NCBI GenBank assembly: GCA_963846025.1
Contig: CAWJUG010000004.1
Span: 250,065-314,064 of the forward strand
Source of the DNA: Terriglobia bacterium
GTDB taxonomy: Bacteria > Acidobacteriota > Terriglobia > Bryobacterales > Bryobacteraceae
Direction of reading: 5' to 3'
Length of the DNA stretch: 64,000 nucleotides
Positions 1 through 64,000 of the stretch are shown here, in pieces; the stretch's first letter is position 1; every line of letters begins with the position of its first letter. The position numbers were made by a program, and so were the translations under genes. The notes beneath the pieces are model-generated. The model was not told the origin of the DNA. It saw only the letters and a program-made list of their open reading frames with translations, and did not search any database.

Positions 1-523
1 GGATATCCGGATCGAACGCGTTGTAGATGGGGACGCAATCGCGCGCGCCTAGTTCGCGATATCGGTTCGTGACATTATCGCCGCCGCCGTACGTAAAGAC
101 AAGATGGAACTCAGGGAGGGCTGCGAGAAATGGATCGGCCGCATGTGCCGAAAGCCGGTCGAGAGTTGCCGGCGCGTCGACATCCCAAAAGATTTTGCAA
201 ACTGGCGGAAGCAATGAGGAAATGCGGGCTTCGAGAAACTCGTCCAGCACACCGACGCCGCTCGCTTTGACAACTACATCGGCGCGGGCGGAAGCCGCCA
301 GGTGACGATTCACCTCGCCCGTGTCTCCAGCGTCGTAGACGACGATACGAGCCCACTCCGGATCGGGAATGTCGCGATGCTGCTGACGGTCATAAGCATC
401 AGGCTCGTAGAAGGTAATCTGATGTCCTCGGTTGGCGAGTGCGCGAAGAATGCCGCGATAGTATGTGGCCGCGCCATTCCAGTAAGCGGAAACGAGACTG
501 GAGCCCCAGAAGGCGATCTTCAT
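1..523 (-). CDS. CgeB-type glycosyltransferase-like protein (N-terminal part only; gene runs off the left edge)
   Basis: Open minus-strand frame from ATG at 523-521 to the window edge (MKIAFWGSSLVSAYWNGAATYYRGILRALANRGHQITFYEPD...). It is paralogous to the N-terminus of the next gene. ATGA stop/start overlap with 520..1662. Absent from the ORF track because there is no stop in the window. Confidence 0.6.
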   Translation of the reverse strand, partial: MKIAFWGSSLVSAYWNGAATYYRGILRALANRGHQITFYEPDAYDRQQHRDIPDPEWARIVVYDAGDTGEVNRHLAASARADVVVKASGVGVLDEFLEARISSLLPPVCKIFWDVDAPATLDRLSAHAADPFLAALPEFHLVFTYGGGDNVTNRYRELGARDCVPIYNAFDPDI

Positions 524-1662
524 ATCTGGATTCCCTGCTGCAACGTCTCGAAAGCGCTCAAGGCCGGCGTGCTAAGGGTCGTGTAGATGCCGAGCAATTC
601 CTCTACCCGGTGCGCGCAGGTGTGACGTGCGCGAATGGTCTCAAGACCACTGGCAGCCAGACTCCTGGCAAGCGCGCCGTCATTCAACACATCGCGAATG
701 TGCCTCTCCATCTCTTCGCTATCTCGCGCCATCAGGAAGTCTTTACCAACGCGAAACAGACCCTCTTCGTCGCACCATGGCGCAGAAACAAGGGGAATCG
801 CACAGGCGAGCGCTTCGAAAGGTCGAATGGTCGGAATGCCGGGAAGCTCACGCGTATAGGGATGACGCGGCACGTGTACGGTGACTCGGAACTGCGCAAA
901 AACTTCAGGCACCTCAAAGTTAGGAAGCCAGCCGCCGTAGCGAATTCCGCATCGGCCTAATTCGTCGAGAGCGGCAGGGGGGTAACGCACACCGTATACC
1001 TGCGCATGCAACTTAAGATTCCGCACCGGCGTAAGGAAATATTCGCGCAACTCTTCGGTCCGCTCGTCATCACCCCAGTTGCCGATCCAAATAACGTCAC
1101 CTGCTCTTTGTGCCGGCTCTCGTGGATGAAAGACCCTAATGTCAGCGGCTTCATGCCATACGTGCACCTGACGCCCCCAACCGCGGCGTTCATAGGCGCG
1201 CTTCAAGGATGCGCCGTAGGCAAGCACGCCATCATATTCCGACAGATCGAAACGCGAGAGTTCCTGCTCAGCGGTTAAAGCCCGATGATGTGTGTCGTGA
1301 AAAAGCGCGGCGATGCCGTGGTGACAGCGGCGGTATCGGCCAATGGCCGCCACTACAGATGGCTCATTCCATTCATGGACAATAACAAGATCGACCCCGT
1401 CGAGAAACTGATCGAGATCCAGATGCTGCGGCGAATAACGGGTGCTAGCGAGACTCGGAAACGCGTGCTGGAACGCGGCAAGGGCCGCCGGTCCGCGATC
1501 TTCGAGCAGGTTCTGACGGCTCCACGAATTTTCAGGTTCAAAGATGCGAACCTCATGACCGCGAGCTTTCAGCTCAGACGCGATGCCACGAAGAAAATGC
1601 GCGTTGCCATGGTTCCAATCGGAAACCAGGGAATGGTAGAACATGGCGATCCGAAGCTTCAT
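520..1662 (-). CDS. CgeB-family glycosyltransferase-like protein
   Basis: 380-aa ORF (MKLRIAMFYHSLVSDWNHGNAHFLRGIASELKARGHEVRIFEPE...). ATGA overlaps at both ends (1659-1662 and 520-523). The family call is from recollection of CgeB/DUF3880-type proteins. Confidence 0.65.
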   Translation of the reverse strand: MKLRIAMFYHSLVSDWNHGNAHFLRGIASELKARGHEVRIFEPENSWSRQNLLEDRGPAALAAFQHAFPSLASTRYSPQHLDLDQFLDGVDLVIVHEWNEPSVVAAIGRYRRCHHGIAALFHDTHHRALTAEQELSRFDLSEYDGVLAYGASLKRAYERRGWGRQVHVWHEAADIRVFHPREPAQRAGDVIWIGNWGDDERTEELREYFLTPVRNLKLHAQVYGVRYPPAALDELGRCGIRYGGWLPNFEVPEVFAQFRVTVHVPRHPYTRELPGIPTIRPFEALACAIPLVSAPWCDEEGLFRVGKDFLMARDSEEMERHIRDVLNDGALARSLAASGLETIRARHTCAHRVEELLGIYTTLSTPALSAFETLQQGIQI

Positions 1663-2741
1663 GCTGCCGCGCCTTTCTGCGTTACGCGCTTGCCTGATTG
1701 GGAGAGAGATTCGTACAGGTCGTAGTACTGGTCAACAGTACTTCCGGACCAATAGCGAGTCGATTGAAGGCGGGCGAGATCGCCACGCGACCGGCGGGCT
1801 GTTTCGTTCTTCGCAAGCCAAGCAAGAGTGTGACTCCACCGATCGGGGTCACGCGGATCAACAAAGATAGCGGCGCCATCCCACAGTTCACGAAGGGAAG
1901 GAATATCGGAGAGAACCAGACAGCATTGGGCGCGAGCCGCCTCGAGAACCGCAAGGCCGAATGGCTCGTAGAGCGCGGGATGAACAAAAACGGATGCGCG
2001 CTGCATCTGCTGGAGCAAACTTTCGTGCGAGAGAGATCCTGCGATTTCAACGGGCCACGGCAAACCCGAAGTCGCGTCATCCAGCAGCTTTAAGTTCTTG
2101 CCCGTGTCCCAGACCCGCCCCGCGGCAAGGTAGAAAGGCTCCTTTTCGACGCCGTTGTATACAGGCGAGTCGCTAAAATTGTGAATCACGGTGACGCGCC
2201 CGGAAGGCAGACCATAATGATGTGTCAGAACGGCGGCCATAAACGCAGAGGGGGCGACGACGGCATCTGCAGCGCAAAGACCAGCGGTAACACGACGGTG
2301 ATATTCAGCCCATTCCGGCGGAGGCGTTGAATTGTGCACCGCTTGCCACCAGGAGTAAACACAGGAATGGGCAACGACCAGGACAGGGACTTCCCAAGGC
2401 AATGCGGCATGGGCGTAGCCGTTGAGATGAATAACGTCCGGCTGGAACTGCATGGCTAAATCGAGTAACCACGCACCCGCAGCTTCGACCTCAAGCCAAG
2501 GCTGCTGCATCCATTCGAGCTTGTAATCGCACTCGCGAAAAGTGACGCCCGCGAGAGCAGCGAGGCCCATTTTCTGCGCATCGCTGGGACGAGGACCCAT
2601 GGTTGCGAGTAAGACTTGCGCCCCACGGCTAGTCATGTGAGAGACGAGGTCGAGCGAATACTGCCATACACCACCTACGGCATCGGCAGTCATCAGGATT
2701 TTGAGGGGCGGGACGGCGCTATGCGCACCGCTATCGCACAT
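1659..2741 (-). CDS. glycosyltransferase family 4 (GT-B fold)
   Basis: 360-aa ORF. N-terminal KILMTADAVGGVWQY and C-terminal FVHPALYEPFGLAVLEAARAQCCLV (EX7E-like region) are typical of GT4. Overlaps the upstream radical SAM gene by 11 nt. Confidence 0.75.
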   Translation of the reverse strand: MCDSGAHSAVPPLKILMTADAVGGVWQYSLDLVSHMTSRGAQVLLATMGPRPSDAQKMGLAALAGVTFRECDYKLEWMQQPWLEVEAAGAWLLDLAMQFQPDVIHLNGYAHAALPWEVPVLVVAHSCVYSWWQAVHNSTPPPEWAEYHRRVTAGLCAADAVVAPSAFMAAVLTHHYGLPSGRVTVIHNFSDSPVYNGVEKEPFYLAAGRVWDTGKNLKLLDDATSGLPWPVEIAGSLSHESLLQQMQRASVFVHPALYEPFGLAVLEAARAQCCLVLSDIPSLRELWDGAAIFVDPRDPDRWSHTLAWLAKNETARRSRGDLARLQSTRYWSGSTVDQYYDLYESLSQSGKRVTQKGAAA

Positions 2742-4017
2742 GCGCGCTCACTTCCAACTCAACTAACCCTTGTGGACGCTGTTCCTGGATGTCGCTAAAT
2801 GAATCAAAACCTTTGAGGTATGCTTCGTGTGCGCGCTCCCAGGCGAAGTCGTCAGGCGGGCCCCACATGCGCGTATACTCGGGCGAGCCTGGATACGGAA
2901 ACAACGGAACAGGTTTATTGGCCCACACGCCATGCGATTCGAGCTTGACGCGCCAGGACTCCACTTCATCAGCATCGTCTTCCGTCATTGCGAGCAGATT
3001 TGCCTGGACGAAAGGAACAAGCTTTTTGGCGAAGACAAGCCGACCGGTGAGCTCCTCAGTCGACATTTTGCACTTTTTGTCAAGGTAAGCGCGGCCCGCT
3101 TCGGTTATGCTCTCGACACCGGCTTCAATCGACACGCAGCCGGCTCGTGCCAGCGCCGTTATAGCGTCTTCACTCCACAGGTCAAGGCGCGTTTGCACGC
3201 CGAGTTTTATCTCACGTTCTGCCAGCGCGGCAAGAAGCGCTAAATCGGGCAAGAAAATTTCGTCAATGAAGTAAACGTATTCGATCCCCTGCCGGATAAG
3301 TCCGTCCAGTTCTTGCAGGATTACTGGCAAAGGGCGCTTGCGATAGTTGTTGCGAAAATTGTCCTTGGCGCAAAACGTACAGTGGTAGGGACACCCGCGA
3401 GAGGCTTCCATTTCCGCGCCGGGCCCAAGCGGTTCGGCATCAAAGCGGTGATGATGATGCCGATGCTTTGCGATCAGCTTATCCGGCCACGCCAGCGCGG
3501 GAAGGCGCTTCATATCGGCAGCGCGATTGGGGCCCCGAATGATGATCTCATCTCCGCGCCTAAATGCAATCGATTGAACAGAGCCGATGTCACCGGCTAA
3601 TTGGGGCAAAACCTCTTCACACTCGCCAAGGACCACAAAATCGGCGTTTAGCTTGCGCAATGTCGCGCGGGGCGTTGTGGAGCCATGTGGACCAACGATG
3701 ATCTGCTTTGCAGGCACAGCGCGCAGCGCAGCCGAAAGCTCCTGCGGAACTCGCAACTCTGGAGGCGCACAGCGCCAGAAGAGATAGGTAGGCGCAGTAG
3801 TAATGACGATGAAATCGGGCGCATAGGCGGAAACCCGCTGTACGATATCGGGGTAGCCAAGATTATCGAGATGGCCGTCGATCAAGATCACATCATGCCC
3901 GTTCTGTTCGAGCAGCGCTTTCGAATATCCCAGTTCCAGAGCTAAATGAGGCTCGCGGCACCCAAAATAGATGCTGCCTTCAAACGTCCAAGGCGGGTTG
4001 ATCAACGCGTAGCGCAT
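2731..4017 (-). CDS. B12-binding domain / radical SAM protein (class B)
   Basis: CxxxCxxC cluster motif RGCPYHCTFCAK. N-terminal Rossmann-like cobalamin-binding region (MRYALINPPW...GHDVILIDGH...PDFIVITT). I chose the ATG at 4017, which shares one nt with the upstream stop (TGATG), rather than the ORF-track maximum at 4071. Confidence 0.85.
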   Translation of the reverse strand: MRYALINPPWTFEGSIYFGCREPHLALELGYSKALLEQNGHDVILIDGHLDNLGYPDIVQRVSAYAPDFIVITTAPTYLFWRCAPPELRVPQELSAALRAVPAKQIIVGPHGSTTPRATLRKLNADFVVLGECEEVLPQLAGDIGSVQSIAFRRGDEIIIRGPNRAADMKRLPALAWPDKLIAKHRHHHHRFDAEPLGPGAEMEASRGCPYHCTFCAKDNFRNNYRKRPLPVILQELDGLIRQGIEYVYFIDEIFLPDLALLAALAEREIKLGVQTRLDLWSEDAITALARAGCVSIEAGVESITEAGRAYLDKKCKMSTEELTGRLVFAKKLVPFVQANLLAMTEDDADEVESWRVKLESHGVWANKPVPLFPYPGSPEYTRMWGPPDDFAWERAHEAYLKGFDSFSDIQEQRPQGLVELEVSAHVR

Positions 4018-5072
4018 CAGGCGACCATCACTTTCGAGTGCTCGACCAGCGAAGGGCGTTCCAGATACCACTCATAAAGGGTCCGGATTCCTTCGCGAAC
4101 GCCGATTGCGGGAGACCAACGGAGCGTTCGACGGATTTTCGATGTATCCGAGACGTACCATTTCTGATCGCCCAAACGCTCGGGCCCCCAATCGATATCA
4201 ACCGGATTTCCGGTCAAGCTGCGGATCTCCCGAAGTAGTTCGATCAGACTTGTACTATTCGCCGGGCCACCTCCAACGTTGAACGGCTGTCCAGCAACAA
4301 TATCGATGCTTTGCTGTGCAAGGTGCATCGCGCGAACTAGATCGTCGACGAAGAGCAGGTCACGCACCTGCTTTCCGTCACCATAAATGGTGATTGGTTC
4401 GCCCTTCATGGCCTGACGGACAAAATGCGCCACCCATCCCTGATCCTCGGAACCAAGTTGATAACGGCCATAGATGCAACTCATCCGAAATACGGTGGCT
4501 TTGATGCCGTAAGAGCGCGCGTAATCGAGTACGTACTGATCCGCCGCTCCCTTTGAACAGCCATACGGCGAAAGAAAATCCAGAGATTGCTGCTCGCTTA
4601 TGCCCGAAGAAGCGAGGCTCGGCGCTTCCGGTTCCCAACGATTTCCCGTCTTCCGGAATGGAATTTCTGCGAGTTTGCCGTAGACCTTATTGGTTGATGT
4701 GAAGAGTAGGGATGGTCGCGAAGGAGAGCGTCTGATTGCCTCAAGCAGATTCAATGTCCCTGCAAGATTTGTTCGGAAGTCGTGAATCGGATCATCCAGG
4801 CTGGTGGTCACGGCCACCTGAGCGGCAAAATGATAGACCGCCTTGGCCGTATGAACAGCTTTGCGCAGTTCTTCGGCATCACTTACATCTGCCTGCGTAA
4901 AGGAGATGCGCCGAGCATATTGATCCTGCAACTCCGCCAGATTTTGGTCTACTCCAGGACGGCTCAGATTATCGAAGATATGGACGGCCTGATCTTTTTG
5001 TAAGTAGAAACGAGCAATGTTGGTGCCGATAAAACCAGCACCGCCGGTGATCAGTATGTAATCCCTCTGCAC
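4017..5072 (-). CDS. NAD-dependent epimerase/dehydratase (extended SDR; CDP-paratose 2-epimerase-like)
   Basis: ILITGGAGFIGTNIARFY Rossmann motif followed by FDNLSRPGVDQNL; YxxxK in PYGCSKGAAD. Start taken as GTG 5072-5070, preceded by GGGAG and lying after the upstream stop at 5083. The ORF-track start at 5168 would overlap the upstream gene by 86 nt. Confidence 0.8.
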   Translation of the reverse strand: MQRDYILITGGAGFIGTNIARFYLQKDQAVHIFDNLSRPGVDQNLAELQDQYARRISFTQADVSDAEELRKAVHTAKAVYHFAAQVAVTTSLDDPIHDFRTNLAGTLNLLEAIRRSPSRPSLLFTSTNKVYGKLAEIPFRKTGNRWEPEAPSLASSGISEQQSLDFLSPYGCSKGAADQYVLDYARSYGIKATVFRMSCIYGRYQLGSEDQGWVAHFVRQAMKGEPITIYGDGKQVRDLLFVDDLVRAMHLAQQSIDIVAGQPFNVGGGPANSTSLIELLREIRSLTGNPVDIDWGPERLGDQKWYVSDTSKIRRTLRWSPAIGVREGIRTLYEWYLERPSLVEHSKVMVA

Positions 5073-5082
5073 CCCTAGCTCC

Positions 5083-6201
5083 CTAGACCACGAGCCCGCG
5101 CGACGACAGTTCTTCGCGCATCTCGTTGAAGCGATCGTGAGCAGTCTGTTGATCGAGCCAGCCAGCAAGATCGCGCATGCCGCTATCTAGATTGATTTTC
5201 GGATTGTACCCGAGCACTTCCCTGGCGCGCGAAATGTCAGGGAAGCAATGGCGGATGTCCCCAACGCGATATTTGCCAGTGATTTCGGGTTCGATATCCT
5301 TCCCGAGAACGCGAGCTAATTTGCGAGCAACATCGCTAACTCTGATTTCTTGACCGCTGCCGACGTTGAATACCGCGTCACGCGCAGCATCGACTTCAAG
5401 AGCGAGCCGGCAGGCCTGCGCGACATCATAGACACTGACAAAATCGCGCAATTGCTCGCCATCTTCAAAAATCATCGGCCGTTTGCGATTGAGCAATCGC
5501 GACGCGAAGATGGCCAGCACGCCAGTATATGGATTGGACAAGGATTGAAACGGGCCATACGCATTGAAGAACCGCAACGCTATGGTGGGAATGCCGTAAG
5601 CGCGACCCACCACCAGACACATCTGCTCCTGATCGTATTTTGAAAGCGCGTAGACGGAAGCCAGCGAAGGCTGCTTGGATTCGGGCGTTGCGACAGGACG
5701 AAGCGGAGCGCCATCTGGCGTGACCATCTCCCACTCGCGCGCCTTGAGCTGCGCGGCGGTCCGGCTAGCGAATGGATACGCCTCGCCACGGGGGCCAACG
5801 TAGAGACCTTCGCCGTAGATGCTCATGCTCGAGGCCACGATCAATTTGCGCACGGAACTCTTGACGATCCGCTCGAGCAAGGCCGCAGTGCCCAGGTTAT
5901 TGACGCTGGTATACTCGGCGATCTGATACATGCTTTGGCCGACGCCGACCAAGGCGACGAAATGGTAGACCGCTTCGACACCTTTTAGCGCTTGGTCCAG
6001 GATCTCCGGATTTCGAACATCTCCCAAAACGAATTCAACGTGTCTGTTCAAATACCCGGGACGCTCCGGATTATCGCCGTGTACCTGCGTCACCAGGCTA
6101 TCGAGAACTCTTACGTGATATCCAGCTTGCAATAACTCCGTTGCTACATGAGAACCGATGAAGCCAGCACCGCCTGTGATAAGAACGGTTCTTCTTTTCA
6201 T
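5083..6201 (-). CDS. NAD-dependent epimerase/dehydratase (extended SDR, UDP-sugar 4-epimerase-like)
   Basis: MKRRTVLITGGAGFIGSHVA Rossmann motif; YALSKYDQE catalytic YxxxK. Start set at the ATG giving MKRRTV (6201) rather than the ORF maximum 6252. Confidence 0.8.
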   Translation of the reverse strand: MKRRTVLITGGAGFIGSHVATELLQAGYHVRVLDSLVTQVHGDNPERPGYLNRHVEFVLGDVRNPEILDQALKGVEAVYHFVALVGVGQSMYQIAEYTSVNNLGTAALLERIVKSSVRKLIVASSMSIYGEGLYVGPRGEAYPFASRTAAQLKAREWEMVTPDGAPLRPVATPESKQPSLASVYALSKYDQEQMCLVVGRAYGIPTIALRFFNAYGPFQSLSNPYTGVLAIFASRLLNRKRPMIFEDGEQLRDFVSVYDVAQACRLALEVDAARDAVFNVGSGQEIRVSDVARKLARVLGKDIEPEITGKYRVGDIRHCFPDISRAREVLGYNPKINLDSGMRDLAGWLDQQTAHDRFNEMREELSSRGLVV

Positions 6202-6389
6202 TCGTGTCTGTGTGTCCTTTGAAGAGAATGCATAAGGCTCGTGGACCCGCAAAATCTACGAGTCCTTCACTCGATAGGCGGAAAGCCAGTCGCCTCATCA
6301 ACATAGAAAGCTTTGTAGCTCGGTTTGTTACTACTTACCTTTGTTGATGATGAACTTCACGCGTATAACTACGCGGAAACCAGGGGGTT

Positions 6390-7298
6390 TTACTTAGAGT
6401 ACCGGCGCGTCATCTCGGAGCAGAAGTCCGCATACTCGGCGGGATTTACGGGGGGACTTGTGTGATGCGCGCGAACGCCGCAATGCTCAGGAGTGAAACA
6501 GAAAGTAACCGTCAAATCGAACGCGTCGAGCAGACGCATCTGATGGTCAAACCACGACTCGGCGTTGGGCCGGAAGTGATCGGCCCAACTCAATCCAGTG
6601 CGAAGTTTACGCACTCCAAGCTCGTGCAGGTTTTGCACTGCGGCTTCGAGGCGAGGATCTTCGAAATGGAACCATTGACAAATGCCCAGGCCAGGAGCGA
6701 ACTGCGAAAATTGCCGTGCCGCCAATTTCGCGGTCCCGTCTTCGCGAAAGAGCCCCATGTAAAAGTGGCGGTAATAAGAAGATCCTTCGCTCTCCCGGTG
6801 GCGTGTGGTTGCCGGCCAAGCGCGGGGCAAATCAAAAAGACTGTACCAGTAGACGTGATCGGCACGAGGAAGTAATAGTTCGGCAGTGCGCTTGAGCCCG
6901 AACTCTTGCACTTCCTCGGCTCCGAAGGAAGAAGCGCCTACTTCCGATATCCAGATGGGCTTGTCGGTGGCGGCTTGCGCTTCCGCTAACTTGTCGGGCC
7001 ATTCGTTGATGGTCCAATGGTTCCAGTCGAGCGGAAACCCGTGAACAGCGACTACATCAACGTGATCCAAAGCGCCGAGATCACGCATGCGCGTAATGAA
7101 TGACGGATCAATCGGCGAGATGCCGCCCAGAACGCGTTTCAGCCTTGGATTTTCCGCGTGCACTGCCTGTCCCGCAAGCTTGACCATTTCGGCATAAACG
7201 GACCAGTCTCTATCTATCTCGAAATCCCAATGCGAGAGATTGTTCGGCTCATTCCAGAGCATGACGGCTTCAATCATAGGTGGATACGATGGCGGCAA
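6390..7298 (-). CDS. clan GH-A (beta/alpha)8 glycoside hydrolase-like protein with apparently permuted segment order
   Basis: WNEPNN (acid/base region) at residues 15-20 and WISEVG (nucleophile region) at 116-121. The C-terminal 100 aa resemble strands beta1-beta3 of the same fold. Start is TTG 7298 or ATG 7277. Confidence 0.65.
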   Translation of the reverse strand: MPPSYPPMIEAVMLWNEPNNLSHWDFEIDRDWSVYAEMVKLAGQAVHAENPRLKRVLGGISPIDPSFITRMRDLGALDHVDVVAVHGFPLDWNHWTINEWPDKLAEAQAATDKPIWISEVGASSFGAEEVQEFGLKRTAELLLPRADHVYWYSLFDLPRAWPATTRHRESEGSSYYRHFYMGLFREDGTAKLAARQFSQFAPGLGICQWFHFEDPRLEAAVQNLHELGVRKLRTGLSWADHFRPNAESWFDHQMRLLDAFDLTVTFCFTPEHCGVRAHHTSPPVNPAEYADFCSEMTRRYSK

Positions 7299-7313
7299 TA
7301 GTGATGAACTGAT

Positions 7314-8066
7314 TCAAGCCAGCGCCACAGGGATTGGATGCAGGTAAGCGCCTTCGTCGCACCTGCAAATGAATACTTCGGGTTCAGGAATGCTGTCTAC
7401 TCGAAAACCCGCGCTGCGCAGCACTGCTTCGGCGCAGGCGCGATTCGGAATCCACCAGTTGGTCGGATCCTGCGAATAGCTGTGTTCAACGAAGTGCATT
7501 CTCGGAAAACCCGGCTTGTCAAAAACGGCCTGCTCCCAGAACGGATAATCCTGCTCGACAGCAGGGCGAGTACGACTTCCGCGCAGCATCGATTGAAAAA
7601 CGAACCAATCCTTTGCTACATGCTGGCGAAGGAGATCGAGCGCGAGCAACGGATATCGCAGGTGGTAAAACACTCCCATGAACAAAACCAGATCGAAACG
7701 CTCACGAAGTCTCGGAACATCATAGACGGACATCTGCCGGAATTCGATGTCCATGCCTAGCACCCCGGCCGCGAAACGGGCTTGCGCGAGGTATGCCTCA
7801 TCATGATCGATGCCGAGAACGCGCTTCGCGCCCCGGCGTTTCATCTCGATGGAGTAGAACCCGCCATTACACCCGACGTCCAGAACAGTCAATCCAGTGA
7901 GATCAGTGGGAAGCGCGGCACGAAAGTTTTGCCATTTGGTGGCTGGATAATCACCTAAGAAGTGTTCTGGCGCGGTTTGGACACCTTGTAAGTTGAGGTT
8001 GTGAAACCATGGACCTAGTTCTGAAACTTTCTGCTCAATTTCCGGGACGGTCAGGCTGTTTGCCAA
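7314..8066 (-). CDS. class I SAM-dependent methyltransferase (DUF1698/CmoB-like)
   Basis: GPWFHNLNLQG...FLGDYPATKW...VLDVGCNGGFYSIEMKRRGAKRVLGIDHD (motif I). First gene of the minus-strand cassette. Confidence 0.8.
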   Translation of the reverse strand: MANSLTVPEIEQKVSELGPWFHNLNLQGVQTAPEHFLGDYPATKWQNFRAALPTDLTGLTVLDVGCNGGFYSIEMKRRGAKRVLGIDHDEAYLAQARFAAGVLGMDIEFRQMSVYDVPRLRERFDLVLFMGVFYHLRYPLLALDLLRQHVAKDWFVFQSMLRGSRTRPAVEQDYPFWEQAVFDKPGFPRMHFVEHSYSQDPTNWWIPNRACAEAVLRSAGFRVDSIPEPEVFICRCDEGAYLHPIPVALA

Positions 8067-8124
8067 TGATCTCTTCTCCCACTATTTGTATTGACTAGCC
8101 GCGAATAGACACCGCAGCACTTTT

Positions 8125-8727
8125 ATGATTCGTATTCTACTGATCCGCCATGGGCATACCGAATTGTTGGGCAAAGTGTTGTATGGAAGGATGGCGGGAG
8201 TTCATCTCAGCGAGCGCGGGAAACAGGAAACAATCAGACTTGCTAGTCAATTGCGGGAGCGATATCGAATAGACGAGATTGTTTCGAGCCCGATGGACCG
8301 GGCCAAGGAGACTGCCGAGGCGATATCGGGCGCCGAAGGGCAACACATTGTATTCGACGAGGGACTGCAGGAGTTGGATTTCGGTGAGTGGTTGGGCAAG
8401 CCCTTTGCGGAACTTACGTCAGACGAACGTTGGAAGGTCTACAACCGCCATCGCTCGCTGAATAGTGCTCCCGGCGGCGAATTCATGCTGCAGGTACAAC
8501 TTCGGGCGTGGGCTGCTCTGGAACGCGCAATCGCTCGGCACAGCGGTAAACGGGAAGCAACAATCGCCGTAGTGAGCCATGGAGACGTAGTACGGGGATT
8601 ACTCATGCTGTTCCTAGGTATTCCGTTGGATTACATACATAGGCTCGAGGCGGGTACGGCATCAGTAAGCGAAGTCATCCTGGGTGGCGCATACCCGCAA
8701 GTGATCACAATGAATCAGACCTTTTGA
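8125..8727 (+). CDS. histidine phosphatase family protein (phosphoglycerate mutase-like)
   Basis: LIRHGHTE (RHG motif) at the N-terminus and a second catalytic His in VVSHGDVVRG. Confidence 0.8.
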   Translation: MIRILLIRHGHTELLGKVLYGRMAGVHLSERGKQETIRLASQLRERYRIDEIVSSPMDRAKETAEAISGAEGQHIVFDEGLQELDFGEWLGKPFAELTSDERWKVYNRHRSLNSAPGGEFMLQVQLRAWAALERAIARHSGKREATIAVVSHGDVVRGLLMLFLGIPLDYIHRLEAGTASVSEVILGGAYPQVITMNQTF

Positions 8728-8734
8728 GCTGCAC

Positions 8735-10228
8735 ATGTTAAGCGAAAATACCGACGCACGCCGGAAATACCTTCTAGATCTGCTGGTTTCTCAGCTCAGG
8801 GAATTTGTGGTAGTGGTCGCCGATATAGACGGAAGCTTTTTATCCTGGCACCCTGGAGTGCTGCAGCAATTCGGCTACGAGGCAGGCGAATTTATCGGTA
8901 AGCCGGTAGCGATGCTGTTTCCTGAGCCGGATCGAACGGCCGGCGACCCTGAACGCGAACTGGATACCGCGGCTGGTATCGGGAAGGCTTCCGATACGCG
9001 ATGGCTGGTAAACAAAGAGGGCCAGCGGTTGCTAGTTGAAGGCGTAAGCCTGGGACTCCGAGACGAAGCCGGCAATCTCGCCGGTTTTGGCAAAGTAATG
9101 CACGACGTGACGCAGCGCCGCGCCACGGAAGAGCGCTTGAAGGCGCTGACAAGGGCTCTGGAACATTCAACCGTGTTCATCCGGCAGCTCGACGGAACCA
9201 TTACGCACTGGACCGTAGGTTGCGAACGTCTCTACGGATGGACAGCGAGCGAGGCAATAGGAGTGACTTCCTGGAACCTCTTGAAGACGTTTTTCCCGCA
9301 GCCGCTTGACGGAATCGAAGAGCAACTTCTACGGAGCGGGTTTTGGCAGGGGGAACTGGGACAAGTGCGGCGAGATGGCACTTCTGTCTACGTATCGGCG
9401 GACTGGGTGTTGTTATCAGACGCCGGAGGAGAGCCGTCCAGCATCATCTGCACGCATACCGACATCACCTCACGACTGCAGGTCCAGGGGGAATTGGAGG
9501 TTGCCAACGCTCAACTGGAGAGAATGACGCTGGAGTTGGAGCGATCAAACAAAGAACTCGAAGAGTTTGCACGGATCGCTTCGCATGATCTGAGTGCTCC
9601 CATTACCAGCACGCGGTGGCTTGTGGATCTGCTACGGACAAAATACGGCAACAACCTCAACGATGACGGCCAGAAGGTTTTGAGCCAAATTACTGCTGGG
9701 CTGCAGCGGATGAGCGAACTTGTAGATGCCGTATTGGAGCACGCCCAGGTGGGAACCACTCCAATCGGATCTTTGGAGGGTTCAGATGCAGGCGCCGCGC
9801 TCAAAGCCGCGATCGAGGACCTGCGAAAAGACGTAGAAACATCGGGCGCGAGAATTTCTTATGGGCCGCTACCGGCAGTAAAAGTGACCACACAAGCGTT
9901 AACTCAGTTGTTCCAAAACCTGCTTTCAAACGCTATTAAGTACGGGAAGCCGGATACACCGCCCGAAGTGACCGTGAGCGCGAAACGTACAAAAGACGAT
10001 TGGACAATCAGTGTCACTGATAACGGCGTTGGTATTGAAGCCGATTGGCTTGAGCGCATTTTTCAGCCGATGCAAAGGCGGCACGGACTCGAAATCGCGG
10101 GCAGTGGTATCGGCTTAGCAACATGCAGAAAGATCGTCACTCGGGCTGGTGGAAAGATCTGGGCCGAATCCGTGGTTAGCAAGGGATCGACTTTTCATTT
10201 CACTGCTCCTGCAGCGAAGGCAGAATAG
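8735..10228 (+). CDS. PAS-domain sensor histidine kinase
   Basis: Two PAS-like segments, an H-box (FARIASHDLSAPI), an N-box (LLSNAIKYG) and G-boxes (DNGVGI, GSGIGLATC). Confidence 0.85.
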   Translation: MLSENTDARRKYLLDLLVSQLREFVVVVADIDGSFLSWHPGVLQQFGYEAGEFIGKPVAMLFPEPDRTAGDPERELDTAAGIGKASDTRWLVNKEGQRLLVEGVSLGLRDEAGNLAGFGKVMHDVTQRRATEERLKALTRALEHSTVFIRQLDGTITHWTVGCERLYGWTASEAIGVTSWNLLKTFFPQPLDGIEEQLLRSGFWQGELGQVRRDGTSVYVSADWVLLSDAGGEPSSIICTHTDITSRLQVQGELEVANAQLERMTLELERSNKELEEFARIASHDLSAPITSTRWLVDLLRTKYGNNLNDDGQKVLSQITAGLQRMSELVDAVLEHAQVGTTPIGSLEGSDAGAALKAAIEDLRKDVETSGARISYGPLPAVKVTTQALTQLFQNLLSNAIKYGKPDTPPEVTVSAKRTKDDWTISVTDNGVGIEADWLERIFQPMQRRHGLEIAGSGIGLATCRKIVTRAGGKIWAESVVSKGSTFHFTAPAAKAE

Positions 10229-11268
10229 CCACCCGAGACGTCAGCGCCGAACTGTTTCTGGTTACCAGAAGAATTTACAACCGCAGTCAAATGGGCGACC
10301 AGTTGATCAACAACGGCGCTCCAATTGCCGGGCTCCGGTTGGCGAAACAGCCGCATTGTGGGATACCACGGGGAATCGCTACGATGCAGCATCCAGCGCC
10401 AGTCGCACTCGTAAGGTAATAAAACCCAAACGGGAACTCCTAGCGCCCCGGCGAGATGTGCCGCCATTGTATCCACCGAGATAACCAAATGCAATTGTTT
10501 GAGAACGCGTGCAGTGTCGTGAATGGTGGACACCGAATTGTGGAGATCGCAAATTTCCAGCGACCAAGGCGACAGCTCACAGTGCTCCGGACCTGACTGC
10601 AGTCCATAAAACGAAATGCCTGGAATGGTGAATAAAGAAGCGACATGTTCGATTGGAATCGAACGGGAAGGATTGAAGGCGCTCGACGTCCAGACCACGC
10701 CGACCTGCAACGAGTTTGAACCAGCCCCTAACGGAGACTGAAGGATATTCGTGGCACGGAGATACGGAACGCTGCAGGGAATTGTTTCAAGAGTCGTGCG
10801 AAAAATCCGAGGCAGCTCCATGACTTCAATTTGCTGATCCCAGGGCGGCTCAGTCTCTGACCAGGTGATGACGTTATCGGCAAGACCGGACTGCTCTATA
10901 AGGGTTCGCAATTTTGGTTGAGCTTCGATAGTGACCGAACGGGCAATGGCACGTATGAGAGGAGCGTAGCGGATGAACTGGAGGGTATCGCCCAAGCCGT
11001 GAAGACAGCGGATAAGAATACGGTTATTGTGGAGTGAGCGGCCATCCCAGAATCGATTTGAATCCGGTTTCCCGCGGGTTGCAATCCGATCACTTTCACG
11101 CCAAGCATCTTCGAAGTTTCCCAGCAACATGTGGCACTGCCAGCGTCCCGCAGCACACAGATCCGTGTCAGATTCAGCACGTTGCGCTGCATCGAACAGC
11201 ATCAAGGCCTGGTGTATCCGCATGGCGCTTAGTTCGCCCTCGGCTTGCGCTAAAAGAAAATCGCTCAT
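10195..11268 (-). CDS. TPR-like N-terminus fused to a glycosyltransferase family 9 (heptosyltransferase-like) domain
   Basis: LHGLGDTLQFIRYAPLI and VDTMAAHLAGALGVPVWVLLP are typical GT9 segments. The 3' end overlaps the convergent kinase gene by 34 nt. Confidence 0.65.
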   Translation of the reverse strand: MSDFLLAQAEGELSAMRIHQALMLFDAAQRAESDTDLCAAGRWQCHMLLGNFEDAWRESDRIATRGKPDSNRFWDGRSLHNNRILIRCLHGLGDTLQFIRYAPLIRAIARSVTIEAQPKLRTLIEQSGLADNVITWSETEPPWDQQIEVMELPRIFRTTLETIPCSVPYLRATNILQSPLGAGSNSLQVGVVWTSSAFNPSRSIPIEHVASLFTIPGISFYGLQSGPEHCELSPWSLEICDLHNSVSTIHDTARVLKQLHLVISVDTMAAHLAGALGVPVWVLLPYECDWRWMLHRSDSPWYPTMRLFRQPEPGNWSAVVDQLVAHLTAVVNSSGNQKQFGADVSGGYSAFAAGAVK

Positions 11269-11417
11269 GCTCTAACGGTTCATTTGCAGCAGAAAAATTT
11301 GTGGCAGAAAACTGGTAATAGTTACGGTCTGAACTGTGTCCAAAGATCGAATTGCTGACCGGTAATTGTGCGGGGCGTGCAGTGTTGAATGGCCCCGGGT
11401 TGCGCGAGGCCGAATTT

Positions 11418-12054
11418 ATGACATCAAGCAAACCATTTGAAAGCCCGAAGCGTAAGGTGTTGTTTTCAGACGATCACCATATCGTATTAGATGCGCTCTC
11501 TTTTGTGGCACAGGACGAATTTGAGGTTCATGCGGTGGATACCTTAGCCGCGCTCAGGCAGGCAGTCGATGAGTTTGAGTCCTGATCTAATCGTACTCGA
11601 CATCCGTATGCCGGATGGGGACGGCATCGAGGCTGCAAGCCAGATTCTCGCTCGCCATCCCGACGTGAAAATTCTGTTTCTTTCGACTCACAGCGAGCCA
11701 TCGATCGTCAAGCGAGCGCTGGAAACGGGCGCCCTGGGGTACGTCTCTAAGCGAGCCGCGGCGGACGAGTTGATGCTCGCGATACGCACCGTGCTGAATG
11801 GGGGCAAATACGTCGGCGAGCGAATTGACGTTAACACAGAGAATGGGGCAGACGATACGGATCGTGTTTTGACCGAACGGCAGAAGGAGGTTTTGCGGCT
11901 GATTGCGCAGGGTTGCTCCGCAAAGGAAATCGCAAACCGGCTGAATATTTCCGTGCGAACCGCCGAGTTCCACAGAGCTGCCATCATGGACCGGCTGAAA
12001 CTACACTCCACTGCCATGATGACGCGGTATGCAGTAGAAAATGGCCTAGACTAG
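11418..12054 (+). pseudogene. LuxR/NarL-family response regulator with the receiver domain split by a 1-nt frame disruption near 11574-11582
   Basis: Frame A reads KVLFSDDHHIVLDAL...AVDEFES*. Frame A+1 continues PDLIVLDIRMPDGDG...KILFLSTH... and ends in an HTH (TERQKEVLRLIAQGCSAKEIANRLNISVRTAEFH). Removing one T of the TTT run restores ...AVDELSPDLIVLDIRMP. Confidence 0.8.
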
Positions 12055-12101
12055 ACGATCTCGCATCGTGCGCTGGCGTTCGGTTTGTAAACCTGAAAAC
12101 T

Positions 12102-12521
12102 ATGGGATGGCTGGCGTGGGCGTTGCTTTCCGCTTTATTTGCAGCGGCGACTGCAATTTTGGCAAAGCTGGGCGTGGCCGGCACAGACGCTAACTTTGCT
12201 ACGGCCGTGCGTACGTCCGTCGTCGTGGTCTTCACCTGGCTGCTCGCGTTCTTGGCGCGACAGCCGGGCAGCTTCCATGTACCTTCCAGGAATACCTGGC
12301 TTTTTCTCGCGCTGTCCGGGCTAGCCACGGGACTGTCTTGGATTTGCTACTTCCACGCGCTTCAAGTTGGACCCGCATCACGTGTCGCGCCGATCGACAA
12401 ATTAAGCGTTGTTTTCGTCATTCTCTTCGCCGCGTTTTTCCTTGATGAGAGATTGACGCCGGGAAAGGTTATTGGCGGCGCCTTGATCGTCGCCGGGGCC
12501 ATTGCAATTGCTTTCGATTGA
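12102..12521 (+). CDS. EamA/DMT-family small membrane transporter
   Basis: 139 aa from ATG 12102 (MGWLAWALLSALFAAATAILAKLG...) with four to five hydrophobic helices. The longer ORF-track N-terminus overlaps the regulator gene and is not hydrophobic. Confidence 0.7.
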   Translation: MGWLAWALLSALFAAATAILAKLGVAGTDANFATAVRTSVVVVFTWLLAFLARQPGSFHVPSRNTWLFLALSGLATGLSWICYFHALQVGPASRVAPIDKLSVVFVILFAAFFLDERLTPGKVIGGALIVAGAIAIAFD

Positions 12522-14293
12522 CTTTGTTCGCGTACCCTGCGCTGGTTTGTGTGAGGAATCAGCGGCAGCAGGATCTCGGAAGGATATCCCCTTGCATGTA
12601 AGATCGTCTGCCGCGCTTTCGTAAATCTGGTTTCATAGGCGATCGGGCGAACCGAATTCATATTACGGTCAAAACGCGGGAAGTTGCTGCTGGATACTTC
12701 GAGTCGAATGCGATGGCCGCCCGAGAAAACGTAGCTGGTCACGCCCGCATCGATGCTCACCTGATACGGCTGGTTCTTCTTGACGAAAACCGGCTTGGAC
12801 AGCGAAAGACGGTAGCGCAGCCTCTCCATCCCGTCTGCAACCAGTAACGGTCGGCCGTCGGGCTCCACGTCTACCAACTTGGCCGTGAAATCTGTGTCGT
12901 TAACAGAAGTCGATACATACAAAACGACGCGAATGGGGCCGGTGATTTCAATGTCGCTGCTGAGGGGAGCGGAGGTGTAAACCAGGACGTCCGGCCGCTT
13001 TTCGACCGCGCTTTGATCGAGCGGTCCGGGCGGCAGGAGCAGCGGATCACAACAGATTGCGCCGCCGTTAGTAGGAACCGGATTCTTAGGGTCATAGGTA
13101 AATTGATCGGAAGGCGCTTTTCGCACCGGCTGCCATTGCAGCGCACCATCTCCGGACAGAGAGTTGGCATGCCCGCTGCTGTTGAGGTACAGCGGAGTCA
13201 GACGCATCCTGGCTAGCGGCCATTCGTGTTCCTCGCGCCAGATGTTTGGGCCCATGACAAAGATGTGCAGCAGTGCGGAACCTGGTTTGATGCCGGAACC
13301 CACTGGGCTACCCTTTGTCCACCTGTCAAACCAATCCGCTTGCTTGGAGCGAATGGGCAAATTGGCCTGCATTCCGAAATCAACGCTAGGAAATTTTGTT
13401 GCAGGATTGTGGCTCCACGGGCCGATCCAGGTCTCGACCGTTTTGTGCTGTTTGGCTAAACGCGAGAATGCGTCGAGATCACTTTCTACGTATTCATCGA
13501 ACCATCCTCCGAAGGAGAGCACTGGGATTGAGATTTGGCTGAGCTTTTCCCGGATGCTGAGAGCTTTCCAGTATGCGTCGTCGGCAGGGTGAGCCAGCGC
13601 AGCGCGCCACGCCGGTAATACAACGCCTGTTGCTGCCACGTCGGCACTCACGAGAGGGATATGGCCGACATAGGTACTGAATAGCCGCCTCACTTCAGAT
13701 GCTGGAGTGAGATTCTCCGCCAACCAGGAAAGACGATGAGCTATCTGAAGCGCGCCCCCTGAGGAATAGAAGCGGTCGGTGTACTCGTCATCACCGGAAC
13801 ACATAGGTGAGATGGCGACCAGATGCGGATCCTGCTGAACGGCGGCCCACCAATCGGCGATGCCGAGATACGAGCTACCAGCCATTACCACTCGGCCGTC
13901 GGACCATGGCTGTTGCGCAATCCAGTTAATGGTGGCAACGCCATCGGGGCCCTCCTGCTGGGTAGTACCAAGAACGCCTTGTGACGCGTAACGGCCGCGC
14001 ACGTCTTCAATAACAACCGCGTAGCCGCGACGCCGAAAAAAACGGTAGCTCAGCATCGCTTGTAATTTCCGGTTGTAAGGAGTGCGAATGAGAACGGCTG
14101 GCCAGCGTCCCGTCCCGCGCGGCAGAAAAATGTCGGCGGCCAGATTAATGCCGTCGCGCATGGGGACAGAGACCCCGAGTTGTTCTGCAGGAGGAGGGCT
14201 GGCCGGAGGTTTTTTCGATGGGCTTTGAGCGAAAGCGCACGATAGAGTTAGCCAAATCAACGCCGTGATCGCAGTGCGAGCGCCCAAATTCAT
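12362..14293 (-). CDS. CocE/NonD family hydrolase (S15 X-Pro dipeptidyl-peptidase-like), secreted
   Basis: Signal peptide MNLGARTAITALIWLTLSCAFAQ. Alpha/beta-hydrolase region with GSSYLG nucleophile elbow and a C-terminal beta-sandwich. A roughly 65-aa tail extends antisense into the EamA gene. Confidence 0.8.
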   Translation of the reverse strand: MNLGARTAITALIWLTLSCAFAQSPSKKPPASPPPAEQLGVSVPMRDGINLAADIFLPRGTGRWPAVLIRTPYNRKLQAMLSYRFFRRRGYAVVIEDVRGRYASQGVLGTTQQEGPDGVATINWIAQQPWSDGRVVMAGSSYLGIADWWAAVQQDPHLVAISPMCSGDDEYTDRFYSSGGALQIAHRLSWLAENLTPASEVRRLFSTYVGHIPLVSADVAATGVVLPAWRAALAHPADDAYWKALSIREKLSQISIPVLSFGGWFDEYVESDLDAFSRLAKQHKTVETWIGPWSHNPATKFPSVDFGMQANLPIRSKQADWFDRWTKGSPVGSGIKPGSALLHIFVMGPNIWREEHEWPLARMRLTPLYLNSSGHANSLSGDGALQWQPVRKAPSDQFTYDPKNPVPTNGGAICCDPLLLPPGPLDQSAVEKRPDVLVYTSAPLSSDIEITGPIRVVLYVSTSVNDTDFTAKLVDVEPDGRPLLVADGMERLRYRLSLSKPVFVKKNQPYQVSIDAGVTSYVFSGGHRIRLEVSSSNFPRFDRNMNSVRPIAYETRFTKARQTILHARGYPSEILLPLIPHTNQRRVREQSQSKAIAMAPATIKAPPITFPGVNLSSRKNAAKRMTKTTLNLSIGATRDAGPT

Positions 14294-15024
14294 TCTGAAA
14301 GGACGGATTGGCCGGCCGGTGGTTTGGGGCGCGGGCCAAAAAGCGCCGTGCCGACGCGGATGAGAGTGGCGCCTTCTTCGATGGCAACTTCGAGATCGCC
14401 AGACATGCCCATGGAAACTTTCGGGAGCCTGTACTGGGAAGCGAGGGCGGCGAGGCGTTTGAAGTAGGGCCGGGATTGCTCAGGATCATCCGACCAAGGC
14501 GGCATCGTCATTAGACCGGAGAGCTGGATGTGCGGACAACCAGCAGCGGCTTCGAGCAGACTGGGAATTTCATTGGGGCTGACGCCCGATTTGCTGGCTT
14601 CCTCGGACAGCTTAACTTCTAGCAGCACTTCGAGTTTCGAGCCCTTAGCTGCTGCTGCGGCATCTAGGCGCTTAAGAAGCTTGGACGAATCGACGGTTTG
14701 GATGACTGTGAACAGGTCGGCCGCGAGACGTGCCTTATTTGTCTGCAGATGCCCGATGAGATGGAACCGGGCTTCGGGCATATCTACTTTGGGCAGATCT
14801 ACAAGCTGAGCGCGCTTTTCCGCGAATTCCTGAACGTAGTTTTCGCCAAATTCACGAAGTCCGGCCCGATAGGCTTCGCAAATTCGATTGGCAGAAAATT
14901 TCTTAGATACGGCCACTAAGGTTATTTCGGACCGCTGCCTGCCGGCGCGCTGAACTGCGGCTGTGATGCGCGACTCTACCGATTGCAAGCGAGTTTCGAT
15001 AGTGGACAATTCCAGTGGCAACAC
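14290..15024 (-). CDS. yggS: YggS-family pyridoxal-phosphate homeostasis protein
   Basis: LVAVSKKFS (PLP lysine), HLIGHLQTNK, MGMSGDLEVAIEEGATLIRVGTALFG. Start uncertain: GTG 15024 is preferred over the ORF maximum 15096, which would overlap the divergent gene. Confidence 0.8.
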   Translation of the reverse strand: MLPLELSTIETRLQSVESRITAAVQRAGRQRSEITLVAVSKKFSANRICEAYRAGLREFGENYVQEFAEKRAQLVDLPKVDMPEARFHLIGHLQTNKARLAADLFTVIQTVDSSKLLKRLDAAAAAKGSKLEVLLEVKLSEEASKSGVSPNEIPSLLEAAAGCPHIQLSGLMTMPPWSDDPEQSRPYFKRLAALASQYRLPKVSMGMSGDLEVAIEEGATLIRVGTALFGPRPKPPAGQSVLSE

Positions 15025-15074
15025 TTCATCATAAAAGGCCTGACGATACGGGCAGCCCACAACAAGCCGCTTCG

Positions 15075-16328
15075 ATGTGCGAGGCCATTCAGGCATTCCT
15101 TGCCGTTTGCCGCCGACCAGCGCTCTTGGACCACGGTGAGCCCGTTCAAGCGCTCATTCCAGGACAATACTCGCTCGAGGAGCGCAGCGGCCGCCTTTGG
15201 ATCGAAGTATGGAGTGAGACACGCACCGTGACGCGGCGAATTCTGTCAGTAGACAAATATTCAACTGGAGCGTTGGAGTGTTCCATCCAGCGATTCGGGG
15301 GAAGGCCCGGCGCAATCAGCTTTCTGGATCTGGATCGACCCCAAACCGCGCACAAGGCAGTCTCCGGAAGGCGGCGAAGCTTCGGCGAACAGTTCCGGCG
15401 AATGCTCGGCCGGCAGTTTCCCGCATGGGAAGTTAGCACGTTAAGTTCTTCGCTGGATCTGAGGCGATCCTTCTCGTCGGTATTCCCGCGTGCTTGTCTG
15501 ATTCGTGGGCACCAGCAGATTGCGGCACTGGCGTGTCCGAATCCGGTAGATGAACCTGTCTTTCTCACTTACGCGCTGATCTGGTTCGATTACTTGCGGT
15601 CCCACTGCCAGAGCGGCATGCACACCTCGCTCGCGGTCTTTCTGCCGGACGAGGCGGGGAACTTGACTTCGCACCGGGTTCGGTGGCTGAACGGCCACGC
15701 CGAAGTACGCATGTTCCGATTCAATGAGCATGGCTCTGCCGGAGAGGTGGATCCACGTGATTTGGGCAACTTGCAGACACGAGTGCAGAAGCCCGCGTGC
15801 AACACTGAGGACGACTATACAGACGCGACAGGGACATGCCAGCGGGCGGACTCATCCGAGCGGGCATTTGAAACGGCGGTGCGGCGGAACATACAAACGA
15901 TCGACGCCACACTTTCGCCGAAGCCGGTCCATTCGCAGGTGCTGGCGTTTGCGGCGGGAGATCGAGATCTTATCGATTTGCTCGCAGTTTCTCCGGCCGG
16001 TCGATTAACCGTTTTGGAGTTAAAAGTTTCAGAAGACATTCATCTTCCGGTACAGGCCTTAGATTACTGGATGCGGATCAAATGGCACGCACAGCAGAAC
16101 GAACTGCAACATCTGTTCCCGGGCGTGCCATTGGCCAATAGCCCGCCAAAACTTTTGCTGGTAGCGCCGGCGATGACTTTTCATTCGTCTTGTGCAACAG
16201 TCCTTCGATATTTTTCGTCCGACGTAGAGGTGGAGAGAGCCGGAACTAATTCGGAATGGCAAGATCGTTTCCGAGTCGTGTTGCGCCTGGAAGGCGCTGA
16301 CGATCCTATCTCTCACCGGAGCCCTTAG
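15075..16328 (+). CDS. hypothetical protein with a C-terminal PD-(D/E)xK nuclease-like motif
   Basis: GDRDLIDLLAVSPAGRLTVLELKVSEDIHLPVQALDYW fits the D...(D/E)xK core of restriction-endonuclease-fold proteins. The N-terminal 300 aa have no motif I recognise. Start is 15015 or 15075. Confidence 0.55.
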   Translation: MCEAIQAFLAVCRRPALLDHGEPVQALIPGQYSLEERSGRLWIEVWSETRTVTRRILSVDKYSTGALECSIQRFGGRPGAISFLDLDRPQTAHKAVSGRRRSFGEQFRRMLGRQFPAWEVSTLSSSLDLRRSFSSVFPRACLIRGHQQIAALACPNPVDEPVFLTYALIWFDYLRSHCQSGMHTSLAVFLPDEAGNLTSHRVRWLNGHAEVRMFRFNEHGSAGEVDPRDLGNLQTRVQKPACNTEDDYTDATGTCQRADSSERAFETAVRRNIQTIDATLSPKPVHSQVLAFAAGDRDLIDLLAVSPAGRLTVLELKVSEDIHLPVQALDYWMRIKWHAQQNELQHLFPGVPLANSPPKLLLVAPAMTFHSSCATVLRYFSSDVEVERAGTNSEWQDRFRVVLRLEGADDPISHRSP

Positions 16329-17246
16329 ATGGCACTCGAAGGTTTATTACACATAAAAAAAGCGCTGGGCGCGCTGAACTCAAAGCAAGTCCGCGAAATG
16401 AGCGAGCGGCCGGTACGGGTAGCGATGCATGCGGCTAGCCAGGAATCCTATCAGCGAATCGAGAATTTCTTTCTGCGCGACCTGAGCCCCGCAAGAAGAA
16501 AACAGTCGGCGGTTTTATTGACACGAGCGCCTCTTTCACCTGGAGCTCAGCCGGACCTTCAGGTTTATGACGAAGGAGTGGTTGCGCCATACGGCGCCAT
16601 TGTGTTCCGCCCGGATCACCCGCATCAATTCGTCGTGAAGACATTGGCTACGCACCCGGGTATCGGCGTGGCGCTAGCGAGATGGTTCTTGCCCTTCCGC
16701 CGGCCCTTCGTTGAGAGAACAGTATCGCGAATCGCCCGCGAAAATATGTTCTTCTCGTTGACCACCGCACTTCCGGATGTAATTCCGAACGTTATCGAAT
16801 TGCCATGGGCGGTGGCCGAGTTCGCATCGGATACGGCGTTTCTGACCATGAATCAGGTCCGGATGGCTTTTCTTATAGCCGGCGGCAGCGATCGCCCGGT
16901 GGGTTACCTGGAACAAAAGCCTGAGATCGCGATGGTTATTGGCAGCGCCTTCGGCTGGCGGGCTCTGGCGCGGCAACTGATTGGCAAAATTCCGTTCGGC
17001 GGCGGGCTGATTGCGAAAGCCGCCGTGGCATACGCAGGAACGAAGGTGCTGGGACTGTCCTTGGATCACTACTACAGTATTGGTTTCACTTACACACGCG
17101 AAGAACGGGATCGTCTATATGCCGACGCCTTCCGACAAGGCAAACAGGCAGCAACGAAAATTCTGCGCTATCTTCGTCCGGATCTGGCGGCGAAATTCGC
17201 AGCCGAAGCCGCGCAGCGCCGTCTCCCGTCGCAAATGCAACATTGA
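16329..17246 (+). CDS. hypothetical protein, possibly membrane-associated
   Basis: 305-aa ORF whose ATG directly abuts the previous stop (TAGATG). It has a Gly/Ala-rich amphipathic C-terminal half (IGSAFGWRALARQLIGKIPFGGGLIAKAAVAYAG). Confidence 0.5.
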   Translation: MALEGLLHIKKALGALNSKQVREMSERPVRVAMHAASQESYQRIENFFLRDLSPARRKQSAVLLTRAPLSPGAQPDLQVYDEGVVAPYGAIVFRPDHPHQFVVKTLATHPGIGVALARWFLPFRRPFVERTVSRIARENMFFSLTTALPDVIPNVIELPWAVAEFASDTAFLTMNQVRMAFLIAGGSDRPVGYLEQKPEIAMVIGSAFGWRALARQLIGKIPFGGGLIAKAAVAYAGTKVLGLSLDHYYSIGFTYTREERDRLYADAFRQGKQAATKILRYLRPDLAAKFAAEAAQRRLPSQMQH

Positions 17247-17303
17247 GCGAAGGAAACCGGCAGAGGCGCCGGGAACGTCTTTCAAAGTAAAATAGACGCA
17301 CGA

Positions 17304-18265
17304 ATGATGGCACGGATAATCTGTTTCCTGTTGTTAACGGCTGGCCTGCTCAGCGCGGACACCTTGTTTATGCGCAACGGCAGCCGCGTAGAAGGCAGCT
17401 TCTTAGGCGGAGACGGCAAGTCAGTCCGCTTTCTGGTGGGCAGCCAGGTCAGCACGTATTACGTCTCCGATATCGAATCGATACGATTCGCAAACGGTCA
17501 GCAGGGGACCGCTATGACGGGTTATCCTCAAGAGCCGTCGAATTATCCTTCGCAGCCGAACTATCCTCAAACGCCAAGCAGTCCGCCGGCCGTGAATTAT
17601 CCAGCAACGCCAAATTATCCGCCAGCCGCCGCTGCACCAGCCGCCCCGACGCCCGCCAACGCCGGAAGTTATCCGGCGCCATCTTATCCATCGCCAGCCA
17701 AGGCGGGTCGATGAAGGATATGGTGGTCCTCCAAATTCACCGCAAGCGCCAAGCAATACAGGTCTCGAGGTGCCCTCGGGTACTCAGATTGTTGTGCGCT
17801 TGATCGACCCTGTGAATTCGGAGCGAGACAGCCTGGGCCAAACGTATCGGGCGAGCGTAGACCAGCCGGTAGTGGTCAGCGGTCAAGCTCGTGATTCCGC
17901 GAGGCGCGGACGTAGTGGCGACGCTGATTGATGCGCAGAAATCCGGAAAGATTGAAGGGCGAACGGTTCTCACGCTAGATCTGAAGGCTATTACCGTCAA
18001 TGGACGGACGTACGATATCGTTACCACCGGGGTGCCGGAAGCGAGCGGGTCGCGCGGCGAGCGCTCTGCAAAAGTAATCGGCGGGGCGACGGCGTTGGGC
18101 GCGATTATTGGAGCAGCGGCTGGGGGCGGCAGAGGCGCAGCGATAGGCGCAGGCGCCGGCGCGGGGGCAGGAACAGCCGCTGAAGTAGCTACTTCAGGGC
18201 AGAAGGTCAAAGTGCCTGCGGAAACACGGCTGACATTCACGCTTCAAAACCCGATCGCTCTTTGA
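17304..18265 (+). pseudogene. secreted protein with an NYP/Pro-rich linker and a C-terminal glycine-zipper domain, interrupted by two 1-nt frame disruptions (about 17704-17712 and about 17888-17891)
   Basis: Three consecutive frames read as one protein. First: signal peptide plus SH3-like beta region plus NYP repeats. Second: ...PSGTQIVVRLIDPVNSERDSLGQTYRASVDQPVVVSGQA. Third: VIPRGADVVATLIDAQKSGKIEGR...GAIIGAAAGGGRGAAIGAGAGAGAG. Confidence 0.6.
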
Positions 18266-18340
18266 TAAGCTGACGTCCACAGCTGGCTGTAACCTGGAGG
18301 GGCCCGCTTCTGGTACTCCGAGCCGGAACGACCCCTCTGC

Positions 18341-19093
18341 ATGTCTGCGAAAAAAGCTTCCAAACCAGTTGCTCTTGTTACAGGCGGGAGCCGAGGCATC
18401 GGGCGCGCCATTGTGGAGGATCTTTCCCGCACACACCAGGTTATTGCCACTTACAACACCAATCGCGCGGCGGCACAAGAGGTGGCAGATGCGACGGGCG
18501 CGGTGATGCTGCCGTGTCAACTAGGCGATGCGAATTCGCGGCAAGAACTAGCAAACACAATCAGGCGCGATTTCCACGACGTCGATTTACTTGTAAACAA
18601 TGCGGGCGTCGCTCCGCGGGAAAGGCGCGACATTCTTGAAGCGACCCCCGAAAGTTTCGATGAGTTGTTTGCCACAAACCTAAAAGGTCCCTATTTCCTA
18701 ACGCAGGATATAGCCCACTGGATGCTGGAGCGGCAATCGGGGCGAATTGTTTTTGTCAGCTCAATCTCGAGTTTTACTGCGTCCACCAACCGCGGGGATT
18801 ATTGCATGACTAAAGCAGCTATTAGCATGGCGGTAAAACTGTTTGCTGCACGCTTGGCGCCGCACAACGTTCAGGTATTCGAAATTCAGCCGGGAATTAT
18901 ACGCACGGACATGATTGCCTCCGTTGCCGCAGCCTACGACAAGCGCATCCAGGAAGGTCTGCTGCCGCAGCGTCGAATGGGCGAGCCGGCCGACGTAGCC
19001 CGCGCAGTAAGAGCAATTGCCGACGGACTATTGGACTATTGCACCGGGCAGGCGCTGCACGTGGATGGTGGGTTTCACCTTCGGACGCTGTGA
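18341..19093 (+). CDS. short-chain dehydrogenase/reductase (3-oxoacyl-ACP reductase-like)
   Basis: TGGSRGIGRAI cofactor motif, NNAG, catalytic YCMTKAA. Confidence 0.85.
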   Translation: MSAKKASKPVALVTGGSRGIGRAIVEDLSRTHQVIATYNTNRAAAQEVADATGAVMLPCQLGDANSRQELANTIRRDFHDVDLLVNNAGVAPRERRDILEATPESFDELFATNLKGPYFLTQDIAHWMLERQSGRIVFVSSISSFTASTNRGDYCMTKAAISMAVKLFAARLAPHNVQVFEIQPGIIRTDMIASVAAAYDKRIQEGLLPQRRMGEPADVARAVRAIADGLLDYCTGQALHVDGGFHLRTL

Positions 19094-19095
19094 CT

Positions 19096-19734
19096 ATGGA
19101 AATCTTGGATGCGGCTGAAGTGCGCGTACTTGGATCGCTAATTGAAAAGGAAGCTACAACGCCAGAGTATTATCCGCTTTCGCTAAACGCGCTGATTAAT
19201 GCATGCAATCAGAAGTCGAATCGCGAGCCGGTTGTCGAGTACGACGAGGACACAGTTTACGATGCTGCAACTCGACTTCGTGAAAAGAAGCTGGTCTTAT
19301 TGAACACCGGGAGCGGCCGCGTCAACAAGTACAGCCAGCGCATTTCCGAGACGCTTAACCTGGGACGTAGAGAACTCGCTGTCCTTTGCACGTTGTTACT
19401 CAGAGGTCCGCAGACATTGGGCGAAATCAAAGACCGAAGCGAGCGAATGTTCGATTTTGCCGACCTCTTAGAGACGGAGTCGGTTCTGGAAAAGCTGTCG
19501 GATTTGCCGACAGCCGCCCTGGTGAGAAAACTGCCCCGGCAGCCCGGACAAAAGGAGGCGCGTTATGCGCATTTGTTATCTGGTGAGCCTGCGGCGGAGC
19601 TGGCCGCTTCCGGGGTGCAGACAACTCCGCCCACGACCAAAGTAGCTCAGCTCGAAATGGAATTGCAGCGCTTGCGATCAGAGTTCGAAGACCTGAAGAC
19701 ACGCTTCGAAACGCTGGAACGGCAACTCCAGTAA
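19096..19734 (+). CDS. YceH-family protein (DUF480/UPF0502)
   Basis: MEILDAAEVRVLGSLIEKEATTPEYYPLSLNALINACNQKSNREPVV matches the conserved YceH N-terminus. Coiled-coil C-terminus. Confidence 0.8.
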   Translation: MEILDAAEVRVLGSLIEKEATTPEYYPLSLNALINACNQKSNREPVVEYDEDTVYDAATRLREKKLVLLNTGSGRVNKYSQRISETLNLGRRELAVLCTLLLRGPQTLGEIKDRSERMFDFADLLETESVLEKLSDLPTAALVRKLPRQPGQKEARYAHLLSGEPAAELAASGVQTTPPTTKVAQLEMELQRLRSEFEDLKTRFETLERQLQ

Positions 19735-19739
19735 GGAAG

Positions 19740-20156
19740 CTAGTGCATTATAGCCCCGCTGATGAGGCTGTACAGAAGGACTGCCAGAACAATCGCGGTG
19801 ATGGCGATATATTTCTTATCGCGCTCTAGCGTGAAGCCACCCAAAGCAAGTGCGACGCGCGCAATGGGCGTTGCAATCAGCAGAAGGATTCCAAGTTGAA
19901 CGATGGATCGAGCGCGCCCGGAAAGCGCGCCCTTGACGATTTCGCCCGCGTGCCGGTCGATGCTGGGCTGTCCTACAAAACTTCGATAGTTCACCGGCTC
20001 ATTGCCGTGGCGCAAGAGAAAATAAATACCGCCTGCGAGCACGACAGCGCCCGCGATAAAGACCCCCACACGGAGCAGAAGGCTGACCATACGTTCAATG
20101 TCTAGGTCCGTGAGTTTTGTTTTGGTCTTCTTTGAACCATTCACCAGTTCACTCAT
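19740..20156 (-). CDS. DUF1634 membrane protein
   Basis: 138 aa with three to four TM helices. Its start overlaps the stop of the upstream TauE/SafE gene, the usual partner of DUF1634. Confidence 0.7.
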   Translation of the reverse strand: MSELVNGSKKTKTKLTDLDIERMVSLLLRVGVFIAGAVVLAGGIYFLLRHGNEPVNYRSFVGQPSIDRHAGEIVKGALSGRARSIVQLGILLLIATPIARVALALGGFTLERDKKYIAITAIVLAVLLYSLISGAIMH

Positions 20157-21007
20157 TACAATTTGGTTTTGATGCCGCTATAGATCATCTGCACAGCAAT
20201 AACGCCAACTATGAGGGCAAACCCCCTTCGAAGTAAGGGTACGGGAAGGCGGGGTAGAAATTTTGCGCCGATCAAGGATCCTGACAGCACGCCGAGCATC
20301 ACAGGGAAAACGATGGCCGGGTCGACGTACCCGCGGCTGAGATATAGGCTTGCGCTGGCGGCGGCTGTAACCCCAATCATGAAGTTGCTGGTGGCGGTAG
20401 AAACCTTGAACGGAATTCTCATGGCTTGGTCCATAGCGATCACTTTCAGCGAACCCGAGCCGATTCCGAGCAAGCCAGAGATTGTGCCCGCACCGAACAT
20501 GAGCCCGAAGCCGGTCTTCACGCGATGGACTTGATAAGGCTCGACACGGCTCAACGTGCGATATCCGCCGTTCAGTTGCAACCGGTCTGCAAGAGCATCG
20601 GGAGGCAGCGGTGCTGCTCCCTCTTTGTGTTCGCGGCTAGCCTGCCAAGCCGATTGCAAAAGAATGACGCCAAAAATAACGCTAAGCGCTCCCGTGGGAA
20701 TGTGCGCGCCTAGGAAAGCACCAAAAACAGCGCCTATCGTAGTGGCTATTTCGAGGAACATCCCAATGCGGATACTGGAATAACCATCACGCACATAGGC
20801 AGCGGCGGCGCCAGACGAAGTCGCAATCACCGATACAAGACTGGCGCCAATTGCATAATGCAGATCGACCCCGAGAAACAATGTCAATACGGGCGTAACA
20901 ATGACACCACCGCCCAGCCCAGTCAGCGATCCGACAAAGCCGGCCAACAAAGATGCGGCAAAAACTATGGGGGTGAATTCGGCGCTAGTCATAACAGGGT
21001 CAGACAA
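20156..21007 (-). CDS. TauE/SafE-family sulfite/anion exporter (DUF81)
   Basis: 283-aa polytopic membrane protein with a duplicated Gly-rich helix pattern (GSLTGLGGGVIVTP; GLLGIGSGSLKV). Confidence 0.8.
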   Translation of the reverse strand: MSDPVMTSAEFTPIVFAASLLAGFVGSLTGLGGGVIVTPVLTLFLGVDLHYAIGASLVSVIATSSGAAAAYVRDGYSSIRIGMFLEIATTIGAVFGAFLGAHIPTGALSVIFGVILLQSAWQASREHKEGAAPLPPDALADRLQLNGGYRTLSRVEPYQVHRVKTGFGLMFGAGTISGLLGIGSGSLKVIAMDQAMRIPFKVSTATSNFMIGVTAAASASLYLSRGYVDPAIVFPVMLGVLSGSLIGAKFLPRLPVPLLRRGFALIVGVIAVQMIYSGIKTKL

Positions 21008-21031
21008 GATCCCGATACGGCTTGTACATAA

Positions 21032-22190
21032 TTGATAGCCAGGGTACTCATGAAGGCTCTATTATTCTGCTTTGTCCTGCCACTGATCCAAGTTTCCGCT
21101 CAGCAGCTACCAGGTATACAGTCTCCCGAAGTGGGAAACGACGGGCGAGTTACTTTTCGCTTTCGGGACATAAACGGTCAGAAGGTAGTGGTGAATATTG
21201 CCGGAGCGGCGCACCCTCTCGCCATGGAGAAGGACGCCGATGGAGTCTGGTCCGCTACCAGCGAACCGATGGGACCGGATCTCTACAGCTACACATTCGA
21301 TGCGGATGGCGTAACGTTGCTGGACCCTTCGAACTCGTCCATTGTGCCCAATTTACTGGACCCTAGCAGCGTGCTGCATGTTTCTGGCAGCTCGCCGGAA
21401 CCATGGGAACAAACTGACATTCCTCACGGCGAGGTACATCACCATTTCTACAAGTCCGCCATTGTGGGAGACAACCGTGACTTTTACGTCTATACGCCGC
21501 CCGGCTACAAACCGCGCGCCAGCACGCGCTATCCGGTTTTGTATCTTCTGCACGGCTACAGCGATGATGCGAGCGCGTGGACAGCAGTAGGGCACGCAAA
21601 CTGGATTCTCGATATCGCTGATTTCATCAGGACAGGCCCGCCCGATGATTATCGTCATGCCATTGGGTTACGGTGATCCCGCGATAGTGCAGCGCAATGC
21701 GTCGGGGAGCAGCCCCTTTTCAAACGCCACATTACGCGAGAGAAACTTCAATAATTTCCGGGATGCGTTGATCGACGAAGTCATTCCGATGGTTGAGAAA
21801 GATTACAACGTAATTGCAACTCGGGAGTCGCGCGCAATCGCCGGACTTTCCATGGGAGGATCGGAATCGTTGCTAACCGGGTTGAATCGGCTGGATAAAT
21901 TCGCCTGGGTGGCTTCGTTCAGCGCCGGGGGCCTAAGCGATAATTTCGCCACTGATTTCCCTCGATTGAACGCGGCCGCAAATCAAAAGCTGAAGCTGCT
22001 TTGGATTGCGTGCGGCACGGAAGACCGCCTGATCACGCTGAACCGAGGGCTAGTTCAGTGGCTCAAGAGTCAAAACGTCAGTGTCGAGTCGATTGAAACT
22101 CCAGGAATGCACACCTGGATGGTGTGGAGGAGAAATCTGATCAAGCTCGCGCCGCTATTATTTCAGGCGTTGCACGGTCCTGATGAATAA
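21032..22190 (+). pseudogene. esterase (esterase D / enterochelin-esterase-like, with N-terminal E-set domain), 1-nt frame disruption near 21611-21616
   Basis: Frame 1 reads signal peptide ...YPVLYLLHGYSDDASAWTAVGHANWILD. Frame +1 reads SLISSGQARPMIIVMPLGYG...RAIAGLSMGGSESL (GxSxG). Skipping nt 21614 gives ILDSLISSGQARPMIIVMP. Confidence 0.75.
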
Positions 22191-22193
22191 ACA

Positions 22194-22226
22194 AAAGGCC
22201 GAATGGGAGGCGCCCATCCGGCCTTT
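22194..22226. terminator. bidirectional intrinsic-terminator-like hairpin between convergent genes
   Basis: AAAGGCCGAATGGG-aggcg-CCCATCCGGCCTTT forms a 14-bp stem with one mismatch. A-run upstream and T-run downstream. It lies between the esterase stop (22190) and the OmpA-like stop (22262). Confidence 0.55.
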
Positions 22227-22261
22227 CTTCCCGGAGCGGTGGTGTGGTCCGAGAAAACCAG

Positions 22262-23302
22262 CTATTTGATCTGATCGCCGGGCGCGCGCGGGCCGGTACC
22301 ATTGACCTGCCCTGATGCAACGACACCCTGATTAACGTAGATGGTTACGTCCACCCTACGGTTCTGTTCGCGATCCTGCGAGGTGCGATTGTCATTGACC
22401 TGATGCGTGGTCCCCAGACCGGCAGGCGTCAGGATACGGCGAATCGGGATGTTCCCTTCCTCTTCCAGATACGTCATGACCGCCTGAGCCCGATGTTCGC
22501 TAAGCACCTGATTGCGAGCCGCCTTTCCGGTGGGGTCAGCGAATCCCGCAACCTCGATAACATAGGCCTTGTCGGTCTGGGCCTCCTGAGCGATCTGATC
22601 CAAGGTCTGCTTGTCCTCGGGCGATAAAGCTGAACTGCCGTATTTGAAGTAGACCGTCTTCTTGTCACTTGGCGTGTAGTTATCCAAGTTGGAGACACGC
22701 TCGTTAACAGTGGATACGCCTTGGTTTGCCTGGTCAGCCTCGGTCTTAACCTGACCGACCTGCTGTTGCGTTTGCTTCTGCTGATCTTCCAGCTGACCCT
22801 CCCGATTTTCTATTTGGCCAGCACGGTTCTCGAGATTCCCGGCTCGGCCTTCGAGACTTCCGGCCCGAGCTTCTAAGGGTGACACTCGGGTATCAATCTG
22901 ACGGGATGCACGCATCGAGTTCGGATCGAAGACCACGCGGTCGGCAACGAGTTCACCTTTTTCGTTTCCTTTCCCTTGCGCTTCTACTTGGAGGCCGGGA
23001 AGCAAAGCTGTCGCATCCATGGGGGACTTGTGCCCAAAGATGCCTTTTCTTAGCTGAATCTTGGTCGTTTGCGTCAGATCGACAGTACCGATGGAGTCAT
23101 CGGGCGTGCGGACCTTGAGCATATCGCCGTCACGTGAAACAATCACGCCTTGTACTTTTACCTGTTGCCCTGCCGTAAAGGTGTGGGTGGCCGGTTCAAC
23201 CCTGGCCATGACCAACCCTGCCGACATCATTGATAGGCAAATCAGGATTCGAGCCGGTCTAAATGGATTTAGCGGTGTCATAGTTCGTAACATTTCTCCC
23301 AA
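22262..23302 (-). CDS. OmpA-family peptidoglycan-associated protein with a heptad-repeat coiled coil
   Basis: C-terminal OmpA-like domain (VAGFADPTGKAARNQVLSEHRAQAV...NRRVDVTIY). Central repeats LEARAGS/LEGRAGN/LENRAGQ/IENREGQ. N-terminal signal/anchor. Confidence 0.8.
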   Translation of the reverse strand: MGEMLRTMTPLNPFRPARILICLSMMSAGLVMARVEPATHTFTAGQQVKVQGVIVSRDGDMLKVRTPDDSIGTVDLTQTTKIQLRKGIFGHKSPMDATALLPGLQVEAQGKGNEKGELVADRVVFDPNSMRASRQIDTRVSPLEARAGSLEGRAGNLENRAGQIENREGQLEDQQKQTQQQVGQVKTEADQANQGVSTVNERVSNLDNYTPSDKKTVYFKYGSSALSPEDKQTLDQIAQEAQTDKAYVIEVAGFADPTGKAARNQVLSEHRAQAVMTYLEEEGNIPIRRILTPAGLGTTHQVNDNRTSQDREQNRRVDVTIYVNQGVVASGQVNGTGPRAPGDQIK

Positions 23303-23456
23303 TTGGAAAAGCTCTGGAGTCTAGCAGCCCATTCTCGTATTCTTTCGTAGACTTGCCCGTTAGACGCAGGCTACTTGAGCTTGTAACTGGAATTTTAAAA
23401 TACGCGCGAAATTGCGTCGAAGAGCACCCCGGGGACTTGCGGTGTTATAAGGAAAC

Positions 23457-24732
23457 GTGCCCCGAAACAGCCGCTTTAACGGGTGGTGGGTGGTCGCAAC
23501 CGCTTTCGTCACCTTCGGCATCGCCGTTGGTATTCCATATTACAATCAATCCTTTTTCTACGACTATTTTCAGAAGACTTTTCATTGGGAGCTCAGCAAG
23601 ATAACACTTGGTTTCCCTTTGGCAGCCATTCTGACAATCTGGGTCGGACCACTACTGATTCCGCACTTCAGTCCACGCAAGCTCATCATTGTCGGCACTG
23701 GACTGACCGCCATCTCGTTTTTCGGCTTCAGCGTGATGAAAGGATCTCTGGTCCTTTACTATTTGCTGTATTTCATCTACACGGTTGGGTACATTTTCAG
23801 TGGCCCAATTCCGCACCAGATACTCGTTTCGTATTGGTTTCGTAGGAAACGGGGCACGGCCATGGGAATCGTTTACGTGGGAGTGGGGTTGTTTGGCGGG
23901 CTGGCGCCATTCTTCATTCGCACCATTACAGCCAGGCATGGCTTTCAAGCGGCGTTGGTGGCAATCGGCGGGGTGATGTTCCTGGCGTGGCCTCTGGCAA
24001 TTTTTTTTCTGAAGGATAAGCCGAGCGATATGGGCCAGTATCCAGACGGTTTGGCAACGCCTCCTGCCGACATCAATGCGGCTCCGCTTGGCTTTCGCTC
24101 ACTTGCTGCGTAGTGGGCCGTTTTGGCTGCTCCTGTTGGGAAGCATCTGTTCCATCGGCTCAATCGGCTCCATCAATTTCCACATGAAATTTGTCTTTCG
24201 CGACGCCGGATATACAAACCAAAGAGTGCTGGACGCCACGTGGGCAGTCGCAACAACATTGATTCTCTGGTCGAGTATCGTGGGACGGTTGAGCATCGGG
24301 TACCTCGCCGATTTCTTTTCGAAAAAGCTGGTGATGACTGCGACGTATTTTGCAGTGGCCGGCACGATTTTGCTGTTGCTATGGGTGAGTCCGTCACACA
24401 AATATTCTTTGTACGTCTTCTCGTTGGTATTCGGATTTTCAATGGGCGCCGATTATTTCCTGATACCGCTCATGGCGGCCGAACAGTTCGGCATCAATAC
24501 TTTGGCCCGGGCCATGGCGATTATTCTGCCGGTGAATACGATAGGACAGACTTGGTGCCCGGAGTTGGTGTCGATTCTACGCGAGCACTTTGCAAGTTAC
24601 GTTGTGCCAATGGAAGTTGTCTTGGCGATTAGCTTGGCGGGAGCCGTTGCAATAGCATTCATGCCGAAACATACTGAGGTACCCGGCACGGCCGAAGGCG
24701 CAGTGCCCATACCGAGTGGGGCGAAAATGTAG
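23457..24732 (+). pseudogene. MFS transporter, 1-nt frame disruption in the central loop near 24090
   Basis: Six TM helices in frame 1 (...PPADINAAPL) and six more in frame +1 (AFAHLLRSGPFWLLLLGS...). Removing one G of GG at 24090-24091 joins them. GTG start at 23457. Confidence 0.8.
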
Positions 24733-25209
24733 ATGATGAGCGAGAAAGCGACATTTGGGGCTGGGTGCTTCTGGGGAGTGGAAGCAACCTTTCGTGAGAT
24801 CGATGGGGTGATTGACGCGGCAGCCGGATACGAAGGCGGCCAGACCGCCGATCCGACGTATAAGGACGTCTGCACCGATCGCACTGGGCACGCCGAGGTA
24901 GTGGAGGTTGAGTACGATCCTGCAAGAGTGAGCTATGACAAGCTGCTCGATGTGTTCTGGAGCGCGCACGATCCGACACAGGTAAACCGCCAAGGGCCGG
25001 ACGTGGGCACGCAATACCGAAGCGTCATCTTCTTTCACACGCCCGAACAGCAGCAGATTGCGCGCGCCTCAAAGAACAAGCAGGAAGCATCCGGACGATA
25101 CCGCCGTCCTATCGCAACCCAGATTGTTCCTGCGCAGAGCTTCTATCGGGCGGAAGAATATCATCAGCAGTACCTTGCTAAACGCGGCTTAAGACACTGC
25201 CATATTTAG
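24733..25209 (+). CDS. msrA: peptide-methionine (S)-S-oxide reductase
   Basis: [15 protein letters not shown] active-site motif. Typical length of 158 aa. Confidence 0.9.
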
Positions 25210-26150
25210 GCAGCCACTTCGCTCGTACGTTGCTTGAAGTACTCGATGGTGAGCCGCATGCCATCGTCAAAGGAGACTTTCGGCTCCCAGTCAAGTAACT
25301 GCTTGGCCTTCCTTATGTCGGGTCGACGCACCTTGGGATCATCAGGAGGCAGCGGCTTGTACTCAATGCCGATCCCGGAATCGAACCGCCCCCGAATGCG
25401 ATTCGCGAATTCGAGAATAGACATTTCTGCGGGGTTGCCCAGGTTGACCGGATACGGCTCTTCGGACTCGCTCAACAGCAGAAGTCCTTCGACCAGGTCC
25501 GATACGTAGCAGAAGCTGCGTGTCTGGGAACCGTCACCGTAGACCGTCAGATTGACGCCGCGCAACGCCTGATCTATAAACGCGGGAACAACGCGGCCGT
25601 CGTTCAGTGACATGCGAGGGCCGTATGTGTTGAAGATGCGGGCAATGTTCGTGCGCAAACCAAATACGCGATGGTATGCCATTGTCAGAGCCTCGGCATA
25701 GCGCTTGCTCTCGTCATAACAGGAACGCAGGCCGACGGGATTGACGTTCCCCCAATAGGTTTCCGATTGTGGATGCTCTAACGGATCGCCATAGCATTCG
25801 GAGGTTGAGGTTAGCAAGAACCGCGCCCGGTGATGGCGTGCGATTTCGAGCATGTTTTTGGTACCAGCGGACCCGGATTCAAGCGTCTCCAGCGGATGCT
25901 CTAAGTAATCAACCGGACTCGCCAGCGAGGCCAAATGAAACACGCGATCGACAGCGCCATCTACGCTGAAGGGTTCACAAACATTCTGTTGCAAAAACTG
26001 GAAGTCAGGATGACCTACCAAGTGCGCCAAGTTCTCGCAATGACCGGTGATCAGATTGTCGAGCGCAAGAATTTGATGGCCGCGCTCCATAATACGATCA
26101 CACAGGTGTGATCCAATGAAGCCAGCGGCGCCGGAAATCAGATATCTCAC
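25206..26150 (-). CDS. UDP-glucuronate decarboxylase (UDP-xylose synthase)-like SDR
   Basis: [12 protein letters not shown] Rossmann motif, YDESKRYAE catalytic YxxxK, and a conserved C-terminal [14 protein letters not shown]. Confidence 0.85.
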
Positions 26151-26225
26151 GTTTTTTCATGGTATCCAACAGAGTCGAGTCTCGCCTGCGGCGGATCGAT
26201 CGGAACTCGCCGCCCACACCACGGC

Positions 26226-28076
26226 ATGATCGCTAGCGTCATTGGGCTGAGAGTTCTTCTTTTTGCTCTCATCGCTGTTTCCATTTGGCTGTTCTGGCTG
26301 CGCTTCGGGAAAGTGGTCAACCGCATTCTGAAGGCTCGCAAAGATTCCGATTTCCACTTGCAGCCGGTGAGCCGGCGAGTTTGGGACTTCTTCTGGGAAG
26401 TGCTTTGTCAGGCGAAAGTAATTCGTGAGCGGCCGCTGCCCGGTCTTGCGCACGCCTTTGTGTTTTGGGGATTCTGCGCCTTCGCCCTGGTGACTCTGAA
26501 CCACATTGCGCTTGGCTTCGGCGCGCCGTTCATGGAGAGGCATTCCTGGTTCGGGGGATTTTACTACTGGCTCGCATTCGTGTTTGCGGTTTTCTGCGCT
26601 GTATCCATCGCGGGACTGGCGTTTCGCCGATTTGTGATCAGGCCCATGTGGCTGGGACCTTTGTCGCCGGAGTCTGGGTTGATCGCCCTTTTAATCTTCA
26701 TCCTGATGCTGACCTACATACCAATGTGGTGGATCTCCGATGGATCCGTTGCGGGCAACTTCCTTTGGTGGATACATACGCTGACGATACTCGCTTTTCT
26801 TCCGCTCATTCCACATACAAAGCATCTCCACCTGATCTTGAGTCCCGCGACCATTTTTCTGGAACGCGACGGTTTCAGCCACATTCCTCCGCTCGTGGGG
26901 GACGAAGATTTCGGACTCGTTTCGGGCAAAGACATCACGCAGATCACGGCTCTACAGGCGTATTCGTGCGTGGAATGCGGAAGGTGCACAGAACATTGCC
27001 CCGCCAATAATACAGGCAAAGAACTCAATCCGAAGCTAATTGCACTTGGAGTCAGAAACTATCTCAATGAATTCGGGAACACCAGCGAGACCCAAATTCT
27101 AAGTGCAACGGTGCCACAGGAAATGATTTGGCAGTGCACTACGTGCGGGGCCTGCGAGTATCAGTGCCCGGTGGGTATTCAGCATCTGCCCATCATTATC
27201 GGTTTAAGGCGCGGTGCCGTGAACACGGGCGCATGGGAAGACGAACACGGCACCAAACTCTTCCTGAACCTGGAGCGAAATGGAAACGCTATGGGGTTCT
27301 CACAGGCGGAACGGGACAAATTCATAACAAAACAGGAGTTCCCGGTATTCGATGGATCCCAAGAGTACTGCCTCTGGCTGGGGTGTATGGGCGCCTATGA
27401 TCCGCAAGGCCGCGAGATCATTACCGCTTTCGCGACGGTTATGAAATACCTGGGCACATCATTCGGAGTTCTCAAGAAAGAACGCTGCACAGGGGACCCG
27501 GTACGACGATTAGGAAACGATCTGGCCTTCGCGCAACTTGTGGAAACGAATCTGTCGAACTTGCAGACTGCTGGGGTGAAGAAGATTGTTTCCATTTGCC
27601 CGCATTGCGTCAGAACGATTGCGGACGATTGGCGCGAATATGGCGCAGAGGTCAGTATTGAGCACCATAGCGAGTTTCTCGCGCGACATCAGAGTCAACT
27701 ACCTTCGCAAGAGAATGGCGAACGCGTGGTGTATCACGACCCCTGTTATTTGGGGCGCTACCGTGGTGTTTACGATCAGCCACGAGAAGTCATTGGGCGA
27801 ACCGCAACAGTGCTGGAGCCTGCGCGCACGCGGGAAAGAAGTTTTTGTTGTGGCGCCGGCGGAGGATTGGTTTTTCTCGGTGAAGAGACCGGGCAGCGCG
27901 TGAATGAGACGCGAGTGAAGGAGCTGACTGCGACAGGCGCAACAACCATCGGTGCGGCATGCCCGTTCTGCAACAGTATGTTCCGCGACGCGCTGGCTTC
28001 AACTGCTCCGCAGAACGCCCCACGACTGCTGGATATAGCACAGATTGCGGCAGAGTCACTGAACCGGAACTCGTAG
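26226..28076 (+). CDS. membrane-anchored (Fe-S)-binding oxidoreductase, HdrD/GlpC-like with two CCG domains
   Basis: N-terminal five to six TM helices. Two 4Fe-4S motifs (CVECGRCTEHCP, CTTCGACEYQCP). Two CCG-type cysteine clusters (CPHC...; FCCGAGGG...CPFC). Confidence 0.8.
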   Translation: MIASVIGLRVLLFALIAVSIWLFWLRFGKVVNRILKARKDSDFHLQPVSRRVWDFFWEVLCQAKVIRERPLPGLAHAFVFWGFCAFALVTLNHIALGFGAPFMERHSWFGGFYYWLAFVFAVFCAVSIAGLAFRRFVIRPMWLGPLSPESGLIALLIFILMLTYIPMWWISDGSVAGNFLWWIHTLTILAFLPLIPHTKHLHLILSPATIFLERDGFSHIPPLVGDEDFGLVSGKDITQITALQAYSCVECGRCTEHCPANNTGKELNPKLIALGVRNYLNEFGNTSETQILSATVPQEMIWQCTTCGACEYQCPVGIQHLPIIIGLRRGAVNTGAWEDEHGTKLFLNLERNGNAMGFSQAERDKFITKQEFPVFDGSQEYCLWLGCMGAYDPQGREIITAFATVMKYLGTSFGVLKKERCTGDPVRRLGNDLAFAQLVETNLSNLQTAGVKKIVSICPHCVRTIADDWREYGAEVSIEHHSEFLARHQSQLPSQENGERVVYHDPCYLGRYRGVYDQPREVIGRTATVLEPARTRERSFCCGAGGGLVFLGEETGQRVNETRVKELTATGATTIGAACPFCNSMFRDALASTAPQNAPRLLDIAQIAAESLNRNS

Positions 28077-28202
28077 CGACGTTGGTGAAAATGCACCACG
28101 AGCGGTGGAGCTTGGCCGGAGGAGCTCGCGCGCATTCTCGTATTTTCTATTACTTAGGGCTGGCAAGCGAGTTGCATGTGGAGTCTGCGTGGAGGAGAGA
28201 AC

Positions 28203-28511
28203 ATGAAAGCAAAATTATTGACCCTTTTACTTTTGGCGAGTAGCTCGACTTTTGCCGCAGGCCGCGTGTTCTTTGGAGTGAATGTAGGCGTGCCCGTGGG
28301 TTATGCGCCGCCTCCGCCGCCCGCGTACGTCGCCTATGCGCCCCCATACCCGGGCTACGGGTACAATTGGGTCGCGGGCTACTATTATCCGGTCGGGCCG
28401 CGTTGGCAATGGCGTGCGGGTTACTGGGCGAGACCGCCGTATGTTGGGGCTCGCTGGTATGCGCCACGTTATTACGGTGGCCGCTATTACGCCGGACACT
28501 GGCGACGATAA
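28203..28511 (+). CDS. small secreted Tyr/Trp/Gly/Pro-rich repeat protein (YXWGXW-repeat-like)
   Basis: SD GGAGGAG upstream of ATG 28203. Signal peptide MKAKLLTLLLLASSSTFAAG. Repeats WVAGYYYP / WRAGYWARP / RWYAPRYYGGRYYAGHW. Confidence 0.55.
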   Translation: MKAKLLTLLLLASSSTFAAGRVFFGVNVGVPVGYAPPPPPAYVAYAPPYPGYGYNWVAGYYYPVGPRWQWRAGYWARPPYVGARWYAPRYYGGRYYAGHWRR

Positions 28512-28587
28512 ACCCAACAGCGTGCTGCCCGGGTAGCGGATCGTCATGGGAACGCCTGACCCGCCTCCTGAATTTGTAGACTGAGCA

Positions 28588-29058
28588 ATGGCAGCAACAC
28601 CGCCTGTCCGACGCCCAACGCGCAAAGAAATCGTCTTCTACTACAAGACCCATCGCTCACGGTTTCATGTGCCAGAGCAGATTCGCGTTTTCCATATTGT
28701 TAAGAATGTGAAGGAGGGCAGCGACCGCGACGCCATCGCCGCAACTATGCACAAAGCTCTCCAGGACCTTACAAGCCGTATTCCCTTCACGCAGGTTGCC
28801 GACCATTATTCCGACTGCTCCGGTAATGGCGGCGACCTCGGCTGGGTAGAGCGCGGAGTTATGGTTGAGGAGTTTGAGAGCGTAGTCTTCGACCTGCCGC
28901 TCGGTCAAATCAGTCCTATTTTTGAAAGCCGCTTTGGCTTTCACATCGCGCTTGTGACGGAAAAACGCGGCCCAGGCATACTTCCCGTTGCCGCTGTTTA
29001 CGACCAAATATCAGAATTCCTGTCGGCCCGCCGAACTGCCCAGGCAAGCTCCACATGA
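28588..29058 (+). CDS. parvulin-type peptidyl-prolyl cis-trans isomerase
   Basis: FHIVKNV...[43 protein letters not shown] matches the PpiC/rotamase domain. Confidence 0.75.
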
Positions 29059-30026
29059 GTAAGCCGCCCCATCCGTGCTGCGTTCCAAGCAAACAACGGG
29101 CGCTGGCGCTGGGTTTAGCGGGTGAAGCAGCATCACGCCGCGAGCAAGCGTTGACAGGTTCAGTCGAAAACATGTTGCGCATCGACGCCGGTTCCTTTCT
29201 GATGGGCTCGGAAACAACTCATAGCTTCCCGGCTGACGGAGAGGGGCCGGTTCGAAAAGTAACGCTGGATGCTTTCTACATCGATCGTTTCCCCGTTACC
29301 AACGAAGCCTTTGCCGAATTCGTGAATGCAACGGGTTATGTCACCGAGGCCGAGCGCTTCGGATGGTCGTTCGTTTTCGAAGGACACCTTTCACCGGAGC
29401 GGCGAGCTTCGCTGGTGCAGGATACAGTAGCGGCTGCGCCCTGGTGGTGCAAAGTGCGAAGTGCGAATTGGCGCGTTCCCGAAGGACCCGGCTCTACAAT
29501 CTCGAATCGGCCAAATCATCCCGTTGTCCATGTTTCCTGGAACGATGCCGTTCATTTTGCGAAATGGGCAGGCAAACGTTTGCCAACTGAGGCCGAGTGG
29601 GAATGCGCCGCACGCGGCGGACTCGAGCAAAAATTGTATCCCTGGGGCGACGAACTGACGCCCGGCGGCCAGCACCTTTGCAACATCTGGCAAGGAACCT
29701 TTCCGGTGCTGGATACGGCGGACGACGGATATTCTGCGCCCGCTCCGGTGGACGCATTCCCACCGAATGGCTTCGGACTGTACACAATCACCGGCAATGC
29801 ATGGGAGTGGTGCGCCGACTGGTTCAGCCCTACATTCCACATTTCGAGCACTCGCCTGAACCCGGCCGGCCCGATGAGCGGATCGGGAAAGGTCATGAAG
29901 GGTGGCTCATACTTGTGTCACGAATCGTACTGCAATCGTTATCGGGTCGCGGCCCGCACATCGAACACGCCCGATAGCTCAACTACGAACATCAGCTTCC
30001 GCTGCGCGCGCGACGTCGCCTCGTAA
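29055..30026 (+). CDS. formylglycine-generating enzyme family protein (SUMF1/FGE)
   Basis: [68 protein letters not shown] overlap with the parvulin gene. Confidence 0.85.
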
Positions 30027-30035
30027 TTCGGTGCT

Positions 30036-30902
30036 ATGGTGAGAACGAGGCACTCGCCCGTGGGCATTCGGAAGGCTGGGTGGATAGCAGTTTCGACGCT
30101 TGTTTTTTTCGGAACTGCGTTTGCAGTGGACCACAACCTGCCGCGCCCGTTTCGGGAATACCCAGGGATTGAATACCGGCTGGGATCGATTCCTTTGCCT
30201 CCCGATTATCAGGAGAAAACGGAGTGGGCCTTTGCACGCCTCATGTTTCCCCCGGGCTGGAACAACGGTTATGCGGGACGTGACGATCCGGATTGGACCG
30301 AAGGCCGATCACTATGGAGCCAGGACTTCCCGCGCGCAGACCGGCACTTTTCCGAAGCAGTCAGACGGCTGACGCGCATTCACGTGCGGTCCGTCGAGCA
30401 GACAGTGAATCTGGATGACGGCGCTGAAGTTTACAACTGGCCCTGGGTTTACGCGGTTCAGGTAGGCGAGTGGGGCATCACGAATGCGGAAGCAGCCAAG
30501 CTTCGAGAGTATCTGCTCCGTGGCGGATTCTTTATGGCCGATGATTTTCACGGCACGGTCGAGTGGCAGGTTTTTCAGGAAAGCATGAAGCGCGTGTTCC
30601 CGGACAGGCAAATTGTAGACATTCCCGATAGCGATGCCGCTTTCCACACAGTTTACGATCTGGATGACCGCTATCAGATCGTCGGACACGATCACTTATG
30701 GGAGGGCCATAAGGCAGACGGATTTGTACCCCGTTGGCGCGGTATCTACGATGACAAGGGCCGACTGATGGTTGCCATATCGTTCAACTCCGATATTGGC
30801 GATTCCTGGGAGTGGGCCGATTCGCCCGATTACCCGGAGAAGTACTCAGCGCTCGGCGTGCGAATCGGGGTCAACTACATCGTCTACGCGATGACGCACT
30901 AA
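30036..30902 (+). CDS. DUF4159 domain protein
   Basis: WSQDFPRADRHFSEAVRRLTRIHV...NWPWVYAVQVGEWGITNAEAAKLREYLLRGGFFMADDFHG, recognised from memory of DUF4159. Confidence 0.7.
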   Translation: MVRTRHSPVGIRKAGWIAVSTLVFFGTAFAVDHNLPRPFREYPGIEYRLGSIPLPPDYQEKTEWAFARLMFPPGWNNGYAGRDDPDWTEGRSLWSQDFPRADRHFSEAVRRLTRIHVRSVEQTVNLDDGAEVYNWPWVYAVQVGEWGITNAEAAKLREYLLRGGFFMADDFHGTVEWQVFQESMKRVFPDRQIVDIPDSDAAFHTVYDLDDRYQIVGHDHLWEGHKADGFVPRWRGIYDDKGRLMVAISFNSDIGDSWEWADSPDYPEKYSALGVRIGVNYIVYAMTH

Positions 30903-30906
30903 ATTC

Positions 30907-31836
30907 TTACTGCGGCGGATGCGGCGGCGGAGTGTTTCCGGGCTGGCCAGGTGCTCCGGCCGGGCGGTTCTGATTTGCCTGCATAGCAGCTACCTGATCC
31001 GGGAACAACGGATAGGCCAATGGCCTATTATGCATCTCGTGACACGTGAAGCACCGCACCTCCGGCCGATCGTGGAAGTTATCACCATCGATGTGGGCGA
31101 CCATGTCAACCATCTCACGCGCAGTTTTCTTTTCCTTTTTATCGTCTGACGGGAAGTCATTCCGCACATGGCAAAACTCGCAATCCTTGCCAAGCGCCCA
31201 CGAAATATAACGCATCTGATCAATGAACTGAGACGCGGGAAGTGTCTTGAGTAATTGCGTCTTTACGTTCTTGAAATGAGTTTCCGCCAATTCTTCGGGC
31301 TGTCGAAGCTTCTCACCTGCAGCATCCGGTTGCTTCGTCAGGACGACCGTGCTTTGCTGTTCCCGGCCCATTGCCGTTACGGTCGTGTTGACCGTCAGCG
31401 TTTGCCCGTCTTGCGAAAGCGCGTAAGTCCGTTTCATGGTCTGCGGCCGCCCGGCGGTTTCGCCCGTGAGGGTCAATATATTGCCCTCCCAGGATGCCGT
31501 TAGCTCAGTGGGAACGCCCTGGACCGGCCGAACTGAAGGTTTACCGTTCACCAGGAAACTCAGGGCCGTGCGCTCATCGCCGTGTGGGCCGCCCCATGTA
31601 CCTGTCGTCTCGTCCATCTCAGGCCCTTTTTCCTGGGTCCTGCGATTCACCACGACCGTTTTTTCTTCGAACATCGACAAATATTCGGTGACGGGTGGAC
31701 CCGGTATCTTGCTCTTCTGAAGATCCGCTTTCCAAACTCCCGCGATACTAGGCGACGGCGCTTGTGAAAACAACAGAGGCGCGACAAACACGCTGAGGAA
31801 AAGTAGTTTTCGCATCAGTTCCGATGAGTATAACAT
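30907..31836 (-). CDS. c-type cytochrome with two CxxCH motifs (reaction-centre cytochrome c subunit-like C-terminal domain)
   Basis: Signal peptide. Heme motifs CEFCH and CFTCH in ...LGKDCEFCHVRNDF...KTAREMVDMV...VRCFTCHEMHNRP. Confidence 0.75.
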   Translation of the reverse strand: MLYSSELMRKLLFLSVFVAPLLFSQAPSPSIAGVWKADLQKSKIPGPPVTEYLSMFEEKTVVVNRRTQEKGPEMDETTGTWGGPHGDERTALSFLVNGKPSVRPVQGVPTELTASWEGNILTLTGETAGRPQTMKRTYALSQDGQTLTVNTTVTAMGREQQSTVVLTKQPDAAGEKLRQPEELAETHFKNVKTQLLKTLPASQFIDQMRYISWALGKDCEFCHVRNDFPSDDKKEKKTAREMVDMVAHIDGDNFHDRPEVRCFTCHEMHNRPLAYPLFPDQVAAMQANQNRPAGAPGQPGNTPPPHPPQ

Positions 31837-31849
31837 CTCCGTTTCGAAG

Positions 31850-33476
31850 CTATTTCTTGGCGGGCGAGATCCTGGAGGTCACTTTTCCCCAGTAAATACT
31901 GCAGTCCTTGATGTCTGCCTTTTGGGCAAAGACTTGGTCGAGATGCATCTCGTCGATACGATCGTCGTTGCAGCTTTCGACCGTATCGAACTTGCCGGCT
32001 TTGACTTCCGCATCGAGTTCTTTCTGGGACACGATGTGATAGAGCTTTTCTTCTGGCGCAGGCAGTTCGAGATTATGAGAATACGAAAATTCCATGCCGA
32101 ATGGAGGCGTGCGTTTGGTCAGGAAGTACACCAGCTCATCAGCGTAGACAATGCCATTCCTCGGGGTTACGGCATCCACCTTTCTTGCGATCTTTTCGTA
32201 ATCCTGCCACGTAGTCGAGTCACGCTCGTTGAACAGAGCGCGACCGTAGCCCAGAAGTAGCAGCGAAACCACGATTGCCGTGGGCCACAGCGGGCGCTGA
32301 TGCTCGCTGAGGCTGGAACCGGCTCCGTATAGCCCGACCGCCGCCAGGACGCTTACCAGGGGAATCGCAACAATAAAATAGCGGGCGAACGTGGGGTGCG
32401 CAGTTGCAATATAGACGATGAGAGCGGCGGCCGCTACTGCAGCCAAATAGAACTGCGCTCGGTTTGGCAGCGGCCAATGACTTTTTCTTGCCAAGAAGTA
32501 GACACCGAAACCCGCTAACAACCCGAGCAGCAGGGTCTGGCCATCGGCCAGCCATGCACTCAGGACATCTATATCGTGAGTTGTAGCGCCCGGCCAGTTT
32601 ACGCGGCGAAAAATAGTCTGATATTGCACCACGTTGAAGAAGACTTGGCGCGGCGCTTTTGCAAAAAGGCAGAAAACAGGAATAGAAGGGATGAGAGAAC
32701 CGAGAACGAAACGCCGCGGCATTCTTCACCCGGCCGGCCCGCTGCGCCCGCAAGCAAAACCAAAGGAAAAGGACGGGTGCGGCGGGAGCCGTCAGCAGGG
32801 TGCATTCAGCCGCGCCACCCGCCAAAAGCCCCGATGCAACCGCCAACCACGGCCGGCGTGGCTGAGCAGGCCAAGCTACGGCCACGCGGAATGCTGCGAA
32901 GACGAGCAGCATGCCGGCGGCATACGCTTGTGCAATAGGACCAAACTGCACGACTTCGCTGTGCAATCCGATAAAACAGACGGCGATTATCGCCGCGGGG
33001 CCACGCCAACGCGGAACGGGGAAACGGCTCAATAGGAACTGTGCCGCCAAGAACATCGTACCGGCAATCTCGAGTGCCGCCGGAATGTGCAGCACGCGCC
33101 AATGTTGCCCGAAGAAACGCATCCACGCAGCGTTCCAGTAGGCGTTCAGCGGAGTTTGCGGAAAACAGAAATCGATATAGGGAGTTTTGCCGCGATTGAT
33201 GAGCTGTGCCGCCAAAACATGGAAGCCTTCATCCCACACGAAGCCCATGGTCAAGGCGTACGCCAGCAGGCCCAGACTGAGGAGAGCGGTAATCCCGTAG
33301 ACCCAAAGGCAGGTCTTGGATGAGGACGTCACATACGGCTCTTCGGGAAGAGGGGGAGGCGTTGCGGATGTCGTAAGATCCACTCCGCGCGATGATACGA
33401 TGCGCGCTGGTCGATTTTCAACCGTGCTCTTGGCCAGGCCGTCCGGAGTGGACACCTGCGGAGGCACTCCGTGCAT
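31850..33476 (-). pseudogene. ArnT/PMT-like (GT-C fold) membrane glycosyltransferase, 1-nt frame disruption at the AAA/TTT run 32709-32711
   Basis: N-terminal frame reads ...FVWDEGFHVLAAQLINRGKTPYIDFCFPQTPL...RAGRVKNAAAF. The +1 frame continues VLGSLIPSIPVFCLF... with further TM helices and a soluble C-terminal domain. Confidence 0.65.
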
Positions 33477-33575
33477 GCTGGCAAGTCGCTGGCCAAAGCG
33501 TGGGAAAAATCCGACCTTACGACCAACCCTAGCAAAAGTAGGAAAAATCCTACCCGCCTATTCTGAGAAAACGGT

Positions 33576-33603
33576 TTGAATACGGCGCGATTTCCGTTAT
33601 AAA
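33576..33603 (+). promoter_or_regulatory. candidate sigma70-type promoter
   Basis: TTGAAT (33576-33581), a 16-nt spacer, then TATAAA (33598-33603), located in the divergent intergenic region upstream of the micro-ORF. No experimental support. Confidence 0.25.
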
Positions 33604-33769
33604 AAAGTACAGGACGCGCTCAACAAACAAGCTTAGATAACAAAGAACAGCCGACGCGAACAGGATTAAGTTCTGGAAAAGCGGAACGGCCGTAACGGGA
33701 CGGGTGTGTCTGGACGCAGCAACGTTTATGTCGGGCTATTTGAACGATTTAATTCAATTGAACCAAATC

Positions 33770-33797
33770 TGAGTTCTTGCCTGCCAGCAAGAACTCA
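33770..33797. promoter_or_regulatory. perfect 11-bp inverted repeat (operator or 5'-UTR hairpin)
   Basis: TGAGTTCTTGC-ctgcca-GCAAGAACTCA, bracketed by the direct repeat CAAATCTGAG. It ends 11 nt before the Shine-Dalgarno of the micro-ORF. Confidence 0.6.
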
Positions 33798-33820
33798 AAT
33801 CTGAGGAAAGGAGGATCGCC

Positions 33821-33871
33821 ATGAAAGTTAAGAGCAATGTGAAAGCTGGTCAATCCATTTGGCCGGCGTAA
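33821..33871 (+). CDS. 16-codon ORF MKVKSNVKAGQSIWPA (candidate exported peptide or regulatory leader peptide)
   Basis: AGGAGG at 33809-33814, 6 nt before the ATG. TAA stop. Followed by a terminator-like hairpin and the HlyD/PCAT genes. Too short for the ORF track. No homology evidence is available to me. Confidence 0.45.
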   Translation: MKVKSNVKAGQSIWPA

Positions 33872-33912
33872 TTACTGTATCGACGCCTTTTACAAAATCC
33901 TTTAGTGAATCA

Positions 33913-33948
33913 GGCCGCTCGCTTTTCTCTGGGCGGCCACTTCTTTTT
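33913..33948 (+). terminator. intrinsic-terminator/attenuator-like hairpin
   Basis: GGCCGCUCG-cuuuucuc-UGGGCGGCC (9 bp including 2 G-U pairs) followed by ACUUCUUUUU. It lies between the micro-ORF stop and the HlyD ATG (34004). Confidence 0.4.
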
Positions 33949-34003
33949 GGGGCGTTTTCTTAAAGCCTCGTCCTCTGCACTGAATGTATCGCCGGTTCGT
34001 GCC

Positions 34004-35159
34004 ATGTCCAATAGCTTCCGTCGAACAAATTTAACTCTAAAGAGTGATCACGGGAAAATTTCCGTCATTTTCTTAGCCACTGGGCTAATTCTGATTGGGG
34101 CCTGGATCGCGTGGGCTTTTCGCGCGCACGTCACCCGCTACGAGGTCTCCGATTCGGCGCGCCTGGAAGTCGCCGCTGCCACTTATCCCGTCCAAGCCGG
34201 GGTCTCAGGTAGGTTGACCGCCAACAAGTTGACATTAGGCCGCGAAGTGCAAGCAGGGGAGGTATTGGCGCAACTGGACAGCCGCGCCGAACAACTGAGC
34301 CTGGATGAGGAGCGCACCCGCACCGCCGCCTTTGAGCCGCAGTTAGCAGCTTTGCGTTCAGAGATGGAATCTGAAGGCGCGGGACGCCAGGACGAGCAAA
34401 ATGTTTTGAGTCTGTCCGTAGCCGCAGCGCAGGCGCAGCTTCGGGAAGCGGAAGCGCAAGCAGCGCTATCGAGCAGGGAAGCGCAACGCGCCGAAAGCCT
34501 GCGCAAAGGAAGGCATCATCGCTGAAGCCGAAGTTCAGCGTGCAGAGGCAGACGCGCAAAGCAAGCGCGCAGCGGCGGAAAACCTTCGTGCTGCACTGGC
34601 CCGTCTGACACCGGAACAGGCGGTGCGAGACACGGATCGCGATCTCAAAGTGCGCGAGCTTTCCGAGCAGATCGCTAAGTTGGATGCCGATTGGATGGCT
34701 TCGACGGCGACCGTGCGACGGCTGGAATACGAGATGGAGCGCCGTAAGATTCGCGCGCCGGTGGCAGGCCGTCTGGGCGAGTGCGCGGTTCTGCGGCCGG
34801 GCTCCCATATCACCGAGGGACAACAACTCGGCGTCATTCTGCCCTCTGGACGATTGCAAATTACGGCTGAATTTCAGCCTGCCGCGGCGCTAGGCAAGCT
34901 AAAACCAGGCCAAACAGCTACGATGCGGCTGCAGGGATTTCCCTGGGCGCAGTACGGAACTGTGCCCGCCAAAGTCGTGCAGGTGGCGAGCGAGATTCGC
35001 GATGGGAAAGTGCGCGTTGAACTGGCGGTAAACGGCTTTTCGTCTGCACGAATTCCTTTACAGCATGGACTGCCCGGTTCAGTCGAAGTAGAGATTGAGC
35101 GGGTGTCGCCGTTGGCCTTGATCATGCGGTCGGCAGGCGATCTGGTGGGTACTCATTGA
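34004..35159 (+). pseudogene. HlyD-family membrane fusion/secretion adaptor (NHLP-bacteriocin-system type), 1-nt frame disruption near 34508-34510
   Basis: N-terminal TM (ISVIFLATGLILIGAWIAWAF), a coiled coil, then frame +1 continues EGIIAEAEVQRAEADAQSKRAAAENL...RKIRAPVAGRLGE...GLPGSVEVEIE. Removing one G of AAAGGA restores LRKEGIIAEAE. Confidence 0.8.
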
Positions 35160-37846
35160 CACGCCCGCTGCCCAAATTTTTTCGAAAGTTTGCAAAGCGA
35201 ACCTTCTTTGCTCCCGAAGTGGTCCAGACTTCGAATCTGGACTGCGGACCAGCCTCCCTAAAGTGCCTGCTTGAAGGATTTGGAATTCCGGTCAGCTACG
35301 GCCGTTTGCGCGAGGAGTGCCAGACATCGCTCGACGGCACCTCAATCGACACGATGGAATTTGTCGCGCAACAGCTTGGGTTGGACGCCGAGCAAATCAT
35401 GCTGCCGTTGGACCATGTGCCGCTCCCGCAATCGCAGGCATTGCCGTCCATCGTAGTGGTGAAACTGGCAAGCGGCCTGACACACTTCGTAGTCCTTTGG
35501 AGAAAGCACGGAAAGCTTTTGCAGTTAATGGATCCGGCAACCGGACGCCGTTGGACGAGCATAGGCCAATTTGCGAGCGAGCTTTTCGAGCACACAATTG
35601 AGGTACCAGCGGCTGATTGGCGCGAGTTCGCGATATCGGCGGAATTTCAAGCCGCTTTACACGCACGGCTCCTGGCCCTTGGCATATCGGCACAGACGAG
35701 CGAGGAATTGCGAAGACACGCCTGCGATCAGAGCGGCTGGTATGGGCTGGCTTCGTTCGACGCAGCGGTTCGTGTTACTCGCGCGCTGCTAAGCAGCGGA
35801 GCAATACGGAGTGGGCCCGAGGCTAAACGATTTATCGGACAGCTCGTCGAATCCCCGGATTTGATTCCGGCGCGCTATTGGACGGCGCGTGAATCCGCAC
35901 AGCACGATGGCACGCAGCACGTGCTGATGTCGGGCGCAGTGCTGGTACGAGCAAAAGGGAAACGCGCTGTGGAGGCTGGTGGTTCAGCGGCAAACGGCGT
36001 CGCGGCGGCGCTCAAACAAACGCCAGTTTCTCCCGCCCGTGAACTGCTGCGCTTGTTATGGCAGAGCGGAGCGGCATCGCTCGGCACGGTAGGGTTTGCC
36101 GTAGCAGCAGCGGCAGCCGGCACAGTGATAGAGGCGCTGCTGTTTCGAAGTTTGTTCGATATTAGCGGTGAGCTTGCCTTGGCCGGGCAACGTATGGTAG
36201 CGATCGGCGCAATAGTGCTATTCGGCCTGGCTTTGCTCTTTCTTGAGCTCCCAGTATTCGTCCAAGTAGCTCGCGCCGGCCGGCAGCTCGAAAATCGGCT
36301 CCGCGTGGCCTTTCTCACAAAAATACCTCGGCTGGCGGACCGCTACTTCCAAAGCCGCTTAACGTCCGATATGGCCGAGCGCAGCCACGCAACCCACCGC
36401 TTGCGCCACTTGCCCGATCTGCTGAGGCAACTGCTAGGAGGCGTCTTCGAACTATTGGCCACCGCAACGGGAATCATTTGGCTGGATGCATCGGCGGCTC
36501 CGTTTGTCGTGATCGCAGTCGCGGCTGCCTTGGTACCGGCCTTCAGCACGCAGCCGCTACTTGCCGAACGCGATCTGCGAGTGCGCAGTCACGCCGCCGG
36601 CCTGACCCGTTTCTATTTGGACGCGATGTTGGGACTGGTCGCCATCCGCGCGCACGGAGGCGAGCAGAACGTGAGACGTGAGCACGAAACGCTTCTGCGC
36701 CACTGGGCCGATGCCGCGTTGCGTCTGCAGCGCGCCGTGGTTTGCATCGAGGGGATTCAGCTTACAGCCATGTTCGGGCTGGTTGCGATGCTGCTTCTCA
36801 CACGGCCACTCGCCGGCACAGATATCGGGCGCGCGTTACTGCTGGTCTACTGGGCCCTGAACCTGCCATCGCTCGGACAAGATGTCGCGGCGCTAACCCG
36901 GCAATATCCGTACTACCGGACCTTGACGTTGCGATTGTTAGAGCCGCTGGGCGCTCCCGAGGAGGAGAGCGCTGAGGACAAAAGCGCCGAGTCCGTCGGC
37001 CTAGGGGCCGCGCCTTCCATCGAATTTCAAGACGTTAACGCTGAGGCCTCAGGCCACACGATCCTACAACAAATCAGCGTACTCATCGAAGCCGGCACAC
37101 ATGTTGCTGTGGTGGGGCCATCGGGTGCGGGCAAATCCAGCTTTATCGGCATTCTACTTGGTTGGTTAAAGCCGAGCGGAGGACGAGTGCTGATGAACGG
37201 CGTTCCGCTGAATCATGCAAGCTTGCGACGCTCTGCGGCATGGGTCGATCCGGCAGTGCAGTTATGGAACCGTTCGCTGCTATCGAACTTGACTTACGGG
37301 TGCGAGTCTGCGGCCGGCGAAGTGGGCCATGCGGTTGACACGGCATTGCTGCGGCAGGTACTCGAGAATCTGCCTGATGGTTTGCAGACAAAGTTAGGCG
37401 AGGGCGGCGCACTGGTTTCAGGCGGCGAAGGCCAGCGAGTCAGGCTGGCCCGAGCGCTGCTGCGAAAAGACGCCCAACTTATTCTGCTGGACGAGCCGTT
37501 CCGCGGGCTGGACCGCGAAAAGCGCCGCGAGCTTCTGGAAAGAGCCCGGAGTCGCTGGCGTGGGCGCACAATGATCTGCATCACTCACGACATTGCGGAG
37601 ACGCAAGCGTTTCACCGGGTGCTGGTGATGGAAAACGGGCGCATAGTCGAAGACGGCGATCCGCGGGAACTTGCCGGCAACGAAGAGTCGCGCTACGCAC
37701 AGTTTCTTGCGGCGGAACGGCAGATACGCAACGGAATGTGGGGCGCGGACCTGTGGCGAAGAATCCGCATTCATTCCGGACAGGCGCTCGAAGAAGTGCC
37801 CGCGCCCGGAAAGAAACAAGAGGTTCGCGAGAGCGAAGTGGCCTGA
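35156..37846 (+). CDS. peptidase-containing ABC exporter (C39 peptidase + permease + ATPase; NHLP-type export ABC1-like)
   Basis: C39 triad context NLDCGPASLKCLL / LTHFVVLW / LMDPATG. Six-TM exporter domain. Walker A GPSGAGKS, signature VSGGEGQR, Walker B LILLDEPF. TTG start overlaps the HlyD stop (TTGA). Confidence 0.9.
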   Translation: MTRPLPKFFRKFAKRTFFAPEVVQTSNLDCGPASLKCLLEGFGIPVSYGRLREECQTSLDGTSIDTMEFVAQQLGLDAEQIMLPLDHVPLPQSQALPSIVVVKLASGLTHFVVLWRKHGKLLQLMDPATGRRWTSIGQFASELFEHTIEVPAADWREFAISAEFQAALHARLLALGISAQTSEELRRHACDQSGWYGLASFDAAVRVTRALLSSGAIRSGPEAKRFIGQLVESPDLIPARYWTARESAQHDGTQHVLMSGAVLVRAKGKRAVEAGGSAANGVAAALKQTPVSPARELLRLLWQSGAASLGTVGFAVAAAAAGTVIEALLFRSLFDISGELALAGQRMVAIGAIVLFGLALLFLELPVFVQVARAGRQLENRLRVAFLTKIPRLADRYFQSRLTSDMAERSHATHRLRHLPDLLRQLLGGVFELLATATGIIWLDASAAPFVVIAVAAALVPAFSTQPLLAERDLRVRSHAAGLTRFYLDAMLGLVAIRAHGGEQNVRREHETLLRHWADAALRLQRAVVCIEGIQLTAMFGLVAMLLLTRPLAGTDIGRALLLVYWALNLPSLGQDVAALTRQYPYYRTLTLRLLEPLGAPEEESAEDKSAESVGLGAAPSIEFQDVNAEASGHTILQQISVLIEAGTHVAVVGPSGAGKSSFIGILLGWLKPSGGRVLMNGVPLNHASLRRSAAWVDPAVQLWNRSLLSNLTYGCESAAGEVGHAVDTALLRQVLENLPDGLQTKLGEGGALVSGGEGQRVRLARALLRKDAQLILLDEPFRGLDREKRRELLERARSRWRGRTMICITHDIAETQAFHRVLVMENGRIVEDGDPRELAGNEESRYAQFLAAERQIRNGMWGADLWRRIRIHSGQALEEVPAPGKKQEVRESEVA

Positions 37847-39933
37847 TGCGAGTTGGCGCACTGCAGGCGATCGGCTGGCCCGCAAACCGTCTGCCCGATG
37901 CAATTCGAGAGTTATGCGAAAAGGGCGGCTTGCGAGTGCACGAGATTCTGCAGCACGCGGCGGATGCAGGTTCCAGCGGCAACCCCCGGGCGCGGATTGA
38001 GTGGCACGCCAAGGCGCTGGGGTGCGAAGCCGAGACATTGCACACTAATTTGCGTGATCTGGATGAGGAACTACGGTTCGCACATCCGGCGATTCTGCAG
38101 TTGAACGAAGACAGCTTCATCGCGATTCTGCGTAGCGGAAAGCGCGAAGCTCGCGTCCTGACGCCCGAGTTGAAAACTCAAAATATTTCGCTCGACGAAT
38201 TAGTGCGCGCCATTCGCGAGCCGCAGATGCAAGCGCTTCAAGAGCCCCTGCAGGAGTTGCTGGGCCGCACGGGGATCAAGCGCGCGCGGCAGAGCCAGGC
38301 GCTAGACAAGCTGCTGTCTGAGCAACTGGCGGTGAAGAGGTTTGAAGCTTGCTGGCTGCTACGGCCATACGCTGGTTCCCGTACATCTGAATGGCTACGG
38401 CAGACAAATGCATACGGGTTGGGCGTGAGCTTGGCAGCAACGCATACGATGCAATACATTTTTTGGCTGGCCTCGTGGTTCATCCTTGGAACGCTTTCAC
38501 TACAAGGGAGAATGGACCGCGGCTGGCTGCTCGCCTGGGCATTATTGTTGATGACATTAGTCCCCCTCCGCGTTTTCACGACCTGGTTACAGGGCGCACT
38601 GGCGATTGGAGTTGGCAGCGCGCTGAAAAGACGCCTGCTTCTGGGTGCTTTACGGCTTGCGCCAGACGAAATGCGGCATCAGGGTATTGGGTCTTTTCTG
38701 GCGCAAGTGCTGGAAACCGAAGCAGTGGAGAGTCTAGCATTAAGCGGCGGAATTGCAGGGCTCCTGGCAATTATTGAGATCGGGGTCTCTGGTTTCGTGC
38801 TGGGCCGATTCGCTTTGCTGCTGCTTGCCTGGTGCGCGATCACGATTTTTGCAGGCTGGCGTTTTCTGGCGCGTTACCAAAACTGGACCGGTGTGCGCAT
38901 GGAGATGACGCAAGATTTGGTCGAGCGCATGGTAGGTCATCGGACGCGCTTAGCGCAGGAGTCACAGGAGTCCTGGCACGAATCCGAAGATCAAAAGCTA
39001 GCAGACTATGTTCGCGCTTCTGGCAGAGTGGATAAGACCGGGGCCTGGCTGGTCGCGGCCATTCCGCGTGGATGGCTGCTGGCCGGAGTGGCGTGTCTGG
39101 CGCCCACGATTATCGTGAACAAGAGCTCAGCCTCTAGTCTTGTCGTGCTATTAGGTGGCATTCTGCTGGCCCAAACCGGTTTCAAGCGGCTGCAGGGCTC
39201 TTTTCTGGATATAGCTGGCGCTTGGGTTTCGTGGAAGCGAATTTTTCCCTTGTTCAGGGCCGCTGCCCGAAAAGAAGTTTTGGGCGCCGCCCCCGTGGCC
39301 AGCGAATCGCCGGAAAGATACGCACGGGTTGTGGAAGCCGACCGGCTGGTGTTTCGTTATCGCAAAGAAGGGCGGCCTGCCTTGCAAGGATTGACGATGG
39401 CAATTCATTGCGGCGACCGAATCCTTCTGGAAGGACCTTCAGGCGGGGGAAAAACAACGTTTGCATCATTGCTTTCTGGAGTACGCGAGCCCAGCGCGGG
39501 CCTGCTCCTGGTAAACGGATTGGATCGGCAAACACTAGGTAACGTGCAGTGGCGGAAGGCAGTGGCCGCCGCTCCGCAGTTCCACGAGAATCATATCCTC
39601 ACAGAGACGCTGGCATTCAATCTGTTGATGGGCCGCCGCTGGCCACCTACGCAACCCGATCTGGAGGAAGCCGAATGTCTGTGCCGCGAGTTGGGGTTAG
39701 GCACTCTTTTAGATCGTATGCCGGGAGGAATTCTCCAGATGGTCGGAGAAGGCGGCTGGCAACTATCGCACGGTGAGCGCAGCCGCATTTATATCGCCCG
39801 GGCGTTATTACAACAACCGGATTTGGTCATTCTGGACGAAAGCTTCGCTGCGCTGGACCCTGAGAGCCTGCAAACGGCGCTCGATTGCACCCTGAAGCGT
39901 GCTAAAACACTGATGGTAATCGCACATCCTTGA
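37846..39933 (+). CDS. ABC exporter permease/ATPase with a Cys-less C39-like N-terminal domain (NHLP-type export ABC2-like)
   Basis: ATG shares one nt with the upstream stop (TGATG). Walker A GPSGGGKT, signature LSHGERSR, Walker B LVILDESF. The N-terminal 130 aa lack the CG...H motifs. Confidence 0.85.
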   Translation: MRVGALQAIGWPANRLPDAIRELCEKGGLRVHEILQHAADAGSSGNPRARIEWHAKALGCEAETLHTNLRDLDEELRFAHPAILQLNEDSFIAILRSGKREARVLTPELKTQNISLDELVRAIREPQMQALQEPLQELLGRTGIKRARQSQALDKLLSEQLAVKRFEACWLLRPYAGSRTSEWLRQTNAYGLGVSLAATHTMQYIFWLASWFILGTLSLQGRMDRGWLLAWALLLMTLVPLRVFTTWLQGALAIGVGSALKRRLLLGALRLAPDEMRHQGIGSFLAQVLETEAVESLALSGGIAGLLAIIEIGVSGFVLGRFALLLLAWCAITIFAGWRFLARYQNWTGVRMEMTQDLVERMVGHRTRLAQESQESWHESEDQKLADYVRASGRVDKTGAWLVAAIPRGWLLAGVACLAPTIIVNKSSASSLVVLLGGILLAQTGFKRLQGSFLDIAGAWVSWKRIFPLFRAAARKEVLGAAPVASESPERYARVVEADRLVFRYRKEGRPALQGLTMAIHCGDRILLEGPSGGGKTTFASLLSGVREPSAGLLLVNGLDRQTLGNVQWRKAVAAAPQFHENHILTETLAFNLLMGRRWPPTQPDLEEAECLCRELGLGTLLDRMPGGILQMVGEGGWQLSHGERSRIYIARALLQQPDLVILDESFAALDPESLQTALDCTLKRAKTLMVIAHP

Positions 39934-39962
39934 TAAACTTGGAATTTACATTCAGGAGTTTC

Positions 39963-40154
39963 ATGGCAGAAGAGAAGCAGACTAGTTCGAAAATAGCGCC
40001 GCACGCGACCTCGCTTAACATAAAGCAAAAAGATAACGTTTACCAGGCTGAATATCTCGGCAGCGGCACGTTTAAGATCGTCAAGCCGAAGCGGCGATCC
40101 CGGAAGCGTAGGCAGTCGCAGTTGAAAGGCACCACGCGCGGCGCTCGCAAGTAG
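39963..40154 (+). CDS. 63-aa protein with an extremely basic C-terminal tail
   Basis: AGGAG 4 nt before ATG 39963. Sequence MAEEKQTSSKIAPHATSLNIKQKDNVYQAEYLGSGTFKIVKPKRRSRKRRQSQLKGTTRGARK. It sits 30 nt after the ABC2 stop on the same strand. Confidence 0.45.
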   Translation: MAEEKQTSSKIAPHATSLNIKQKDNVYQAEYLGSGTFKIVKPKRRSRKRRQSQLKGTTRGARK

Positions 40155-40172
40155 GCCGTCAGTTATCCCTCC

Positions 40173-41255
40173 TTACAATGTCTGCGTCACTTTATTCAGT
40201 GTCCGCGGGCGATCCGGATCTAGACGCTTCACCTCAGCCAAGCTGACTGCGAACAACTGCGCCGGAATGATGTACGGGATAGGTGTGTACAGATCAACCG
40301 GCATTTGATCGGCTGCCGCTAGCACTTCTGGTATCACCAGAGCGCTCTGCACGTGAGTTCTCGTTTCAAGAGCGGCAGAGTTGCTGGTATCCGTGATGAT
40401 TAGTGTTTCGGCTTTGATGGATTGCAGCTTCTCGATCAGTTCGCACATCGGCTTCCAAGTTACACCGGGCGGACAGAGAAGAAACGCCGGGAAAGATGCT
40501 TCGAGCATGGCAATAGGCCCGTGCAGAAGGTCGGCCGAGGAGAAGCGTTCAGCGACAACGTAGCAGGTCTCCATCAGCTTCAAAGCAAACTCGAACGAGT
40601 TTGCGTAATTTAGGCCGCGCCCCACACACACGGCGTGCTGCATGAAGCAATAGCGTTCAGCACAGCGGCGAATCTCCGGTTCAAGTGCAAGAGCCTTTTC
40701 GCACCAGCCCGGCACCCGCTGAAGATGCGCCGCACCGATCGCGCCGCCCAGAGCGTAGGCAGTCAGATACAGGCACAGCAACTGTCCGGTATACGTTTTC
40801 GTCGCAGCGACGCTCTTCTCTTTCCCGGCACGCACCAGGAATGTATGCTCAGCCAGTCTCGCCAGGGTGCTCGCGGGCTCATTTGTAATGCCGACCGTGA
40901 ATGCTCCGGCTTTCTTTGCGCGCTCGAGAACAAGATTCGTATCGGTCGATTCGCCGGATTGCGAGATGGCAATAACGACCGCATCGGTCAGGTTCGGGTG
41001 CGATTCGTAGAGCGTATATACCGACGGCGCGGCCAGGGAAACCGGAATGCCGGTGGTGATTTCGAGAAGATAGCGGCCGAATTGGGCGGCATTGTCAGAA
41101 GTGCCTCGGGCAACCAAAACGATGAGGCGAACCTGGCGCTTTGCAAAGTAGCTGCGCAAGTTTTCGGCTTGCGGCCACTCTTCCGCGAGAGTTCGCTCCA
41201 AAGCGGCGGGCTGCTGTCTGATTTCGTCTCGCATGAGCGACATGCAAGCGAACAT
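40173..41255 (-). CDS. SIS-domain sugar-phosphate isomerase/deaminase (GlmS C-terminal/AgaS-like, two SIS domains)
   Basis: MRDEIRQQPAAL...LIVLVARGTSDNAAQFGRYL...AISQSGESTD. The likely real start is the second ATG (MSLMRDE, 41243). Confidence 0.8.
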   Translation of the reverse strand: MFACMSLMRDEIRQQPAALERTLAEEWPQAENLRSYFAKRQVRLIVLVARGTSDNAAQFGRYLLEITTGIPVSLAAPSVYTLYESHPNLTDAVVIAISQSGESTDTNLVLERAKKAGAFTVGITNEPASTLARLAEHTFLVRAGKEKSVAATKTYTGQLLCLYLTAYALGGAIGAAHLQRVPGWCEKALALEPEIRRCAERYCFMQHAVCVGRGLNYANSFEFALKLMETCYVVAERFSSADLLHGPIAMLEASFPAFLLCPPGVTWKPMCELIEKLQSIKAETLIITDTSNSAALETRTHVQSALVIPEVLAAADQMPVDLYTPIPYIIPAQLFAVSLAEVKRLDPDRPRTLNKVTQTL

Positions 41256-41284
41256 AGCAGAGTGAAAACAGTAATGGCGGCGGC

Positions 41285-42904
41285 CTACAAGAGGACGCGC
41301 TCTCCGCGCGCAGGGCCGACGAAGTATTCAGGACTGATTTCTGCAGACATCGGCAAACGCGTGATAGTTGGCTTAACCAGCAGCAGAGTATCACTTATCG
41401 CGGTGTCACGCGTGTTTTCACTGAAAATTTGGTTCACACCGGAGATATTTGAAAGCCCCGGCAAGCCGGTTCGGGTGCGCGATTGTGTCTTTGAATTCAG
41501 ACCGGCTATTACCGCCCACTCCCCTTCGCGCATGTTGATACTTCCCTTGAACTCTCGCTGATCGATGGCCGGAATTCCATCAAGAGTTTGACTTCCGAGT
41601 GATTTGTAGTTGGCCTCAAGGTCAAGCGATATATTGCCTTCGCCATTGATGCGAGGTGTCAGTTTCAAAAGAATGCCCAAATCTTCCAAGGTGACTTGTC
41701 CAATCGGGTTGTAGATGGAAGAGGCATTCGTTGCCCCGGTAAATGTGGTTTGCGGAATTGGGTATTTGTCCCCAATGTGGAAATTCGCCGTTTGTCCATC
41801 ACCTACTACAACAGTGGCGTCATACAGAGCCTGAGCATGTGAGTCTGAATAGGTCGCAAATAGCGACGCGCTGTTCGTCAGCCCAAGTCCGACGGCAGTA
41901 GCGCCGCCGCCAAAAAGCAGAAACGACGCGCCGCTGGAGATGTTTGTTGGAAGCACATTCTGAAAATGAGCGATATGTCCGAAATCAACGAGGTTGAAGG
42001 ATGTTGGCAAGGACAAGCCGTAATGGAAGCTGCGATCGGAACTGAAGGTCAGAAATTCTACTTCAAACGAGACTTGCGCCTTAGGCAATAGCAATGCCTC
42101 GAGTAGCGCTCGTGCGGTATTGGCCCGCGTGTAGCGGTCACGAACCATAACCATGCGATTGGCTGAATCATAGCCGATGGTGCGTACATTCAGCGTGATT
42201 CGAACCACGTTCGCCGCCTCGATGAGATCCTTCTGATCCAGTGCGTTTGCCAGGGGAAACGTGAGCAATACCTGCGGCTCCAGTTCATTACGTTTCAGTT
42301 CGGTATCGCGGGCAACATAGAAATCGTGCTGCGAAACTGGAAACATAAACGTGCCGGTGGCCGCGGTGAGCCCTTCCATGACCGTGCGAAAGTCCGCTTG
42401 GGCGATATTGAAACGAAGACCAGGATGCAGGTCGAGTTGCGGGTCGAAAATAGGCCGAATCCCAAAGACTTTCGAAATATTTTCGAACAGGGACTTTTCG
42501 TCGCCGCGTATGTCGAATGTGGCAGAGGTCTGTATTGCCTGCAGCTTTGGCATGGGCTGCAGATTGTCGGCACGTTCCCAATCGGCTCGCCTGGCGAGTT
42601 CAAGCGGCGGCTTTGGAGACGAAGCCAGCCCTTCAATTTGGTTTAATTCTTTCGAAACATCGGCACTCTGAATCTCGGCCTTGCTAAGCAGTTTGGCGGC
42701 CGGGGCCAGAGCGTCGCGATTGGCGCGATATGTGCCGTTATGCGGATCGCGAGCGGCAGCGGCAGAGTAAAGCAGATACGCCCGGACGATCTGATTGGAA
42801 TCCTCAGCTTGCTTCGCCTCGGCCGCGATGCGCTCGGCCGTGCGGTCGGCGGCCGCACAGCACAATCCGGCGGCCAGAATGCAGGATATGAGACGAAGCG
42901 TCAA
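41285..42904 (-). CDS. secretin-family outer-membrane channel (type II/III secretion system protein family)
   Basis: Signal peptide MTLRLISCILAAGLCCAAA. C-terminal secretin domain (...GEWAVIAGLNSKTQSRTRTGLPGLSNISGVNQIFSENTRDTAISDTLLLVKPTI). TPR-like helical N-terminus. Confidence 0.8.
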   Translation of the reverse strand: MTLRLISCILAAGLCCAAADRTAERIAAEAKQAEDSNQIVRAYLLYSAAAARDPHNGTYRANRDALAPAAKLLSKAEIQSADVSKELNQIEGLASSPKPPLELARRADWERADNLQPMPKLQAIQTSATFDIRGDEKSLFENISKVFGIRPIFDPQLDLHPGLRFNIAQADFRTVMEGLTAATGTFMFPVSQHDFYVARDTELKRNELEPQVLLTFPLANALDQKDLIEAANVVRITLNVRTIGYDSANRMVMVRDRYTRANTARALLEALLLPKAQVSFEVEFLTFSSDRSFHYGLSLPTSFNLVDFGHIAHFQNVLPTNISSGASFLLFGGGATAVGLGLTNSASLFATYSDSHAQALYDATVVVGDGQTANFHIGDKYPIPQTTFTGATNASSIYNPIGQVTLEDLGILLKLTPRINGEGNISLDLEANYKSLGSQTLDGIPAIDQREFKGSINMREGEWAVIAGLNSKTQSRTRTGLPGLSNISGVNQIFSENTRDTAISDTLLLVKPTITRLPMSAEISPEYFVGPARGERVLL

Positions 42905-42951
42905 AACTTTAGGACGAAAGCCGGTTCGAGATCGTGGAAGTGAAACGGGCT

Positions 42952-43218
42952 CTAATGACCGGGAGCAACATAGCCAGGCGGATGCGCTGCCCCCTCGCCG
43001 AAGAAATACTCTTCCATTTGCTTTAACAGGAATTCCTGCGCCTCTGGCGTTCCCAAATTCAAGCGGTATTCATTCATGATCATCTTCATCTGTTCCACCC
43101 ACATGCCCCACGCCTGCTTGGACACTTGGTCGTAGATGCGCTGTCCAAGCGGATGGCCGTCGAAAGGGACCTCATCCAAACCGGGTAGCTCTTTGTGTAA
43201 TTTCACGCAAAAAACCAT
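42952..43218 (-). CDS. yggX: Fe(II)-trafficking / oxidative-damage protection protein YggX
   Basis: MVFCVKLHKELPGLDEVPFDGHPLGQRIYDQVSKQAWGMWVEQMKMIMNEYRLNL aligns with the E. coli YggX pattern (recalled). Start taken at MVFCV rather than the ORF maximum. Confidence 0.85.
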   Translation of the reverse strand: MVFCVKLHKELPGLDEVPFDGHPLGQRIYDQVSKQAWGMWVEQMKMIMNEYRLNLGTPEAQEFLLKQMEEYFFGEGAAHPPGYVAPGH

Positions 43219-43310
43219 TCGCTCTTGTTTTGTCGCGGGGCCGCCGCTACTCGCCATGACCGATTCTCCTGTTGACTACTTGAGGATAGCCCAGACAACA
43301 GCCAAAGAGA

Positions 43311-43622
43311 CTAAACAGGAGTCGCCGTTCGCGCGCGCAGTAAGGTTCGGACTGGCTCTGGCTCCTCAGCCCCATCCTTGCGGTTCTCCACTTCCCAAAA
43401 ACGGGCAAACCGTAATGGAGCCGATCCGTCGCTTGCAAATTGCTGTTGAACGGCGCGCAGATAACGTTTGAGGGCTTCGTTTTTCGCCGGTTTTCGGATG
43501 TGCACTGCCTGCAAATCGAGTAAGAGGTCCAGTTCCATTGGGGTAAAGGTGTGGCGTCGCACCGTTCCCCCGATGACGTCCTGGATCAACTGTAGATACG
43601 AGTTCACGTCTGAGAGATCCAT
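43311..43622 (-). CDS. hypothetical protein
   Basis: ORF with an internal ATG (MDLSDVNSYLQLIQDV...) that avoids overlap with the divergent NfrB-like gene. No recognisable motif. Confidence 0.4.
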   Translation of the reverse strand: MDLSDVNSYLQLIQDVIGGTVRRHTFTPMELDLLLDLQAVHIRKPAKNEALKRYLRAVQQQFASDGSAPLRFARFWEVENRKDGAEEPEPVRTLLRARTATPV

Positions 43623-43720
43623 AGGGGTTCCGATATCAACGAAGTGCGGTGCAAGGAAGAAAAATCTAAGAGTTTTCTGCGATTCGGGCCTCGTGCCTGC
43701 CACTTTGAATTCGAGAAGTA

Positions 43721-45544
43721 ATGCTTCTGGAATCCAGCGCACAAATTTTCTTCGGAGTATTCGCCGTATCTGCGCTCTCATCAAGTTGGCCCTTGATGCT
43801 TGCGGCATTGGCCTGCCTGCTCCTTTTGAGCGGCATCGACGATCTGGTGCCAGTGCTTATCTGTTTTATCGGGTGGCTCTCTAGTGAGTCTAGGGACAAG
43901 CGTTCGGGTGCCGAGACCACCGAGACCCCTGAGCGCCGCATCGCTATCTTTGTTCCTTGCTGGAAGGAGTCGGAGGTTATCGAGCGAATGGTCCGGCAAA
44001 ACCTCTCGCGCATTCGCTACCGGAACTTCGACATTTTCCTGGGCGTGTACCCAAACGACCAAGTTACCTGCGATGCAGCGCTAGACGTCGCCAGCGATTT
44101 CTCGAACGTCCATGTCGCCGTTGGTCCTCGCGCGGGGCCAACCTCGAAAGCCGACTGCCTGAACTCCATCTATTGCAGCATGACAAACTTCGAGGATGGG
44201 CACGGCATTCACTTTGACACCATCGTTCTGCATGATGCCGAAGATGTTATCCATGCGGACGCGCTCTGCATCATCAATCGAGAGCGGACCCAGTACGAAA
44301 TGGTACAGGTCCCTGTTTTGCCGCTGCCGACGCCTCCAGGCGCTTTCACACACGGCGTCTACTGCGACGAGTTTGCGGAATTTCAACTCGTCGACATGCG
44401 GGCGCGACAGTACACCCGGTCTTTTGTTCCATCGAGTGGAGTAGGAACAGGCTTCGCACGCGACGTTCTGGAGCGTTTGGCGTCGGAACGTGGCGGCCAA
44501 CTCTTCGATCCATCGAGTTTAACGGAAGACTACGATATCGGAGTTCAGATCCACTACGCAGGTTTTCGACAACTGTTTTATCCCCTCAAGCGAAGCGTGA
44601 GAGGAATCGTCGCAACTCGCGAATATTTTCCAGGCAGGGTGCGCAGTGCAATACGGCAACGTACGCGCTGGATAACGGGAATTGCATTGCAATCCTGGGA
44701 ACGGCACGGATGGCGGGGTTCCTGGCGGACACGGTATTGGTTCTGGCGCGATCGCAAGGGCTTGTTCACCAATCCGCTCAGCTTACTGACGAATATCGTT
44801 TTCGTGGCGGGCGTCACGGACTGGTTCTTGAGCGTCATTTCGCACCGGCCGTGGGCGTTTGCAACATCAAATCCTGCAGTAGTTAACCTCTGCTTAGCAA
44901 CGACGTGCCTGCAGGCGTTCCGTTTGACGCTGCGTTCCTTGTGCGTAGCCAGATTGTTCGGGGCAGGCATGGGCGTAACGGTGGCGCTGAGGTGCTTCCA
45001 TGCCAATTTCGTGAATTGCGCCGCTTCGATTTTCGCCGTTAGAAACTATGTACATTCCAGACTCGGGCGGAAGGCGCTCTGCTGGGACAAAACGGAACAC
45101 GCATATCCAGTTCGAGCGGCTGACGATCCGCACCGGGCAGCTTTGGAAGAAGTATTGGTGAAACAGGGCTACGTCTCCGAAGCTAGACTGCAGGTGGCGC
45201 GAACGCACTTGCCGCAGGGCGAAAATATGGCCGACTTTCTTCTGGCTAACCGGCTGGTCTCTGACAAAGATCTATGCCGGGCGATCAGTTTGCAATCGGG
45301 ACTGCCCTGGTCTGATATCGACATCGCGCAAGTCGACCGGAACGTCTTGCGTAGCTTGCCCGCCCGAGTTGAGAAAGATCACAAAGTGCTTCCATTTCGG
45401 GTCTCCGCAGGACGTCTACATATCGCGGCTACTCGGCTACCCGAGGCTCAAGTATTCGATGAGGTCAGCAAGTTCACGCGATTGCAGGTTGAGTTCGTAT
45501 TGGTAACGCGAGTCAATTATGCGCAGCTTCGCAAGCTGCTGTAA
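43721..45544 (+). CDS. NfrB-like membrane glycosyltransferase (GT2) with a C-terminal MshEN/T2SSE_N-like domain
   Basis: Shares blocks I recall from E. coli NfrB: SGIDDLV, GVYPND, GPTSKADCLN, LHDAEDV, PSSGVGTG, SLTEDYDIG, REYFP, RQRTRWITGI, WRDRKG. The C-terminal 135 aa resemble the MshEN fold. Confidence 0.85.
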   Translation: MLLESSAQIFFGVFAVSALSSSWPLMLAALACLLLLSGIDDLVPVLICFIGWLSSESRDKRSGAETTETPERRIAIFVPCWKESEVIERMVRQNLSRIRYRNFDIFLGVYPNDQVTCDAALDVASDFSNVHVAVGPRAGPTSKADCLNSIYCSMTNFEDGHGIHFDTIVLHDAEDVIHADALCIINRERTQYEMVQVPVLPLPTPPGAFTHGVYCDEFAEFQLVDMRARQYTRSFVPSSGVGTGFARDVLERLASERGGQLFDPSSLTEDYDIGVQIHYAGFRQLFYPLKRSVRGIVATREYFPGRVRSAIRQRTRWITGIALQSWERHGWRGSWRTRYWFWRDRKGLFTNPLSLLTNIVFVAGVTDWFLSVISHRPWAFATSNPAVVNLCLATTCLQAFRLTLRSLCVARLFGAGMGVTVALRCFHANFVNCAASIFAVRNYVHSRLGRKALCWDKTEHAYPVRAADDPHRAALEEVLVKQGYVSEARLQVARTHLPQGENMADFLLANRLVSDKDLCRAISLQSGLPWSDIDIAQVDRNVLRSLPARVEKDHKVLPFRVSAGRLHIAATRLPEAQVFDEVSKFTRLQVEFVLVTRVNYAQLRKLL

Positions 45545-45546
45545 GT

Positions 45547-45990
45547 TCAGTGAAGCTGTGGATTGAAGATATCCAAAGGCGCGAACTCTACGATTCGCCA
45601 TTTGGAAGCAACTGGAGCGAGCTTCACGTGAAGCTCACCGCTGCGGCGTCTGGATTTGCCGGTTCCCAGATCGGTAAGCGTCATGTCCCAGGTAACGGTG
45701 AGCACAACAAAGTTTTCGGAGTCTTCTTCGTCCGTAATATCCAATTGATTCTCAACCTGAAATGCGGAAAGCCCTTCGAAATAGCGCCTTAATGTGTCGT
45801 ATTCCGGGTATGACTTGGAAAAGTGAGCTATAGCTTCGGCTGCATTGCCAGAGCTGAGAGCCTCGGCAACTGCGGCAATCTGGGCACGAGCATCCAACGA
45901 CTGATCCGCGGCTGGCGCCCGTTGGGGCTGAACAACCAGCACAAACAAAGCAGTTAGACAAACGACCAGGTTCGTCGCGTTGGCCCTCAT
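45547..45990 (-). CDS. secreted hypothetical protein (possible NTF2-like fold)
   Basis: ATG 45990 overlaps the argJ stop (ATGA). Signal peptide MRANATNLVVCLTALFVLVV. About 120-aa mature domain. Confidence 0.5.
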   Translation of the reverse strand: MRANATNLVVCLTALFVLVVQPQRAPAADQSLDARAQIAAVAEALSSGNAAEAIAHFSKSYPEYDTLRRYFEGLSAFQVENQLDITDEEDSENFVVLTVTWDMTLTDLGTGKSRRRSGELHVKLAPVASKWRIVEFAPLDIFNPQLH

Positions 45991-47166
45991 GTCCGATAAC
46001 TGCCATTGATCTGAATGTATCCTTCGGTGAAATCGCACGTGAAAAAGCGGCTCTCTCCTTTGCCATTCGCTCGCGACGAAATCCCGATGCGCACGTCGGC
46101 GGCATCCAGCTTCTGCTTCAAATCGGCTTCGTTGAAATCGGCTGCTAAGCCGCTGCGGCACACGGGAACACCCTGCAGATCGATATCGATATCGGACGGG
46201 TTAAAGGGCACGCCGGAGTACCCTGCGGCGGCAAGGATGCGTCCCCAATTAGGATCGTTCCCGGCAATGGCGGTCTTGACAAGCGGTGAGTTCGCAACAG
46301 ATCGAGCGACTCGGCGCGCCTGGTCATTTGTTCTGAAGCCATTCGTGCGGATAACGATGAGCTTTCGCGCCCCTTCCCCGTCAGCCGCAATCTGCTCTGC
46401 CAGAGATTCCATGACGCGAGTGATGGCTTGCGCCAGCGCCAGGCGCTCTTTAGACGCCTGGCTTCACACCGGACGCTCCATTGGCTAGCAGCAGCACCAT
46501 ATCATTGGTGGACATATCGCCATCGACGGACAAGGAGTTATAGCTCCGCTCTGTTGCCGCAAGCAGGATCTTGTGAAGGTCATCCGCACCAACCGCTCCG
46601 TCGGTCATCACAAAGCCGAGCGTCGTCGCCATGTTCGGGTGAATCATGCCGGAGCCTTTTGTCATACCGGCGACACGTACTATTCCGCCTTTCAACTTCA
46701 ATTCTTCGAAAGCAGTTTTCGCGCGTGTGTCGGTGGTCATGATGGCCTCTGCTACCGACTGGAACGCATCGGCAGAAAGCCTTGCGATGAGCCCTGGAAG
46801 AGCATCCGTAATAAGCCTGGGATCTAACTCCACGCCGATTACGCCTGTAGAAGACGGAATGACATAGTTGGTTTTCGAACGGAGTTCCCGAGCGAGCGCT
46901 TTACAAGTAACAGTCGCAACGCGGTCCCCATTAGGCGTCGCGCAGTTCGCGTTACCTGCATTCACTATCGCCGCGGCTACTTTGCCGTTGGACCCACGTA
47001 AGTGTTTGCGCGCCAGCCGCACCGGCGATGCTTGCACTGCATTTTGCGTGAATACGGCGGCCGCCTGAGCAGGCTTATCCGGCACAATCAGAGCCAGATC
47101 ATCTTTTGCCTGCTTTCGAATGCCGGCGTATATCGATGCGTAGCGATAGCCCAACGGAAGGTTCAC
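45987..47166 (-). pseudogene. argJ: bifunctional ornithine acetyltransferase/N-acetylglutamate synthase ArgJ, 1-nt frame disruption near 46449
   Basis: Autoprocessing site GMIHPNMATTLGFVMTD. N-terminal frame ends ...ANGASGVKPGV*. The +1 frame continues KERLALAQAITRVMESLAEQIAADGEGARKLIVI... GTG start. Confidence 0.85.
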
Positions 47167-47169
47167 AAT

Positions 47170-48105
47170 TCAAGCCCCCAACAGTTCACCTGGTTCCAGT
47201 TTGTAGCCGTTCACGAACGCGTCAGCCGGCATTTTCTTTTTATCCGCCGGCTGTACTTCCAAAAGCTCGAAGACCGTTCCTTCTCCACATCCCGCAAATA
47301 GGCGTCGATTTCGGACCTGAAGAGTGGCCACGGGAAGATTTTCCTGCTGCGCTGGCTTCCCCCGGGCAATCAGCAACGGCCGTCCTCGAAAGGTAGTGTA
47401 TGCGCCGGGCCAGGGGTTAAATCCTCGCAGTCGATTGTAAATTTCCTGTGCCGTTCGCGACCATTCGACGCGGCCATCCTCTTTCTTCAAAATCGGAGCA
47501 TAAGTCGCTGCCCCGCTATTCTGCTTTTCCGGGACCACAGTTCCCGATTCAATCCTCGCGATCGCTTCAATCAGTAACTTAGCCCCAAGCGGCGCCAGCC
47601 GAGAACTCAGTTCAGGAGCCGTTTCATCTGCTGCAATAGGTACTGCGGATTTCAGCAACATATCACCGGTATCGAGGCCAGCGTCTATTTGCATGATAGT
47701 GACGCCGGTCTCTGACTCGCCATTGGCAATCGCCCATTGAATCGGAGCCGCGCCCCGGTACTTTGGCAGCAGAGAGCCGTGGACGTTCAGAATGCCGAAT
47801 CGCGGAATCTCGATGATGCTCTGCGGGATGATCTGTCCATAACCGACCACGACCATCAGCTCGGGATTAATCCCACGCAACTGCTCGACGGATTCCGGAC
47901 GGCGAATTCGTTCCGGCTGATGCACCTCAAACCCAAGGTTCTTCGCTGCCAGTTTGACGGGCGATTCCGTAAGCTGATTGCCGCGCCCTTTTGGCCGGTC
48001 AGGCTGAGTAAAAACTGCAACTACCTCATGACCGGCCTGCGACACAGCCTCCAGCGAAGGGACAGCAAATTCGGGCGTGCCAAGAAAGACAGTTCTCATG
48101 CGCAA
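47170..48105 (-). CDS. fmt: methionyl-tRNA formyltransferase
   Basis: VFLGTPEFAVPSL, ILNVHGSLLPKYRGAAPIQWAI (HxSLLPxxRG motif). Located downstream of def. Confidence 0.9.
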   Translation of the reverse strand: MRMRTVFLGTPEFAVPSLEAVSQAGHEVVAVFTQPDRPKGRGNQLTESPVKLAAKNLGFEVHQPERIRRPESVEQLRGINPELMVVVGYGQIIPQSIIEIPRFGILNVHGSLLPKYRGAAPIQWAIANGESETGVTIMQIDAGLDTGDMLLKSAVPIAADETAPELSSRLAPLGAKLLIEAIARIESGTVVPEKQNSGAATYAPILKKEDGRVEWSRTAQEIYNRLRGFNPWPGAYTTFRGRPLLIARGKPAQQENLPVATLQVRNRRLFAGCGEGTVFELLEVQPADKKKMPADAFVNGYKLEPGELLGA

Positions 48106-48121
48106 AAGGCCCGAGAAGCTG

Positions 48122-48637
48122 CTAATCCCACTCGCCGGCTTTTTGCATTTTCTTGATTTTGCGGCGTATGATATCGCGCTTGAGCGCGCTGAGGTGATTT
48201 ATAAAGAGGACGCCGTTCAGGTGATCGATCTCATGCTGGAAGGCGCGCGCCAGCAGTTCTTCGCCGTCCAGTTTGATCGTCTCTCCTTTCTCGTTTTGTG
48301 CCCGCACGGCCACTTTGTGTGCACGCGACACCGGTTCCCGGAATCCAGGGATGCTGAGGCATCCTTCTTCGCCGCTCTGCTTGCCCTCGCTGAACACTAT
48401 TTCGGGATTGATGATTACAATCTTTTGATTTTCGTCCTCACCAACGCTGATATCAATTACCGAAATCCGCTTGCTTGTCCCAATCTGTGGAGCCGCCAGG
48501 CCGACGCCTTTCGCGGCGTACATGGTTTCCCACATATCGGAGATCAATTCCCGCAACTCGTGTGTATCAAACTCGGTAACCAGCCCGGCTTTCGTTTCAA
48601 GCACGGGCTCACCATATTTAAGAATCTTTCGAACCAT
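48122..48637 (-). CDS. def: peptide deformylase
   Basis: The three PDF motifs: GVGLAAPQIG, EGCLSIPG, QHEIDHLNG. Confidence 0.9.
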   Translation of the reverse strand: MVRKILKYGEPVLETKAGLVTEFDTHELRELISDMWETMYAAKGVGLAAPQIGTSKRISVIDISVGEDENQKIVIINPEIVFSEGKQSGEEGCLSIPGFREPVSRAHKVAVRAQNEKGETIKLDGEELLARAFQHEIDHLNGVLFINHLSALKRDIIRRKIKKMQKAGEWD

Positions 48638-48640
48638 CGA

Positions 48641-49813
48641 TCAATAACTTCTAACTTGCGCGAGATAACCTTCGTAATTGCGTCGCGTCTCGCCGAGCGA
48701 ATCTCCTCCAAATTTTTCTAAAAAGGCGTGTGCGAGTATCAGAGCGCTCATCGCTTCCCCAATTACTCCCGCTGCGGGCACGACGGCTACATCGCTGCGT
48801 TCATAGGACGCCAGCGCCGGATCGCGACTCGGCAGGTCTACCGACTCCAGCGGCCGCCGTAACGTCGAGATCGGCTTCAAAAATCCTCGAATGACGATGT
48901 CTTCACCGTTCGTGATGCCGCCTTCCAAGCCTCCGGCCCGATTCGACCCGCGAAAGAATTTTCGCTCCTGTTTGTCGTAGTGAATCGTATCCTGGACCGT
49001 TGCTCCGTAGGCGCGCGCCGACTGCTCCGCAGAACCGATTTCACAGCCTTTTACGGCCTGAATCGAAACAATGGCTTGTGCCAGCCGTCCGTCAAGCCGG
49101 GTATCCCATGCGATATGAGACCCCAAACCGGGAGGCACGCCGTGCGCCACTATTTCAAAGATGCCGCCCACGGTGTCTCCGGTGCGATAAGCGTGATCGA
49201 CTGCTTCTTTCATGCGAGTCTCAGTCTCAACGTCAACACAACCGAGTAGCACGTCATCACGTTCGCTCAAGGAGATGAGTTCCTCCCATTCTGCAGGTCT
49301 TTGCAGTTCTACCGGCCCTACCGCCACGACATGACTTAGAATCTCGACACCGAACTCCTTCAAAAATGTTTTTGCTAACGCCCCCAGCGCTACTCGCGCG
49401 GCTGTCTCTCTCGCGCTGGCACGCTCTAAAATATGGCGCGCTTCGCTGAAATTGTATTTGAGGACGCCAGCCAGGTCTGCGTGACCGGGCCGCGGGCGCT
49501 CCAACGGTTTTCCCTTGCCCGTTTCGCCGTCTTCGGCAAAAACCGGCAATGTTCCCGTCCAGTTCTTCCAGTCCTTGTTTTCGATCAATACTGCAATCGG
49601 AGAACCAACCGTCACTGAATTCCGAATACCGGACACGATGTGGACTTGGTCCGTTTCGATCTTCATGCGGCCACCACGGCCATACCCCTGCTGACGTCGC
49701 CATAGCTGCCGGTTGATGTATTCCAGACGGACGGGAACTCCCGCAGGGAGGCCTGTAAGAGTCGCCACCAGGCATTCGCCATGCGACTCCCCCGCGGTCT
49801 CAAAACGCAACAT
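48641..49813 (-). CDS. aroC: chorismate synthase
   Basis: MLRFETAGESHGECLV...GRMKIETDQV...RPGHADL...SARETAARVA are typical AroC signatures. Confidence 0.9.
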   Translation of the reverse strand: MLRFETAGESHGECLVATLTGLPAGVPVRLEYINRQLWRRQQGYGRGGRMKIETDQVHIVSGIRNSVTVGSPIAVLIENKDWKNWTGTLPVFAEDGETGKGKPLERPRPGHADLAGVLKYNFSEARHILERASARETAARVALGALAKTFLKEFGVEILSHVVAVGPVELQRPAEWEELISLSERDDVLLGCVDVETETRMKEAVDHAYRTGDTVGGIFEIVAHGVPPGLGSHIAWDTRLDGRLAQAIVSIQAVKGCEIGSAEQSARAYGATVQDTIHYDKQERKFFRGSNRAGGLEGGITNGEDIVIRGFLKPISTLRRPLESVDLPSRDPALASYERSDVAVVPAAGVIGEAMSALILAHAFLEKFGGDSLGETRRNYEGYLAQVRSY

Positions 49814-49870
49814 TAAGTAACTACATGGTAACGAACAGGTTCACGCCGAAAACTGCAATTTGGCAGGCGT

Positions 49871-51395
49871 TTGCGGCCCGGTATGCATGGGATAATCCAA
49901 TTGAGCGGAAGAGATTTGACCGATTTGGGAACGTTGGCCGCAAACCGGGTAAAGATGGTGGTGCGGCAGGCGGTACGGCGTAGATTTGCGGTTGTTGCCA
50001 TTGAACAACTGGCGTTCGCGCTTGCGCCCGTACTCGGCGGCTTAGTAATCCTGTTATTGGCTGGCACTCAAATTCTTCATTGGTATTGGTTGGCTCTGCT
50101 GGCCGTAGCTGGCATAATCATCGCGGCCATTCGCATTCGCGCCCGCAGCCTTTCGCATTACCAAACCGCCCAGCTTCTAGACAAGCGCCTGCGTTTAGAC
50201 GATTCGCTTTCGACTGCCTGGTTCCTGCTCGAAAAAGGTGGTAGTAGACGAAACGGACTTGCAGCTTTGCAATTACGACAGGCGGAAGACGTTGCCGCCG
50301 GCACTGAACCGGCGCTGGCCTTTCCGCTGGTCTGGAATCGGGCCTGGGCACTCACAGGCGCATTGGTGGCAATCGCGTTCGGGCTCTTTGTAGTCCGTTA
50401 TCTGGTTACCAGAAGCCTCAGCCTGGAGCAGTCCCTCATTCCTGTTCAGATTGCGCCGGTTTTCGAACGGCTCGAGAATCACTTATTCGCGGCCAATCGA
50501 TTGCCTGGTGATGCGTCGGCTAGCGGCCGCGCCCAGCAGAATGCCGCCCAAGCTGCCCAGTTGCCGGATCAGAAGACGGTGGACGTTTCCCAGAGCGAGG
50601 GCGAAGAAGCAGGACAGTCAACTGATCCGAACGGGAAAGCTGGATCAAGAAGTCAGGCCGCGACAGACAAAAATGGCAAACAGCAAGACGGTGACAATCA
50701 GAACCGCGATGTAGATTCCGCTAATGCGCAGGCGGGCGGGAAAACCTCCGATCAGCCAGCGGGAAACCAAACGAGCGCCCAAAAAGGCGAGCCTAAACCA
50801 CAAGCGTCCGGCGGACAACAAGGCGGTCAGAGTGCCATGGACAAGATGAAGGACGCCTTGTCCAGCTCTAATGGCCAAAATGCGCCAGAATTCAACCCCG
50901 CAAGCGCAGCAGGACGGACGGCCGTCCGACGAAGATAAAGCCGCGAGTCAGAACTCGGGAAAAGCTCAACCTGGCCAGCAACAGGATGCGCGCAATCAGC
51001 AGTCCAGCCAGGATCAGAGTTCGGAAGGCCAGCCGCAAGGGCAAACCGCTGAGCGCACGCAAGCTTCGCAAGGCCACAGTTCCGACTCCATGCCCGAAAA
51101 AGGCGCCGACGCGCACTCTGGTATCGGCCGTCAAGATGGCGATAAGGACGTCAAAGAAGCTGAACAACTGCAGGCCATGGGTAAGCTGGCCGAGATCATC
51201 GGCAAGCGCTCTGCCAACCTGACTGGCGACATGATGATCGAAACGCCATCCGGCAAGCAGCAGTTGAAAACGGCTTACACGCAGAAACTCGGCCACCATT
51301 CTGATTCAGGCGGAGAGATCAATCGCGATGAGATTCCGCTCGCCGACCAGCAGTACGTGCGCGAATACATGGAACTGGTTCGCAAGCAGGCGTAA
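49871..51395 (+). pseudogene. membrane protein with a long Gln/Gly/Ser/Asp-rich low-complexity region, 1-nt frame disruption near 50868-50871
   Basis: Frame 1 reads TM helices plus a low-complexity region ending ...MDKMKDALSS. Frame +1 continues MAKMRQNSTPQAQQDG... to a conserved-looking end (IPLADQQYVREYMELVRKQA). Start uncertain (49871 TTG or 49955 ATG). Confidence 0.5.
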
Positions 51396-51411
51396 GCCGG
51401 AACGATAAGTT

Positions 51412-52455
51412 TCACTTCTTATCCCGTGTCTCCAGAACCGATTGCGCGTAGTAGTTGATCACTTTCGCCTCGCTACGCGCGACTTCATAAAAGGCGGCAC
51501 GCAGCACCTGCTCTTTACCCTGGAACAGTCCCTGCCGAATCTCTTCCTGCACTCTAGGGTCACTCAGTTCGCGTTGGCCCGCCGGCTCTTTTGCAATCAG
51601 TTTGATGATGCGATAGCCTTCCGGCGTGTGAATCACCGGCGATACCTGTCCTGGAGTCATCCCTAAAATCAACTTGCGTAATTCTGGATTCGCTTGGCCC
51701 AGTGCGGATTCCGGCACAAAGCCGATATCGCCGCCGTTAGCCGCGAATTGGTCTTCAGAGTAGTTCTGCGCCAACGTACCGAAGTCCTCGCCCTGTCGTA
51801 TACGCAGCTCAAGCATATTGATCTTGTTTTGCGCCTGCGCATCGTTCTGTGCCTTGTCGTTCTTGAGATTGCTCACCGTCGCCTCCGGCGCGGGAGTCAC
51901 TAGAATTTGCGCCAGACGAACTTTATTCTCCGGAAGGTTGAAGCTAGCTTTATTCGCGTTATAAAAATCGGCCACTTCTTTGTCAGTGATGGTGATATGG
52001 GAGCCAATCTCCTTATTGAAGAGCTTTTGCACGCTCAACTCGCGCCGGATCTGCGCTTTCAGGTCGGCAACTGACATTTTTCGCTGCTGCAGCAGCTTTT
52101 GAAACTCTTCCTGGGTATAGGGCGCCTTCAGCTCATTGAACTTCGCGTCCACGTCGGCATCAGAGGCAAGCAGTCCTTCTTTTTCTGCACGCTGTAGAAA
52201 GATCTCGTTATCGATCAACGTTCTTAGCGCCTCAAGCCGCACGCCCGTGGTCTGGTCGGAACCCGTCTTCAATGGCGAATTTGGAAACTGCGCGGCCATA
52301 GCGCGATCTAAAGCCGCATACGCGATGGGCCGGCCATTGACGGTAGCGGCAACATCCGGCGAGACCGGTTTGTGACAGCCGGCCAGCAACGCGGCCAGCG
52401 CGCCGGATAAGACGAGCGGAATTCGCAAACCGCCGCTCTTCCTGGAATTACCCAT
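51412..52455 (-). CDS. SurA/PrsA-like lipoprotein with a parvulin PPIase domain
   Basis: Lipobox LLAGC. Chaperone-like N-terminal domain. Parvulin segment RLAQILV...GGDIGFVPESALGQANPELRKLILGMTPGQVSPVIHTPEGYRIIKL. Confidence 0.75.
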   Translation of the reverse strand: MGNSRKSGGLRIPLVLSGALAALLAGCHKPVSPDVAATVNGRPIAYAALDRAMAAQFPNSPLKTGSDQTTGVRLEALRTLIDNEIFLQRAEKEGLLASDADVDAKFNELKAPYTQEEFQKLLQQRKMSVADLKAQIRRELSVQKLFNKEIGSHITITDKEVADFYNANKASFNLPENKVRLAQILVTPAPEATVSNLKNDKAQNDAQAQNKINMLELRIRQGEDFGTLAQNYSEDQFAANGGDIGFVPESALGQANPELRKLILGMTPGQVSPVIHTPEGYRIIKLIAKEPAGQRELSDPRVQEEIRQGLFQGKEQVLRAAFYEVARSEAKVINYYAQSVLETRDKK

Positions 52456-53433
52456 CTAACTAGCTTTGACTTTCTTTATTTCTTCAACCAGCGCAGGCAC
52501 GACGTCAAAAAGGTCGCCCACTATGCCGTAATCGGCGGTCTCGAAAATAGGGGCGTTCTCGTCCTTGTTGATCGCTACTACTGTCTTTGATCCCTTCATT
52601 CCCACCAGATGCTGAATGGCGCCAGAGATCCCAACCGCGAAGTACACTTTTGGAGCCACAGTCTGCCCAGAACTTCCCACCTGGCGCTCCATCGGTAGCC
52701 AACCGTTATCGCATATCGGGCGTGAGGCAGCTAATTCAGCCCCTAGCGCTTCAGCGAGAGCTTCGACGATCGGCAAGTTATCTTTTTCCTTGATCCCGCG
52801 GCCCACCGATACAATCATGTCCGCAGCACTCAGGTCAACCGAGCGTTGCGCCTCCCGGAACGGTGGCTCCGGCTTGCTACGAATCTGTGATGCGTCCAGA
52901 TTAACGCTAAACTGCTCAACAGGGGCCTCGGATGCCTGCGGCTCCTGCGCGCGAAATGCGCCGGCCTGAACGGAAGCGAACTGCGGATAACCGCTTACGC
53001 CGATATCGGCGTTCAGCTTGCCTTGAAACAACTGGCGGACAAACTCAACGGACGTCCCATCCACTTTAAGATCTATGACATCACTGACGAGTGGCCGCCC
53101 AAAACGCGTCGCCAGCTTCGGAGCAAAGTCGCGCACTTGATACGTGTGCGGGAAAAGAACATATTTTGGCTGCTTCGATCGAATGAGTTGCTCCAGCGCA
53201 GCCGTATAGCCATCGGGTGTGTAGTCGGCGAGTAATGGATGGTTGATTGAGTAGGCCTTGGCTACACCGAATTGGGCGGCTTCAGAAGCTAACGCATCGA
53301 TTTCTGCGCCAGTAACAACGGTTTCCAACGGTACGCCGGCTGCTTCAGCGATCTTCTTGCCTGCCGAAAGCACTTCGAACGAGATGCGGTTCCACTTGCC
53401 GCCACGTTGCTCCAGAACCACAAGAACGCTCAT
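52456..53433 (-). CDS. etfA: electron transfer flavoprotein alpha subunit
   Basis: C-terminal FAD-binding segment QVGSSGQTVAPKVYFAVGISGAIQHLVGMKGSKTVVAINKDENAPIF. Confidence 0.9.
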   Translation of the reverse strand: MSVLVVLEQRGGKWNRISFEVLSAGKKIAEAAGVPLETVVTGAEIDALASEAAQFGVAKAYSINHPLLADYTPDGYTAALEQLIRSKQPKYVLFPHTYQVRDFAPKLATRFGRPLVSDVIDLKVDGTSVEFVRQLFQGKLNADIGVSGYPQFASVQAGAFRAQEPQASEAPVEQFSVNLDASQIRSKPEPPFREAQRSVDLSAADMIVSVGRGIKEKDNLPIVEALAEALGAELAASRPICDNGWLPMERQVGSSGQTVAPKVYFAVGISGAIQHLVGMKGSKTVVAINKDENAPIFETADYGIVGDLFDVVPALVEEIKKVKAS

Positions 53434-54200
53434 ATCACTCTCGCTTCGAATTTCAGCTTTTCAACGAGCTGTTTGGCCACCTGCTTGGCATCTCCAGTCA
53501 AGATCTGCGATTGCTTGCTTCGCTGCGGTAAATAAACGTGGTCCACACTGGCGGGTGAAATTGCATCAACGCCCAACTGCGCAGCAGGAATCGTTTTGAC
53601 TTCTTTTGTTTTCGCTTTCTTGATGCCCATCAAGGTCGCGTAGCGAAGCTTCTTGATGCCGGATTGAATTGTCAGCAGAACAGGAAGCGGCAGCACGATG
53701 TTCTGAAACCATCCGTCCTCGAGTTCGCGCTTCACGAGCACCGCATTCCCCTGCGGTTCCACTTGCATAACGATGGTCGCGTGCGCGAAGCCGAGCAGTT
53801 CCGCCATTACAACCCCAGTTTGCCCGTATCCGAGATCGTCAGATTGCAGGCCGGTGAGAACGTAATCCGGCGCTTCGGGCGCAATCGCCTGGGCTAACAG
53901 GCGAGCCGTCGCGAGAGCGTCGAGCACCACTCTCTGATCCATTTCAACGTGAATGGCGCGGTCGGCGCCTTTCGCCAGCGCTTCACGGATGGTTTGCGCC
54001 GCCCGCTGCGGGCCCAAGCATAAGACGACGACTTCTCCGCCAAGTTTTTCCTTCAACTGCAGCGCCTCTTCGAGTGCGTAGGCGTCCGGCTCGTTCATCT
54101 CGTAGGCAAGGTCGGATTCGTCCAGCCATTTCCCTTGGGCGTCGACTCGCAGCACCGAGTCGCGGGCAGGCACCTGCTTCACAGATACGATGATTTTCAT
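53430..54200 (-). CDS. etfB: electron transfer flavoprotein beta subunit
   Basis: MKIIVSVKQVPARDS...NEPDAYALEEALQLKE... 4-nt overlap with etfA. Confidence 0.9.
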   Translation of the reverse strand: MKIIVSVKQVPARDSVLRVDAQGKWLDESDLAYEMNEPDAYALEEALQLKEKLGGEVVVLCLGPQRAAQTIREALAKGADRAIHVEMDQRVVLDALATARLLAQAIAPEAPDYVLTGLQSDDLGYGQTGVVMAELLGFAHATIVMQVEPQGNAVLVKRELEDGWFQNIVLPLPVLLTIQSGIKKLRYATLMGIKKAKTKEVKTIPAAQLGVDAISPASVDHVYLPQRSKQSQILTGDAKQVAKQLVEKLKFEARVI

Positions 54201-54303
54201 TGATTAACGGCGCCGCTCGCGTGTGGCACGGGCATGCGCATCTCTTCCAGTATGCAGGACGCCTGTTCTTCCCAAAGCGAGTTGTAAATTGCCGATTAAT
54301 TCG

Positions 54304-54376
54304 TGGGCCCTGAAGGATTTGAACCTTCGACCAAAGGATTATGAGTCCTCTGCTCTAACCGCTGAGCTAAGGGCCC
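54304..54376 (-). tRNA. tRNA with anticodon CAT (likely tRNA-Ile2, lysidine-modified; alternatively elongator Met)
   Basis: Manual cloverleaf: acceptor GGGCCCT/AGGGCCC, D-arm GCTC-AGCGGTTA-GAGC, anticodon arm GAGGA-CTCATAA-TCCTT, T-arm GAAGG-TTCAAAT-CCTTC, discriminator A. CCA is not encoded. Confidence 0.85.
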
Positions 54377-54454
54377 GCAACGTCTAAGAAACTGCCTAGA
54401 AACGCCTACTTCGGCGGCTTGGCTGCCAGGCTCTGAAGCGATAGTAACAAAGCT

Positions 54455-55664
54455 TCAGCCGAAAAGCCGCTTCTGCATTTTCTCGAACGCGCCGACGATT
54501 TCGCTCTGTTTCGAGTGGCGGCCATTCGCGATCACCTGCACGCCGCCAACAAAGACGTCACGAATCGCTGCCCGTTGGGCAGAAAAAATAAGTTGCGTAG
54601 CTAAACTACTGCCCTCACATCCCGCAAGCGAAGGATCTTTCAAATCAACTGTAAAATAGTCGCGTTGATCGGGAACAACACCTAGCGCGCGAGATCCGGC
54701 CTCGGTGGCGCCTCGATATAACTCGGCTGCTGGCAAAATCGCGCGGGAGAGCTTCTTCATGCGCAGGTGATATTCCAGACAGCGCGCATCTTCCAATAGA
54801 TCGATCTGCACGTTGCTGTCGGTTCCGAAGCAAATGTACGCACCGGCTTCCAGCAACACGTCCGCAGGGACGGTACCATCGCCCAAATTGCGCTCAGTAG
54901 TCGGACAGGCGCATACCGTACAGTGAGTCGAGCCCAAGTAGCCTACTTCGCGTTGAGTGATATGTATGGCATGAACGGCTGTGAACTCTTCGCCGAGAAT
55001 TCCATGCTCATCGAGTAATTCGACAGGCCGGCGGCCGTGTTCCGCGACGCATGCTTCAATCTCAGCCGGTTGCTCGGCCACGTGCATGTGAACCGGCAAC
55101 CTGTTCAACCGCGCGAATTTCGTGATCGCCAGCAGAGAGTCCAGCGTGAGGGCGCGCACGCTGTGAGGTGCAATTCCAATCGGTGCCTCCGCCTCTCTCA
55201 AAAGCTCGTCCGTGTCCTCCAGGAACGTATCGACATTCCGAAAGGTGAATCTGTTCTGCAATGGATCGCCGGGTTTACGCCAGCCCGCGCGTTCGTAAGC
55301 CGCTTGCAGTACGACAATTCGAATGCCCACGTCCTGTGCCGCCCGAATCACCTGGTTCGCGAGCAGGTTCGGGTCTTCATAATGAGCTGCCATCCGGGGC
55401 ATGGTGTAGATAATGAAACTCGCCGACAGTGGTAATGCCCGCCATCAGCATCTCCATGTACGCCATGCGCGCTACATCATAGATGTCCTCTGGCGACAAC
55501 TGGCTTGCAGCGCGATACATGGCTTCCCGCCAACTCCAGAAGTCGTCGGTACTTGCCGCGCTGCGGTGCTCCGTCCGCCCCCGAATCACACGCTGAAAGG
55601 CGTGTGAGTGCGCATTCACCAAGCCCGGAACTGATGCGTAGTTACCGTTTATGACAGGAAGCAT
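54455..55664 (-). pseudogene. hutF: formimidoylglutamate deiminase (HutF)-like amidohydrolase, 1-nt frame disruption near 55388-55398
   Basis: N-terminal frame reads GLVNAHSHAFQRVIRGRTE...GEFHYLHHAPDG. The +1 frame continues AAHYEDPNLLANQVIRAAQDVGIR...HMHVAEQPAEIEAC... Located at the end of the hut operon. Confidence 0.8.
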
Positions 55665-56933
55665 TAAAGCGGGCTAGCTCCGCCGCCATCATCGCGAGCG
55701 TATGCGACGTCTCCGCCGATGTACACACTCGTCGCAAGTTCCACACCCACAAAATATGGAATCTCGCGGTAATCTTCGCAATCGTAAATGGCGAAATCGG
55801 CGCGCTTGCCTGGTTCCAATGAGCCTATTTGATCGCCTCGGCATAGGCTATATGCCGGGTTGATGGTCGCTGCTGTAATCGCTTCAGCGGGCGTCATGCG
55901 CATATGGGTACAAGCAAGTGACAGCACAAACGGCATGGACGGCGTCGGCGAAGAACCGGGATTGAAATCCGTCGCGAGCGCCACTGCCAAACCAGCTTCG
56001 ATCATCTGCCTCGCCGGCGCGAAGCCGCTCAGCCCCAAGCTGTAGACGGATGCCGGGCAACAATACCGGTTGTACGCCGGCTGCTGCAAGCGCTTCGATT
56101 CCATGATCGTCTATCTGTTCCAAATGATCCGCCGTCACAGTTCGTAACTGCGCCGCAAGCTCTGCACCGCCATTCCTGGAGAGTTGATCGGCGTGGATGC
56201 GCAGGCGAAGCCCCAACTCGCGAGCCTGCGTTAAGATCGCTCGCGATTGCTCTATGCTGAATGCGCCTCTTTCGCAAAACACATCGCAGTATTCTGCGAG
56301 CTCATGATGCGCAACCGCAGGCAACATCTCATTGATGATCAGATCCACATAATCGTCCGGGCGCTCCCGGTACTCATCGGGTATGTCATGCGCCCCGAGA
56401 AATGTCGGAACATATTGGAGCTCCCGTATGACACGAAGCATCTTCAGTTCCGCTTGAGTTGTTAATCCATAACCCGATTTCGCCTCGACGGTTGTGGTGC
56501 CACAACGGGTAAACCAACTTGCATAACGGCGCGAAGTTTCTAATAGGGCGTCTTCGATCGCCTTGCGGGTTTTTGCGACTGTAGAAAGAATGCCCCCGCC
56601 CGCCGCTGCGATCTCCTCGTAGCTCTCGCCCTGGGCGCGCCTTTCATACTCGTCAACGCGAGTGCCTGCAAATACGGCATGCGTGTGCGCGTCAACAAAG
56701 CCCGGCAGCAGCACCCCGCCGGCGGCATCGATCACCGGGATCTGATCGTCAATCTGCTGCTCAATCTCGCTCTGCGGCCCGATCACCTCAATGGTGCCGT
56801 CGCGCACCAGCATCGCTCCGCGCTCGATGATCGAGAGTTCTTGCATCTCGTCTCGCCTGCGCGGCCGATCCGGCCCGGCTAGCGTTACAACCTGTGCGCA
56901 ATTGATGATCGCAAGAAAAGTGGATTCTTCCAT
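55664..56933 (-). pseudogene. hutI: imidazolonepropionase, 1-nt frame disruption at the CCC/GGG run about 56053-56057
   Basis: LPGFVDAHTHAVFAG...EAKSGYGL...RIHADQLS...GVQPVLLP, then frame +1 continues [39 protein letters not shown] 56933 shares one nt with the hutU stop. Confidence 0.85.
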
Positions 56934-58592
56934 CAGCGAGACATCGGAATGCGAAGTCCTTTTTCGCGGGCTACCTGCTCGGCGCGCGGGTAGCCTGCGT
57001 CCACATGCCGCATGATACCCGAGCCAGGATCGGTGGTCAGCACTCGCTGCAGACGCCGGTCGGCATCTGCGGAGCCATCCGCCACCACAACCATTCCGGC
57101 ATGCAGAGAATAGCCGATCCCGACACCGCCGCCATTGTGAATAGAGACCCAAGACGCGCCTGCTGCGGTATTGAGCAGGGCGTTCAACAATGGCCAGTCC
57201 GCAATCGCATCGGACCCATCTTGCATGCCCTCTGTTTCCCGATACGGCGAAGCTACCGATCCGGCATCTAAGTGGTCGCGACCAATCACAATCGGTGCGC
57301 TAATTTCTCCGGAGCGCACCAAGGCATTCATGGCCAGGCCGAACTCCGCCCGTTCGCCGTACCCTAACCAGCAGATGCGCGCGGGTAAACCCTGGAAGTG
57401 GATCTTCTCGCTCGCCAGCCGAATCCATTGCGCAAGATCTTTGTTGTTACCGAACATGTCGAGAACAAGCCGGTCCGTCCTGCGAATGTCTTGGGGGTCT
57501 CCCGACAACGCCACCCATCGGAAGGGACCTCGCCCTTCGCAGAACATCGGCCGTATGTATTCGGGAACAAACCCGGGAATCTGAAATGCGTCCTTTGCTC
57601 CGGCGTTTTGCGCATGCGCGCGAATGTTATTGCCGTAATCGAAAGCAATTGCTCCTGCGCGTTGAAGCGCCAGCATACCTTCCACATGCTTCGCCATGGC
57701 TTCAGTCGATCTTGCAACGTATTCTTCGGGATTGCGTTTTCGCAAAGCAAGCGCTCGTTCCAGGCTCATTCCGTTTGGCACATAGCCGTTCAAAGGATCG
57801 TGTGCACTGGTTTGATCGGTCACAATGTCGGGGACCAGGCCGCGGCGCGCCAACTCGGGGATCACGTCGGCGCAATTCGCAACCAGGCCGACGGAAAGTG
57901 CGTCGCCGAGAGACTTTGCGTCATCGAGCGCGGATAGAGCCTCATCCAAGTCACGCACCAATCGGTCGCAATAGCCGGTTCGCACGCGCTTCTCAATTCG
58001 TGCCGAGTCCACATCGATACCCAGAAACAACGCGCCGTTCAGGGTCGCTGCCAAGTGGTTGAGCGCCGCCCATGCCGCCCATTCCGCCGCTGACGATGAG
58101 CTTCCGCTTGAGATCGCCGCCGAAATGCTTTCGCCCCGCTGCGGCAAATGTCTCATACGTCCCCTGAACAATGCCCTGACTGCCGATGTAGATCCAAGAG
58201 CCCGCGGTCATTTGACCGTACATGGTCAGCCCGAGCTTTTCGAGACGATGAAACTCATTCCAGTTCGACCATTTGCCCACCAGGTTGGAGTTCGCAATCA
58301 AAACACGAGGCGCGTCCGCATGTGTTCGAAAGATTCCGACCGGCTTCCCCGATTGCACAAGCAGCGTCTCGTCGTTTTCGAGTTCCTGTAGCGACCTGAC
58401 CAGCGCATCGAAGCATTCCCAGTTGCGCGCGGCCTTGCCCGTCCCGCCGTAGACAATCAATTCATCCGGTTTTTCGGCCACATCAGGATCAAGATTGTTC
58501 ATCAGCATCCGCATGGCGGCTTCCTGATGCCAGCCTTTGCAAGTCAGATTCGTTCCCCGCGGCGCTTTCACTTTCAAGGCAATCTCGTTCAT
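56933..58592 (-). pseudogene. hutU: urocanate hydratase, 1-nt frame disruption at about 58051-58052
   Basis: N-terminal frame reads ...[24 protein letters not shown]...[13 protein letters not shown]. The +1 frame continues [22 protein letters not shown]...[13 protein letters not shown]. Confidence 0.9.
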
Positions 58593-58606
58593 TTGAGCTT
58601 CCTCTG

Positions 58607-60114
58607 CTACGCCGTAAACTCGTCGAAGCCGCCGCCTTGAATTGCCATTGCTATCGTTTCAATGTCACGCGATAGGGGCCGATCAGCCGTCAGTCGCGGA
58701 ACCGTGCTACGTATCAGCTCGTGTGCCTTCTCGACCGGCGGCGACGAGCGCAACGGCGCGCGATATTCCAATCCTTCCGCTGCTGCCAGTAACTCAATGG
58801 CGAGTACGTGCTCCGCATTAGAAACAATTTCGCGCAACTTGACGGCTGCTGTCATGCCCATAGAAACATGATCTTCCTTATCGCCCGACGTTGGCACGTT
58901 GTCAATACTCGCCGGATGCGCCAGCACCTTCGCCTCATTCAGCAACGACACAGCGCAGACCTGCGCAATCATGAAACCCGATGACAGGCCGGGATGCGAC
59001 GACAGAAATGGCGGCAATCCTTCGTTGACATCGGGATTCACCAACCGGTCAATACGCCGCTCTCCGATACTCATTAGATCGGTCATGGCGATGCATGCAT
59101 AATCGAAAGCCATCGCCAGCGGCGCGCCATGAAAATTGCCGCCGCTCAACATGTCGCCATTTTCGAAAACCAGCGGATTGTCGGTTGCTGAGCCGCTCTC
59201 GATCTCAACCACTGTTCGCGCATGCTCCAAGGCATTACGAACCGCCCCGTGCACTTGTGGCATGCAGCGCAAACTATAGGCGTCTTGCACGCGCGGATCG
59301 TTCACCAGATGAGAACGCCGGATCTCGCTGTTTTCGAGCAGCCGCTCTCAAATGCGCGGCCGATGCAACCTGTCCAGGATGTGGCCGAACCGCATGAATG
59401 CGTTCGTCAAAGGCCACCGGGGTACCGCGCAGCGCCTCCAGCGTCATTGCGCCGGCCAGATCGGCCAACGCCAGCCACGCGCAACCCGCGATAGAGCGCA
59501 AGCGCGCCCACCGCACCCATGGCCTGTGTTCCGTTGAGAAGCGCCAGTCCCTCTTTAGCGCCGAGACGTACAGGTTCAAGGCCCGCCGATCGCAACGCAG
59601 CCGCACTGGTAATGCGCTCTCCCCGATACCAGCATTCGCCTTCGCCTATCATCGAAAGCGCCAGATGGGCAAGTGGGGCCAGATCGCCGCTCGCGCCCAC
59701 CGAACCTTTTTCCGGTATAACGGGGTGCACGCCGCGCTCCAGCATTTCAAGAAGCGTTTCGATTATGCGGGTGCGGCAGCCGCTATAACCCAAAGTCAGG
59801 ACATTCGCGCGTAACAGCATCATCGCGCGGGTCTCCGGCTCCGAAAGAGGCCGGCCTAGTCCGCACGAATGACTGCGAACCAGATTCAGTTGCAGCGCTT
59901 CCAGATCCGCCGGCGCGATGCGCACTTCCGAAAGTTTCCCGAACCCTGTATTGATGCCGTAGACGACACGGCCTTCTTCGATGACGCGATCGACCAGCGC
60001 GCGTGAAGCGGCAACCCGCTCGCGAGCGGCCGAACTCAAACGGACATTCAACCGGCCCGCGGCAACGGCCGCGATCTGCTCTAGAGAAAGTAGCTGTCCG
60101 GAAAGCTCCAACAT
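58607..60114 (-). pseudogene. hutH: histidine ammonia-lyase, two 1-nt frame disruptions (about 59485-59487 and about 59342)
   Basis: MIO-forming [14 protein letters not shown]. Three successive frames read ...[18 protein letters not shown] / [46 protein letters not shown] / [33 protein letters not shown]... Confidence 0.9.
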
Positions 60115-60132
60115 GGGAACCGAAGCGCCAGT

Positions 60133-60750
60133 CTAGAAGAGGTGTCCCAGCTTCTCCCGCTTGGTCTTCAGATACTCCGCGGTGGTTTCGAGTGGCGGCA
60201 CAATGATGGGGGCGCGTTCCACTACTCGGATGCCTGCCTTTTCAAGAGCTGCCACTTTCTCGGGATTATTCGAAAGCAGGCGCAAAGCGGTCACTCCAAA
60301 ATACTGGAGTATCGCCGCAGGCAGCGCGTAATCCCGCAAATCCGCCTCGAACCCCAGTTGTTCGTTGGCTTGCACTGTGTCCAGCCCTTCATCCTGCAGC
60401 TCATAGGCCCGTAGCTTATTGAGTAATCCGATCCCACGGCCTTCCTGATGTTCATAGATCAGGAGCCCGCGTTGCTCGGCTACGATCTGATCCAAAGCCA
60501 GTTCCAGCTGAGACCTGCAATCGCAGCGCAAACTGTGAAAAACATCTCCCGTCAGGCACTGCGAATGAATCCGCACCAGCGGAGGCCCAAAGCTCTGGTC
60601 CAGATCACCCAGCTTCAGCGCGACGGCTTCCTCCATATCCGCAGGCCGCAGGGCCTCGAATCCGTAGATGCGAAAACGGCCGAAACGAGTGGGAAAATCC
60701 GCCTCGGCGATCTTCTGCAGCGCTAGAGTAGTGGAATTGGAAGTCTCCAA
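60133..60750 (-). CDS. ribA: GTP cyclohydrolase II
   Basis: IHSQCLTGDVFHSLRCDCRSQL (zinc Cys triad) and YEHQEGRGIGLLNKLRAYELQDEGLDTV. Confidence 0.85.
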   Translation of the reverse strand: METSNSTTLALQKIAEADFPTRFGRFRIYGFEALRPADMEEAVALKLGDLDQSFGPPLVRIHSQCLTGDVFHSLRCDCRSQLELALDQIVAEQRGLLIYEHQEGRGIGLLNKLRAYELQDEGLDTVQANEQLGFEADLRDYALPAAILQYFGVTALRLLSNNPEKVAALEKAGIRVVERAPIIVPPLETTAEYLKTKREKLGHLF

Positions 60751-60813
60751 CCTTCTATTATCAGGGAAACAGCCAGTAAGAATCTCAAGCGAGCCTAGAG
60801 TCCTCCTTGAGCT

Positions 60814-62208
60814 ATGGTTCCCCGACGCATGCCTGACAAGCCGGAGCTCGCGGCTCTTCTGATCAAAGTCGCCGTCTCTGCCTCTCTAGCGAGCATTCTC
60901 ATGCGCTTCGCCCGCATCGAGAAGATTCTGCTGCGGGATGAACGCACCGTAGCCGATCGCCTGCAACTAGCTCTGATCTTTTCTGTCCTCTTCGGCGCGA
61001 CGGCCGAGATTCGTATACTCAGCCACAACCAATATCCTGCCATTGACCTGGCGCTCGAAGGCGCACAAATTGCCGGCATGCTCGGCGGCTATGTCAGCGG
61101 CCTGATTACGGGCATTTGCGTTTCCATTCCAGGCATGCTCCAGCGACCGCACGGGCAGTACATGTCGATGCCGCTATTTGCAGCCGCAGGTATTCTCGGC
61201 GCGGTGATGCACGATTTGGCGCCGCAAAAGGACGATATCTGGTATTTCTCTCCTTTCGTCGATCTCAATCTGTATCGCCTCTTCAAGCAGGTCCTTCGAC
61301 TCGGCCGGGGAGCCATCCAACGGCGCCTGGTCGAGCGCGCCGCTTTCAATGTCGCTTGCAACGCCATCGTTGTGTTAACCGAGGTTCTGCGCTGGGGCGT
61401 CCGGCTGGAATTCAAAGAACATTATGCGTTCTTTCTTTTCGGCAATATCCCGGTGGGGAACCCTCTGCCTTTGTTTGCCGCGTGTGCTGCGACGACGCTG
61501 TTCGCCGTCTCGCTTCCTCTCAGGATCTGGAGCAGTTATCGAGCGGAAAAACAATTGGAGATGCAACGCGCGCGATTGACGGAAGCCCAACTGGCGGCCC
61601 TGACGAACCAAATCAATCCGCATTTTCTCTTCAACACGCTCAATTCGGTGTCCACTCTTATCCGAATTGACCCGGAACGCGCGCGTGGCATGATTTACAA
61701 GCTCTCCAGCATCCTGCGGCGGCTGCTCCGAAAAACAGAGAATCTTGCCACTCTGCGCGAAGAGATCTCCTTTATAGATGATTACCTTGCCATTGAGCTG
61801 GTTCGATTCGGTGACAAGCTGCGGTTCAACAAAGAAATCGACGAGCGAGCACTCAATCGGCTAGTGCCGACCATGATTCTGCAGCCGATTATCGAAAATT
61901 CCATCAGGCACGGTCTGGCCAACAAGGTGGAAGGCGGAACCGTGTCCTTGCGTGTCTGGCTTGAGGACACGCGCCTATGCATTTCCATCGAAGACAACGG
62001 CGTAGGGATGCCGGAATCCAAGCTCGAGACGCTGTTTGAGCAAGGCATCGGAGTAAGCAATGTCAAAGAAAGGCTGCGCGTGTTGTTTGGACCGAGCTAT
62101 CAAATGAGAGTCCATAGCGAGCTTGGCGCGGGCACGCGCACGCTCATCGTAATTCCTGAACTCGAAACAGAAACAAAGACCGAAGCCGCCGCAGGCGCGA
62201 GACCCTGA
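60814..62208 (+). CDS. LytS/YehU-type sensor histidine kinase (5TMR_LYT-like membrane domain + His_kinase + HATPase_c)
   Basis: NQINPHFLFNTLNSVSTLI (LytS-type H-box), ILQPIIENSIRHG, DNGVGM. Polytopic N-terminal half. Confidence 0.85.
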   Translation: MVPRRMPDKPELAALLIKVAVSASLASILMRFARIEKILLRDERTVADRLQLALIFSVLFGATAEIRILSHNQYPAIDLALEGAQIAGMLGGYVSGLITGICVSIPGMLQRPHGQYMSMPLFAAAGILGAVMHDLAPQKDDIWYFSPFVDLNLYRLFKQVLRLGRGAIQRRLVERAAFNVACNAIVVLTEVLRWGVRLEFKEHYAFFLFGNIPVGNPLPLFAACAATTLFAVSLPLRIWSSYRAEKQLEMQRARLTEAQLAALTNQINPHFLFNTLNSVSTLIRIDPERARGMIYKLSSILRRLLRKTENLATLREEISFIDDYLAIELVRFGDKLRFNKEIDERALNRLVPTMILQPIIENSIRHGLANKVEGGTVSLRVWLEDTRLCISIEDNGVGMPESKLETLFEQGIGVSNVKERLRVLFGPSYQMRVHSELGAGTRTLIVIPELETETKTEAAAGARP

Positions 62209-62235
62209 AGCGAAAGAAAATCGCTAAACTATCCG

Positions 62236-62415
62236 ATGGTGGATACTGGAGCGCGCTTTCAATTCGTGTGCAAGACCTGTGGCCGCAAAGGCCGTCCGCA
62301 GGAGAGCCGGGAGGAAGCCGACAAAGAACTCCTGGACCATCTGCGCGAGCGCTGCGACCATGAGTGTCGCGTTAAGAAAGTAACGCTCCTGCAGCACGAA
62401 CGCAGTTCGAGCTAG
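62236..62415 (+). CDS. 59-aa four-cysteine (CxxC...CxxxC) protein, speculative
   Basis: MVDTGARFQFVCKTCGRKGRPQESREEADKELLDHLRERCDHECRVKKVTLLQHERSSS. It fills the gap between the kinase and the convergent isomerase gene. Below the ORF-track cutoff, with no clear SD. Confidence 0.3.
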   Translation: MVDTGARFQFVCKTCGRKGRPQESREEADKELLDHLRERCDHECRVKKVTLLQHERSSS

Positions 62416-62419
62416 CCGT

Positions 62420-63289
62420 CTACGCAGCGGTCTTCTTTAACTCAGTCAACACGCCGCGCATATAGGCAAAACTCTTCTGCATACCTGGAAGCGGATTGTC
62501 CGGCTGAACCTCGTATTCCAGGTTCACGCTGCCCTTGTAATTGATCTTCATGAGCTCGGCGAAGATTTGCCGGATAGGCAGCTTGCCTTCGCCGACAGGC
62601 ACCTGGCTGTCTCGGCCTACCTTCCAGTCCGGGTTGTGAGGATCGGTTAGATCTTTGGCGTGCATATCTAACAGGCGTGGACCTGCCTGTTGGATCGACT
62701 CGACGAGATCCGCCCCGGTCCGCGCGGCGTGGCCGATATCCATGCACAGTCCGCAGCGCGGATCCATGTCTTTGACTGCTTCTAAAACACTTTGGGGTGT
62801 CGGGAAATTTTTGTCTTCCGGCCCGTGATCGTGAATTGCAATTTTGATGTTGTATTCCTTGACAAATTTCTCCAGCTTCGGCAGGGTGACGTGTGTTGGT
62901 GCGCAGACAATCAGCGGAAACCCAGCACGCTTTGCGTAGTCGAATTTGGGGCGAATGTCGGCTTCATCATCTTTGTTGAAGGTGACGTTTCCGCAGCCAA
63001 CCAAGACAATACCGGCGTCGTGAAACTCCTTGACTGCCGCATCAATCTGCTCTGGCGTGCTGTCAAGCGGCAGATGTACGTCCTTAACGTTCAGATAATG
63101 CGTCCCAAGCTGCAGCGTCATGCTGATGGCTTGCGCGCGCGAAAATTTCCGAAACGAATAAGACGCGACGCCCAGCTTGATGTTCGCTCCGCCCAAACGG
63201 TAATCCTGTGATCGCAACAAAGCATCGGCCGCCGTCGCGACTCCCAATAATGCCGGTACTCTTTTCAATAGGGTTCTTCTGGTCATCAC
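62420..63289 (-). CDS. Tat-exported sugar-phosphate isomerase/epimerase (xylose-isomerase-like TIM barrel)
   Basis: Twin-arginine signal MMTRRTLLKRVPALLGVATAADA. TIM-barrel segments IAIHDHGPED and LCMDIGHAAR. Confidence 0.8.
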   Translation of the reverse strand: MMTRRTLLKRVPALLGVATAADALLRSQDYRLGGANIKLGVASYSFRKFSRAQAISMTLQLGTHYLNVKDVHLPLDSTPEQIDAAVKEFHDAGIVLVGCGNVTFNKDDEADIRPKFDYAKRAGFPLIVCAPTHVTLPKLEKFVKEYNIKIAIHDHGPEDKNFPTPQSVLEAVKDMDPRCGLCMDIGHAARTGADLVESIQQAGPRLLDMHAKDLTDPHNPDWKVGRDSQVPVGEGKLPIRQIFAELMKINYKGSVNLEYEVQPDNPLPGMQKSFAYMRGVLTELKKTAA

Positions 63290-63302
63290 TGAACTCGAAT
63301 CT

Positions 63303-64000
63303 TTAGATCGCCTGTAGTTCTTCCTCTAACAATTGTTTCTGATAAAGCTCGGCATAGTAGCCGCCGCGGCGCTGCAAGTCTTCGTGGGTGCCCGTTTCAA
63401 CGACAGAACCGTGGCTTAACACTACAATACGGTCGGCATTCTGAACCGTAGAGACGCGGTGGGAGATGAGAATCGTTGTCCGCTCCCGCATCACTCCGGC
63501 CAGCCCCTTCAGAATCTTCTCCTCCGTAACAGTATCAACACTCGACAGCGCATCGTCCAGGATCAGGATTCGCGGATTACGCAAAATCGCCCGGGCTATG
63601 GCAGTGCGCTGCTTCTGTCCACCCGATAAAGTCAGCCCGCGTTCACCGATAACGGTTTCGAAACCATTCGGAAACGCTTCTATGTCGCTCGCCAGGCCGG
63701 CTATTTCCGCAGCCCATTCAATCTGATCCCGAGTGGCTTCCGGCGCGCCCCAGGCGATGTTCTCCGCCAGGGTTGCACTGAACAAGAACGTCTCTTGCGG
63801 CACAAACCCGATTCGCCGTCGCAGTTCCTCCGGATCAAATCGCCGGACGTCGATGCCTCCAAACTCTACCGTTCCAGCGCTGGGGTCGAAAAGCCTTGGT
63901 ATTAGGCTAACCAGCGTTGTCTTGCCGCTGCCTGTATGCCCCACAATTGCTATTGTTTCACCCGAAAAGATCGTCAGATCAAGGTCGGAAATTGTCTCCC
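63303..64000 (-). CDS. ABC exporter ATP-binding domain (C-terminal part; gene continues beyond the right edge)
   Basis: Walker A GHTGSGKTT, signature LSGGQKQR, Walker B ILILDDALS, H-loop ISHR. The frame stays open to position 64000. Confidence 0.85.
   Translation of the reverse strand, partial: ETISDLDLTIFSGETIAIVGHTGSGKTTLVSLIPRLFDPSAGTVEFGGIDVRRFDPEELRRRIGFVPQETFLFSATLAENIAWGAPEATRDQIEWAAEIAGLASDIEAFPNGFETVIGERGLTLSGGQKQRTAIARAILRNPRILILDDALSSVDTVTEEKILKGLAGVMRERTTILISHRVSTVQNADRIVVLSHGSVVETGTHEDLQRRGGYYAELYQKQLLEEELQAI

Follow-up and report, generated by a model that had tools for sequence, protein, structure and literature searches.

A Terriglobia copy of the conserved 'rhizo-twelve' cassette and a possible cytoplasmic route to a small methylated oligosaccharide

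What might be made by a packed row of genes that combines a methyltransferase, a glycoside-hydrolase-like protein, two sugar-epimerase-like proteins, a B12-type radical SAM protein, and several glycosyltransferases? We addressed this question for a locus at the left end of a 64,000-nucleotide stretch of Terriglobia DNA (the window). Judged by its family scores, the locus is an acidobacterial (Terriglobia) member of the curated but uncharacterized TIGR04295/TIGR04290 'rhizo-twelve' family of cassettes. A first-pass annotation of the same DNA had suspected this membership, and the scores bear it out: 689 bits against a TIGR04295 cut-off of 400 for the radical SAM protein (rSAM) and 384 against a TIGR04290 cut-off of 300 for the methyltransferase (MT). 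Close rSAM homologs carry the JGI label 'B12-binding domain/radical SAM domain protein of rhizo-twelve system', and the literature searched contained neither a mention of the two families nor an assigned product. Pfam and TIGRFAMs matches likewise agreed with the annotated enzyme inventory of methyltransferase, GH-A hydrolase, SDRs, B12-radical SAM protein, GT4, and CgeB-like proteins (Table 1). Comparison with relatives suggests that the window holds the right-hand part of the cassette, about nine and a half genes. We favor, at a little below an even chance, the reading that the cassette is a cytoplasmic pathway assembling a small, defined, methylated oligosaccharide or glycoside.

Table 1. 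Features of the cassette in the window
Feature	Coordinates	Strand	Basis
Second CgeB-like glycosyltransferase paralog (CgB), 5' part, 174 codons, runs off left edge	1..523	-	N-domain only; orthologous position in all related loci
CgeB-like glycosyltransferase paralog A (CgA), 380 aa, GT-B fold	520..1662	-	PF13524 115 bits
GT4 family glycosyltransferase, 360 aa	1659..2741	-	PF13439 78 bits, PF00534 51 bits
TIGR04295-family B12-binding-domain radical SAM protein (rSAM), 428 aa	2731..4017	-	TIGR04295 689.2 bits, cut-off 400; PF02310 + PF04055
SDR2, extended SDR resembling CDP-tyvelose 2-epimerase, 351 aa, GTG start	4017..5072	-	PF01370; best solved relatives 1orr, 9rl0
SDR1, GalE-type NAD-dependent sugar 4-epimerase-like, ~40-aa insertion, 372 aa	5083..6201	-	PF01370 169 bits in two stretches
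Conserved noncoding 40-nt element AAGGTAAGTAGTAACAAAC..AGCTACAAAGCTTTCTATG in GH-SDR1 gap	6302..6341	-	Alignment of intergenic regions, window + 22 related loci
Circularly permuted clan GH-A (beta/alpha)8 glycoside-hydrolase-like protein (GH), 295 aa from ATG 7277 (longest ORF TTG 7298)	6390..7277	-	PF11790 (Glyco_hydro_cc) 24.7 bits, weak
TIGR04290-family (Rta_06860-type, DUF1698-related) SAM-dependent methyltransferase (MT), 250 aa, TTG start behind GGGAG	7314..8066	-	TIGR04290 384 bits (cut-off 300); DUF1698/PF08003 66 bits
Histidine-phosphatase-superfamily protein, 200 aa, divergent from MT, outside the region of the first-pass annotation	8125..8727	+	PF00300 151 bits, RHG motif

The eight minus-strand reading frames described in the first-pass annotation were all recovered in place when ORFs were read from the sequence, and each junction that it listed was correct on direct reading. 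The MT stop (TGA, 7316 to 7314) is followed 15 nt on by TTG 7298, the start of the longest GH ORF; the gap is 36 nt if GH starts at ATG 7277, as in the gene call of the identical database protein P0121 (295 aa). The SDR1 stop (TAG, 5085 to 5083) leads through GGAGCTAGGG to the SDR2 GTG at 5072, and the TGATG at 4019 to 4015 has one base common to the SDR2 stop and the rSAM start. The rSAM stop (2733 to 2731) and the GT4 ATG at 2741 give an 11-nt overlap, which is identical in relative L001, while ATGA forms both the GT4/CgA junction (1662 to 1659) and the CgA/CgB junction (523 to 520). The annotated list omitted one gap. From the hydrolase stop at 6390 it is 137 nt to TTG 6252, which starts the longest SDR1 ORF, and 188 nt to ATG 6201, which fits the N-terminus of the homologs (MKRRTVLITGGAGFIG). 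The frames and junctions thus stand, but to call the locus an eight-gene translationally coupled string was an overstatement because this ~190-nt gap, with its conserved element, splits it. MT-GH and SDR1 through the CgeB-like genes are two tightly packed blocks, and there are probably two transcription units. An exact 16-mer of the element is found a single time in the window, where 0.04 occurrences would be expected, and the element matched no Rfam family; for the gap as a whole, folding gave z = -2.4, but the outer stem is not conserved. The element is a candidate promoter for the second block. On the other side, the cassette runs past the left window edge as annotated: CgB is cut there, and a third CgeB-like gene (CgC) would follow, judging from relatives whose rSAM is 84 to 88% identical. 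The flippase, polymerase, and lipid carrier transferase that had been expected leftward are absent in relatives, in which the rest of CgB, CgC, and then unrelated genes take up that side.

How far this arrangement is kept can be seen in 68 full-length loci, each at least 21 kb, from Acidobacteriota, Chloroflexota, and Alphaproteobacteria. The gene-neighborhood comparison, which the first-pass annotation had recommended, found the core order SDR1-(SDR2)-rSAM-GT4-CgeB-like x3 retained across phyla in 67 of them, and such recurrence in three groups is more than chance. The conserved core is the seven genes SDR1-SDR2-rSAM-GT4-CgA-CgB-CgC, to which the MT-GH pair and the histidine phosphatase are accessory. 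MT and GH stand side by side in 55 of the 68 loci, brGT-brNT is present in 20, SDR2 is absent from about 10, and the GT4 gene follows the rSAM gene in all related loci compared. The cassette has 522 relatives among GTDB species representatives, with only two full-length clusters above 400 bits at 50% clustering. Identity between Acidobacteriota and Alphaproteobacteria is 63% for MT and GH and 54 to 60% for rSAM (63 to 89% within Acidobacteriota), and the cassette would seem to be under strong constraint. In Azospirillum, Bradyrhizobium, and Tistrella, plasmids or chromids carry the cassette. Its neighborhoods hint at stress functions: a YdaD-like SDR recurrently adjoins it in three lineages, its neighbors include Mn-catalase, Ku/LigD, and treZ, and in Bradyrhizobium it is preceded by an EcfG-type box.

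The two SDRs resemble epimerases. By sequence, SDR2 is specifically CDP-tyvelose-2-epimerase-like, matching 1orr (264 bits) and 9rl0 (261 bits) over the full length with the next best solved structure at 151 bits, and it has the motifs GAGFIG and Y170xxxK. SDR1 has Y184xxxK, and its best PDB matches are UDP-glucose 4-epimerase (4zrm) and MoeE5 (6kv9). The best PDB matches of MT are CmoB (54 bits) and the sugar O-methyltransferase EvdMO1 (41 bits).

The chemistry of rSAM is harder to read from its relatives. Its motif is C209-x3-C-x2-C, its B12-binding domain passes the Pfam threshold (42.9 versus 32.1 bits), and most of the characterized enzymes that combine these two domains are methylases. 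Yet its best solved relative, at only 32 bits over the core, is the diol dehydratase AprD4 (6fd2); OxsB was also matched, the NCBIfam runners-up are BchE (72 bits) and a lipid-biosynthesis rSAM, and HpnJ was matched at 27.6 bits. With one of the SDRs, rSAM might therefore carry out a radical dehydration or deoxygenation (AprD4/AprD3-like), or it might contract the ring of a sugar or turn a sugar into a carbocycle (HpnJ-, OxsB-, or BchE-like). That would put a deoxy or carbocyclic unit in the product and leave the TIGR04290 enzyme as the source of its only methyl. The SDR genes always lie directly ahead of the rSAM gene, as in rSAM-plus-reductase pairs, and the cassette already has a separate SAM methyltransferase. 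However, these similarities are all weak and restricted to the common core, the methylases HpnR, Mmp10, PhpK, CysS, and KedN5 match at similar levels, and the SDRs are nearest to epimerases rather than ketoreductases, so that we regard a nonmethylase rSAM as distinctly unlikely.

The glycosyltransferases bear on where the product is made. Orthologs of the CgeB-like proteins are 54 to 64% identical across phyla (56 to 64% for CgA versus its Azospirillum ortholog, 49% over 172 aa for the CgB part versus the second Azospirillum paralog), whereas the paralogs share only 26 to 46% among themselves. That each is kept as its own ortholog fits three different linkages, not a polymerase. A Foldseek search with the AF2 model of CgA (pLDDT 86) ranked ManT of the methylmannose polysaccharide (MMP) pathway first and also returned BH4 glucosyltransferase, MshA, BshA, sucrose-phosphate synthase, GlgM, and TreT, all GT4-type enzymes with soluble or cytoplasmic acceptors; the top rank of ManT is weak evidence, since the GT-B scores are tightly bunched (E of 4e-15 to 1e-10, TM of 0.55 to 0.71). 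GT4 itself has a weak MshA match (29.6 bits). In none of the cassette proteins is any stretch of 19 residues as hydrophobic as a typical membrane helix, and all are predicted to be soluble. Nevertheless, membrane lipids are the substrates of the GT4 enzymes PimA and PimB', neither of which has a membrane segment, so the solubility of the proteins does not prove that the product is soluble.

The cassette might instead build or decorate a cell-envelope glycoconjugate at the inner membrane face, either an inositol- or hopanoid-linked glycolipid or an LPS/EPS side chain, with the lipid acceptor, flippase, and ligase encoded elsewhere. Five glycosyltransferase-type genes with nucleotide-sugar epimerases are the usual make-up of surface-glycan loci, and PimB' and PglA, which use lipid-linked acceptors, are among the CgA matches. 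In Bradyrhizobium, Tistrella, and Geminicoccaceae the cassette is joined by a UDP-glucuronate decarboxylase-like gene, and Bradyrhizobium makes bradyrhizose, an inositol-fused O-antigen sugar whose genes were unknown in 2016, although the cassette is far commoner than bradyrhizose-producing strains. An MsbA-like ABC exporter follows the cassette, but in only 5 loci, and within 10 kb in the 68 loci there was no priming phosphoglycosyltransferase, Wzx/Wzy, O-antigen ligase, acyltransferase, or phosphatidylinositol synthase; nor was a flippase, polymerase, or priming transferase among the recurrent neighbors. Surface-glycan loci are also normally variable, unlike this one with its 54 to 64% identity between phyla, no membrane segments are predicted, and the embedded phosphatase and hydrolase suit solute pathways better. 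An envelope product thus seems unlikely to us.

The embedded hydrolase has an unusual architecture. On alignment and in the AF2 model, it is a circularly permuted GH-A barrel: its residues 7 to 199 align with residues 118 to 305 of the Tistrella GH domain and residues 201 to 302 with residues 12 to 115, the sequence once de-permuted aligns colinearly with PslG/GH39, and the first of the eight modeled strands is beta4. The catalytic motifs are N16-E-P and S-E119-V-G. GH70 glucansucrases are circularly permuted relative to GH13, and they are likewise natural TIM-barrel glycosidase permutations with catalytic residues retained; the window enzyme differs in belonging to clan GH-A (GH39/GH53/GH128-like) and in having its new N-terminus just ahead of beta4. 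In other lineages, a canonical-order GH-A domain is fused ahead of the tyvelose-epimerase-like SDR2 (Tistrella, Geminicoccaceae, and 21 Bryobacterales-type loci), and some genomes have the permuted and canonical forms together in one cassette. An rSAM-GT4 fusion also exists (database protein P0361) but could be a frameshift artifact, as the two genes overlap by 11 nt. Both fusions would count for functional coupling within the pathway.

Clues to the acceptor come from the histidine phosphatase, which belongs to the cassette system: it is present in 55 of the 68 full-length loci and lies inside the cassette in the twelve-gene form. In A. lipoferum, A. brasilense, and Bradyrhizobium it adjoins an inositol-3-phosphate synthase, which occurs in only 3 of the 68 loci and scores 513 bits on TIGR03450, below the cut-off of 638; 5 loci add a PIG-L/MshB-type deacetylase. 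The phosphatase is also distantly akin to glucosyl-3-phosphoglycerate phosphatase. Within 10 kb, loci of the window clade contain neither a nucleotidyltransferase nor an inositol-phosphate synthase and so give no pointer to their donor or acceptor. Aminoglycoside and aminocyclitol clusters such as that of gentamicin also combine inositol-phosphate synthase, epimerases, class B rSAM, methyltransferase, and several glycosyltransferases, and the plasmid or chromid location noted above would suit a gene cluster for a secreted specialized metabolite, for example, a cyclitol-containing pseudo-oligosaccharide signal or antibiotic. We consider this highly improbable given that the loci lack an aminotransferase, a resistance gene, and a dedicated exporter, that the inositol synthase is so rare among them, and that such extreme sequence conservation and fixed order in hundreds of species would be atypical.

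For the cytoplasmic pathway that we favor, we infer every chemical step from family resemblance. A common NDP-hexose (or pentose or uronate) would be epimerized at C4 by SDR1 and at C2 by SDR2. GT4 would place the first sugar on a phosphorylated small acceptor, which may be inositol phosphate where the cassette has inositol-3-phosphate synthase, and the histidine phosphatase would then remove the phosphate, as in sucrose, glucosylglycerate, and mycothiol synthesis. The three distinct GT4-like CgeB-type transferases could add one further residue each, rSAM would act on an unactivated carbon of a sugar, with C-methylation the likeliest outcome, and the TIGR04290 enzyme would supply an O-methyl group. 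The permuted hydrolase may trim or cleave the product for turnover or primers, as MmpH does in mycobacterial MMP. That the product protects against stress or is a solute that binds fatty acids is guesswork based on the neighboring genes.

Several known systems resemble parts of this scheme. GenK and GenD1 (gentamicin) and MoeK5 (moenomycin) are class B radical SAM sugar C-methylases; the window rSAM shares their B12-binding plus radical SAM core layout and carbohydrate pathway setting, and a MoeE5-like epimerase is among the better SDR1 matches. The AprD4/AprD3 deoxygenation pair is likewise represented by the top PDB match of the rSAM core. These similarities do not go beyond the superfamily (no named family scores above 72 bits), and those enzymes serve actinomycete antibiotic clusters. 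The first steps of mycothiol synthesis (Ino1, the GT4 enzyme MshA, the phosphatase MshA2, and the PIG-L deacetylase MshB) have counterparts that co-occur in some cassettes, and MshA is among the top fold matches of CgA. However, Ino1 and the deacetylase are missing from the window and its surroundings, the cassette has no cysteine ligase or acetyltransferase genes, and similarity scores are far under the family cut-offs.

A precedent for a cytoplasmic cluster of this composition is the MMP cluster MeT1-MmpH-MeT3-ManT, in which a GT4-type transferase occurs with one or more SAM methyltransferases and with a primer-making endo-hydrolase encoded inside the cluster (PMC9883506). ManT heads the structural matches of the CgA model, and in the MGLP pathway (GpgS/GpgP) priming involves the histidine-phosphatase-family GpgP, a distant relative of the window phosphatase. 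MMP differs in having no radical SAM protein, no SDR epimerases, and one polymerizing glycosyltransferase, against four or five distinct ones in the cassette, and one would not expect the window MT and GH to be homologous to MeT1/MeT3/MmpH. The resemblance to the mycobacterial polymethylated polysaccharide pathways is one of mode of working, not family membership. Family membership lies with the Azospirillum, Bradyrhizobium, Tistrella, and Bryobacterales loci of TIGR04295/TIGR04290 (NCBIfam B12_rSAM_oligo and meth_Rta_06860), whose core order the window shares. The full form, in loci L049 to L081, has twelve genes: the histidine phosphatase, a fourth CgeB-like glycosyltransferase, a nucleotidyltransferase, MT, GH, SDR1, a GH-SDR2 fusion, rSAM, GT4, and CgA to CgC. 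Compared with it, the window clade is without the fourth glycosyltransferase and the nucleotidyltransferase and has an unfused SDR2, the permuted GH only, and a divergent phosphatase.

The left end of the window carries a reduced, ten-gene form of a system that TIGRFAMs has already catalogued and curated under the label 'rhizo-twelve', and is thus one more member of it. The first-pass annotation had pointed to a cassette of this kind, in which a B12-binding radical SAM protein is paired with a DUF1698-like methyltransferase, and had proposed profile searches as the check; both proteins scored above the curated cut-offs, and the overall interpretation is supported. The radical SAM protein reached 689.2 bits against TIGR04295 (E 1.7e-207; cut-off 400 bits), with residues 20-440 of its long ORF covering profile positions 1-422 of 422. 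It carries the CX3CX2C cluster motif as C209PYHCTFC and matches both PF04055 (48 bits; gathering threshold 29.5) and, through its N-terminal B12-binding domain, PF02310 (42.9 bits; threshold 32.1). The methyltransferase reached 384 bits against TIGR04290, the Rta_06860-type profile (cut-off 300; positions 2-226 of 226), and 66 bits against PF08003/DUF1698, and the SAM-binding motif I VLDVGCNGG is seen in its translation. In the literature searched, no TIGR04295 member had been characterised, and we found no paper that names either family or 'rhizo-twelve' or assigns a product.

Features of the window and of related loci (L numbers), with coordinates on each locus.
Feature	Position	Strand	Basis or remark
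CgB, second CgeB-like paralogue (partial, N-domain)	1-523	-	49% identical to Azospirillum CgB
CgA, CgeB-like transferase	520-1662	-	PF13524 115 bits, gathering threshold 25
GT4 glycosyltransferase	1659-2741	-
rSAM, radical SAM protein	2731-4017	-	TIGR04295; PF02310 and PF04055; C209-x3-C-x2-C
SDR2	4017-5072	-	Full-length match to 1orr
SDR1	5083-6201	-	GalE-like; ~40-residue insertion ahead of Y184xxxK
GH, hydrolase	6390-7277	-
MT, methyltransferase	7314-8066	-	TIGR04290; PF08003
HisP, histidine phosphatase	8125-8727	+
MT-GH junction	TGA 7316-7314, 15 nt, TTG 7298	-	Sequence reading
SDR1-SDR2 junction	TAG 5085-5083, GGAGCTAGGG, GTG 5072	-	Sequence reading
SDR2-rSAM junction	TGATG 4019-4015	-	Sequence reading
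rSAM-GT4 junction	11-nt overlap 2731-2741	-	Sequence reading
GT4-CgA junction	ATGA 1659-1662	-	Sequence reading
CgA-CgB junction	ATGA 520-523	-	Sequence reading
Conserved non-coding element, 40 nt, AAGGTAAGTAGTAACAAAC..AGCTACAAAGCTTTCTATG	6302-6341 (GH-SDR1 gap)	-	Alignment of window and 22 related acidobacterial loci
PAS-domain histidine kinase	8735-10228	+
357-aa protein	10195-11268	-	34-nt overlap with the kinase gene
NarL/LuxR-type response regulator	11320-12054 (ORF 11569-12054)	+	161 aa
Closest homologue of the YdaD-like SDR	18341-19093		29% identity
UDP-glucuronate decarboxylase-like SDR	25206-26150	-	17 kb from the cassette
Canonical GH-SDR2 fusion	L084 9956-12004; L049-L081, ORFs ending at 10017		Alignment
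EcfG-type box GGAAC-N16-CGTT	L083 2764-3100		Motif search; upstream of inositol-3-phosphate synthase
Near-copy of EcfG-type box, GGAACGAACATTCCTTGCACCGCTT	L083 9614-9824		Motif search; upstream of SDR1
YdaD-like SDR	L001 16671-17579; L084 21518-22369; L085 7765-8637

Two relatives of the radical SAM protein deserve separate mention. With this protein as query, only two full-length clusters in the 50%-identity representative library exceeded 400 bits, and one of them (P0361) is an 844-residue protein that shares 60% identity with the window radical SAM protein over residues 1-425 and 40% with the window GT4 enzyme over residues 437-812. This apparent fusion could be real or a frameshift artefact, given the overlap of the two genes. 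A relative from a sister group (P0364; 419 aa, 48% identical) has lost the CX3CX2C motif, with SRGGGDPSDFG in its place, and may be an inactive paralogue.

Relatives of the radical SAM protein number more than 6,500 at E <= 1e-10 among 90%-identity protein clusters. The top 120, at 77-89% identity, belong to metagenome-assembled genomes of Terriglobia, 'Bryobacteraceae', and 'Acidobacteriaceae', and many of these proteins are labelled 'rhizo-twelve system' by JGI. In a scan of GTDB species representatives, 522 encoded relatives, and 80 loci with 10-kb flanks were examined; a plasmid search contributed Azospirillum, Bradyrhizobium, Tistrella, and one Geminicoccaceae strain. ORFs were called in all loci and assigned to reference proteins, and gene counts refer to the 68 loci that are 21 kb or longer. 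The order SDR1-(SDR2)-rSAM-GT4-CgA-CgB-CgC, where CgC is a third CgeB-like paralogue, is found in 67 of these 68, and the window order MT-GH-SDR1-SDR2-rSAM-GT4-CgA-CgB agrees with it. SDR2 was called in 57 loci, the methyltransferase adjoins the hydrolase in 55, and a histidine phosphatase is present in 55; a fourth CgeB-like transferase together with a sugar-phosphate nucleotidyltransferase occurs in 20, and an inositol-3-phosphate synthase in 3.

Bryobacterales-type loci (L049-L081) have SDR1, SDR2, rSAM, GT4, CgA, CgB, CgC, the phosphatase, the fourth glycosyltransferase, the nucleotidyltransferase, MT, and GH, exactly twelve genes, which accounts for the TIGRFAMs name. In the window clade (L002-L045), a divergent phosphatase gene is followed by MT, GH, SDR1, SDR2, rSAM, GT4, CgA, CgB, and CgC; within 10 kb there is neither the fourth CgeB-like transferase nor the nucleotidyltransferase, both of which occur in L049-L081 and on plasmid p195_1 of Bradyrhizobium sp. 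195 (L083). Because the phosphatase is conserved in both forms, its gene, which lies beyond the range first annotated, is part of the system. To judge from the relatives, the remainder of CgB and then CgC should lie to the left of the window, followed by a secreted VWA-type protein and a YdaD-like SDR, both clade-specific neighbours. The 306-aa VWA-type gene after CgC was considered as a cassette member and rejected, as this secreted acidobacterial protein is confined to one clade and its position is probably synteny by descent. On the other side, the PAS-domain histidine kinase directly follows the phosphatase gene, as in 29 related loci, and the 357-aa protein, homologues of which flank the cassette in 46, converges on it. 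Both are limited to the window's clade, so they too probably reflect synteny by descent rather than function, and the kinase was likewise rejected as a member. The response regulator further on is missing the N-terminal portion of the receiver domain, with three stop codons in the upstream in-frame sequence (relatives are ~230 aa), and is possibly a pseudogene or a sequencing error.

Direct reading of the sequence confirmed each junction listed in the first-pass annotation, and the 11-nt and 1-nt overlaps are identical in a relative (L001). The list had omitted the GH-SDR1 junction, where 137 nt separate the hydrolase gene from the longest ORF start and 188 nt from ATG 6201, the start that agrees with the N-terminus of SDR1 homologues. 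The seven complete minus-strand ORFs of 1-8066 and the eighth cut by the left edge therefore fall into two compact blocks, one made up of MT and GH and the other running from SDR1 to the CgeB-like genes, and not into the single string of eight coupled genes that had been claimed.

The hydrolase itself has a rearranged architecture. In long-ORF numbering, its acid/base motif is N16-E17-P18 (after beta4) and its nucleophile E119 (after beta7), and both glutamates are invariant in 40 homologues; a 100% identical database protein of 295 aa (P0121) starts at ATG 7277. An NEP motif at residues 16-18 is far too near the N-terminus for an ordinary GH-A barrel. The AlphaFold2 model (pLDDT 81, pTM 0.84) has eight strands that depart from the canonical beta1 to beta8 order: it opens with the NEP strand, beta4, and ends with the strands and helices that normally come first, beta1-beta3. 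Residues 7-199 align to residues 118-305 of the Tistrella GH domain and residues 201-302 to its residues 12-115. When re-ordered to the canonical sequence, the protein aligns colinearly with residues 25-278 of PslG (GH39), but in its natural order it does not. Sequence and model thus identify the predicted enzyme as a circular permutant of the clan GH-A (beta/alpha)8 barrel. The alignment to a GH53 galactanase covers both catalytic motifs. Family-level matches are weak: PF11790 scores 24.7 bits (gathering threshold 21), PF07745 falls short of its threshold at 14 bits, and PslG is matched at E 0.003. Foldseek with the model returned generic TIM barrels and partial GH10 matches and named no GH family, as expected for a permutant.

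A canonical counterpart of this domain exists in the same system. The SDR2 proteins of Tistrella, Geminicoccaceae, and 21 Bryobacterales-type loci are ~680 residues long, and the first ~320 form a canonical-order GH-A domain. Every stand-alone hydrolase of ~300 residues that adjoins the methyltransferase is permuted alike in all lineages, including Azospirillum and Bradyrhizobium. The 12-gene form has both the fused canonical and the permuted copies, whereas the window clade has the permuted copy only. A permuted barrel beside an epimerase-fused canonical form provides a clean natural case for TIM-barrel permutation.

The gap between the two blocks holds the conserved 40-nt element, the 16-nt core of which is found a single time in the window (0.04 expected). 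It contains GTAAC and, ~19 nt on, TCTAT, and is possibly an alternative-sigma-type promoter. The element has no Rfam match, a search of the gaps for a cobalamin or SAM riboswitch gave no Rfam family at E <= 1 in 1-10500, and consensus scans for sigma-70 promoters and terminators stayed at chance level. A structured RNA in this gap was considered (z = -2.4) and set aside in favor of the promoter-like element, as its main stem is not conserved in relatives. The box and near-copy on the Bradyrhizobium plasmid are of the EcfG general-stress type, and the relaxed motif has a background rate of 0.04 per kb. A 'general stress protein 39'-like SDR of the YdaD type with a Gln/Pro-rich N-terminus, 47-59% identical between Acidobacteriota, Tistrella, and Geminicoccaceae, recurs as a neighbor of the cassette in all three and may be an accessory component or a stress-island marker; its closest homologue in the window is probably not an orthologue. 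Further neighbors include Mn-catalase, ferritin-like, Ku/LigD, and treZ genes, and by guilt by association the loci have a general-stress flavor.

With regard to the sugar-modifying enzymes, SDR2 aligns over its full length with the CDP-tyvelose 2-epimerase 1orr (264 bits, residues 6-345 on 4-342) and scores 261 bits against 9rl0, the next family reaching 151 bits; GxxGxxG and YxxxK are confirmed, which places it by sequence among the CDP-tyvelose 2-epimerase-like extended SDRs. Sequence searches detected no solved structure for the CgeB-like proteins. The AlphaFold2 model of CgA (pLDDT 86) has a GT-B fold of two Rossmann domains and matches many GT4 GT-B structures at a Foldseek probability of 1.0. 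The top match is ManT, the methylmannose polysaccharide mannosyltransferase (E 4e-15, TM 0.64), and others are tetrahydrobiopterin glucosyltransferase, MshA, BshA, sucrose-phosphate synthase, GlgM, PimB', and TreT. Most of these are retaining GT4-type enzymes with soluble cytoplasmic acceptors. The predicted likeness to soluble-acceptor enzymes, with ManT first among closely spaced scores, is suggestive only.

Between Acidobacteriota and two alphaproteobacterial loci, MT and GH are 63% identical, rSAM 59%, and SDR1 56%, with GT4 and the phosphatase only ~40% identical. CgA, CgB, and CgC are mutually 26-46% identical and each 54-64% identical to its own Azospirillum orthologue, which indicates old, distinct functions. 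Identities of 54-64% between phyla point to a strongly constrained, probably physiological role; a secreted specialized metabolite is a rival explanation of the cassette.

A flippase, a polymerase, and a lipid-carrier transferase had been expected to the left, and this expectation did not hold: when unassigned neighboring ORFs of the 85 related loci were clustered, no flippase, polymerase, ligase, or priming transferase appeared among the recurrent families. Hydrophobic windows resembling a membrane helix are absent from all cassette proteins. An envelope glycoconjugate served by export genes elsewhere is a rival reading, and an MsbA-like ABC exporter follows the cassette in only five loci (L054, L061, L064, L072, and L081); the priming phosphoglycosyltransferase and the polymerase or ligase that a Wzx/Wzy- or ABC-dependent surface polysaccharide locus would also have do not appear among the recurrent neighbor families. 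Five loci (L046, L047, L056, L068, and L081) have a PIG-L/LmbE-type deacetylase, which recalls MshB of mycothiol synthesis, and an extra GT4 after the GH gene. Elsewhere in the window, the UDP-glucuronate decarboxylase-like SDR is 50% identical to a cassette-attached one in Bradyrhizobium and homologous to those of Tistrella and Geminicoccaceae; unlinked to the cassette here, it could be a source of UDP-xylose.

From these predicted activities we infer a scheme in which SDR1 and SDR2 would epimerize a nucleotide sugar at C4 and C2, and GT4 would glycosylate a small phosphorylated acceptor, which might be inositol phosphate where the synthase is present. The phosphatase would then take off the phosphate, and CgA, CgB, and CgC would each add one residue. 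The radical SAM enzyme may C-methylate or otherwise remodel a sugar carbon, a radical reaction without methylation being the rival to the former, while the TIGR04290 enzyme would O-methylate and the hydrolase would trim or recycle the product. Taken as one claim, which is possible and on the whole rather doubtful, the cassette would make an undescribed class of intracellular carbohydrate, a defined glycoside resembling a tetra- or pentasaccharide, carrying an O-methyl group and a radical-SAM C-methyl (or otherwise radical-remodeled) sugar and primed on a phosphorylated polyol, e.g., inositol phosphate. It would serve as a stress or lipid-handling solute in a large proportion of soil Terriglobia and in Azospirillum and Bradyrhizobium, with turnover by the permuted GH-A glycosidase that is elsewhere fused to the 2-epimerase.

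The inositol link also brought bradyrhizose synthesis into consideration, the genes for which were unknown as of a 2016 paper. We regard it as very improbable: the cassette is far more widespread and has no O-antigen genes. Another idea was that the 12-gene form uses its nucleotidyltransferase as an inositol-phosphate cytidylyltransferase to supply CDP-inositol; it was dropped, as this protein matches RmlA-type enzymes only, and weakly. An Ensifer aridi inositol paper was discarded as a lead, since it concerns catabolism, and in the literature searched no relevant paper turned up for combinations of inositol-3-phosphate synthase, radical SAM, CgeB, EcfG, and C-methylation.

What the present analysis adds to the catalogued system is the permuted GH-A barrel, which has a canonical fused twin, and the recognition that the phosphatase is a component. 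Further additions are a link to inositol synthase in particular lineages, the finding that export genes are lacking nearby, the conserved element within the cassette, and the predicted ManT-like fold of the CgeB-type transferases. The cassette is among the more widespread conserved gene systems that have no assigned product, and it is especially common in Terriglobia, a dominant and poorly cultured soil group, and in plant-associated Azospirillum and Bradyrhizobium. The window locus gives no direct evidence on the product, yet the cassette is an attractive target. Identifying its product would show what a whole orphan family of carbohydrate-acting, cobalamin-type radical SAM enzymes uses as substrate and give functions to three or four orphan CgeB-like transferases. 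The product might also prove to be a new compatible solute or a new lipid-chaperone glycan with a bearing on survival in soil. In its mode of working, the cassette most resembles the methylmannose polysaccharide cluster of mycobacteria (PMC9883506), where methyltransferases and a GT4 mannosyltransferase act on primers that an endo-hydrolase releases from the mature glycan; the likeness would be functional, the glycosyltransferase being the one component compared, through the structural match of modeled CgA to ManT.

What the first reader, a model, noticed from the sequence alone, without database searches (positions are those of the whole stretch)
6390..7298. Clan GH-A hydrolase that looks circularly permuted (beta4-beta8 followed by beta1-beta3)
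In (beta/alpha)8 clan GH-A enzymes (GH5/GH39 and relatives), the acid/base Glu sits in an N-E-P motif at the end of strand beta4. That is normally about 130-170 residues from the N-terminus. The nucleophile Glu is on beta7.

In this protein the order differs:
- WNEPNN is at residues 15-20.
- WISEVG is at residues 116-121.
- The usual C-terminal elements (VYWYSLFD, FGL-type MGLFREDGTAKLAARQF) end near residue 200.
- Residues 204-300 (GICQWFHFED...LHELGVRKLRTGLSWADH...WFDHQMRLLDAFDLTVTFCFTPEH...PAEYADFCSEMTRRYS) then look like the beta1-beta3 segment that canonically precedes the NEP motif.

The natural continuation of ...YADFCSEMTRRY would be ...IEAVMLWNEPN, which is the N-terminus of this same protein. 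Only 15 nt separate the gene from the upstream methyltransferase, so no N-terminal exon-like piece is missing nearby.
Basis: partly seen in the sequence, partly recalled or inferred. Interest (0 to 1): 0.65.

Follow-up and report, generated by a model that had tools for sequence, protein, structure and literature searches.

The report
Circularly permuted clan GH-A glycosidase
This gene encodes a sugar-cleaving TIM-barrel enzyme whose chain starts at barrel strand 4 and ends with strands 1-3, a natural circular permutation that is conserved in thousands of soil-bacterial sequences and that I did not find described for this enzyme clan.

Summary
The ORF at 6390..7298 (-), whose true start is probably the ATG at 7277 (295 aa), carries the acid/base NEP motif at its extreme N-terminus and the nucleophile Glu about 100 residues later.

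Its last ~100 residues match the first ~100 residues (beta1-alpha3) of normally ordered relatives (hhalign E 5e-37). Its first ~195 residues match their residues ~120-315 (E 2e-39). Re-joining the two halves gives an end-to-end alignment with those relatives, with no gap at the junction. That alignment hits PslG (GH39) over its full length (E 2.5e-14).

AlphaFold2 predicts one domain with eight beta-alpha units (pTM 0.85).

All 80 best genome loci, from more than ten phyla, carry the permuted order. A TIGR04290 methyltransferase usually lies directly upstream, and its stop codon often overlaps the hydrolase start codon.

Normally ordered relatives sit in orthologous cassettes (two epimerases, GT4 transferases, methyltransferase). 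The permutation therefore arose inside a conserved glycan-biosynthesis cluster, apparently once.

No assembly artefact and no independent C-terminal domain is involved. Substrate and activity remain untested. I found no literature on a permuted clan GH-A barrel; the closest precedent is GH70 versus GH13.

The parts
6390..7277 (-). Probable true coding sequence of the permuted glycosidase (295 aa plus stop). The mechanical ORF extends to the TTG at 7298.
   Evidence: ORF list. P0001 is 295 aa and 100% identical, and all top homologues are 294-298 aa. In 80 genome loci the gene starts at (M/V/L)IEAV(M/K)LWNEPNN, often overlapping the methyltransferase stop.
6696..7277 (-). Segment corresponding to beta4-alpha4 through beta8-alpha8 of a canonical barrel (residues 8-201 in 302-aa numbering).
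   Evidence: phmmer maps q8-194 to target ~111-295 of canonical relatives. hhalign maps 5-196 to 118-319 with E 2.3e-39. Pfam PF11790 matches residues 9-155 to profile 66-208/237. The AF2 model has strands E2-9, E47-50, E75-79, E108-113 and E142-145.
7245..7253 (-). N16-E17-P18, with the presumed acid/base Glu17 (Glu10 of the 295-aa protein) at the end of the first strand, which corresponds to canonical beta4.
   Evidence: Invariant in permuted and canonical relatives. It aligns with the WNEPN of PslG, chain position 139. With the chain offset of 26 this is E165, which is mutated in the inactive variant E165Q/E276Q.
6942..6944 (-). Glu119 (Glu112 of the 295-aa protein), the presumed nucleophile on the strand corresponding to canonical beta7 (WISEVG).
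   Evidence: Invariant. It aligns with PslG chain E250, which is E276 with the same offset of 26.
6684..6704 (-). Junction QFAPGLG (residues 199-205), where the old C-terminus (end of alpha8) is joined directly to the old N-terminus (start of beta1).
   Evidence: Re-permuted alignment. AF2 places helix H185-193 and then strand E197-200 in 295-aa numbering. Canonical relatives have their free termini here.
6393..6695 (-). Segment corresponding to beta1-alpha1-beta2-alpha2-beta3-alpha3 (residues 202-302), placed at the C-terminus.
   Evidence: phmmer maps q204-300 to target ~10-108. hhalign maps the C-part to P0216 19-120 with E 5.4e-37 and probability 99.9. AF2 gives E197-200, H210-220, E224-230, H239-249, E254-261 and H279-293, mostly at pLDDT 85-96. 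tblastn gives 40-45% identity to canonical loci.
6600..6602 (-). Arg233 (LRTG), an invariant Arg on the strand corresponding to beta2. It shows that the C-terminal segment carries conserved barrel residues.
   Evidence: It is invariant column R31 of alignment A2, which contains permuted and canonical sequences.
7314..8066 (-). TIGR04290-family SAM methyltransferase, the first gene of the cassette, directly upstream of the glycosidase.
   Evidence: NCBIfam TIGR04290, 384 bits against a cutoff of 300. It lies directly upstream on the same strand in 66 of 80 loci, and its stop overlaps the glycosidase start in 41 of these.
5083..6252 (-). NAD-dependent sugar epimerase/dehydratase 1 of the cassette.
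   Evidence: Pfam PF01370 and PF16363. Orthologues at 55-61% identity lie next to canonical-order hydrolases.
4017..5168 (-). NAD-dependent sugar epimerase/dehydratase 2. The true start is probably downstream of the TTG at 5168.
   Evidence: Pfam PF16363 and PF01370 match from residue 38. Orthologues at 54-57% identity occur in canonical cassettes.
2731..4071 (-). TIGR04295 B12-binding radical SAM protein.
   Evidence: NCBIfam TIGR04295, 689 bits against a cutoff of 400. It is present in 24 of 80 permuted loci and in none of 5 canonical loci.
520..2741 (-). Two glycosyltransferases: GT4 at 1659..2741 and a Glyco_trans_1_2-type gene at 520..1662.
   Evidence: Pfam. Orthologues at 44-58% identity occur in canonical cassettes.

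Best explanation
**What it is.** The gene encodes a small, signal-peptide-less and therefore presumably cytoplasmic clan GH-A glycosidase of the PslG/GH39-like type. Its (beta/alpha)8 barrel is circularly permuted.

**Chain order.**
- The chain begins at canonical strand beta4, so the acid/base Glu in the N-E-P motif is residue 10 of the mature 295-aa protein.
- It runs through beta7 (nucleophile Glu112) to a shortened alpha8.
- A 3-6 residue linker then leads into beta1-alpha1-beta2-alpha2-beta3-alpha3.
- The chain ends exactly where normally ordered relatives enter beta4.

The new termini lie in the alpha3-to-beta4 loop. The old termini are fused. Both sites lie on the face of a TIM barrel opposite the active site, so the catalytic face should be unchanged (inference from TIM-barrel topology).

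**Shown here.**
- The non-collinear homology.
- The conserved catalytic residues.
- A predicted single closed domain.
- Conservation of the permuted order in many phyla.
- Normally ordered orthologues in the same kind of gene cassette.

**Inferred.**
- The enzyme is an active retaining glycosidase or transglycosidase.
- It trims or recycles the methylated oligo- or polysaccharide made by its cassette (methyltransferase, two nucleotide-sugar epimerase/dehydratases, two GT4-type transferases, and a B12 radical SAM enzyme in some lineages). PslG and other hydrolases encoded in glycan-synthesis clusters act this way.
- The permutation arose once, by tandem duplication, in-frame fusion and loss of both outer parts.
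For: **Non-collinear homology.**
- 23 of the 150 listed representatives have q~200-300 before q~8-195 in one chain. Examples are P0171 (q204-300 to t10-108, and q8-194 to t111-295) and P0216.
- hhalign gives E 2.3e-39 for the N-part and E 5.4e-37 for the C-part.

**Re-permutation.**
- MAFFT of the re-permuted sequences with canonical ones leaves no gap at the junction..EMTRRYSK|MIEAVMLWNEPNN against ..TMLSRFGHLFDVVELWNEPNN.
- The joint profile hits PslG at 19-330 with E 2.5e-14, followed by GH1, GH39, GH5_18 and GH30.
- The single re-permuted sequence hits PslG across the junction with E 0.008, whereas the native order does not.

**Fold.**
- The AF2 model has pTM 0.85 and pLDDT 81, with eight strand-helix units that map one to one onto those of the canonical P0216 model (pTM 0.90).
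- The canonical model hits PslG (TM 0.74, E 7e-18) and 410 other chains, with clan GH-A families at the top. The permuted model gets only 5 weak sequential hits, as expected for a permutant.

**Catalytic residues.** The NEP Glu and the beta7 Glu are invariant. They align with PslG E165 and E276.

**Reality and spread.**
- At least 8000 homologues exist, about 295 aa long.
- 80 of 80 genome loci are permuted, including the finished genomes of Sorangium cellulosum So ce56 and Archangium minus.
- The start codon is fixed by overlap with the methyltransferase stop in 41 loci.

**Same cassette with canonical order.** L002, L083, L084 and L085 carry orthologous epimerases, transferases and methyltransferase at 44-61% identity.

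**Single origin.** One bipartition separates permuted from canonical sequences in a neighbour-joining tree.
Against: - There is no experimental structure or activity.
- I had no model coordinates. Closure of the barrel between beta3 and beta4 rests on the predicted secondary-structure order and on pTM, not on measured contacts.
- Three loops near the catalytic face are modelled with pLDDT below 50 (residues 10-19, 82-86 and 154-168).
- A barrel formed between two chains by segment swapping is not excluded.
- No duplication intermediate was found, so the route to the permutation is inferred only by analogy with GH70.
- The tree is a quick neighbour-joining tree without support values, and the separating branch is short (0.06).
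- Substrate, anomeric specificity and the product of the cassette are unknown. No exporter or polymerase gene was seen next to the cassette.
Confidence: 0.9

Rival explanations
1. The chain is permuted as described, but the functional barrel is assembled between subunits. Strands 1-3 of one chain would complete strands 4-8 of another, giving a segment-swapped dimer or oligomer rather than a closed monomer.
For: The alpha8-to-beta1 linker is very short, 3-6 residues. Only a monomer was modelled, and no coordinates were available to check contacts.
Against: AF2 gives a confident single-chain domain (pTM 0.85), with pLDDT 85-96 for most of the C-terminal segment. In TIM barrels the end of alpha8 and the start of beta1 are neighbours, so a short linker suffices (established topology).
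Confidence: 0.07
2. The protein is an N-terminally truncated hydrolase remnant fused to an unrelated C-terminal domain, so it is not a true permutation.
For: Pfam detects only a partial match to the glycosyl hydrolase catalytic core (residues 9-155). It finds nothing in the last 100 residues taken alone.
Against: The last 100 residues match beta1-alpha3 of canonical relatives with E 5.4e-37 and probability 99.9%, and at 40-45% identity by tblastn. They carry the invariant beta2 Arg. The re-permuted sequence aligns with PslG over its full length.
Confidence: 0.01
3. The order is an assembly, rearrangement or frameshift artefact of this contig, or the gene is a pseudogene.
For: Several 50%-identity representatives from high-GC metagenomes are visibly frameshifted chimeras, for example P0122, P0131, P0133 and P0167.
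Against: The same 294-298 aa architecture occurs in at least 8000 clustered proteins. It occurs in 80 of 80 independent genome loci, including complete chromosomes. Catalytic residues are invariant, and the start codon is conserved.
Confidence: 0.01
4. The permuted protein has lost hydrolase activity. It would serve as a sugar-binding or scaffolding subunit of the methyltransferase encoded just upstream.
For: The methyltransferase and hydrolase genes are tightly coupled, with stop-start overlap in 41 of 66 loci. No activity data exist.
Against: Both catalytic Glu, the NEP motif and the beta2 Arg, beta6 His and beta8 Trp positions are invariant or nearly so across permuted and canonical forms. 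This argues for a retained active site.
Confidence: 0.08

Closest known systems
PslG of Pseudomonas aeruginosa (CAZy GH39; PDB 4zn2, 5bx9)
   Same: It is the best solved relative: profile E 2.5e-14 over chain 19-330, and Foldseek TM 0.74 with E 7e-18 for the canonical-order orthologue. It is a clan GH-A barrel, and both catalytic Glu align (E165 and E276). It is also a hydrolase encoded inside a glycan-biosynthesis gene cluster.
   Different: PslG has the normal beta1-to-beta8 order. About 85 extra C-terminal residues are not matched here. From memory, it has an N-terminal membrane anchor and acts outside the cytoplasm. Identity is only about 20%. Pfam's GH39 model does not hit the window protein.
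Canonical-order orthologues (unnamed family, e.g. P0216, P0171, P0296, P0353). JGI labels them 'CDP-paratose 2-epimerase'.
   Same: They share 31-45% identity in both halves and the same invariant residues. They sit in the same cassette of two epimerases, GT4 transferases and a Methyltransf_9-type methyltransferase. They likewise lack a signal peptide.
   Different: They have the normal order, at 305-360 aa. They are often fused at the C-terminus to an NAD-dependent epimerase, giving 587-691 aa. None of the five sampled loci has the B12 radical SAM gene. Three have ADH_zinc and GFO/IDH/MocA oxidoreductase genes instead.
GH70 glucansucrases versus GH13 alpha-amylases (clan GH-H)
   Same: This is the classic natural circular permutation of a glycoside hydrolase (beta/alpha)8 barrel. 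The order is alpha3-beta4-...-beta8-alpha8-beta1-alpha1-beta2-alpha2-beta3 (PMC4919382). The break point is one element away from the one here, which lies between alpha3 and beta4. Non-permuted members (GtfC) exist in the same family. The origin is explained by permutation-by-duplication.
   Different: It belongs to a different clan, with an Asp nucleophile, alpha-glucan chemistry and large multidomain secreted enzymes. It has no sequence relationship to the protein here.
Pfam PF11790 Glyco_hydro_cc (the catalytic core found in CAZy GH128 beta-1,3-glucanases, from memory)
   Same: It is the only Pfam model above its gathering score: 24.7 bits against 21. The match covers the beta4-beta7 region. 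A GH128 structure (6uax) appears among the Foldseek hits.
   Different: The match is partial (profile 66-208 of 237). It barely extends in the re-permuted sequence (53-208). PslG, GH39 and GH1 are closer by profile and by fold.
MmpH, the hydrolase of the mycobacterial methylmannose polysaccharide cluster
   Same: The analogy is functional only. MmpH is a cytoplasmic hydrolase encoded with a GT4 transferase and methyltransferases, and it recycles an intracellular methylated polysaccharide (PMC9883506).
   Different: MmpH is an (alpha/alpha)6 barrel related to GH15 and GH125, so it is not homologous.

Membership tests
Clan GH-A glycoside hydrolases | (beta/alpha)8 barrel catalytic domain | tested here: met
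   The AF2 model (pTM 0.85) has eight strand-helix units. The canonical orthologue model hits PslG, GH39, GH2, GH1, GH5, GH10 and GH53 over its full length. This rests on prediction, not on a solved structure.
Clan GH-A glycoside hydrolases | Acid/base Glu in an Asn-Glu-Pro motif at the end of strand beta4 | tested here: met
   N16-E17-P18 is invariant. It aligns with the WNEPN of PslG, that is E165.
Clan GH-A glycoside hydrolases | Nucleophile Glu at the end of strand beta7 | tested here: met
   E119 in WISEVG is invariant. It aligns with PslG E276.
Clan GH-A glycoside hydrolases | Strands in the order beta1 to beta8 along the chain | tested here: not met
   The order is beta4-beta8 followed by beta1-beta3. 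This is the point of the finding. The protein is homologous to the clan but topologically permuted.
Clan GH-A glycoside hydrolases | Retaining double-displacement hydrolysis | not testable with these tools
   This needs an enzyme assay and product stereochemistry.
CAZy family GH39 (PslG, beta-xylosidases) | Significant sequence similarity to family members over the catalytic domain | tested here: inconclusive
   The joint profile hits PslG with E 2.5e-14 and GH39 xylosidases with E 3e-6 to 5e-4, but it hits GH1 enzymes at similar levels. Pfam PF01229 does not match the window protein. Identity to PslG is about 20%.
CAZy family GH39 (PslG, beta-xylosidases) | Additional C-terminal domain following the barrel | tested here: not met
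   The protein is 295 aa and consists of the barrel only. PslG residues after ~330 of 416 are unmatched.
Pfam PF11790 Glyco_hydro_cc | Score above the gathering threshold | tested here: met
   24.7 bits against 21, but only profile positions 66-208 of 237 are matched. The re-permuted sequence scores 27.5 bits over positions 53-208.
Naturally circularly permuted protein pair | The N-part of A is homologous to the C-part of B and vice versa, and the termini of A map to adjacent positions in B | tested here: met
   q204-300 maps to t10-108 and q8-194 maps to t111-295 in P0171, with the same pattern in 22 more representatives. hhalign confirms both halves. The re-permuted alignment has no gap at the junction.
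TIGR04290 / TIGR04295 cassette | Neighbouring genes score above the curated cut-offs of both models | tested here: met
   TIGR04290 scores 384 bits against 300, and TIGR04295 scores 689 bits against 400. The methyltransferase is adjacent in 66 of 80 loci and the radical SAM gene is present in 24 of 80.

The most novel reading that the evidence does not exclude
The permuted proteins would be the first natural circular permutants of a clan GH-A barrel and would merit a CAZy family or subfamily of their own. Together with the translationally coupled TIGR04290 methyltransferase, and in some lineages a B12 radical SAM enzyme and a conserved histidine phosphatase, they would make and recycle a so far undescribed intracellular methylated oligo- or polysaccharide that is widespread in soil bacteria. 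The permutation would have been fixed because the new N-terminus at beta4 allows coupling to, or complex formation with, the methyltransferase.
Probability: 0.25. Interest if true: 0.75.

Novelty: new variant of a known kind. Interest (0 to 1): 0.62.

Why it matters
Natural circular permutations of TIM barrels are rare. The textbook case among glycosidases is GH70 versus GH13.

Here the same kind of event, with a break point one structural element away, is found in the other large glycosidase clan. It occurs in a protein family with thousands of members across more than ten bacterial phyla. Current family models recognise this family only in part, and annotation calls it 'beta-xylosidase' or 'hypothetical protein'.

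Permuted and normally ordered orthologues sit in the same gene cassette. The pair is therefore a clean natural system for asking how a permutation arises and becomes fixed, and what it costs in folding and stability.

The finding also explains why sequence and fold searches under-annotate these proteins. It flags a conserved and uncharacterised glycan-modification cassette in Acidobacteriota, Myxococcota, Bacteroidota and other phyla.

Tried and rejected
1. **Foldseek of the native-order model against the PDB.** It gave only generic TIM barrels in shifted register and ~200-column partial GH2 matches. This is uninformative alone. It became useful only next to the canonical-order control.
2. **Methyltransferase-hydrolase fusion or stop-codon readthrough.** The two ORFs share a frame in the window, which suggested this. 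It was rejected because most loci differ in frame or have 1-16 nt stop-start overlaps.
3. **Long in-frame stretches upstream of the hydrolase.** These occur in L020, L027, L039 and L056 and were checked as possible N-terminal extensions or duplication intermediates. They are Arg/Pro/Gly-rich out-of-frame translations typical of high-GC DNA.
4. **Long representatives P0122, P0131 and P0133 (468-505 aa).** They looked like fusions but are frameshifted chimeric gene calls.
5. **MmpH of the mycobacterial methylmannose polysaccharide cluster.** It was considered as a homologue but is an (alpha/alpha)6 barrel, so it serves only as an analogy.
6. **Literature searches.** I searched for circular permutation together with clan GH-A, GH39, GH5, GH128 and PslG, and for TIGR04290 and TIGR04295. 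Nothing relevant turned up. The library lacks most subscription journals, so absence there is not proof.
7. **Duplication intermediates.** No beta1-3/beta4-8/beta1-3 or tandem form appeared among the 150 listed representatives. The remaining ~1400 hits were not visible.
8. **NCBIfam.** It has no model for the hydrolase.
Full report
**1. The observation**

The minus-strand ORF 6390..7298 (302 aa from a TTG) is present as described. Motif positions agree with the finding: WNEPNN at 15-20, WISEVG at 116-121, VYWYSLFD at 149-156 and MGLFREDGTAKLAARQF at 181-197.

The upstream ORF 7314..8066 is a TIGR04290-family methyltransferase (384 bits against a cutoff of 300). Its stop lies 15 nt before the TTG. 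All homologues are 294-298 aa and begin at MIEAV.... The real start is therefore almost certainly the ATG at 7277, which gives 295 aa.

The two ORFs share a reading frame in this window. In 80 related loci the frames usually differ or the stop and start codons overlap. This is coincidence, not a fusion.

**2. Family signals in the native order**

- Pfam sees only a partial match: PF11790, residues 9-155 against profile positions 66-208 of 237, at 24.7 bits. It also gives a weak GH53 match to the same middle part of the barrel.
- A PDB sequence search gives only a GH53 galactanase at E 0.03, query 10-120 against chain 184-293.

**3. The decisive test: non-collinear homology**

A search of 1.84 billion 50%-identity representatives gave 1532 hits. 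Re-scoring the 150 listed hits gave three groups:

| Group | Count |
|---|---|
| A single match spanning the junction (same order as the window) | 55 |
| Canonical order | 23 |
| Fragments | 72 |

In the canonical group, query ~200-300 matches target ~5-120 and query ~8-195 matches target ~110-310 of the same chain. For example, in P0171 q204-300 maps to t10-108 and q8-194 maps to t111-295. The termini of the window protein thus map to adjacent positions in these relatives.

Profile-profile comparison confirms both halves:
- The N-part against canonical profile positions 118-319, E 2.3e-39.
- The C-part against P0216 19-120, E 5.4e-37, probability 99.9%.

**4. Re-permutation**

I joined residues 203-302 to residues 8-202 and aligned the result with canonical relatives. 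The alignment runs end to end with no gap at the artificial junction..EMTRRYSK|MIEAVMLWNEPNN against ..TMLSRFGHLFDVVELWNEPNN.

The single re-permuted sequence hits PslG across the junction at E 0.008, which the native order does not. A profile of re-permuted plus canonical sequences hits PslG chain 19-330 with E 2.5e-14. GH1, GH39, GH5_18 and GH30 enzymes follow.

The two invariant Glu align with PslG chain positions 139 and 250. With a constant offset of 26 these are E165 and E276, the residues mutated in the inactive variant used by Baker et al. (PMC4928890). The offset is my inference.

Other invariant positions include the Arg of LRTG on beta2, which lies in the C-terminal segment, and the His of VHGFP on beta6. 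The Trp of YWYSL on beta8 is nearly invariant.

**5. Predicted structure**

AlphaFold2 with 36 sequences gives pLDDT 81 and pTM 0.85. The elements, in 295-aa numbering, are:

| Predicted elements | Canonical equivalent |
|---|---|
| E2-9 / H26-42 | beta4 / alpha4 |
| E47-50 / H58-72 | beta5 / alpha5 |
| E75-79 / H90-102 | beta6 / alpha6 |
| E108-113 / H121-135 | beta7 / alpha7 |
| E142-145 / H185-193 | beta8 / alpha8 |
| E197-200 / H210-220 | beta1 / alpha1 |
| E224-230 / H239-249 | beta2 / alpha2 |
| E254-261 / H279-293 | beta3 / alpha3 |

These eight units map one to one onto those of the canonical orthologue P0216 (pLDDT 90.6, pTM 0.90).

As a control, I ran Foldseek on the canonical model. 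It finds PslG (TM 0.74, E 7e-18), then GH39, GH2, GH1, GH5, GH10 and GH53 over the full length, with 410 hits at E<=1e-3. The permuted model gets only 5 such hits. They are generic TIM barrels in shifted register or ~200-column pieces of GH2. A sequential aligner is expected to behave this way with a permutant.

I had no coordinates. Strand pairing between beta3 and beta4 is therefore inferred, not measured.

**6. Not an artefact, and widespread**

The best 120 are all 294-298 aa, some from contigs of up to 5.6 Mb.
- A scan of one genome per species found 569 relatives. The best 80 loci all carry the N-part immediately followed by the C-part in one ORF, at 67-86% identity.
- These 80 loci come from Acidobacteriota, Myxococcota (including Sorangium cellulosum So ce56, Archangium and Myxococcus), Gemmatimonadota, Verrucomicrobiota, Planctomycetota, Nitrospirota, Armatimonadota, Bacteroidota (Hymenobacter, Rufibacter), Rhodothermales, Desulfarculales, and Alpha- and Gammaproteobacteria.
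- The window itself is closest to Acidobacteriaceae MAGs.

**7. Gene context**

The window cassette on the minus strand contains, in order:
- the methyltransferase,
- the permuted hydrolase,
- two NAD-dependent sugar epimerase/dehydratases,
- a TIGR04295 B12 radical SAM protein,
- a GT4 glycosyltransferase,
- a Glyco_trans_1_2 glycosyltransferase.

The methyltransferase lies directly upstream in 66 of 80 loci. Its stop overlaps the hydrolase start by 1-16 nt in 41 of them, which fixes the start codon and suggests translational coupling. The radical SAM gene is present in 24 of 80 loci.

Canonical-order relatives sit in the orthologous cassette in four of the five loci sampled (L002, L083, L084, L085). 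Identities to the window genes are:

| Cassette gene | Identity |
|---|---|
| Epimerase 1 | 55-61% |
| Epimerase 2 | 54-57% |
| GT4 transferase | 44-50% |
| Second transferase | 55-58% |
| Methyltransferase | 48-52% |

In L083 the methyltransferase lies directly upstream of the canonical hydrolase. Many canonical relatives are fused to an epimerase, giving 587-691 aa.

The two orders are therefore orthologous parts of one pathway. A neighbour-joining tree of 36 re-permuted and 45 canonical sequences has one bipartition separating them. This is consistent with a single origin, but the tree carries no support values.

**8. Mechanism and function**

*Shown:* the permuted topology, the conserved catalytic dyad, the absence of any N-terminal extension or signal peptide, and membership of a glycan-biosynthesis cassette.

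*Inferred:*
- The enzyme is a cytoplasmic retaining glycosidase or transglycosidase.
- It trims or recycles the cassette's methylated glycan, by analogy with PslG and, functionally only, with MmpH (PMC9883506).
- The permutation arose by duplication, fusion and terminal loss, as proposed for GH70 (PMC4919382).
- The break in the alpha3-beta4 loop and the fusion of alpha8 to beta1 both lie on the non-catalytic face of a TIM barrel, so the active site is undisturbed. This follows from established topology.

**9. Comparison with what is known**

The closest precedent is GH70, whose order is alpha3-beta4...alpha8-beta1...beta3. The order here is beta4...alpha8-beta1...beta3-alpha3, so the break point lies one element away. 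It occurs in a different clan, with different chemistry and in a much smaller protein.

Searches of the paper library found no report of a permuted clan GH-A, GH39, GH5, GH128 or PslG barrel, and no paper naming TIGR04290 or TIGR04295. The library is incomplete, so novelty is probable, not proven.

**10. Verdict**

Both the observation and the interpretation are confirmed. This is a real, conserved and widespread circular permutant of a PslG-like clan GH-A glycosidase. It is a new variant of a known kind. Its function is inferred only from context.

Noticed in passing
window 8125..8727 (+): A histidine-phosphatase-superfamily gene lies divergent from the cassette (Pfam His_Phos_1; its best NCBIfam match is TIGR03848 MSMEG_4193, below cutoff). 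It recurs within 10 kb of the permuted hydrolase in about 37 of 80 loci from several phyla. It may belong to the pathway, for example by acting on a phosphorylated primer as GpgP does in mycobacterial MGLP synthesis. That comparison is from memory and from the title of PMC3240985.
   Followed up: partly
proteins P0272-P0387; P0213, P0229, P0244, P0246: Canonical-order hydrolase-only proteins carry the JGI name 'CDP-paratose 2-epimerase'. The likely cause is annotation transfer from hydrolase-epimerase fusion proteins of 587-691 aa. The permuted ones are called 'beta-xylosidase'.
   Followed up: partly
window 7277..7316 (-); loci L003-L082: In the window the methyltransferase and hydrolase ORFs are in one frame, separated by a TGA. 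In 41 other loci the stop and start overlap (ATGA-type, -1 to -16 nt), which suggests translational coupling of the pair.
   Followed up: yes
window 4017..5168 (-) and 2731..4071 (-): The mechanical ORF starts are probably too far upstream. The domain matches begin at residue 38 of the second epimerase and at residue 20 of the radical SAM protein. Met19 of the radical SAM protein would overlap the epimerase stop by one base.
   Followed up: partly
loci L015-L082: The permuted hydrolase is 67-74% identical between Acidobacteriota and distant phyla (Myxococcota, Bacteroidota, Verrucomicrobiota, Proteobacteria). The adjacent methyltransferase is 60-69% identical. This suggests horizontal spread of the pair or very strong constraint.
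   Followed up: partly
loci L003-L085: The cassette is modular. The B12 radical SAM gene accompanies the permuted hydrolase in 24 of 80 loci. Three of the five canonical-order loci instead have ADH_zinc and GFO/IDH/MocA oxidoreductase genes and extra Glyco_trans_1_2 copies.
   Followed up: partly
proteins P0122, P0131, P0133, P0167: Several 50%-identity cluster representatives are frameshifted or chimeric gene calls from high-GC metagenome contigs. They contain Arg/Pro/Ala-rich stretches interrupting good homology. Lengths and 'fusions' in that library need checking case by case.
   Followed up: partly
window 54303..54376 (-): A tRNA-Met (CAT) is the only RNA gene detected in the 64-kb window.
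   Followed up: no
window 8735..10228 (+): A 497-aa ORF directly after the phosphatase looks like a PAS-domain sensor histidine kinase, with an H-box-like ASHDLSAPI and a C-terminal ATPase-like region. This comes from reading the translation. No family search was run.
   Followed up: no

Follow-up and report, generated by a model that had tools for sequence, protein, structure and literature searches.

Fourteen +1 frame breaks in twelve genes of a Bryobacteraceae metagenome-assembled genome very likely reflect single-base insertion errors in the consensus

Bacterial gene decay normally favours deletions and produces lesions of various sizes, and the collapsing of haplotypes is known to leave consensus artefacts at sites that are heterozygous or polymorphic between strains. 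The sequence analysed here comes from a soil bacterium of the Bryobacteraceae/Acidobacteriota group, whose assembly (13 contigs, 4.0 Mb, 92% complete) represents its species in a public collection of genomes. Most of its nearest relatives in public data are long-read metagenome-assembled genomes (MAGs) from Microflora Danica, with names of the form MFD...bin. The MFD-LR MAGs were built from Nanopore reads only, with Flye and 1x Medaka, and signs of error have been described in those of low coverage (PMC12313526). Assemblies of Nanopore isolates usually carry deletions in homopolymers (PMC12007338). Judging from the relatives, from the contiguity (13 contigs) and from a 2024 soil study, this MAG is probably Nanopore-only as well.

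The window, that is, the whole stretch of 64,000 nucleotides that was analysed, had been claimed from a sequence-only reading to hold fourteen frame breaks in twelve genes. This was borne out, as same-genus orthologues align in two frames across each break. The breaks were mapped by tblastn of stop-to-stop open reading frames (ORFs) from same-genus genomes against the window, and a scan in which one base at a time was deleted gave the optimal repairs. The affected genes and one spacer site are given below.

11418-12054, plus strand: NarL/LuxR-type response regulator; one extra base near 11572-11576 (tblastn, 11575; best removal, 11572)
17304-18265, plus strand: Gly-zipper (YMGG-like) protein; two +1 breaks, at or before 17713 (approximate, about 17700-17713) and at 17886-17890 (tblastn, 17883-17890)
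21032-22190, plus strand: putative esterase; one extra base at about 21614 (tblastn, 21613-21622; best removal, 21614)
23457-24732, plus strand: MFS transporter; one extra base within 24086-24100 (tblastn, 24067-24100)
31850-33476, minus strand: conserved membrane protein, at first called ArnT-like; one extra base within 32707-32712 (tblastn, 32707-32734; removal scan)
33905-35159, plus strand: HlyD-type membrane-fusion protein; one extra base within 34504-34509 (tblastn, 34501-34510)
45987-47166, minus strand: argJ; one extra base at 46455-46456 (tblastn, 46445-46459)
49871-51395, plus strand: Gln-rich protein; extra bases at 50866-50868 (tblastn, 50863-50871) and at 51389
54455-55664, minus strand: hutF-like amidohydrolase; extra base at 55388 (tblastn, 55381-55389)
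55664-56936, minus strand: hutI; one extra base within 56053-56057 (tblastn, 56022-56062; removal scan)
56933-58604, minus strand: hutU; extra base at 58055 (tblastn, 58047-58056)
58607-60114, minus strand: hutH; extra bases at about 59471-59473 (tblastn, 59467-59476) and about 59345-59346 (tblastn, 59341-59370)
60118-60118, no strand: extra base in a spacer, 4 nt before the start codon of hutH

In the hut cluster, the alignments pass from frame -3 to frame -1 in six references for hutF, five for hutI and six for hutU (the excess in length being exactly 1 in five of these six), and through frames -2, -3 and -1 in four references for hutH. The argJ gene changes from frame -2 to -3 in 13 references, with a length excess of mostly exactly 1. 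A change from frame 2 to 3 was found for the esterase in seven references, for the HlyD-type protein in six, and for the Gln-rich protein against its references. Four alignments of the MFS transporter show a +1 shift, three of them on the coding strand and one as a shadow on the opposite strand, and G010, a complete one-contig genome of the same genus, also shows this break when used as reference. The membrane protein at 31850-33476 has an intact 505-aa orthologue in G010 (L110), which aligns first in frame -3 and then in frame -1 (HSP scores, 201 and 264 bits). The response regulator aligns with its orthologue in frames 3 then 1 (45 and 231 bits), the N-terminal piece being the weak 45-bit match. 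The Gly-zipper protein runs through frames 3, 1 and 2 against L030; its second break is supported by four references, and its first comes from a single reference and adjoins a low-complexity length difference.

The Pfam matches agree with these assignments, since model coordinates continue from piece to piece: MFS_1 107-180 then 195-343, Esterase 1-36 then 59-246, ArgJ 2-220 then 238-377 of 377, and, in hutF, Amidohydro_1 3-61 then 63-300. The second piece of the response regulator matches Response_reg from model position 42 and then GerE, the second piece of the HlyD-type protein matches HlyD_3, and Gly-zipper_YMGG matches both the last piece of its gene and the intact orthologue. Pfam gave no name for the Gln-rich protein, and no family in either the pieces or the intact orthologue of the protein called ArnT-like.

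The direction of the breaks was as first described. From ORF coordinates modulo 3 and tblastn, the downstream piece lies in the +1 frame at 14 of 14 breaks (in the coordinates, 12 of 12 directly pairable ORF pairs), and the claim that one shared direction is unlikely by chance holds (two-sided binomial p = 1.2e-4). Measured against its orthologues, the window differs in length by values that are all congruent to +1 modulo 3, with a mode of exactly +1; consequently, one base has been gained rather than two lost. The break positions first proposed also stand, with the optimal repair no more than about 15 nt away from each; the biggest offsets are at one hutH break (59471-59473 in the removal scan versus 59485-59487) and in the MFS transporter (24100 versus 24090-24091). 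On the other hand, the statement that the extra bases usually come from homopolymers of 2-4 nt is unsupported. No run at the 14 junctions exceeds 3, and both of the frame breaks that could be placed to the nucleotide are outside homopolymers, 55388 being a T between C and G and 58055 a G between A and T. The extra bases are not chiefly errors in homopolymer length.

A comparison with independent DNA was provided by contigs from a public soil run (X1), which are 97-99% identical to the window at a depth of 2.6-4.5 and represent a related population differing by 1-3%, not the reads behind this assembly. Over the stretch compared (40500-60400), four single-base indels were found, and in four of four the base is in the window and absent from X1 (four rows 'left out', none 'put in', and 139 substitutions). 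Two of them, 55388 and 58055, coincide with the breaks predicted in hutF and hutU; the remaining sites are in the last codons of a gene (51389) and in the spacer (60118). X1 resolves two of the seven breaks claimed in this stretch, and may or may not reach the other five. Without base 51389, the Gln-rich protein ends ...RKQRKPER instead of ...RKQA. Base 60118 breaks no gene, so the extra bases are not restricted to coding sequence. Runs X2 and X3 yielded only conserved fragments from other organisms. When same-species contigs were sought in JGI metagenomes and species-representative genomes, the best hutU match had only 87% amino-acid identity, and these sources therefore gave no base-level comparison.

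The same bias is seen throughout the assembly. In a 388-kb sample of the 4.0 Mb, strict thresholds gave 35 '+1' breaks versus one '-1' break and lax thresholds 45 versus 7 (binomial p about 1e-9), with events on 10 of the 13 contigs. The length difference from orthologues is exactly +1 in 26 of 52 events. On most contigs there is an extra base every 2-10 kb or so, and genes and spacers are both affected. The same test on G010 gave no '+1' break and one '-1' break in 347 kb. Another finding is that two other very contiguous, marker-poor MAGs of the genus show the same bias (15:2 in G005 and 14:5 in G002), at sites different from those of this genome.

Several candidates were rejected. When overlapping same-strand ORF pairs were counted without a reference, this genome and the control each gave about as many +1 as -1 pairs; shadow ORFs swamp the signal, which made the count uninformative. 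At two candidate '-1' breaks (12956-12968 and 20912-20993) the window genes are intact and the frame changes belong to the MAGs used as references, G003 and G005. A candidate '+1' break at 48114-48122 (plus strand) is the shadow of the fmt/def boundary on the opposite strand, where fmt, def and aroC are intact. The overlapping ORFs at 4017-6252 (minus strand) belong to two separate and complete epimerase genes rather than to one split gene.

Based on the results presented above, the breaks are very likely single-base insertion errors in the consensus of this MAG, and in the organism itself the genes are very probably intact. At the outset, a sequencing or consensus error biased towards insertions had been preferred to gene decay, and the X1 contigs, the finished relative G010 and the genome-wide count of indel direction each agree with this preference. 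Every extra base that lies in a gene moves the frame by +1. As to why insertions dominate, a tentative explanation, which we consider possible but somewhat doubtful, is that at some polymorphic sites the consensus may write both alleles in tandem. The source population is polymorphic, as the distance of the X1 contigs (1-3% from the window) indicates. In hutU (CCA-C-TTG), dropping either neighbouring base gives the same protein, with TTG or CTG, both Leu; in hutF (GG-C-A-GCT), the alternatives are GGC or GGA, both Gly. This idea is drawn from these two sites, and a third coding site, 51389, fits it poorly, implying a Gln/Arg pair or simply GG for a correct G. The bias is opposite to the usual Nanopore deletions, and the technical cause of the insertions therefore remains unestablished.

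Real gene decay, in which the lineage is losing genes through insertion-biased mutation, for example as a mutator strain or a shrinking genome, is very unlikely. The breaks are truly present in the deposited sequence, and the assembly is small (4.0 Mb compared with 5-7.9 Mb in relatives). However, the small size is due at least in part to incompleteness, as rpoB, rpoC and gyrA are absent from the assembly (and so were of no use as test genes). Housekeeping genes had been noted as affected, which was confirmed: besides argJ in the window, the essential or central genes ileS (C2:59446-59456), asnS and aceE are broken in other parts of the genome; secA and valS are unbroken. Internal in-frame stops are not in excess, with one in 286 kb of well-aligned coding sequence versus four in the control. 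Instead of the mixed lesion types and directions in dispensable genes that belong to decay, we found a ratio of 35:1, no excess of stops and broken aminoacyl-tRNA synthetases, and nearly all events are the gain of exactly one base. The absence of the extra bases from the 97-99% identical population and the recurrence of the bias at other sites in two other MAGs also argue against decay.

The single direction of all breaks would also be expected if the extra bases were real and read through, by programmed +1 ribosomal frameshifting, four-base decoding by a special tRNA or correction at the RNA level; this is extremely unlikely. The junctions share no common sequence: no shift motif is common to the 14 of them, and neither a stop nor a recurring codon is found at the shift. 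Among the 41 tRNAs detected by ARAGORN, all have three-base anticodons and none has an enlarged anticodon loop, an absence that is unproven for the organism given the incomplete assembly. The sites are not conserved, since same-genus orthologues are single open frames there, and no '+1' break occurs in the complete genome G010. Extra bases in a spacer and in the last codons of a gene, together with near-identical X1 contigs that are without them, are likewise at odds with read-through. It is equally improbable that the extra bases are genuinely in the DNA of the lineage and tolerated, essential genes included, through some +1 correction at transcription or translation that would restore the frame at numerous unrelated sites. 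That the shifts are two-base deletions deserves almost no credence, for although +1 and -2 are indistinguishable by frame arithmetic alone, the length differences peak at +1 (the 26 events above, versus 3 at -2) and X1 shows one base omitted, not two inserted.

Taken as bases added by the assembly, the breaks are informative on data quality, not on gene loss. The hut operon, argJ and the other split genes should be treated as intact, and the biological import of the breaks is nil. At about one extra base per 2-10 kb, pseudogene calls, short-ORF lengths, coding density and marker-based completeness are distorted in this assembly, and the same distortion affects at least two sister MAGs (G005 and G002). 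Since the insertions are often outside homopolymers, homopolymer-aware correction would miss them. If collapsed strain polymorphism, which is a candidate cause only, is responsible, many long-read soil MAGs could be affected.

Compared with known systems, the case can be set beside long-read (Nanopore or PacBio) assemblies whose genes are fragmented by indel errors, which IDEEL-type length ratios measure and tools such as Kastor correct (PMC12007338). It shares with them single-base indels that are scattered over the genome and split conserved and essential genes, the absence of these indels from accurate reads and a lowered marker-based completeness. Whereas Nanopore errors are mostly homopolymer deletions, here about 35 of 36 are insertions (35 versus one deletion), some of them outside homopolymers; the error profile is a variant of the usual Nanopore profile. 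In collapsed-haplotype artefacts, the likeness lies in the 1-3% polymorphism and in hutU and hutF as apparent tandem synonymous alleles; as read from the sequence, two sites fit cleanly and 51389 does not. Decaying genomes, such as Mycobacterium leprae and recent symbionts, also have many disrupted genes and a comparatively small assembly, but here there is one lesion class, essential genes are broken and nonsense mutations are not in excess. Programmed +1 frameshifting of the prfB type and the genome-wide +1 shifts of Euplotes resemble this genome in that every shift is +1; unlike in those systems, there is no slippery or stop-adjacent motif, site conservation or supporting tRNA here, and near-identical DNA exists without the bases.

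The frame breaks in the window (G000:C4:250065-314064, on an assembly of 13 contigs, 4.0 Mb and 56% G+C) are almost certainly an assembly artefact. Stop-to-stop ORFs were taken from the syntenic regions of other genomes in the genus and aligned to the window by tblastn; this recovered every break claimed by the sequence-only reading as a single orthologue aligning in two consecutive frames, always in the +1 direction (downstream part one base ahead). The argJ break is supported by 13 references, the hut breaks by 4-6 references per gene, the MFS, esterase and HlyD breaks by 3-7 references each, and the 'ArnT-like' break by one intact 505-aa orthologue; coordinates modulo 3 agree for all 12 of the ORF pairs named. 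Subtracting three times the orthologue span from the window span leaves, in every case, a value congruent to 1 mod 3, most commonly exactly +1. This implies that one base was gained rather than two lost, as had been proposed. When single-base removals were rescored one by one, the best lay within about 15 nt of each proposed position, and the example junctions also proved correct. Consistently, Pfam coordinates run on between the pieces for MFS, the esterase, ArgJ, the hutF amidohydrolase and the response regulator.

No -1 break was found in the window. Two candidates were rejected, since the frameshifts belong to the reference MAGs, and a third candidate break is a shadow of the fmt/def boundary. 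The window gene 12362-14293, itself intact, has an orthologue in three pieces (L119:7937-9868, frames -2, -3, -2) in the reference MAG G003, so this MAG has frame errors of its own. Two of the broken genes encode proteins that are conserved across the genus, and no Pfam family was found for either, even when the intact orthologues were searched:
31850-33476, minus strand, 'ArnT-like' membrane protein
49871-51395, plus strand, Gln-rich protein

The same direction prevails genome-wide. ORFs from 800 kb of G010, a one-contig genome of the same genus, were aligned to the entire G000 assembly and revealed 35 +1 breaks versus 1 -1 break under strict thresholds (388 kb aligned), and 45 versus 7 under lax ones. 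The breaks fall on 10 of the 13 contigs; per 10 kb there are about 0.9 overall and 2.1 on the contig that carries the window. In the reverse test, G000 ORFs detected 0 +1 breaks and 1 -1 break in 347 kb of G010, and the bias is therefore not created by the method. Outside the window, the broken genes include aceE, asnS, feoB, an Mrp/ApbC-type protein and a DNA ligase, as well as ileS, whose matches to model positions 2-688 and 685-857 fall in frames that differ by one base. Two same-genus MAGs with few contigs and low marker completeness carry many frame breaks with the same +1 excess: 15:2 in G005 (L291-L310, L003 and L031) and 14:5 in G002 (L311-L330). In-frame stop clusters in G002 resemble paired neighbouring shifts, and hutU of G005 (L003) is interrupted by an in-frame stop located within 3566-3570.

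Independent sequence came from a public soil run, X1, which contains 35% of the words sampled from window 50500-60400. Over 40500-60400, its short contigs, from a low-depth, related population and not the same clone, are mostly 95-100% alike to the window, with 139 substitutions. This comparison yields four single-base indels, and at each of them the window carries a base that X1 lacks:
55388, extra base at the predicted hutF break
58055, extra base at the predicted hutU break
51389, extra base changing the final residues of the Gln-rich protein
60118, extra base in the spacer ahead of hutH
X1 thus resolves two of the seven breaks claimed there, and at least nine extra bases lie in these 20 kb; the spacer site shows that these are not confined to coding sequence. 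Divergence between the X1 contigs and the window is about 1-3%, chiefly transitions and C/G swaps, which indicates that several strains of the species co-exist in the soils of that study. Between ABC-like genes and hutF lies a further feature:
54303-54376, minus strand, tRNA-Met (CAT)
It is 93-99% identical in same-genus and 86-96% identical in same-order genomes, and it explains why unrelated contigs of runs X2 and X3 reach a high depth in that bin.

Gene decay would have to account for lesions of one class only, for essential genes among those broken and for extra bases absent from near-identical DNA. Nonsense mutations are not in excess (1 internal in-frame stop in 286 kb of G000 versus 4 in the control). 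The small size of G000, against 5-7.9 Mb in its relatives, is at least partly due to incompleteness: rpoB, rpoC and gyrA have no match in any of the 13 contigs, and tRNA-Ile is absent from the ARAGORN list of 41 tRNAs, so whole regions are missing despite 92% marker completeness. Recoding, by programmed frameshifting or four-base decoding, is contradicted by the lack of a motif common to the 14 junctions (longest base run at most three), by ordinary anticodons in 41 of 41 tRNAs and by orthologues uninterrupted at the break sites. A tRNA-SeC is present; the organism probably uses selenocysteine, and in-frame TGA in G000 should be interpreted accordingly.

Taken together, the 35:1 count, the G010 control and the X1 contigs uphold an insertion-biased sequencing or consensus error. 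The biological interest is low, and the caution for users of G000 or its sister MAGs is real. The closest public relatives are Bryobacteraceae/Acidobacteriota MAGs, many of them bearing MFD...bin names, which mark the long-read catalogue of Microflora Danica. Only Nanopore reads went into it, processed with Flye and a single Medaka round, and according to its authors low-coverage MAGs show signs of error (PMC12313526); the window's genome appears to come from the same kind of pipeline. The extra base had been placed usually in a 2-4 nt homopolymer, which does not hold for the two breaks resolved to the nucleotide: one is a T flanked by C and G, the other a G flanked by A and T. At each of them the same protein results whichever of two neighbouring bases is removed, with TTG or CTG (both Leu) at the hutU site and GGC or GGA (both Gly) at the hutF site. 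Conceivably, where strains differ by a substitution, the consensus wrote the two alleles one after the other, leaving one extra base; judged from these two sites, this is a tentative account and less likely than not. Compared with published Nanopore assemblies, whose errors are chiefly deletions in homopolymers (PMC12007338), the lesions here are insertions, and the profile is unusual.
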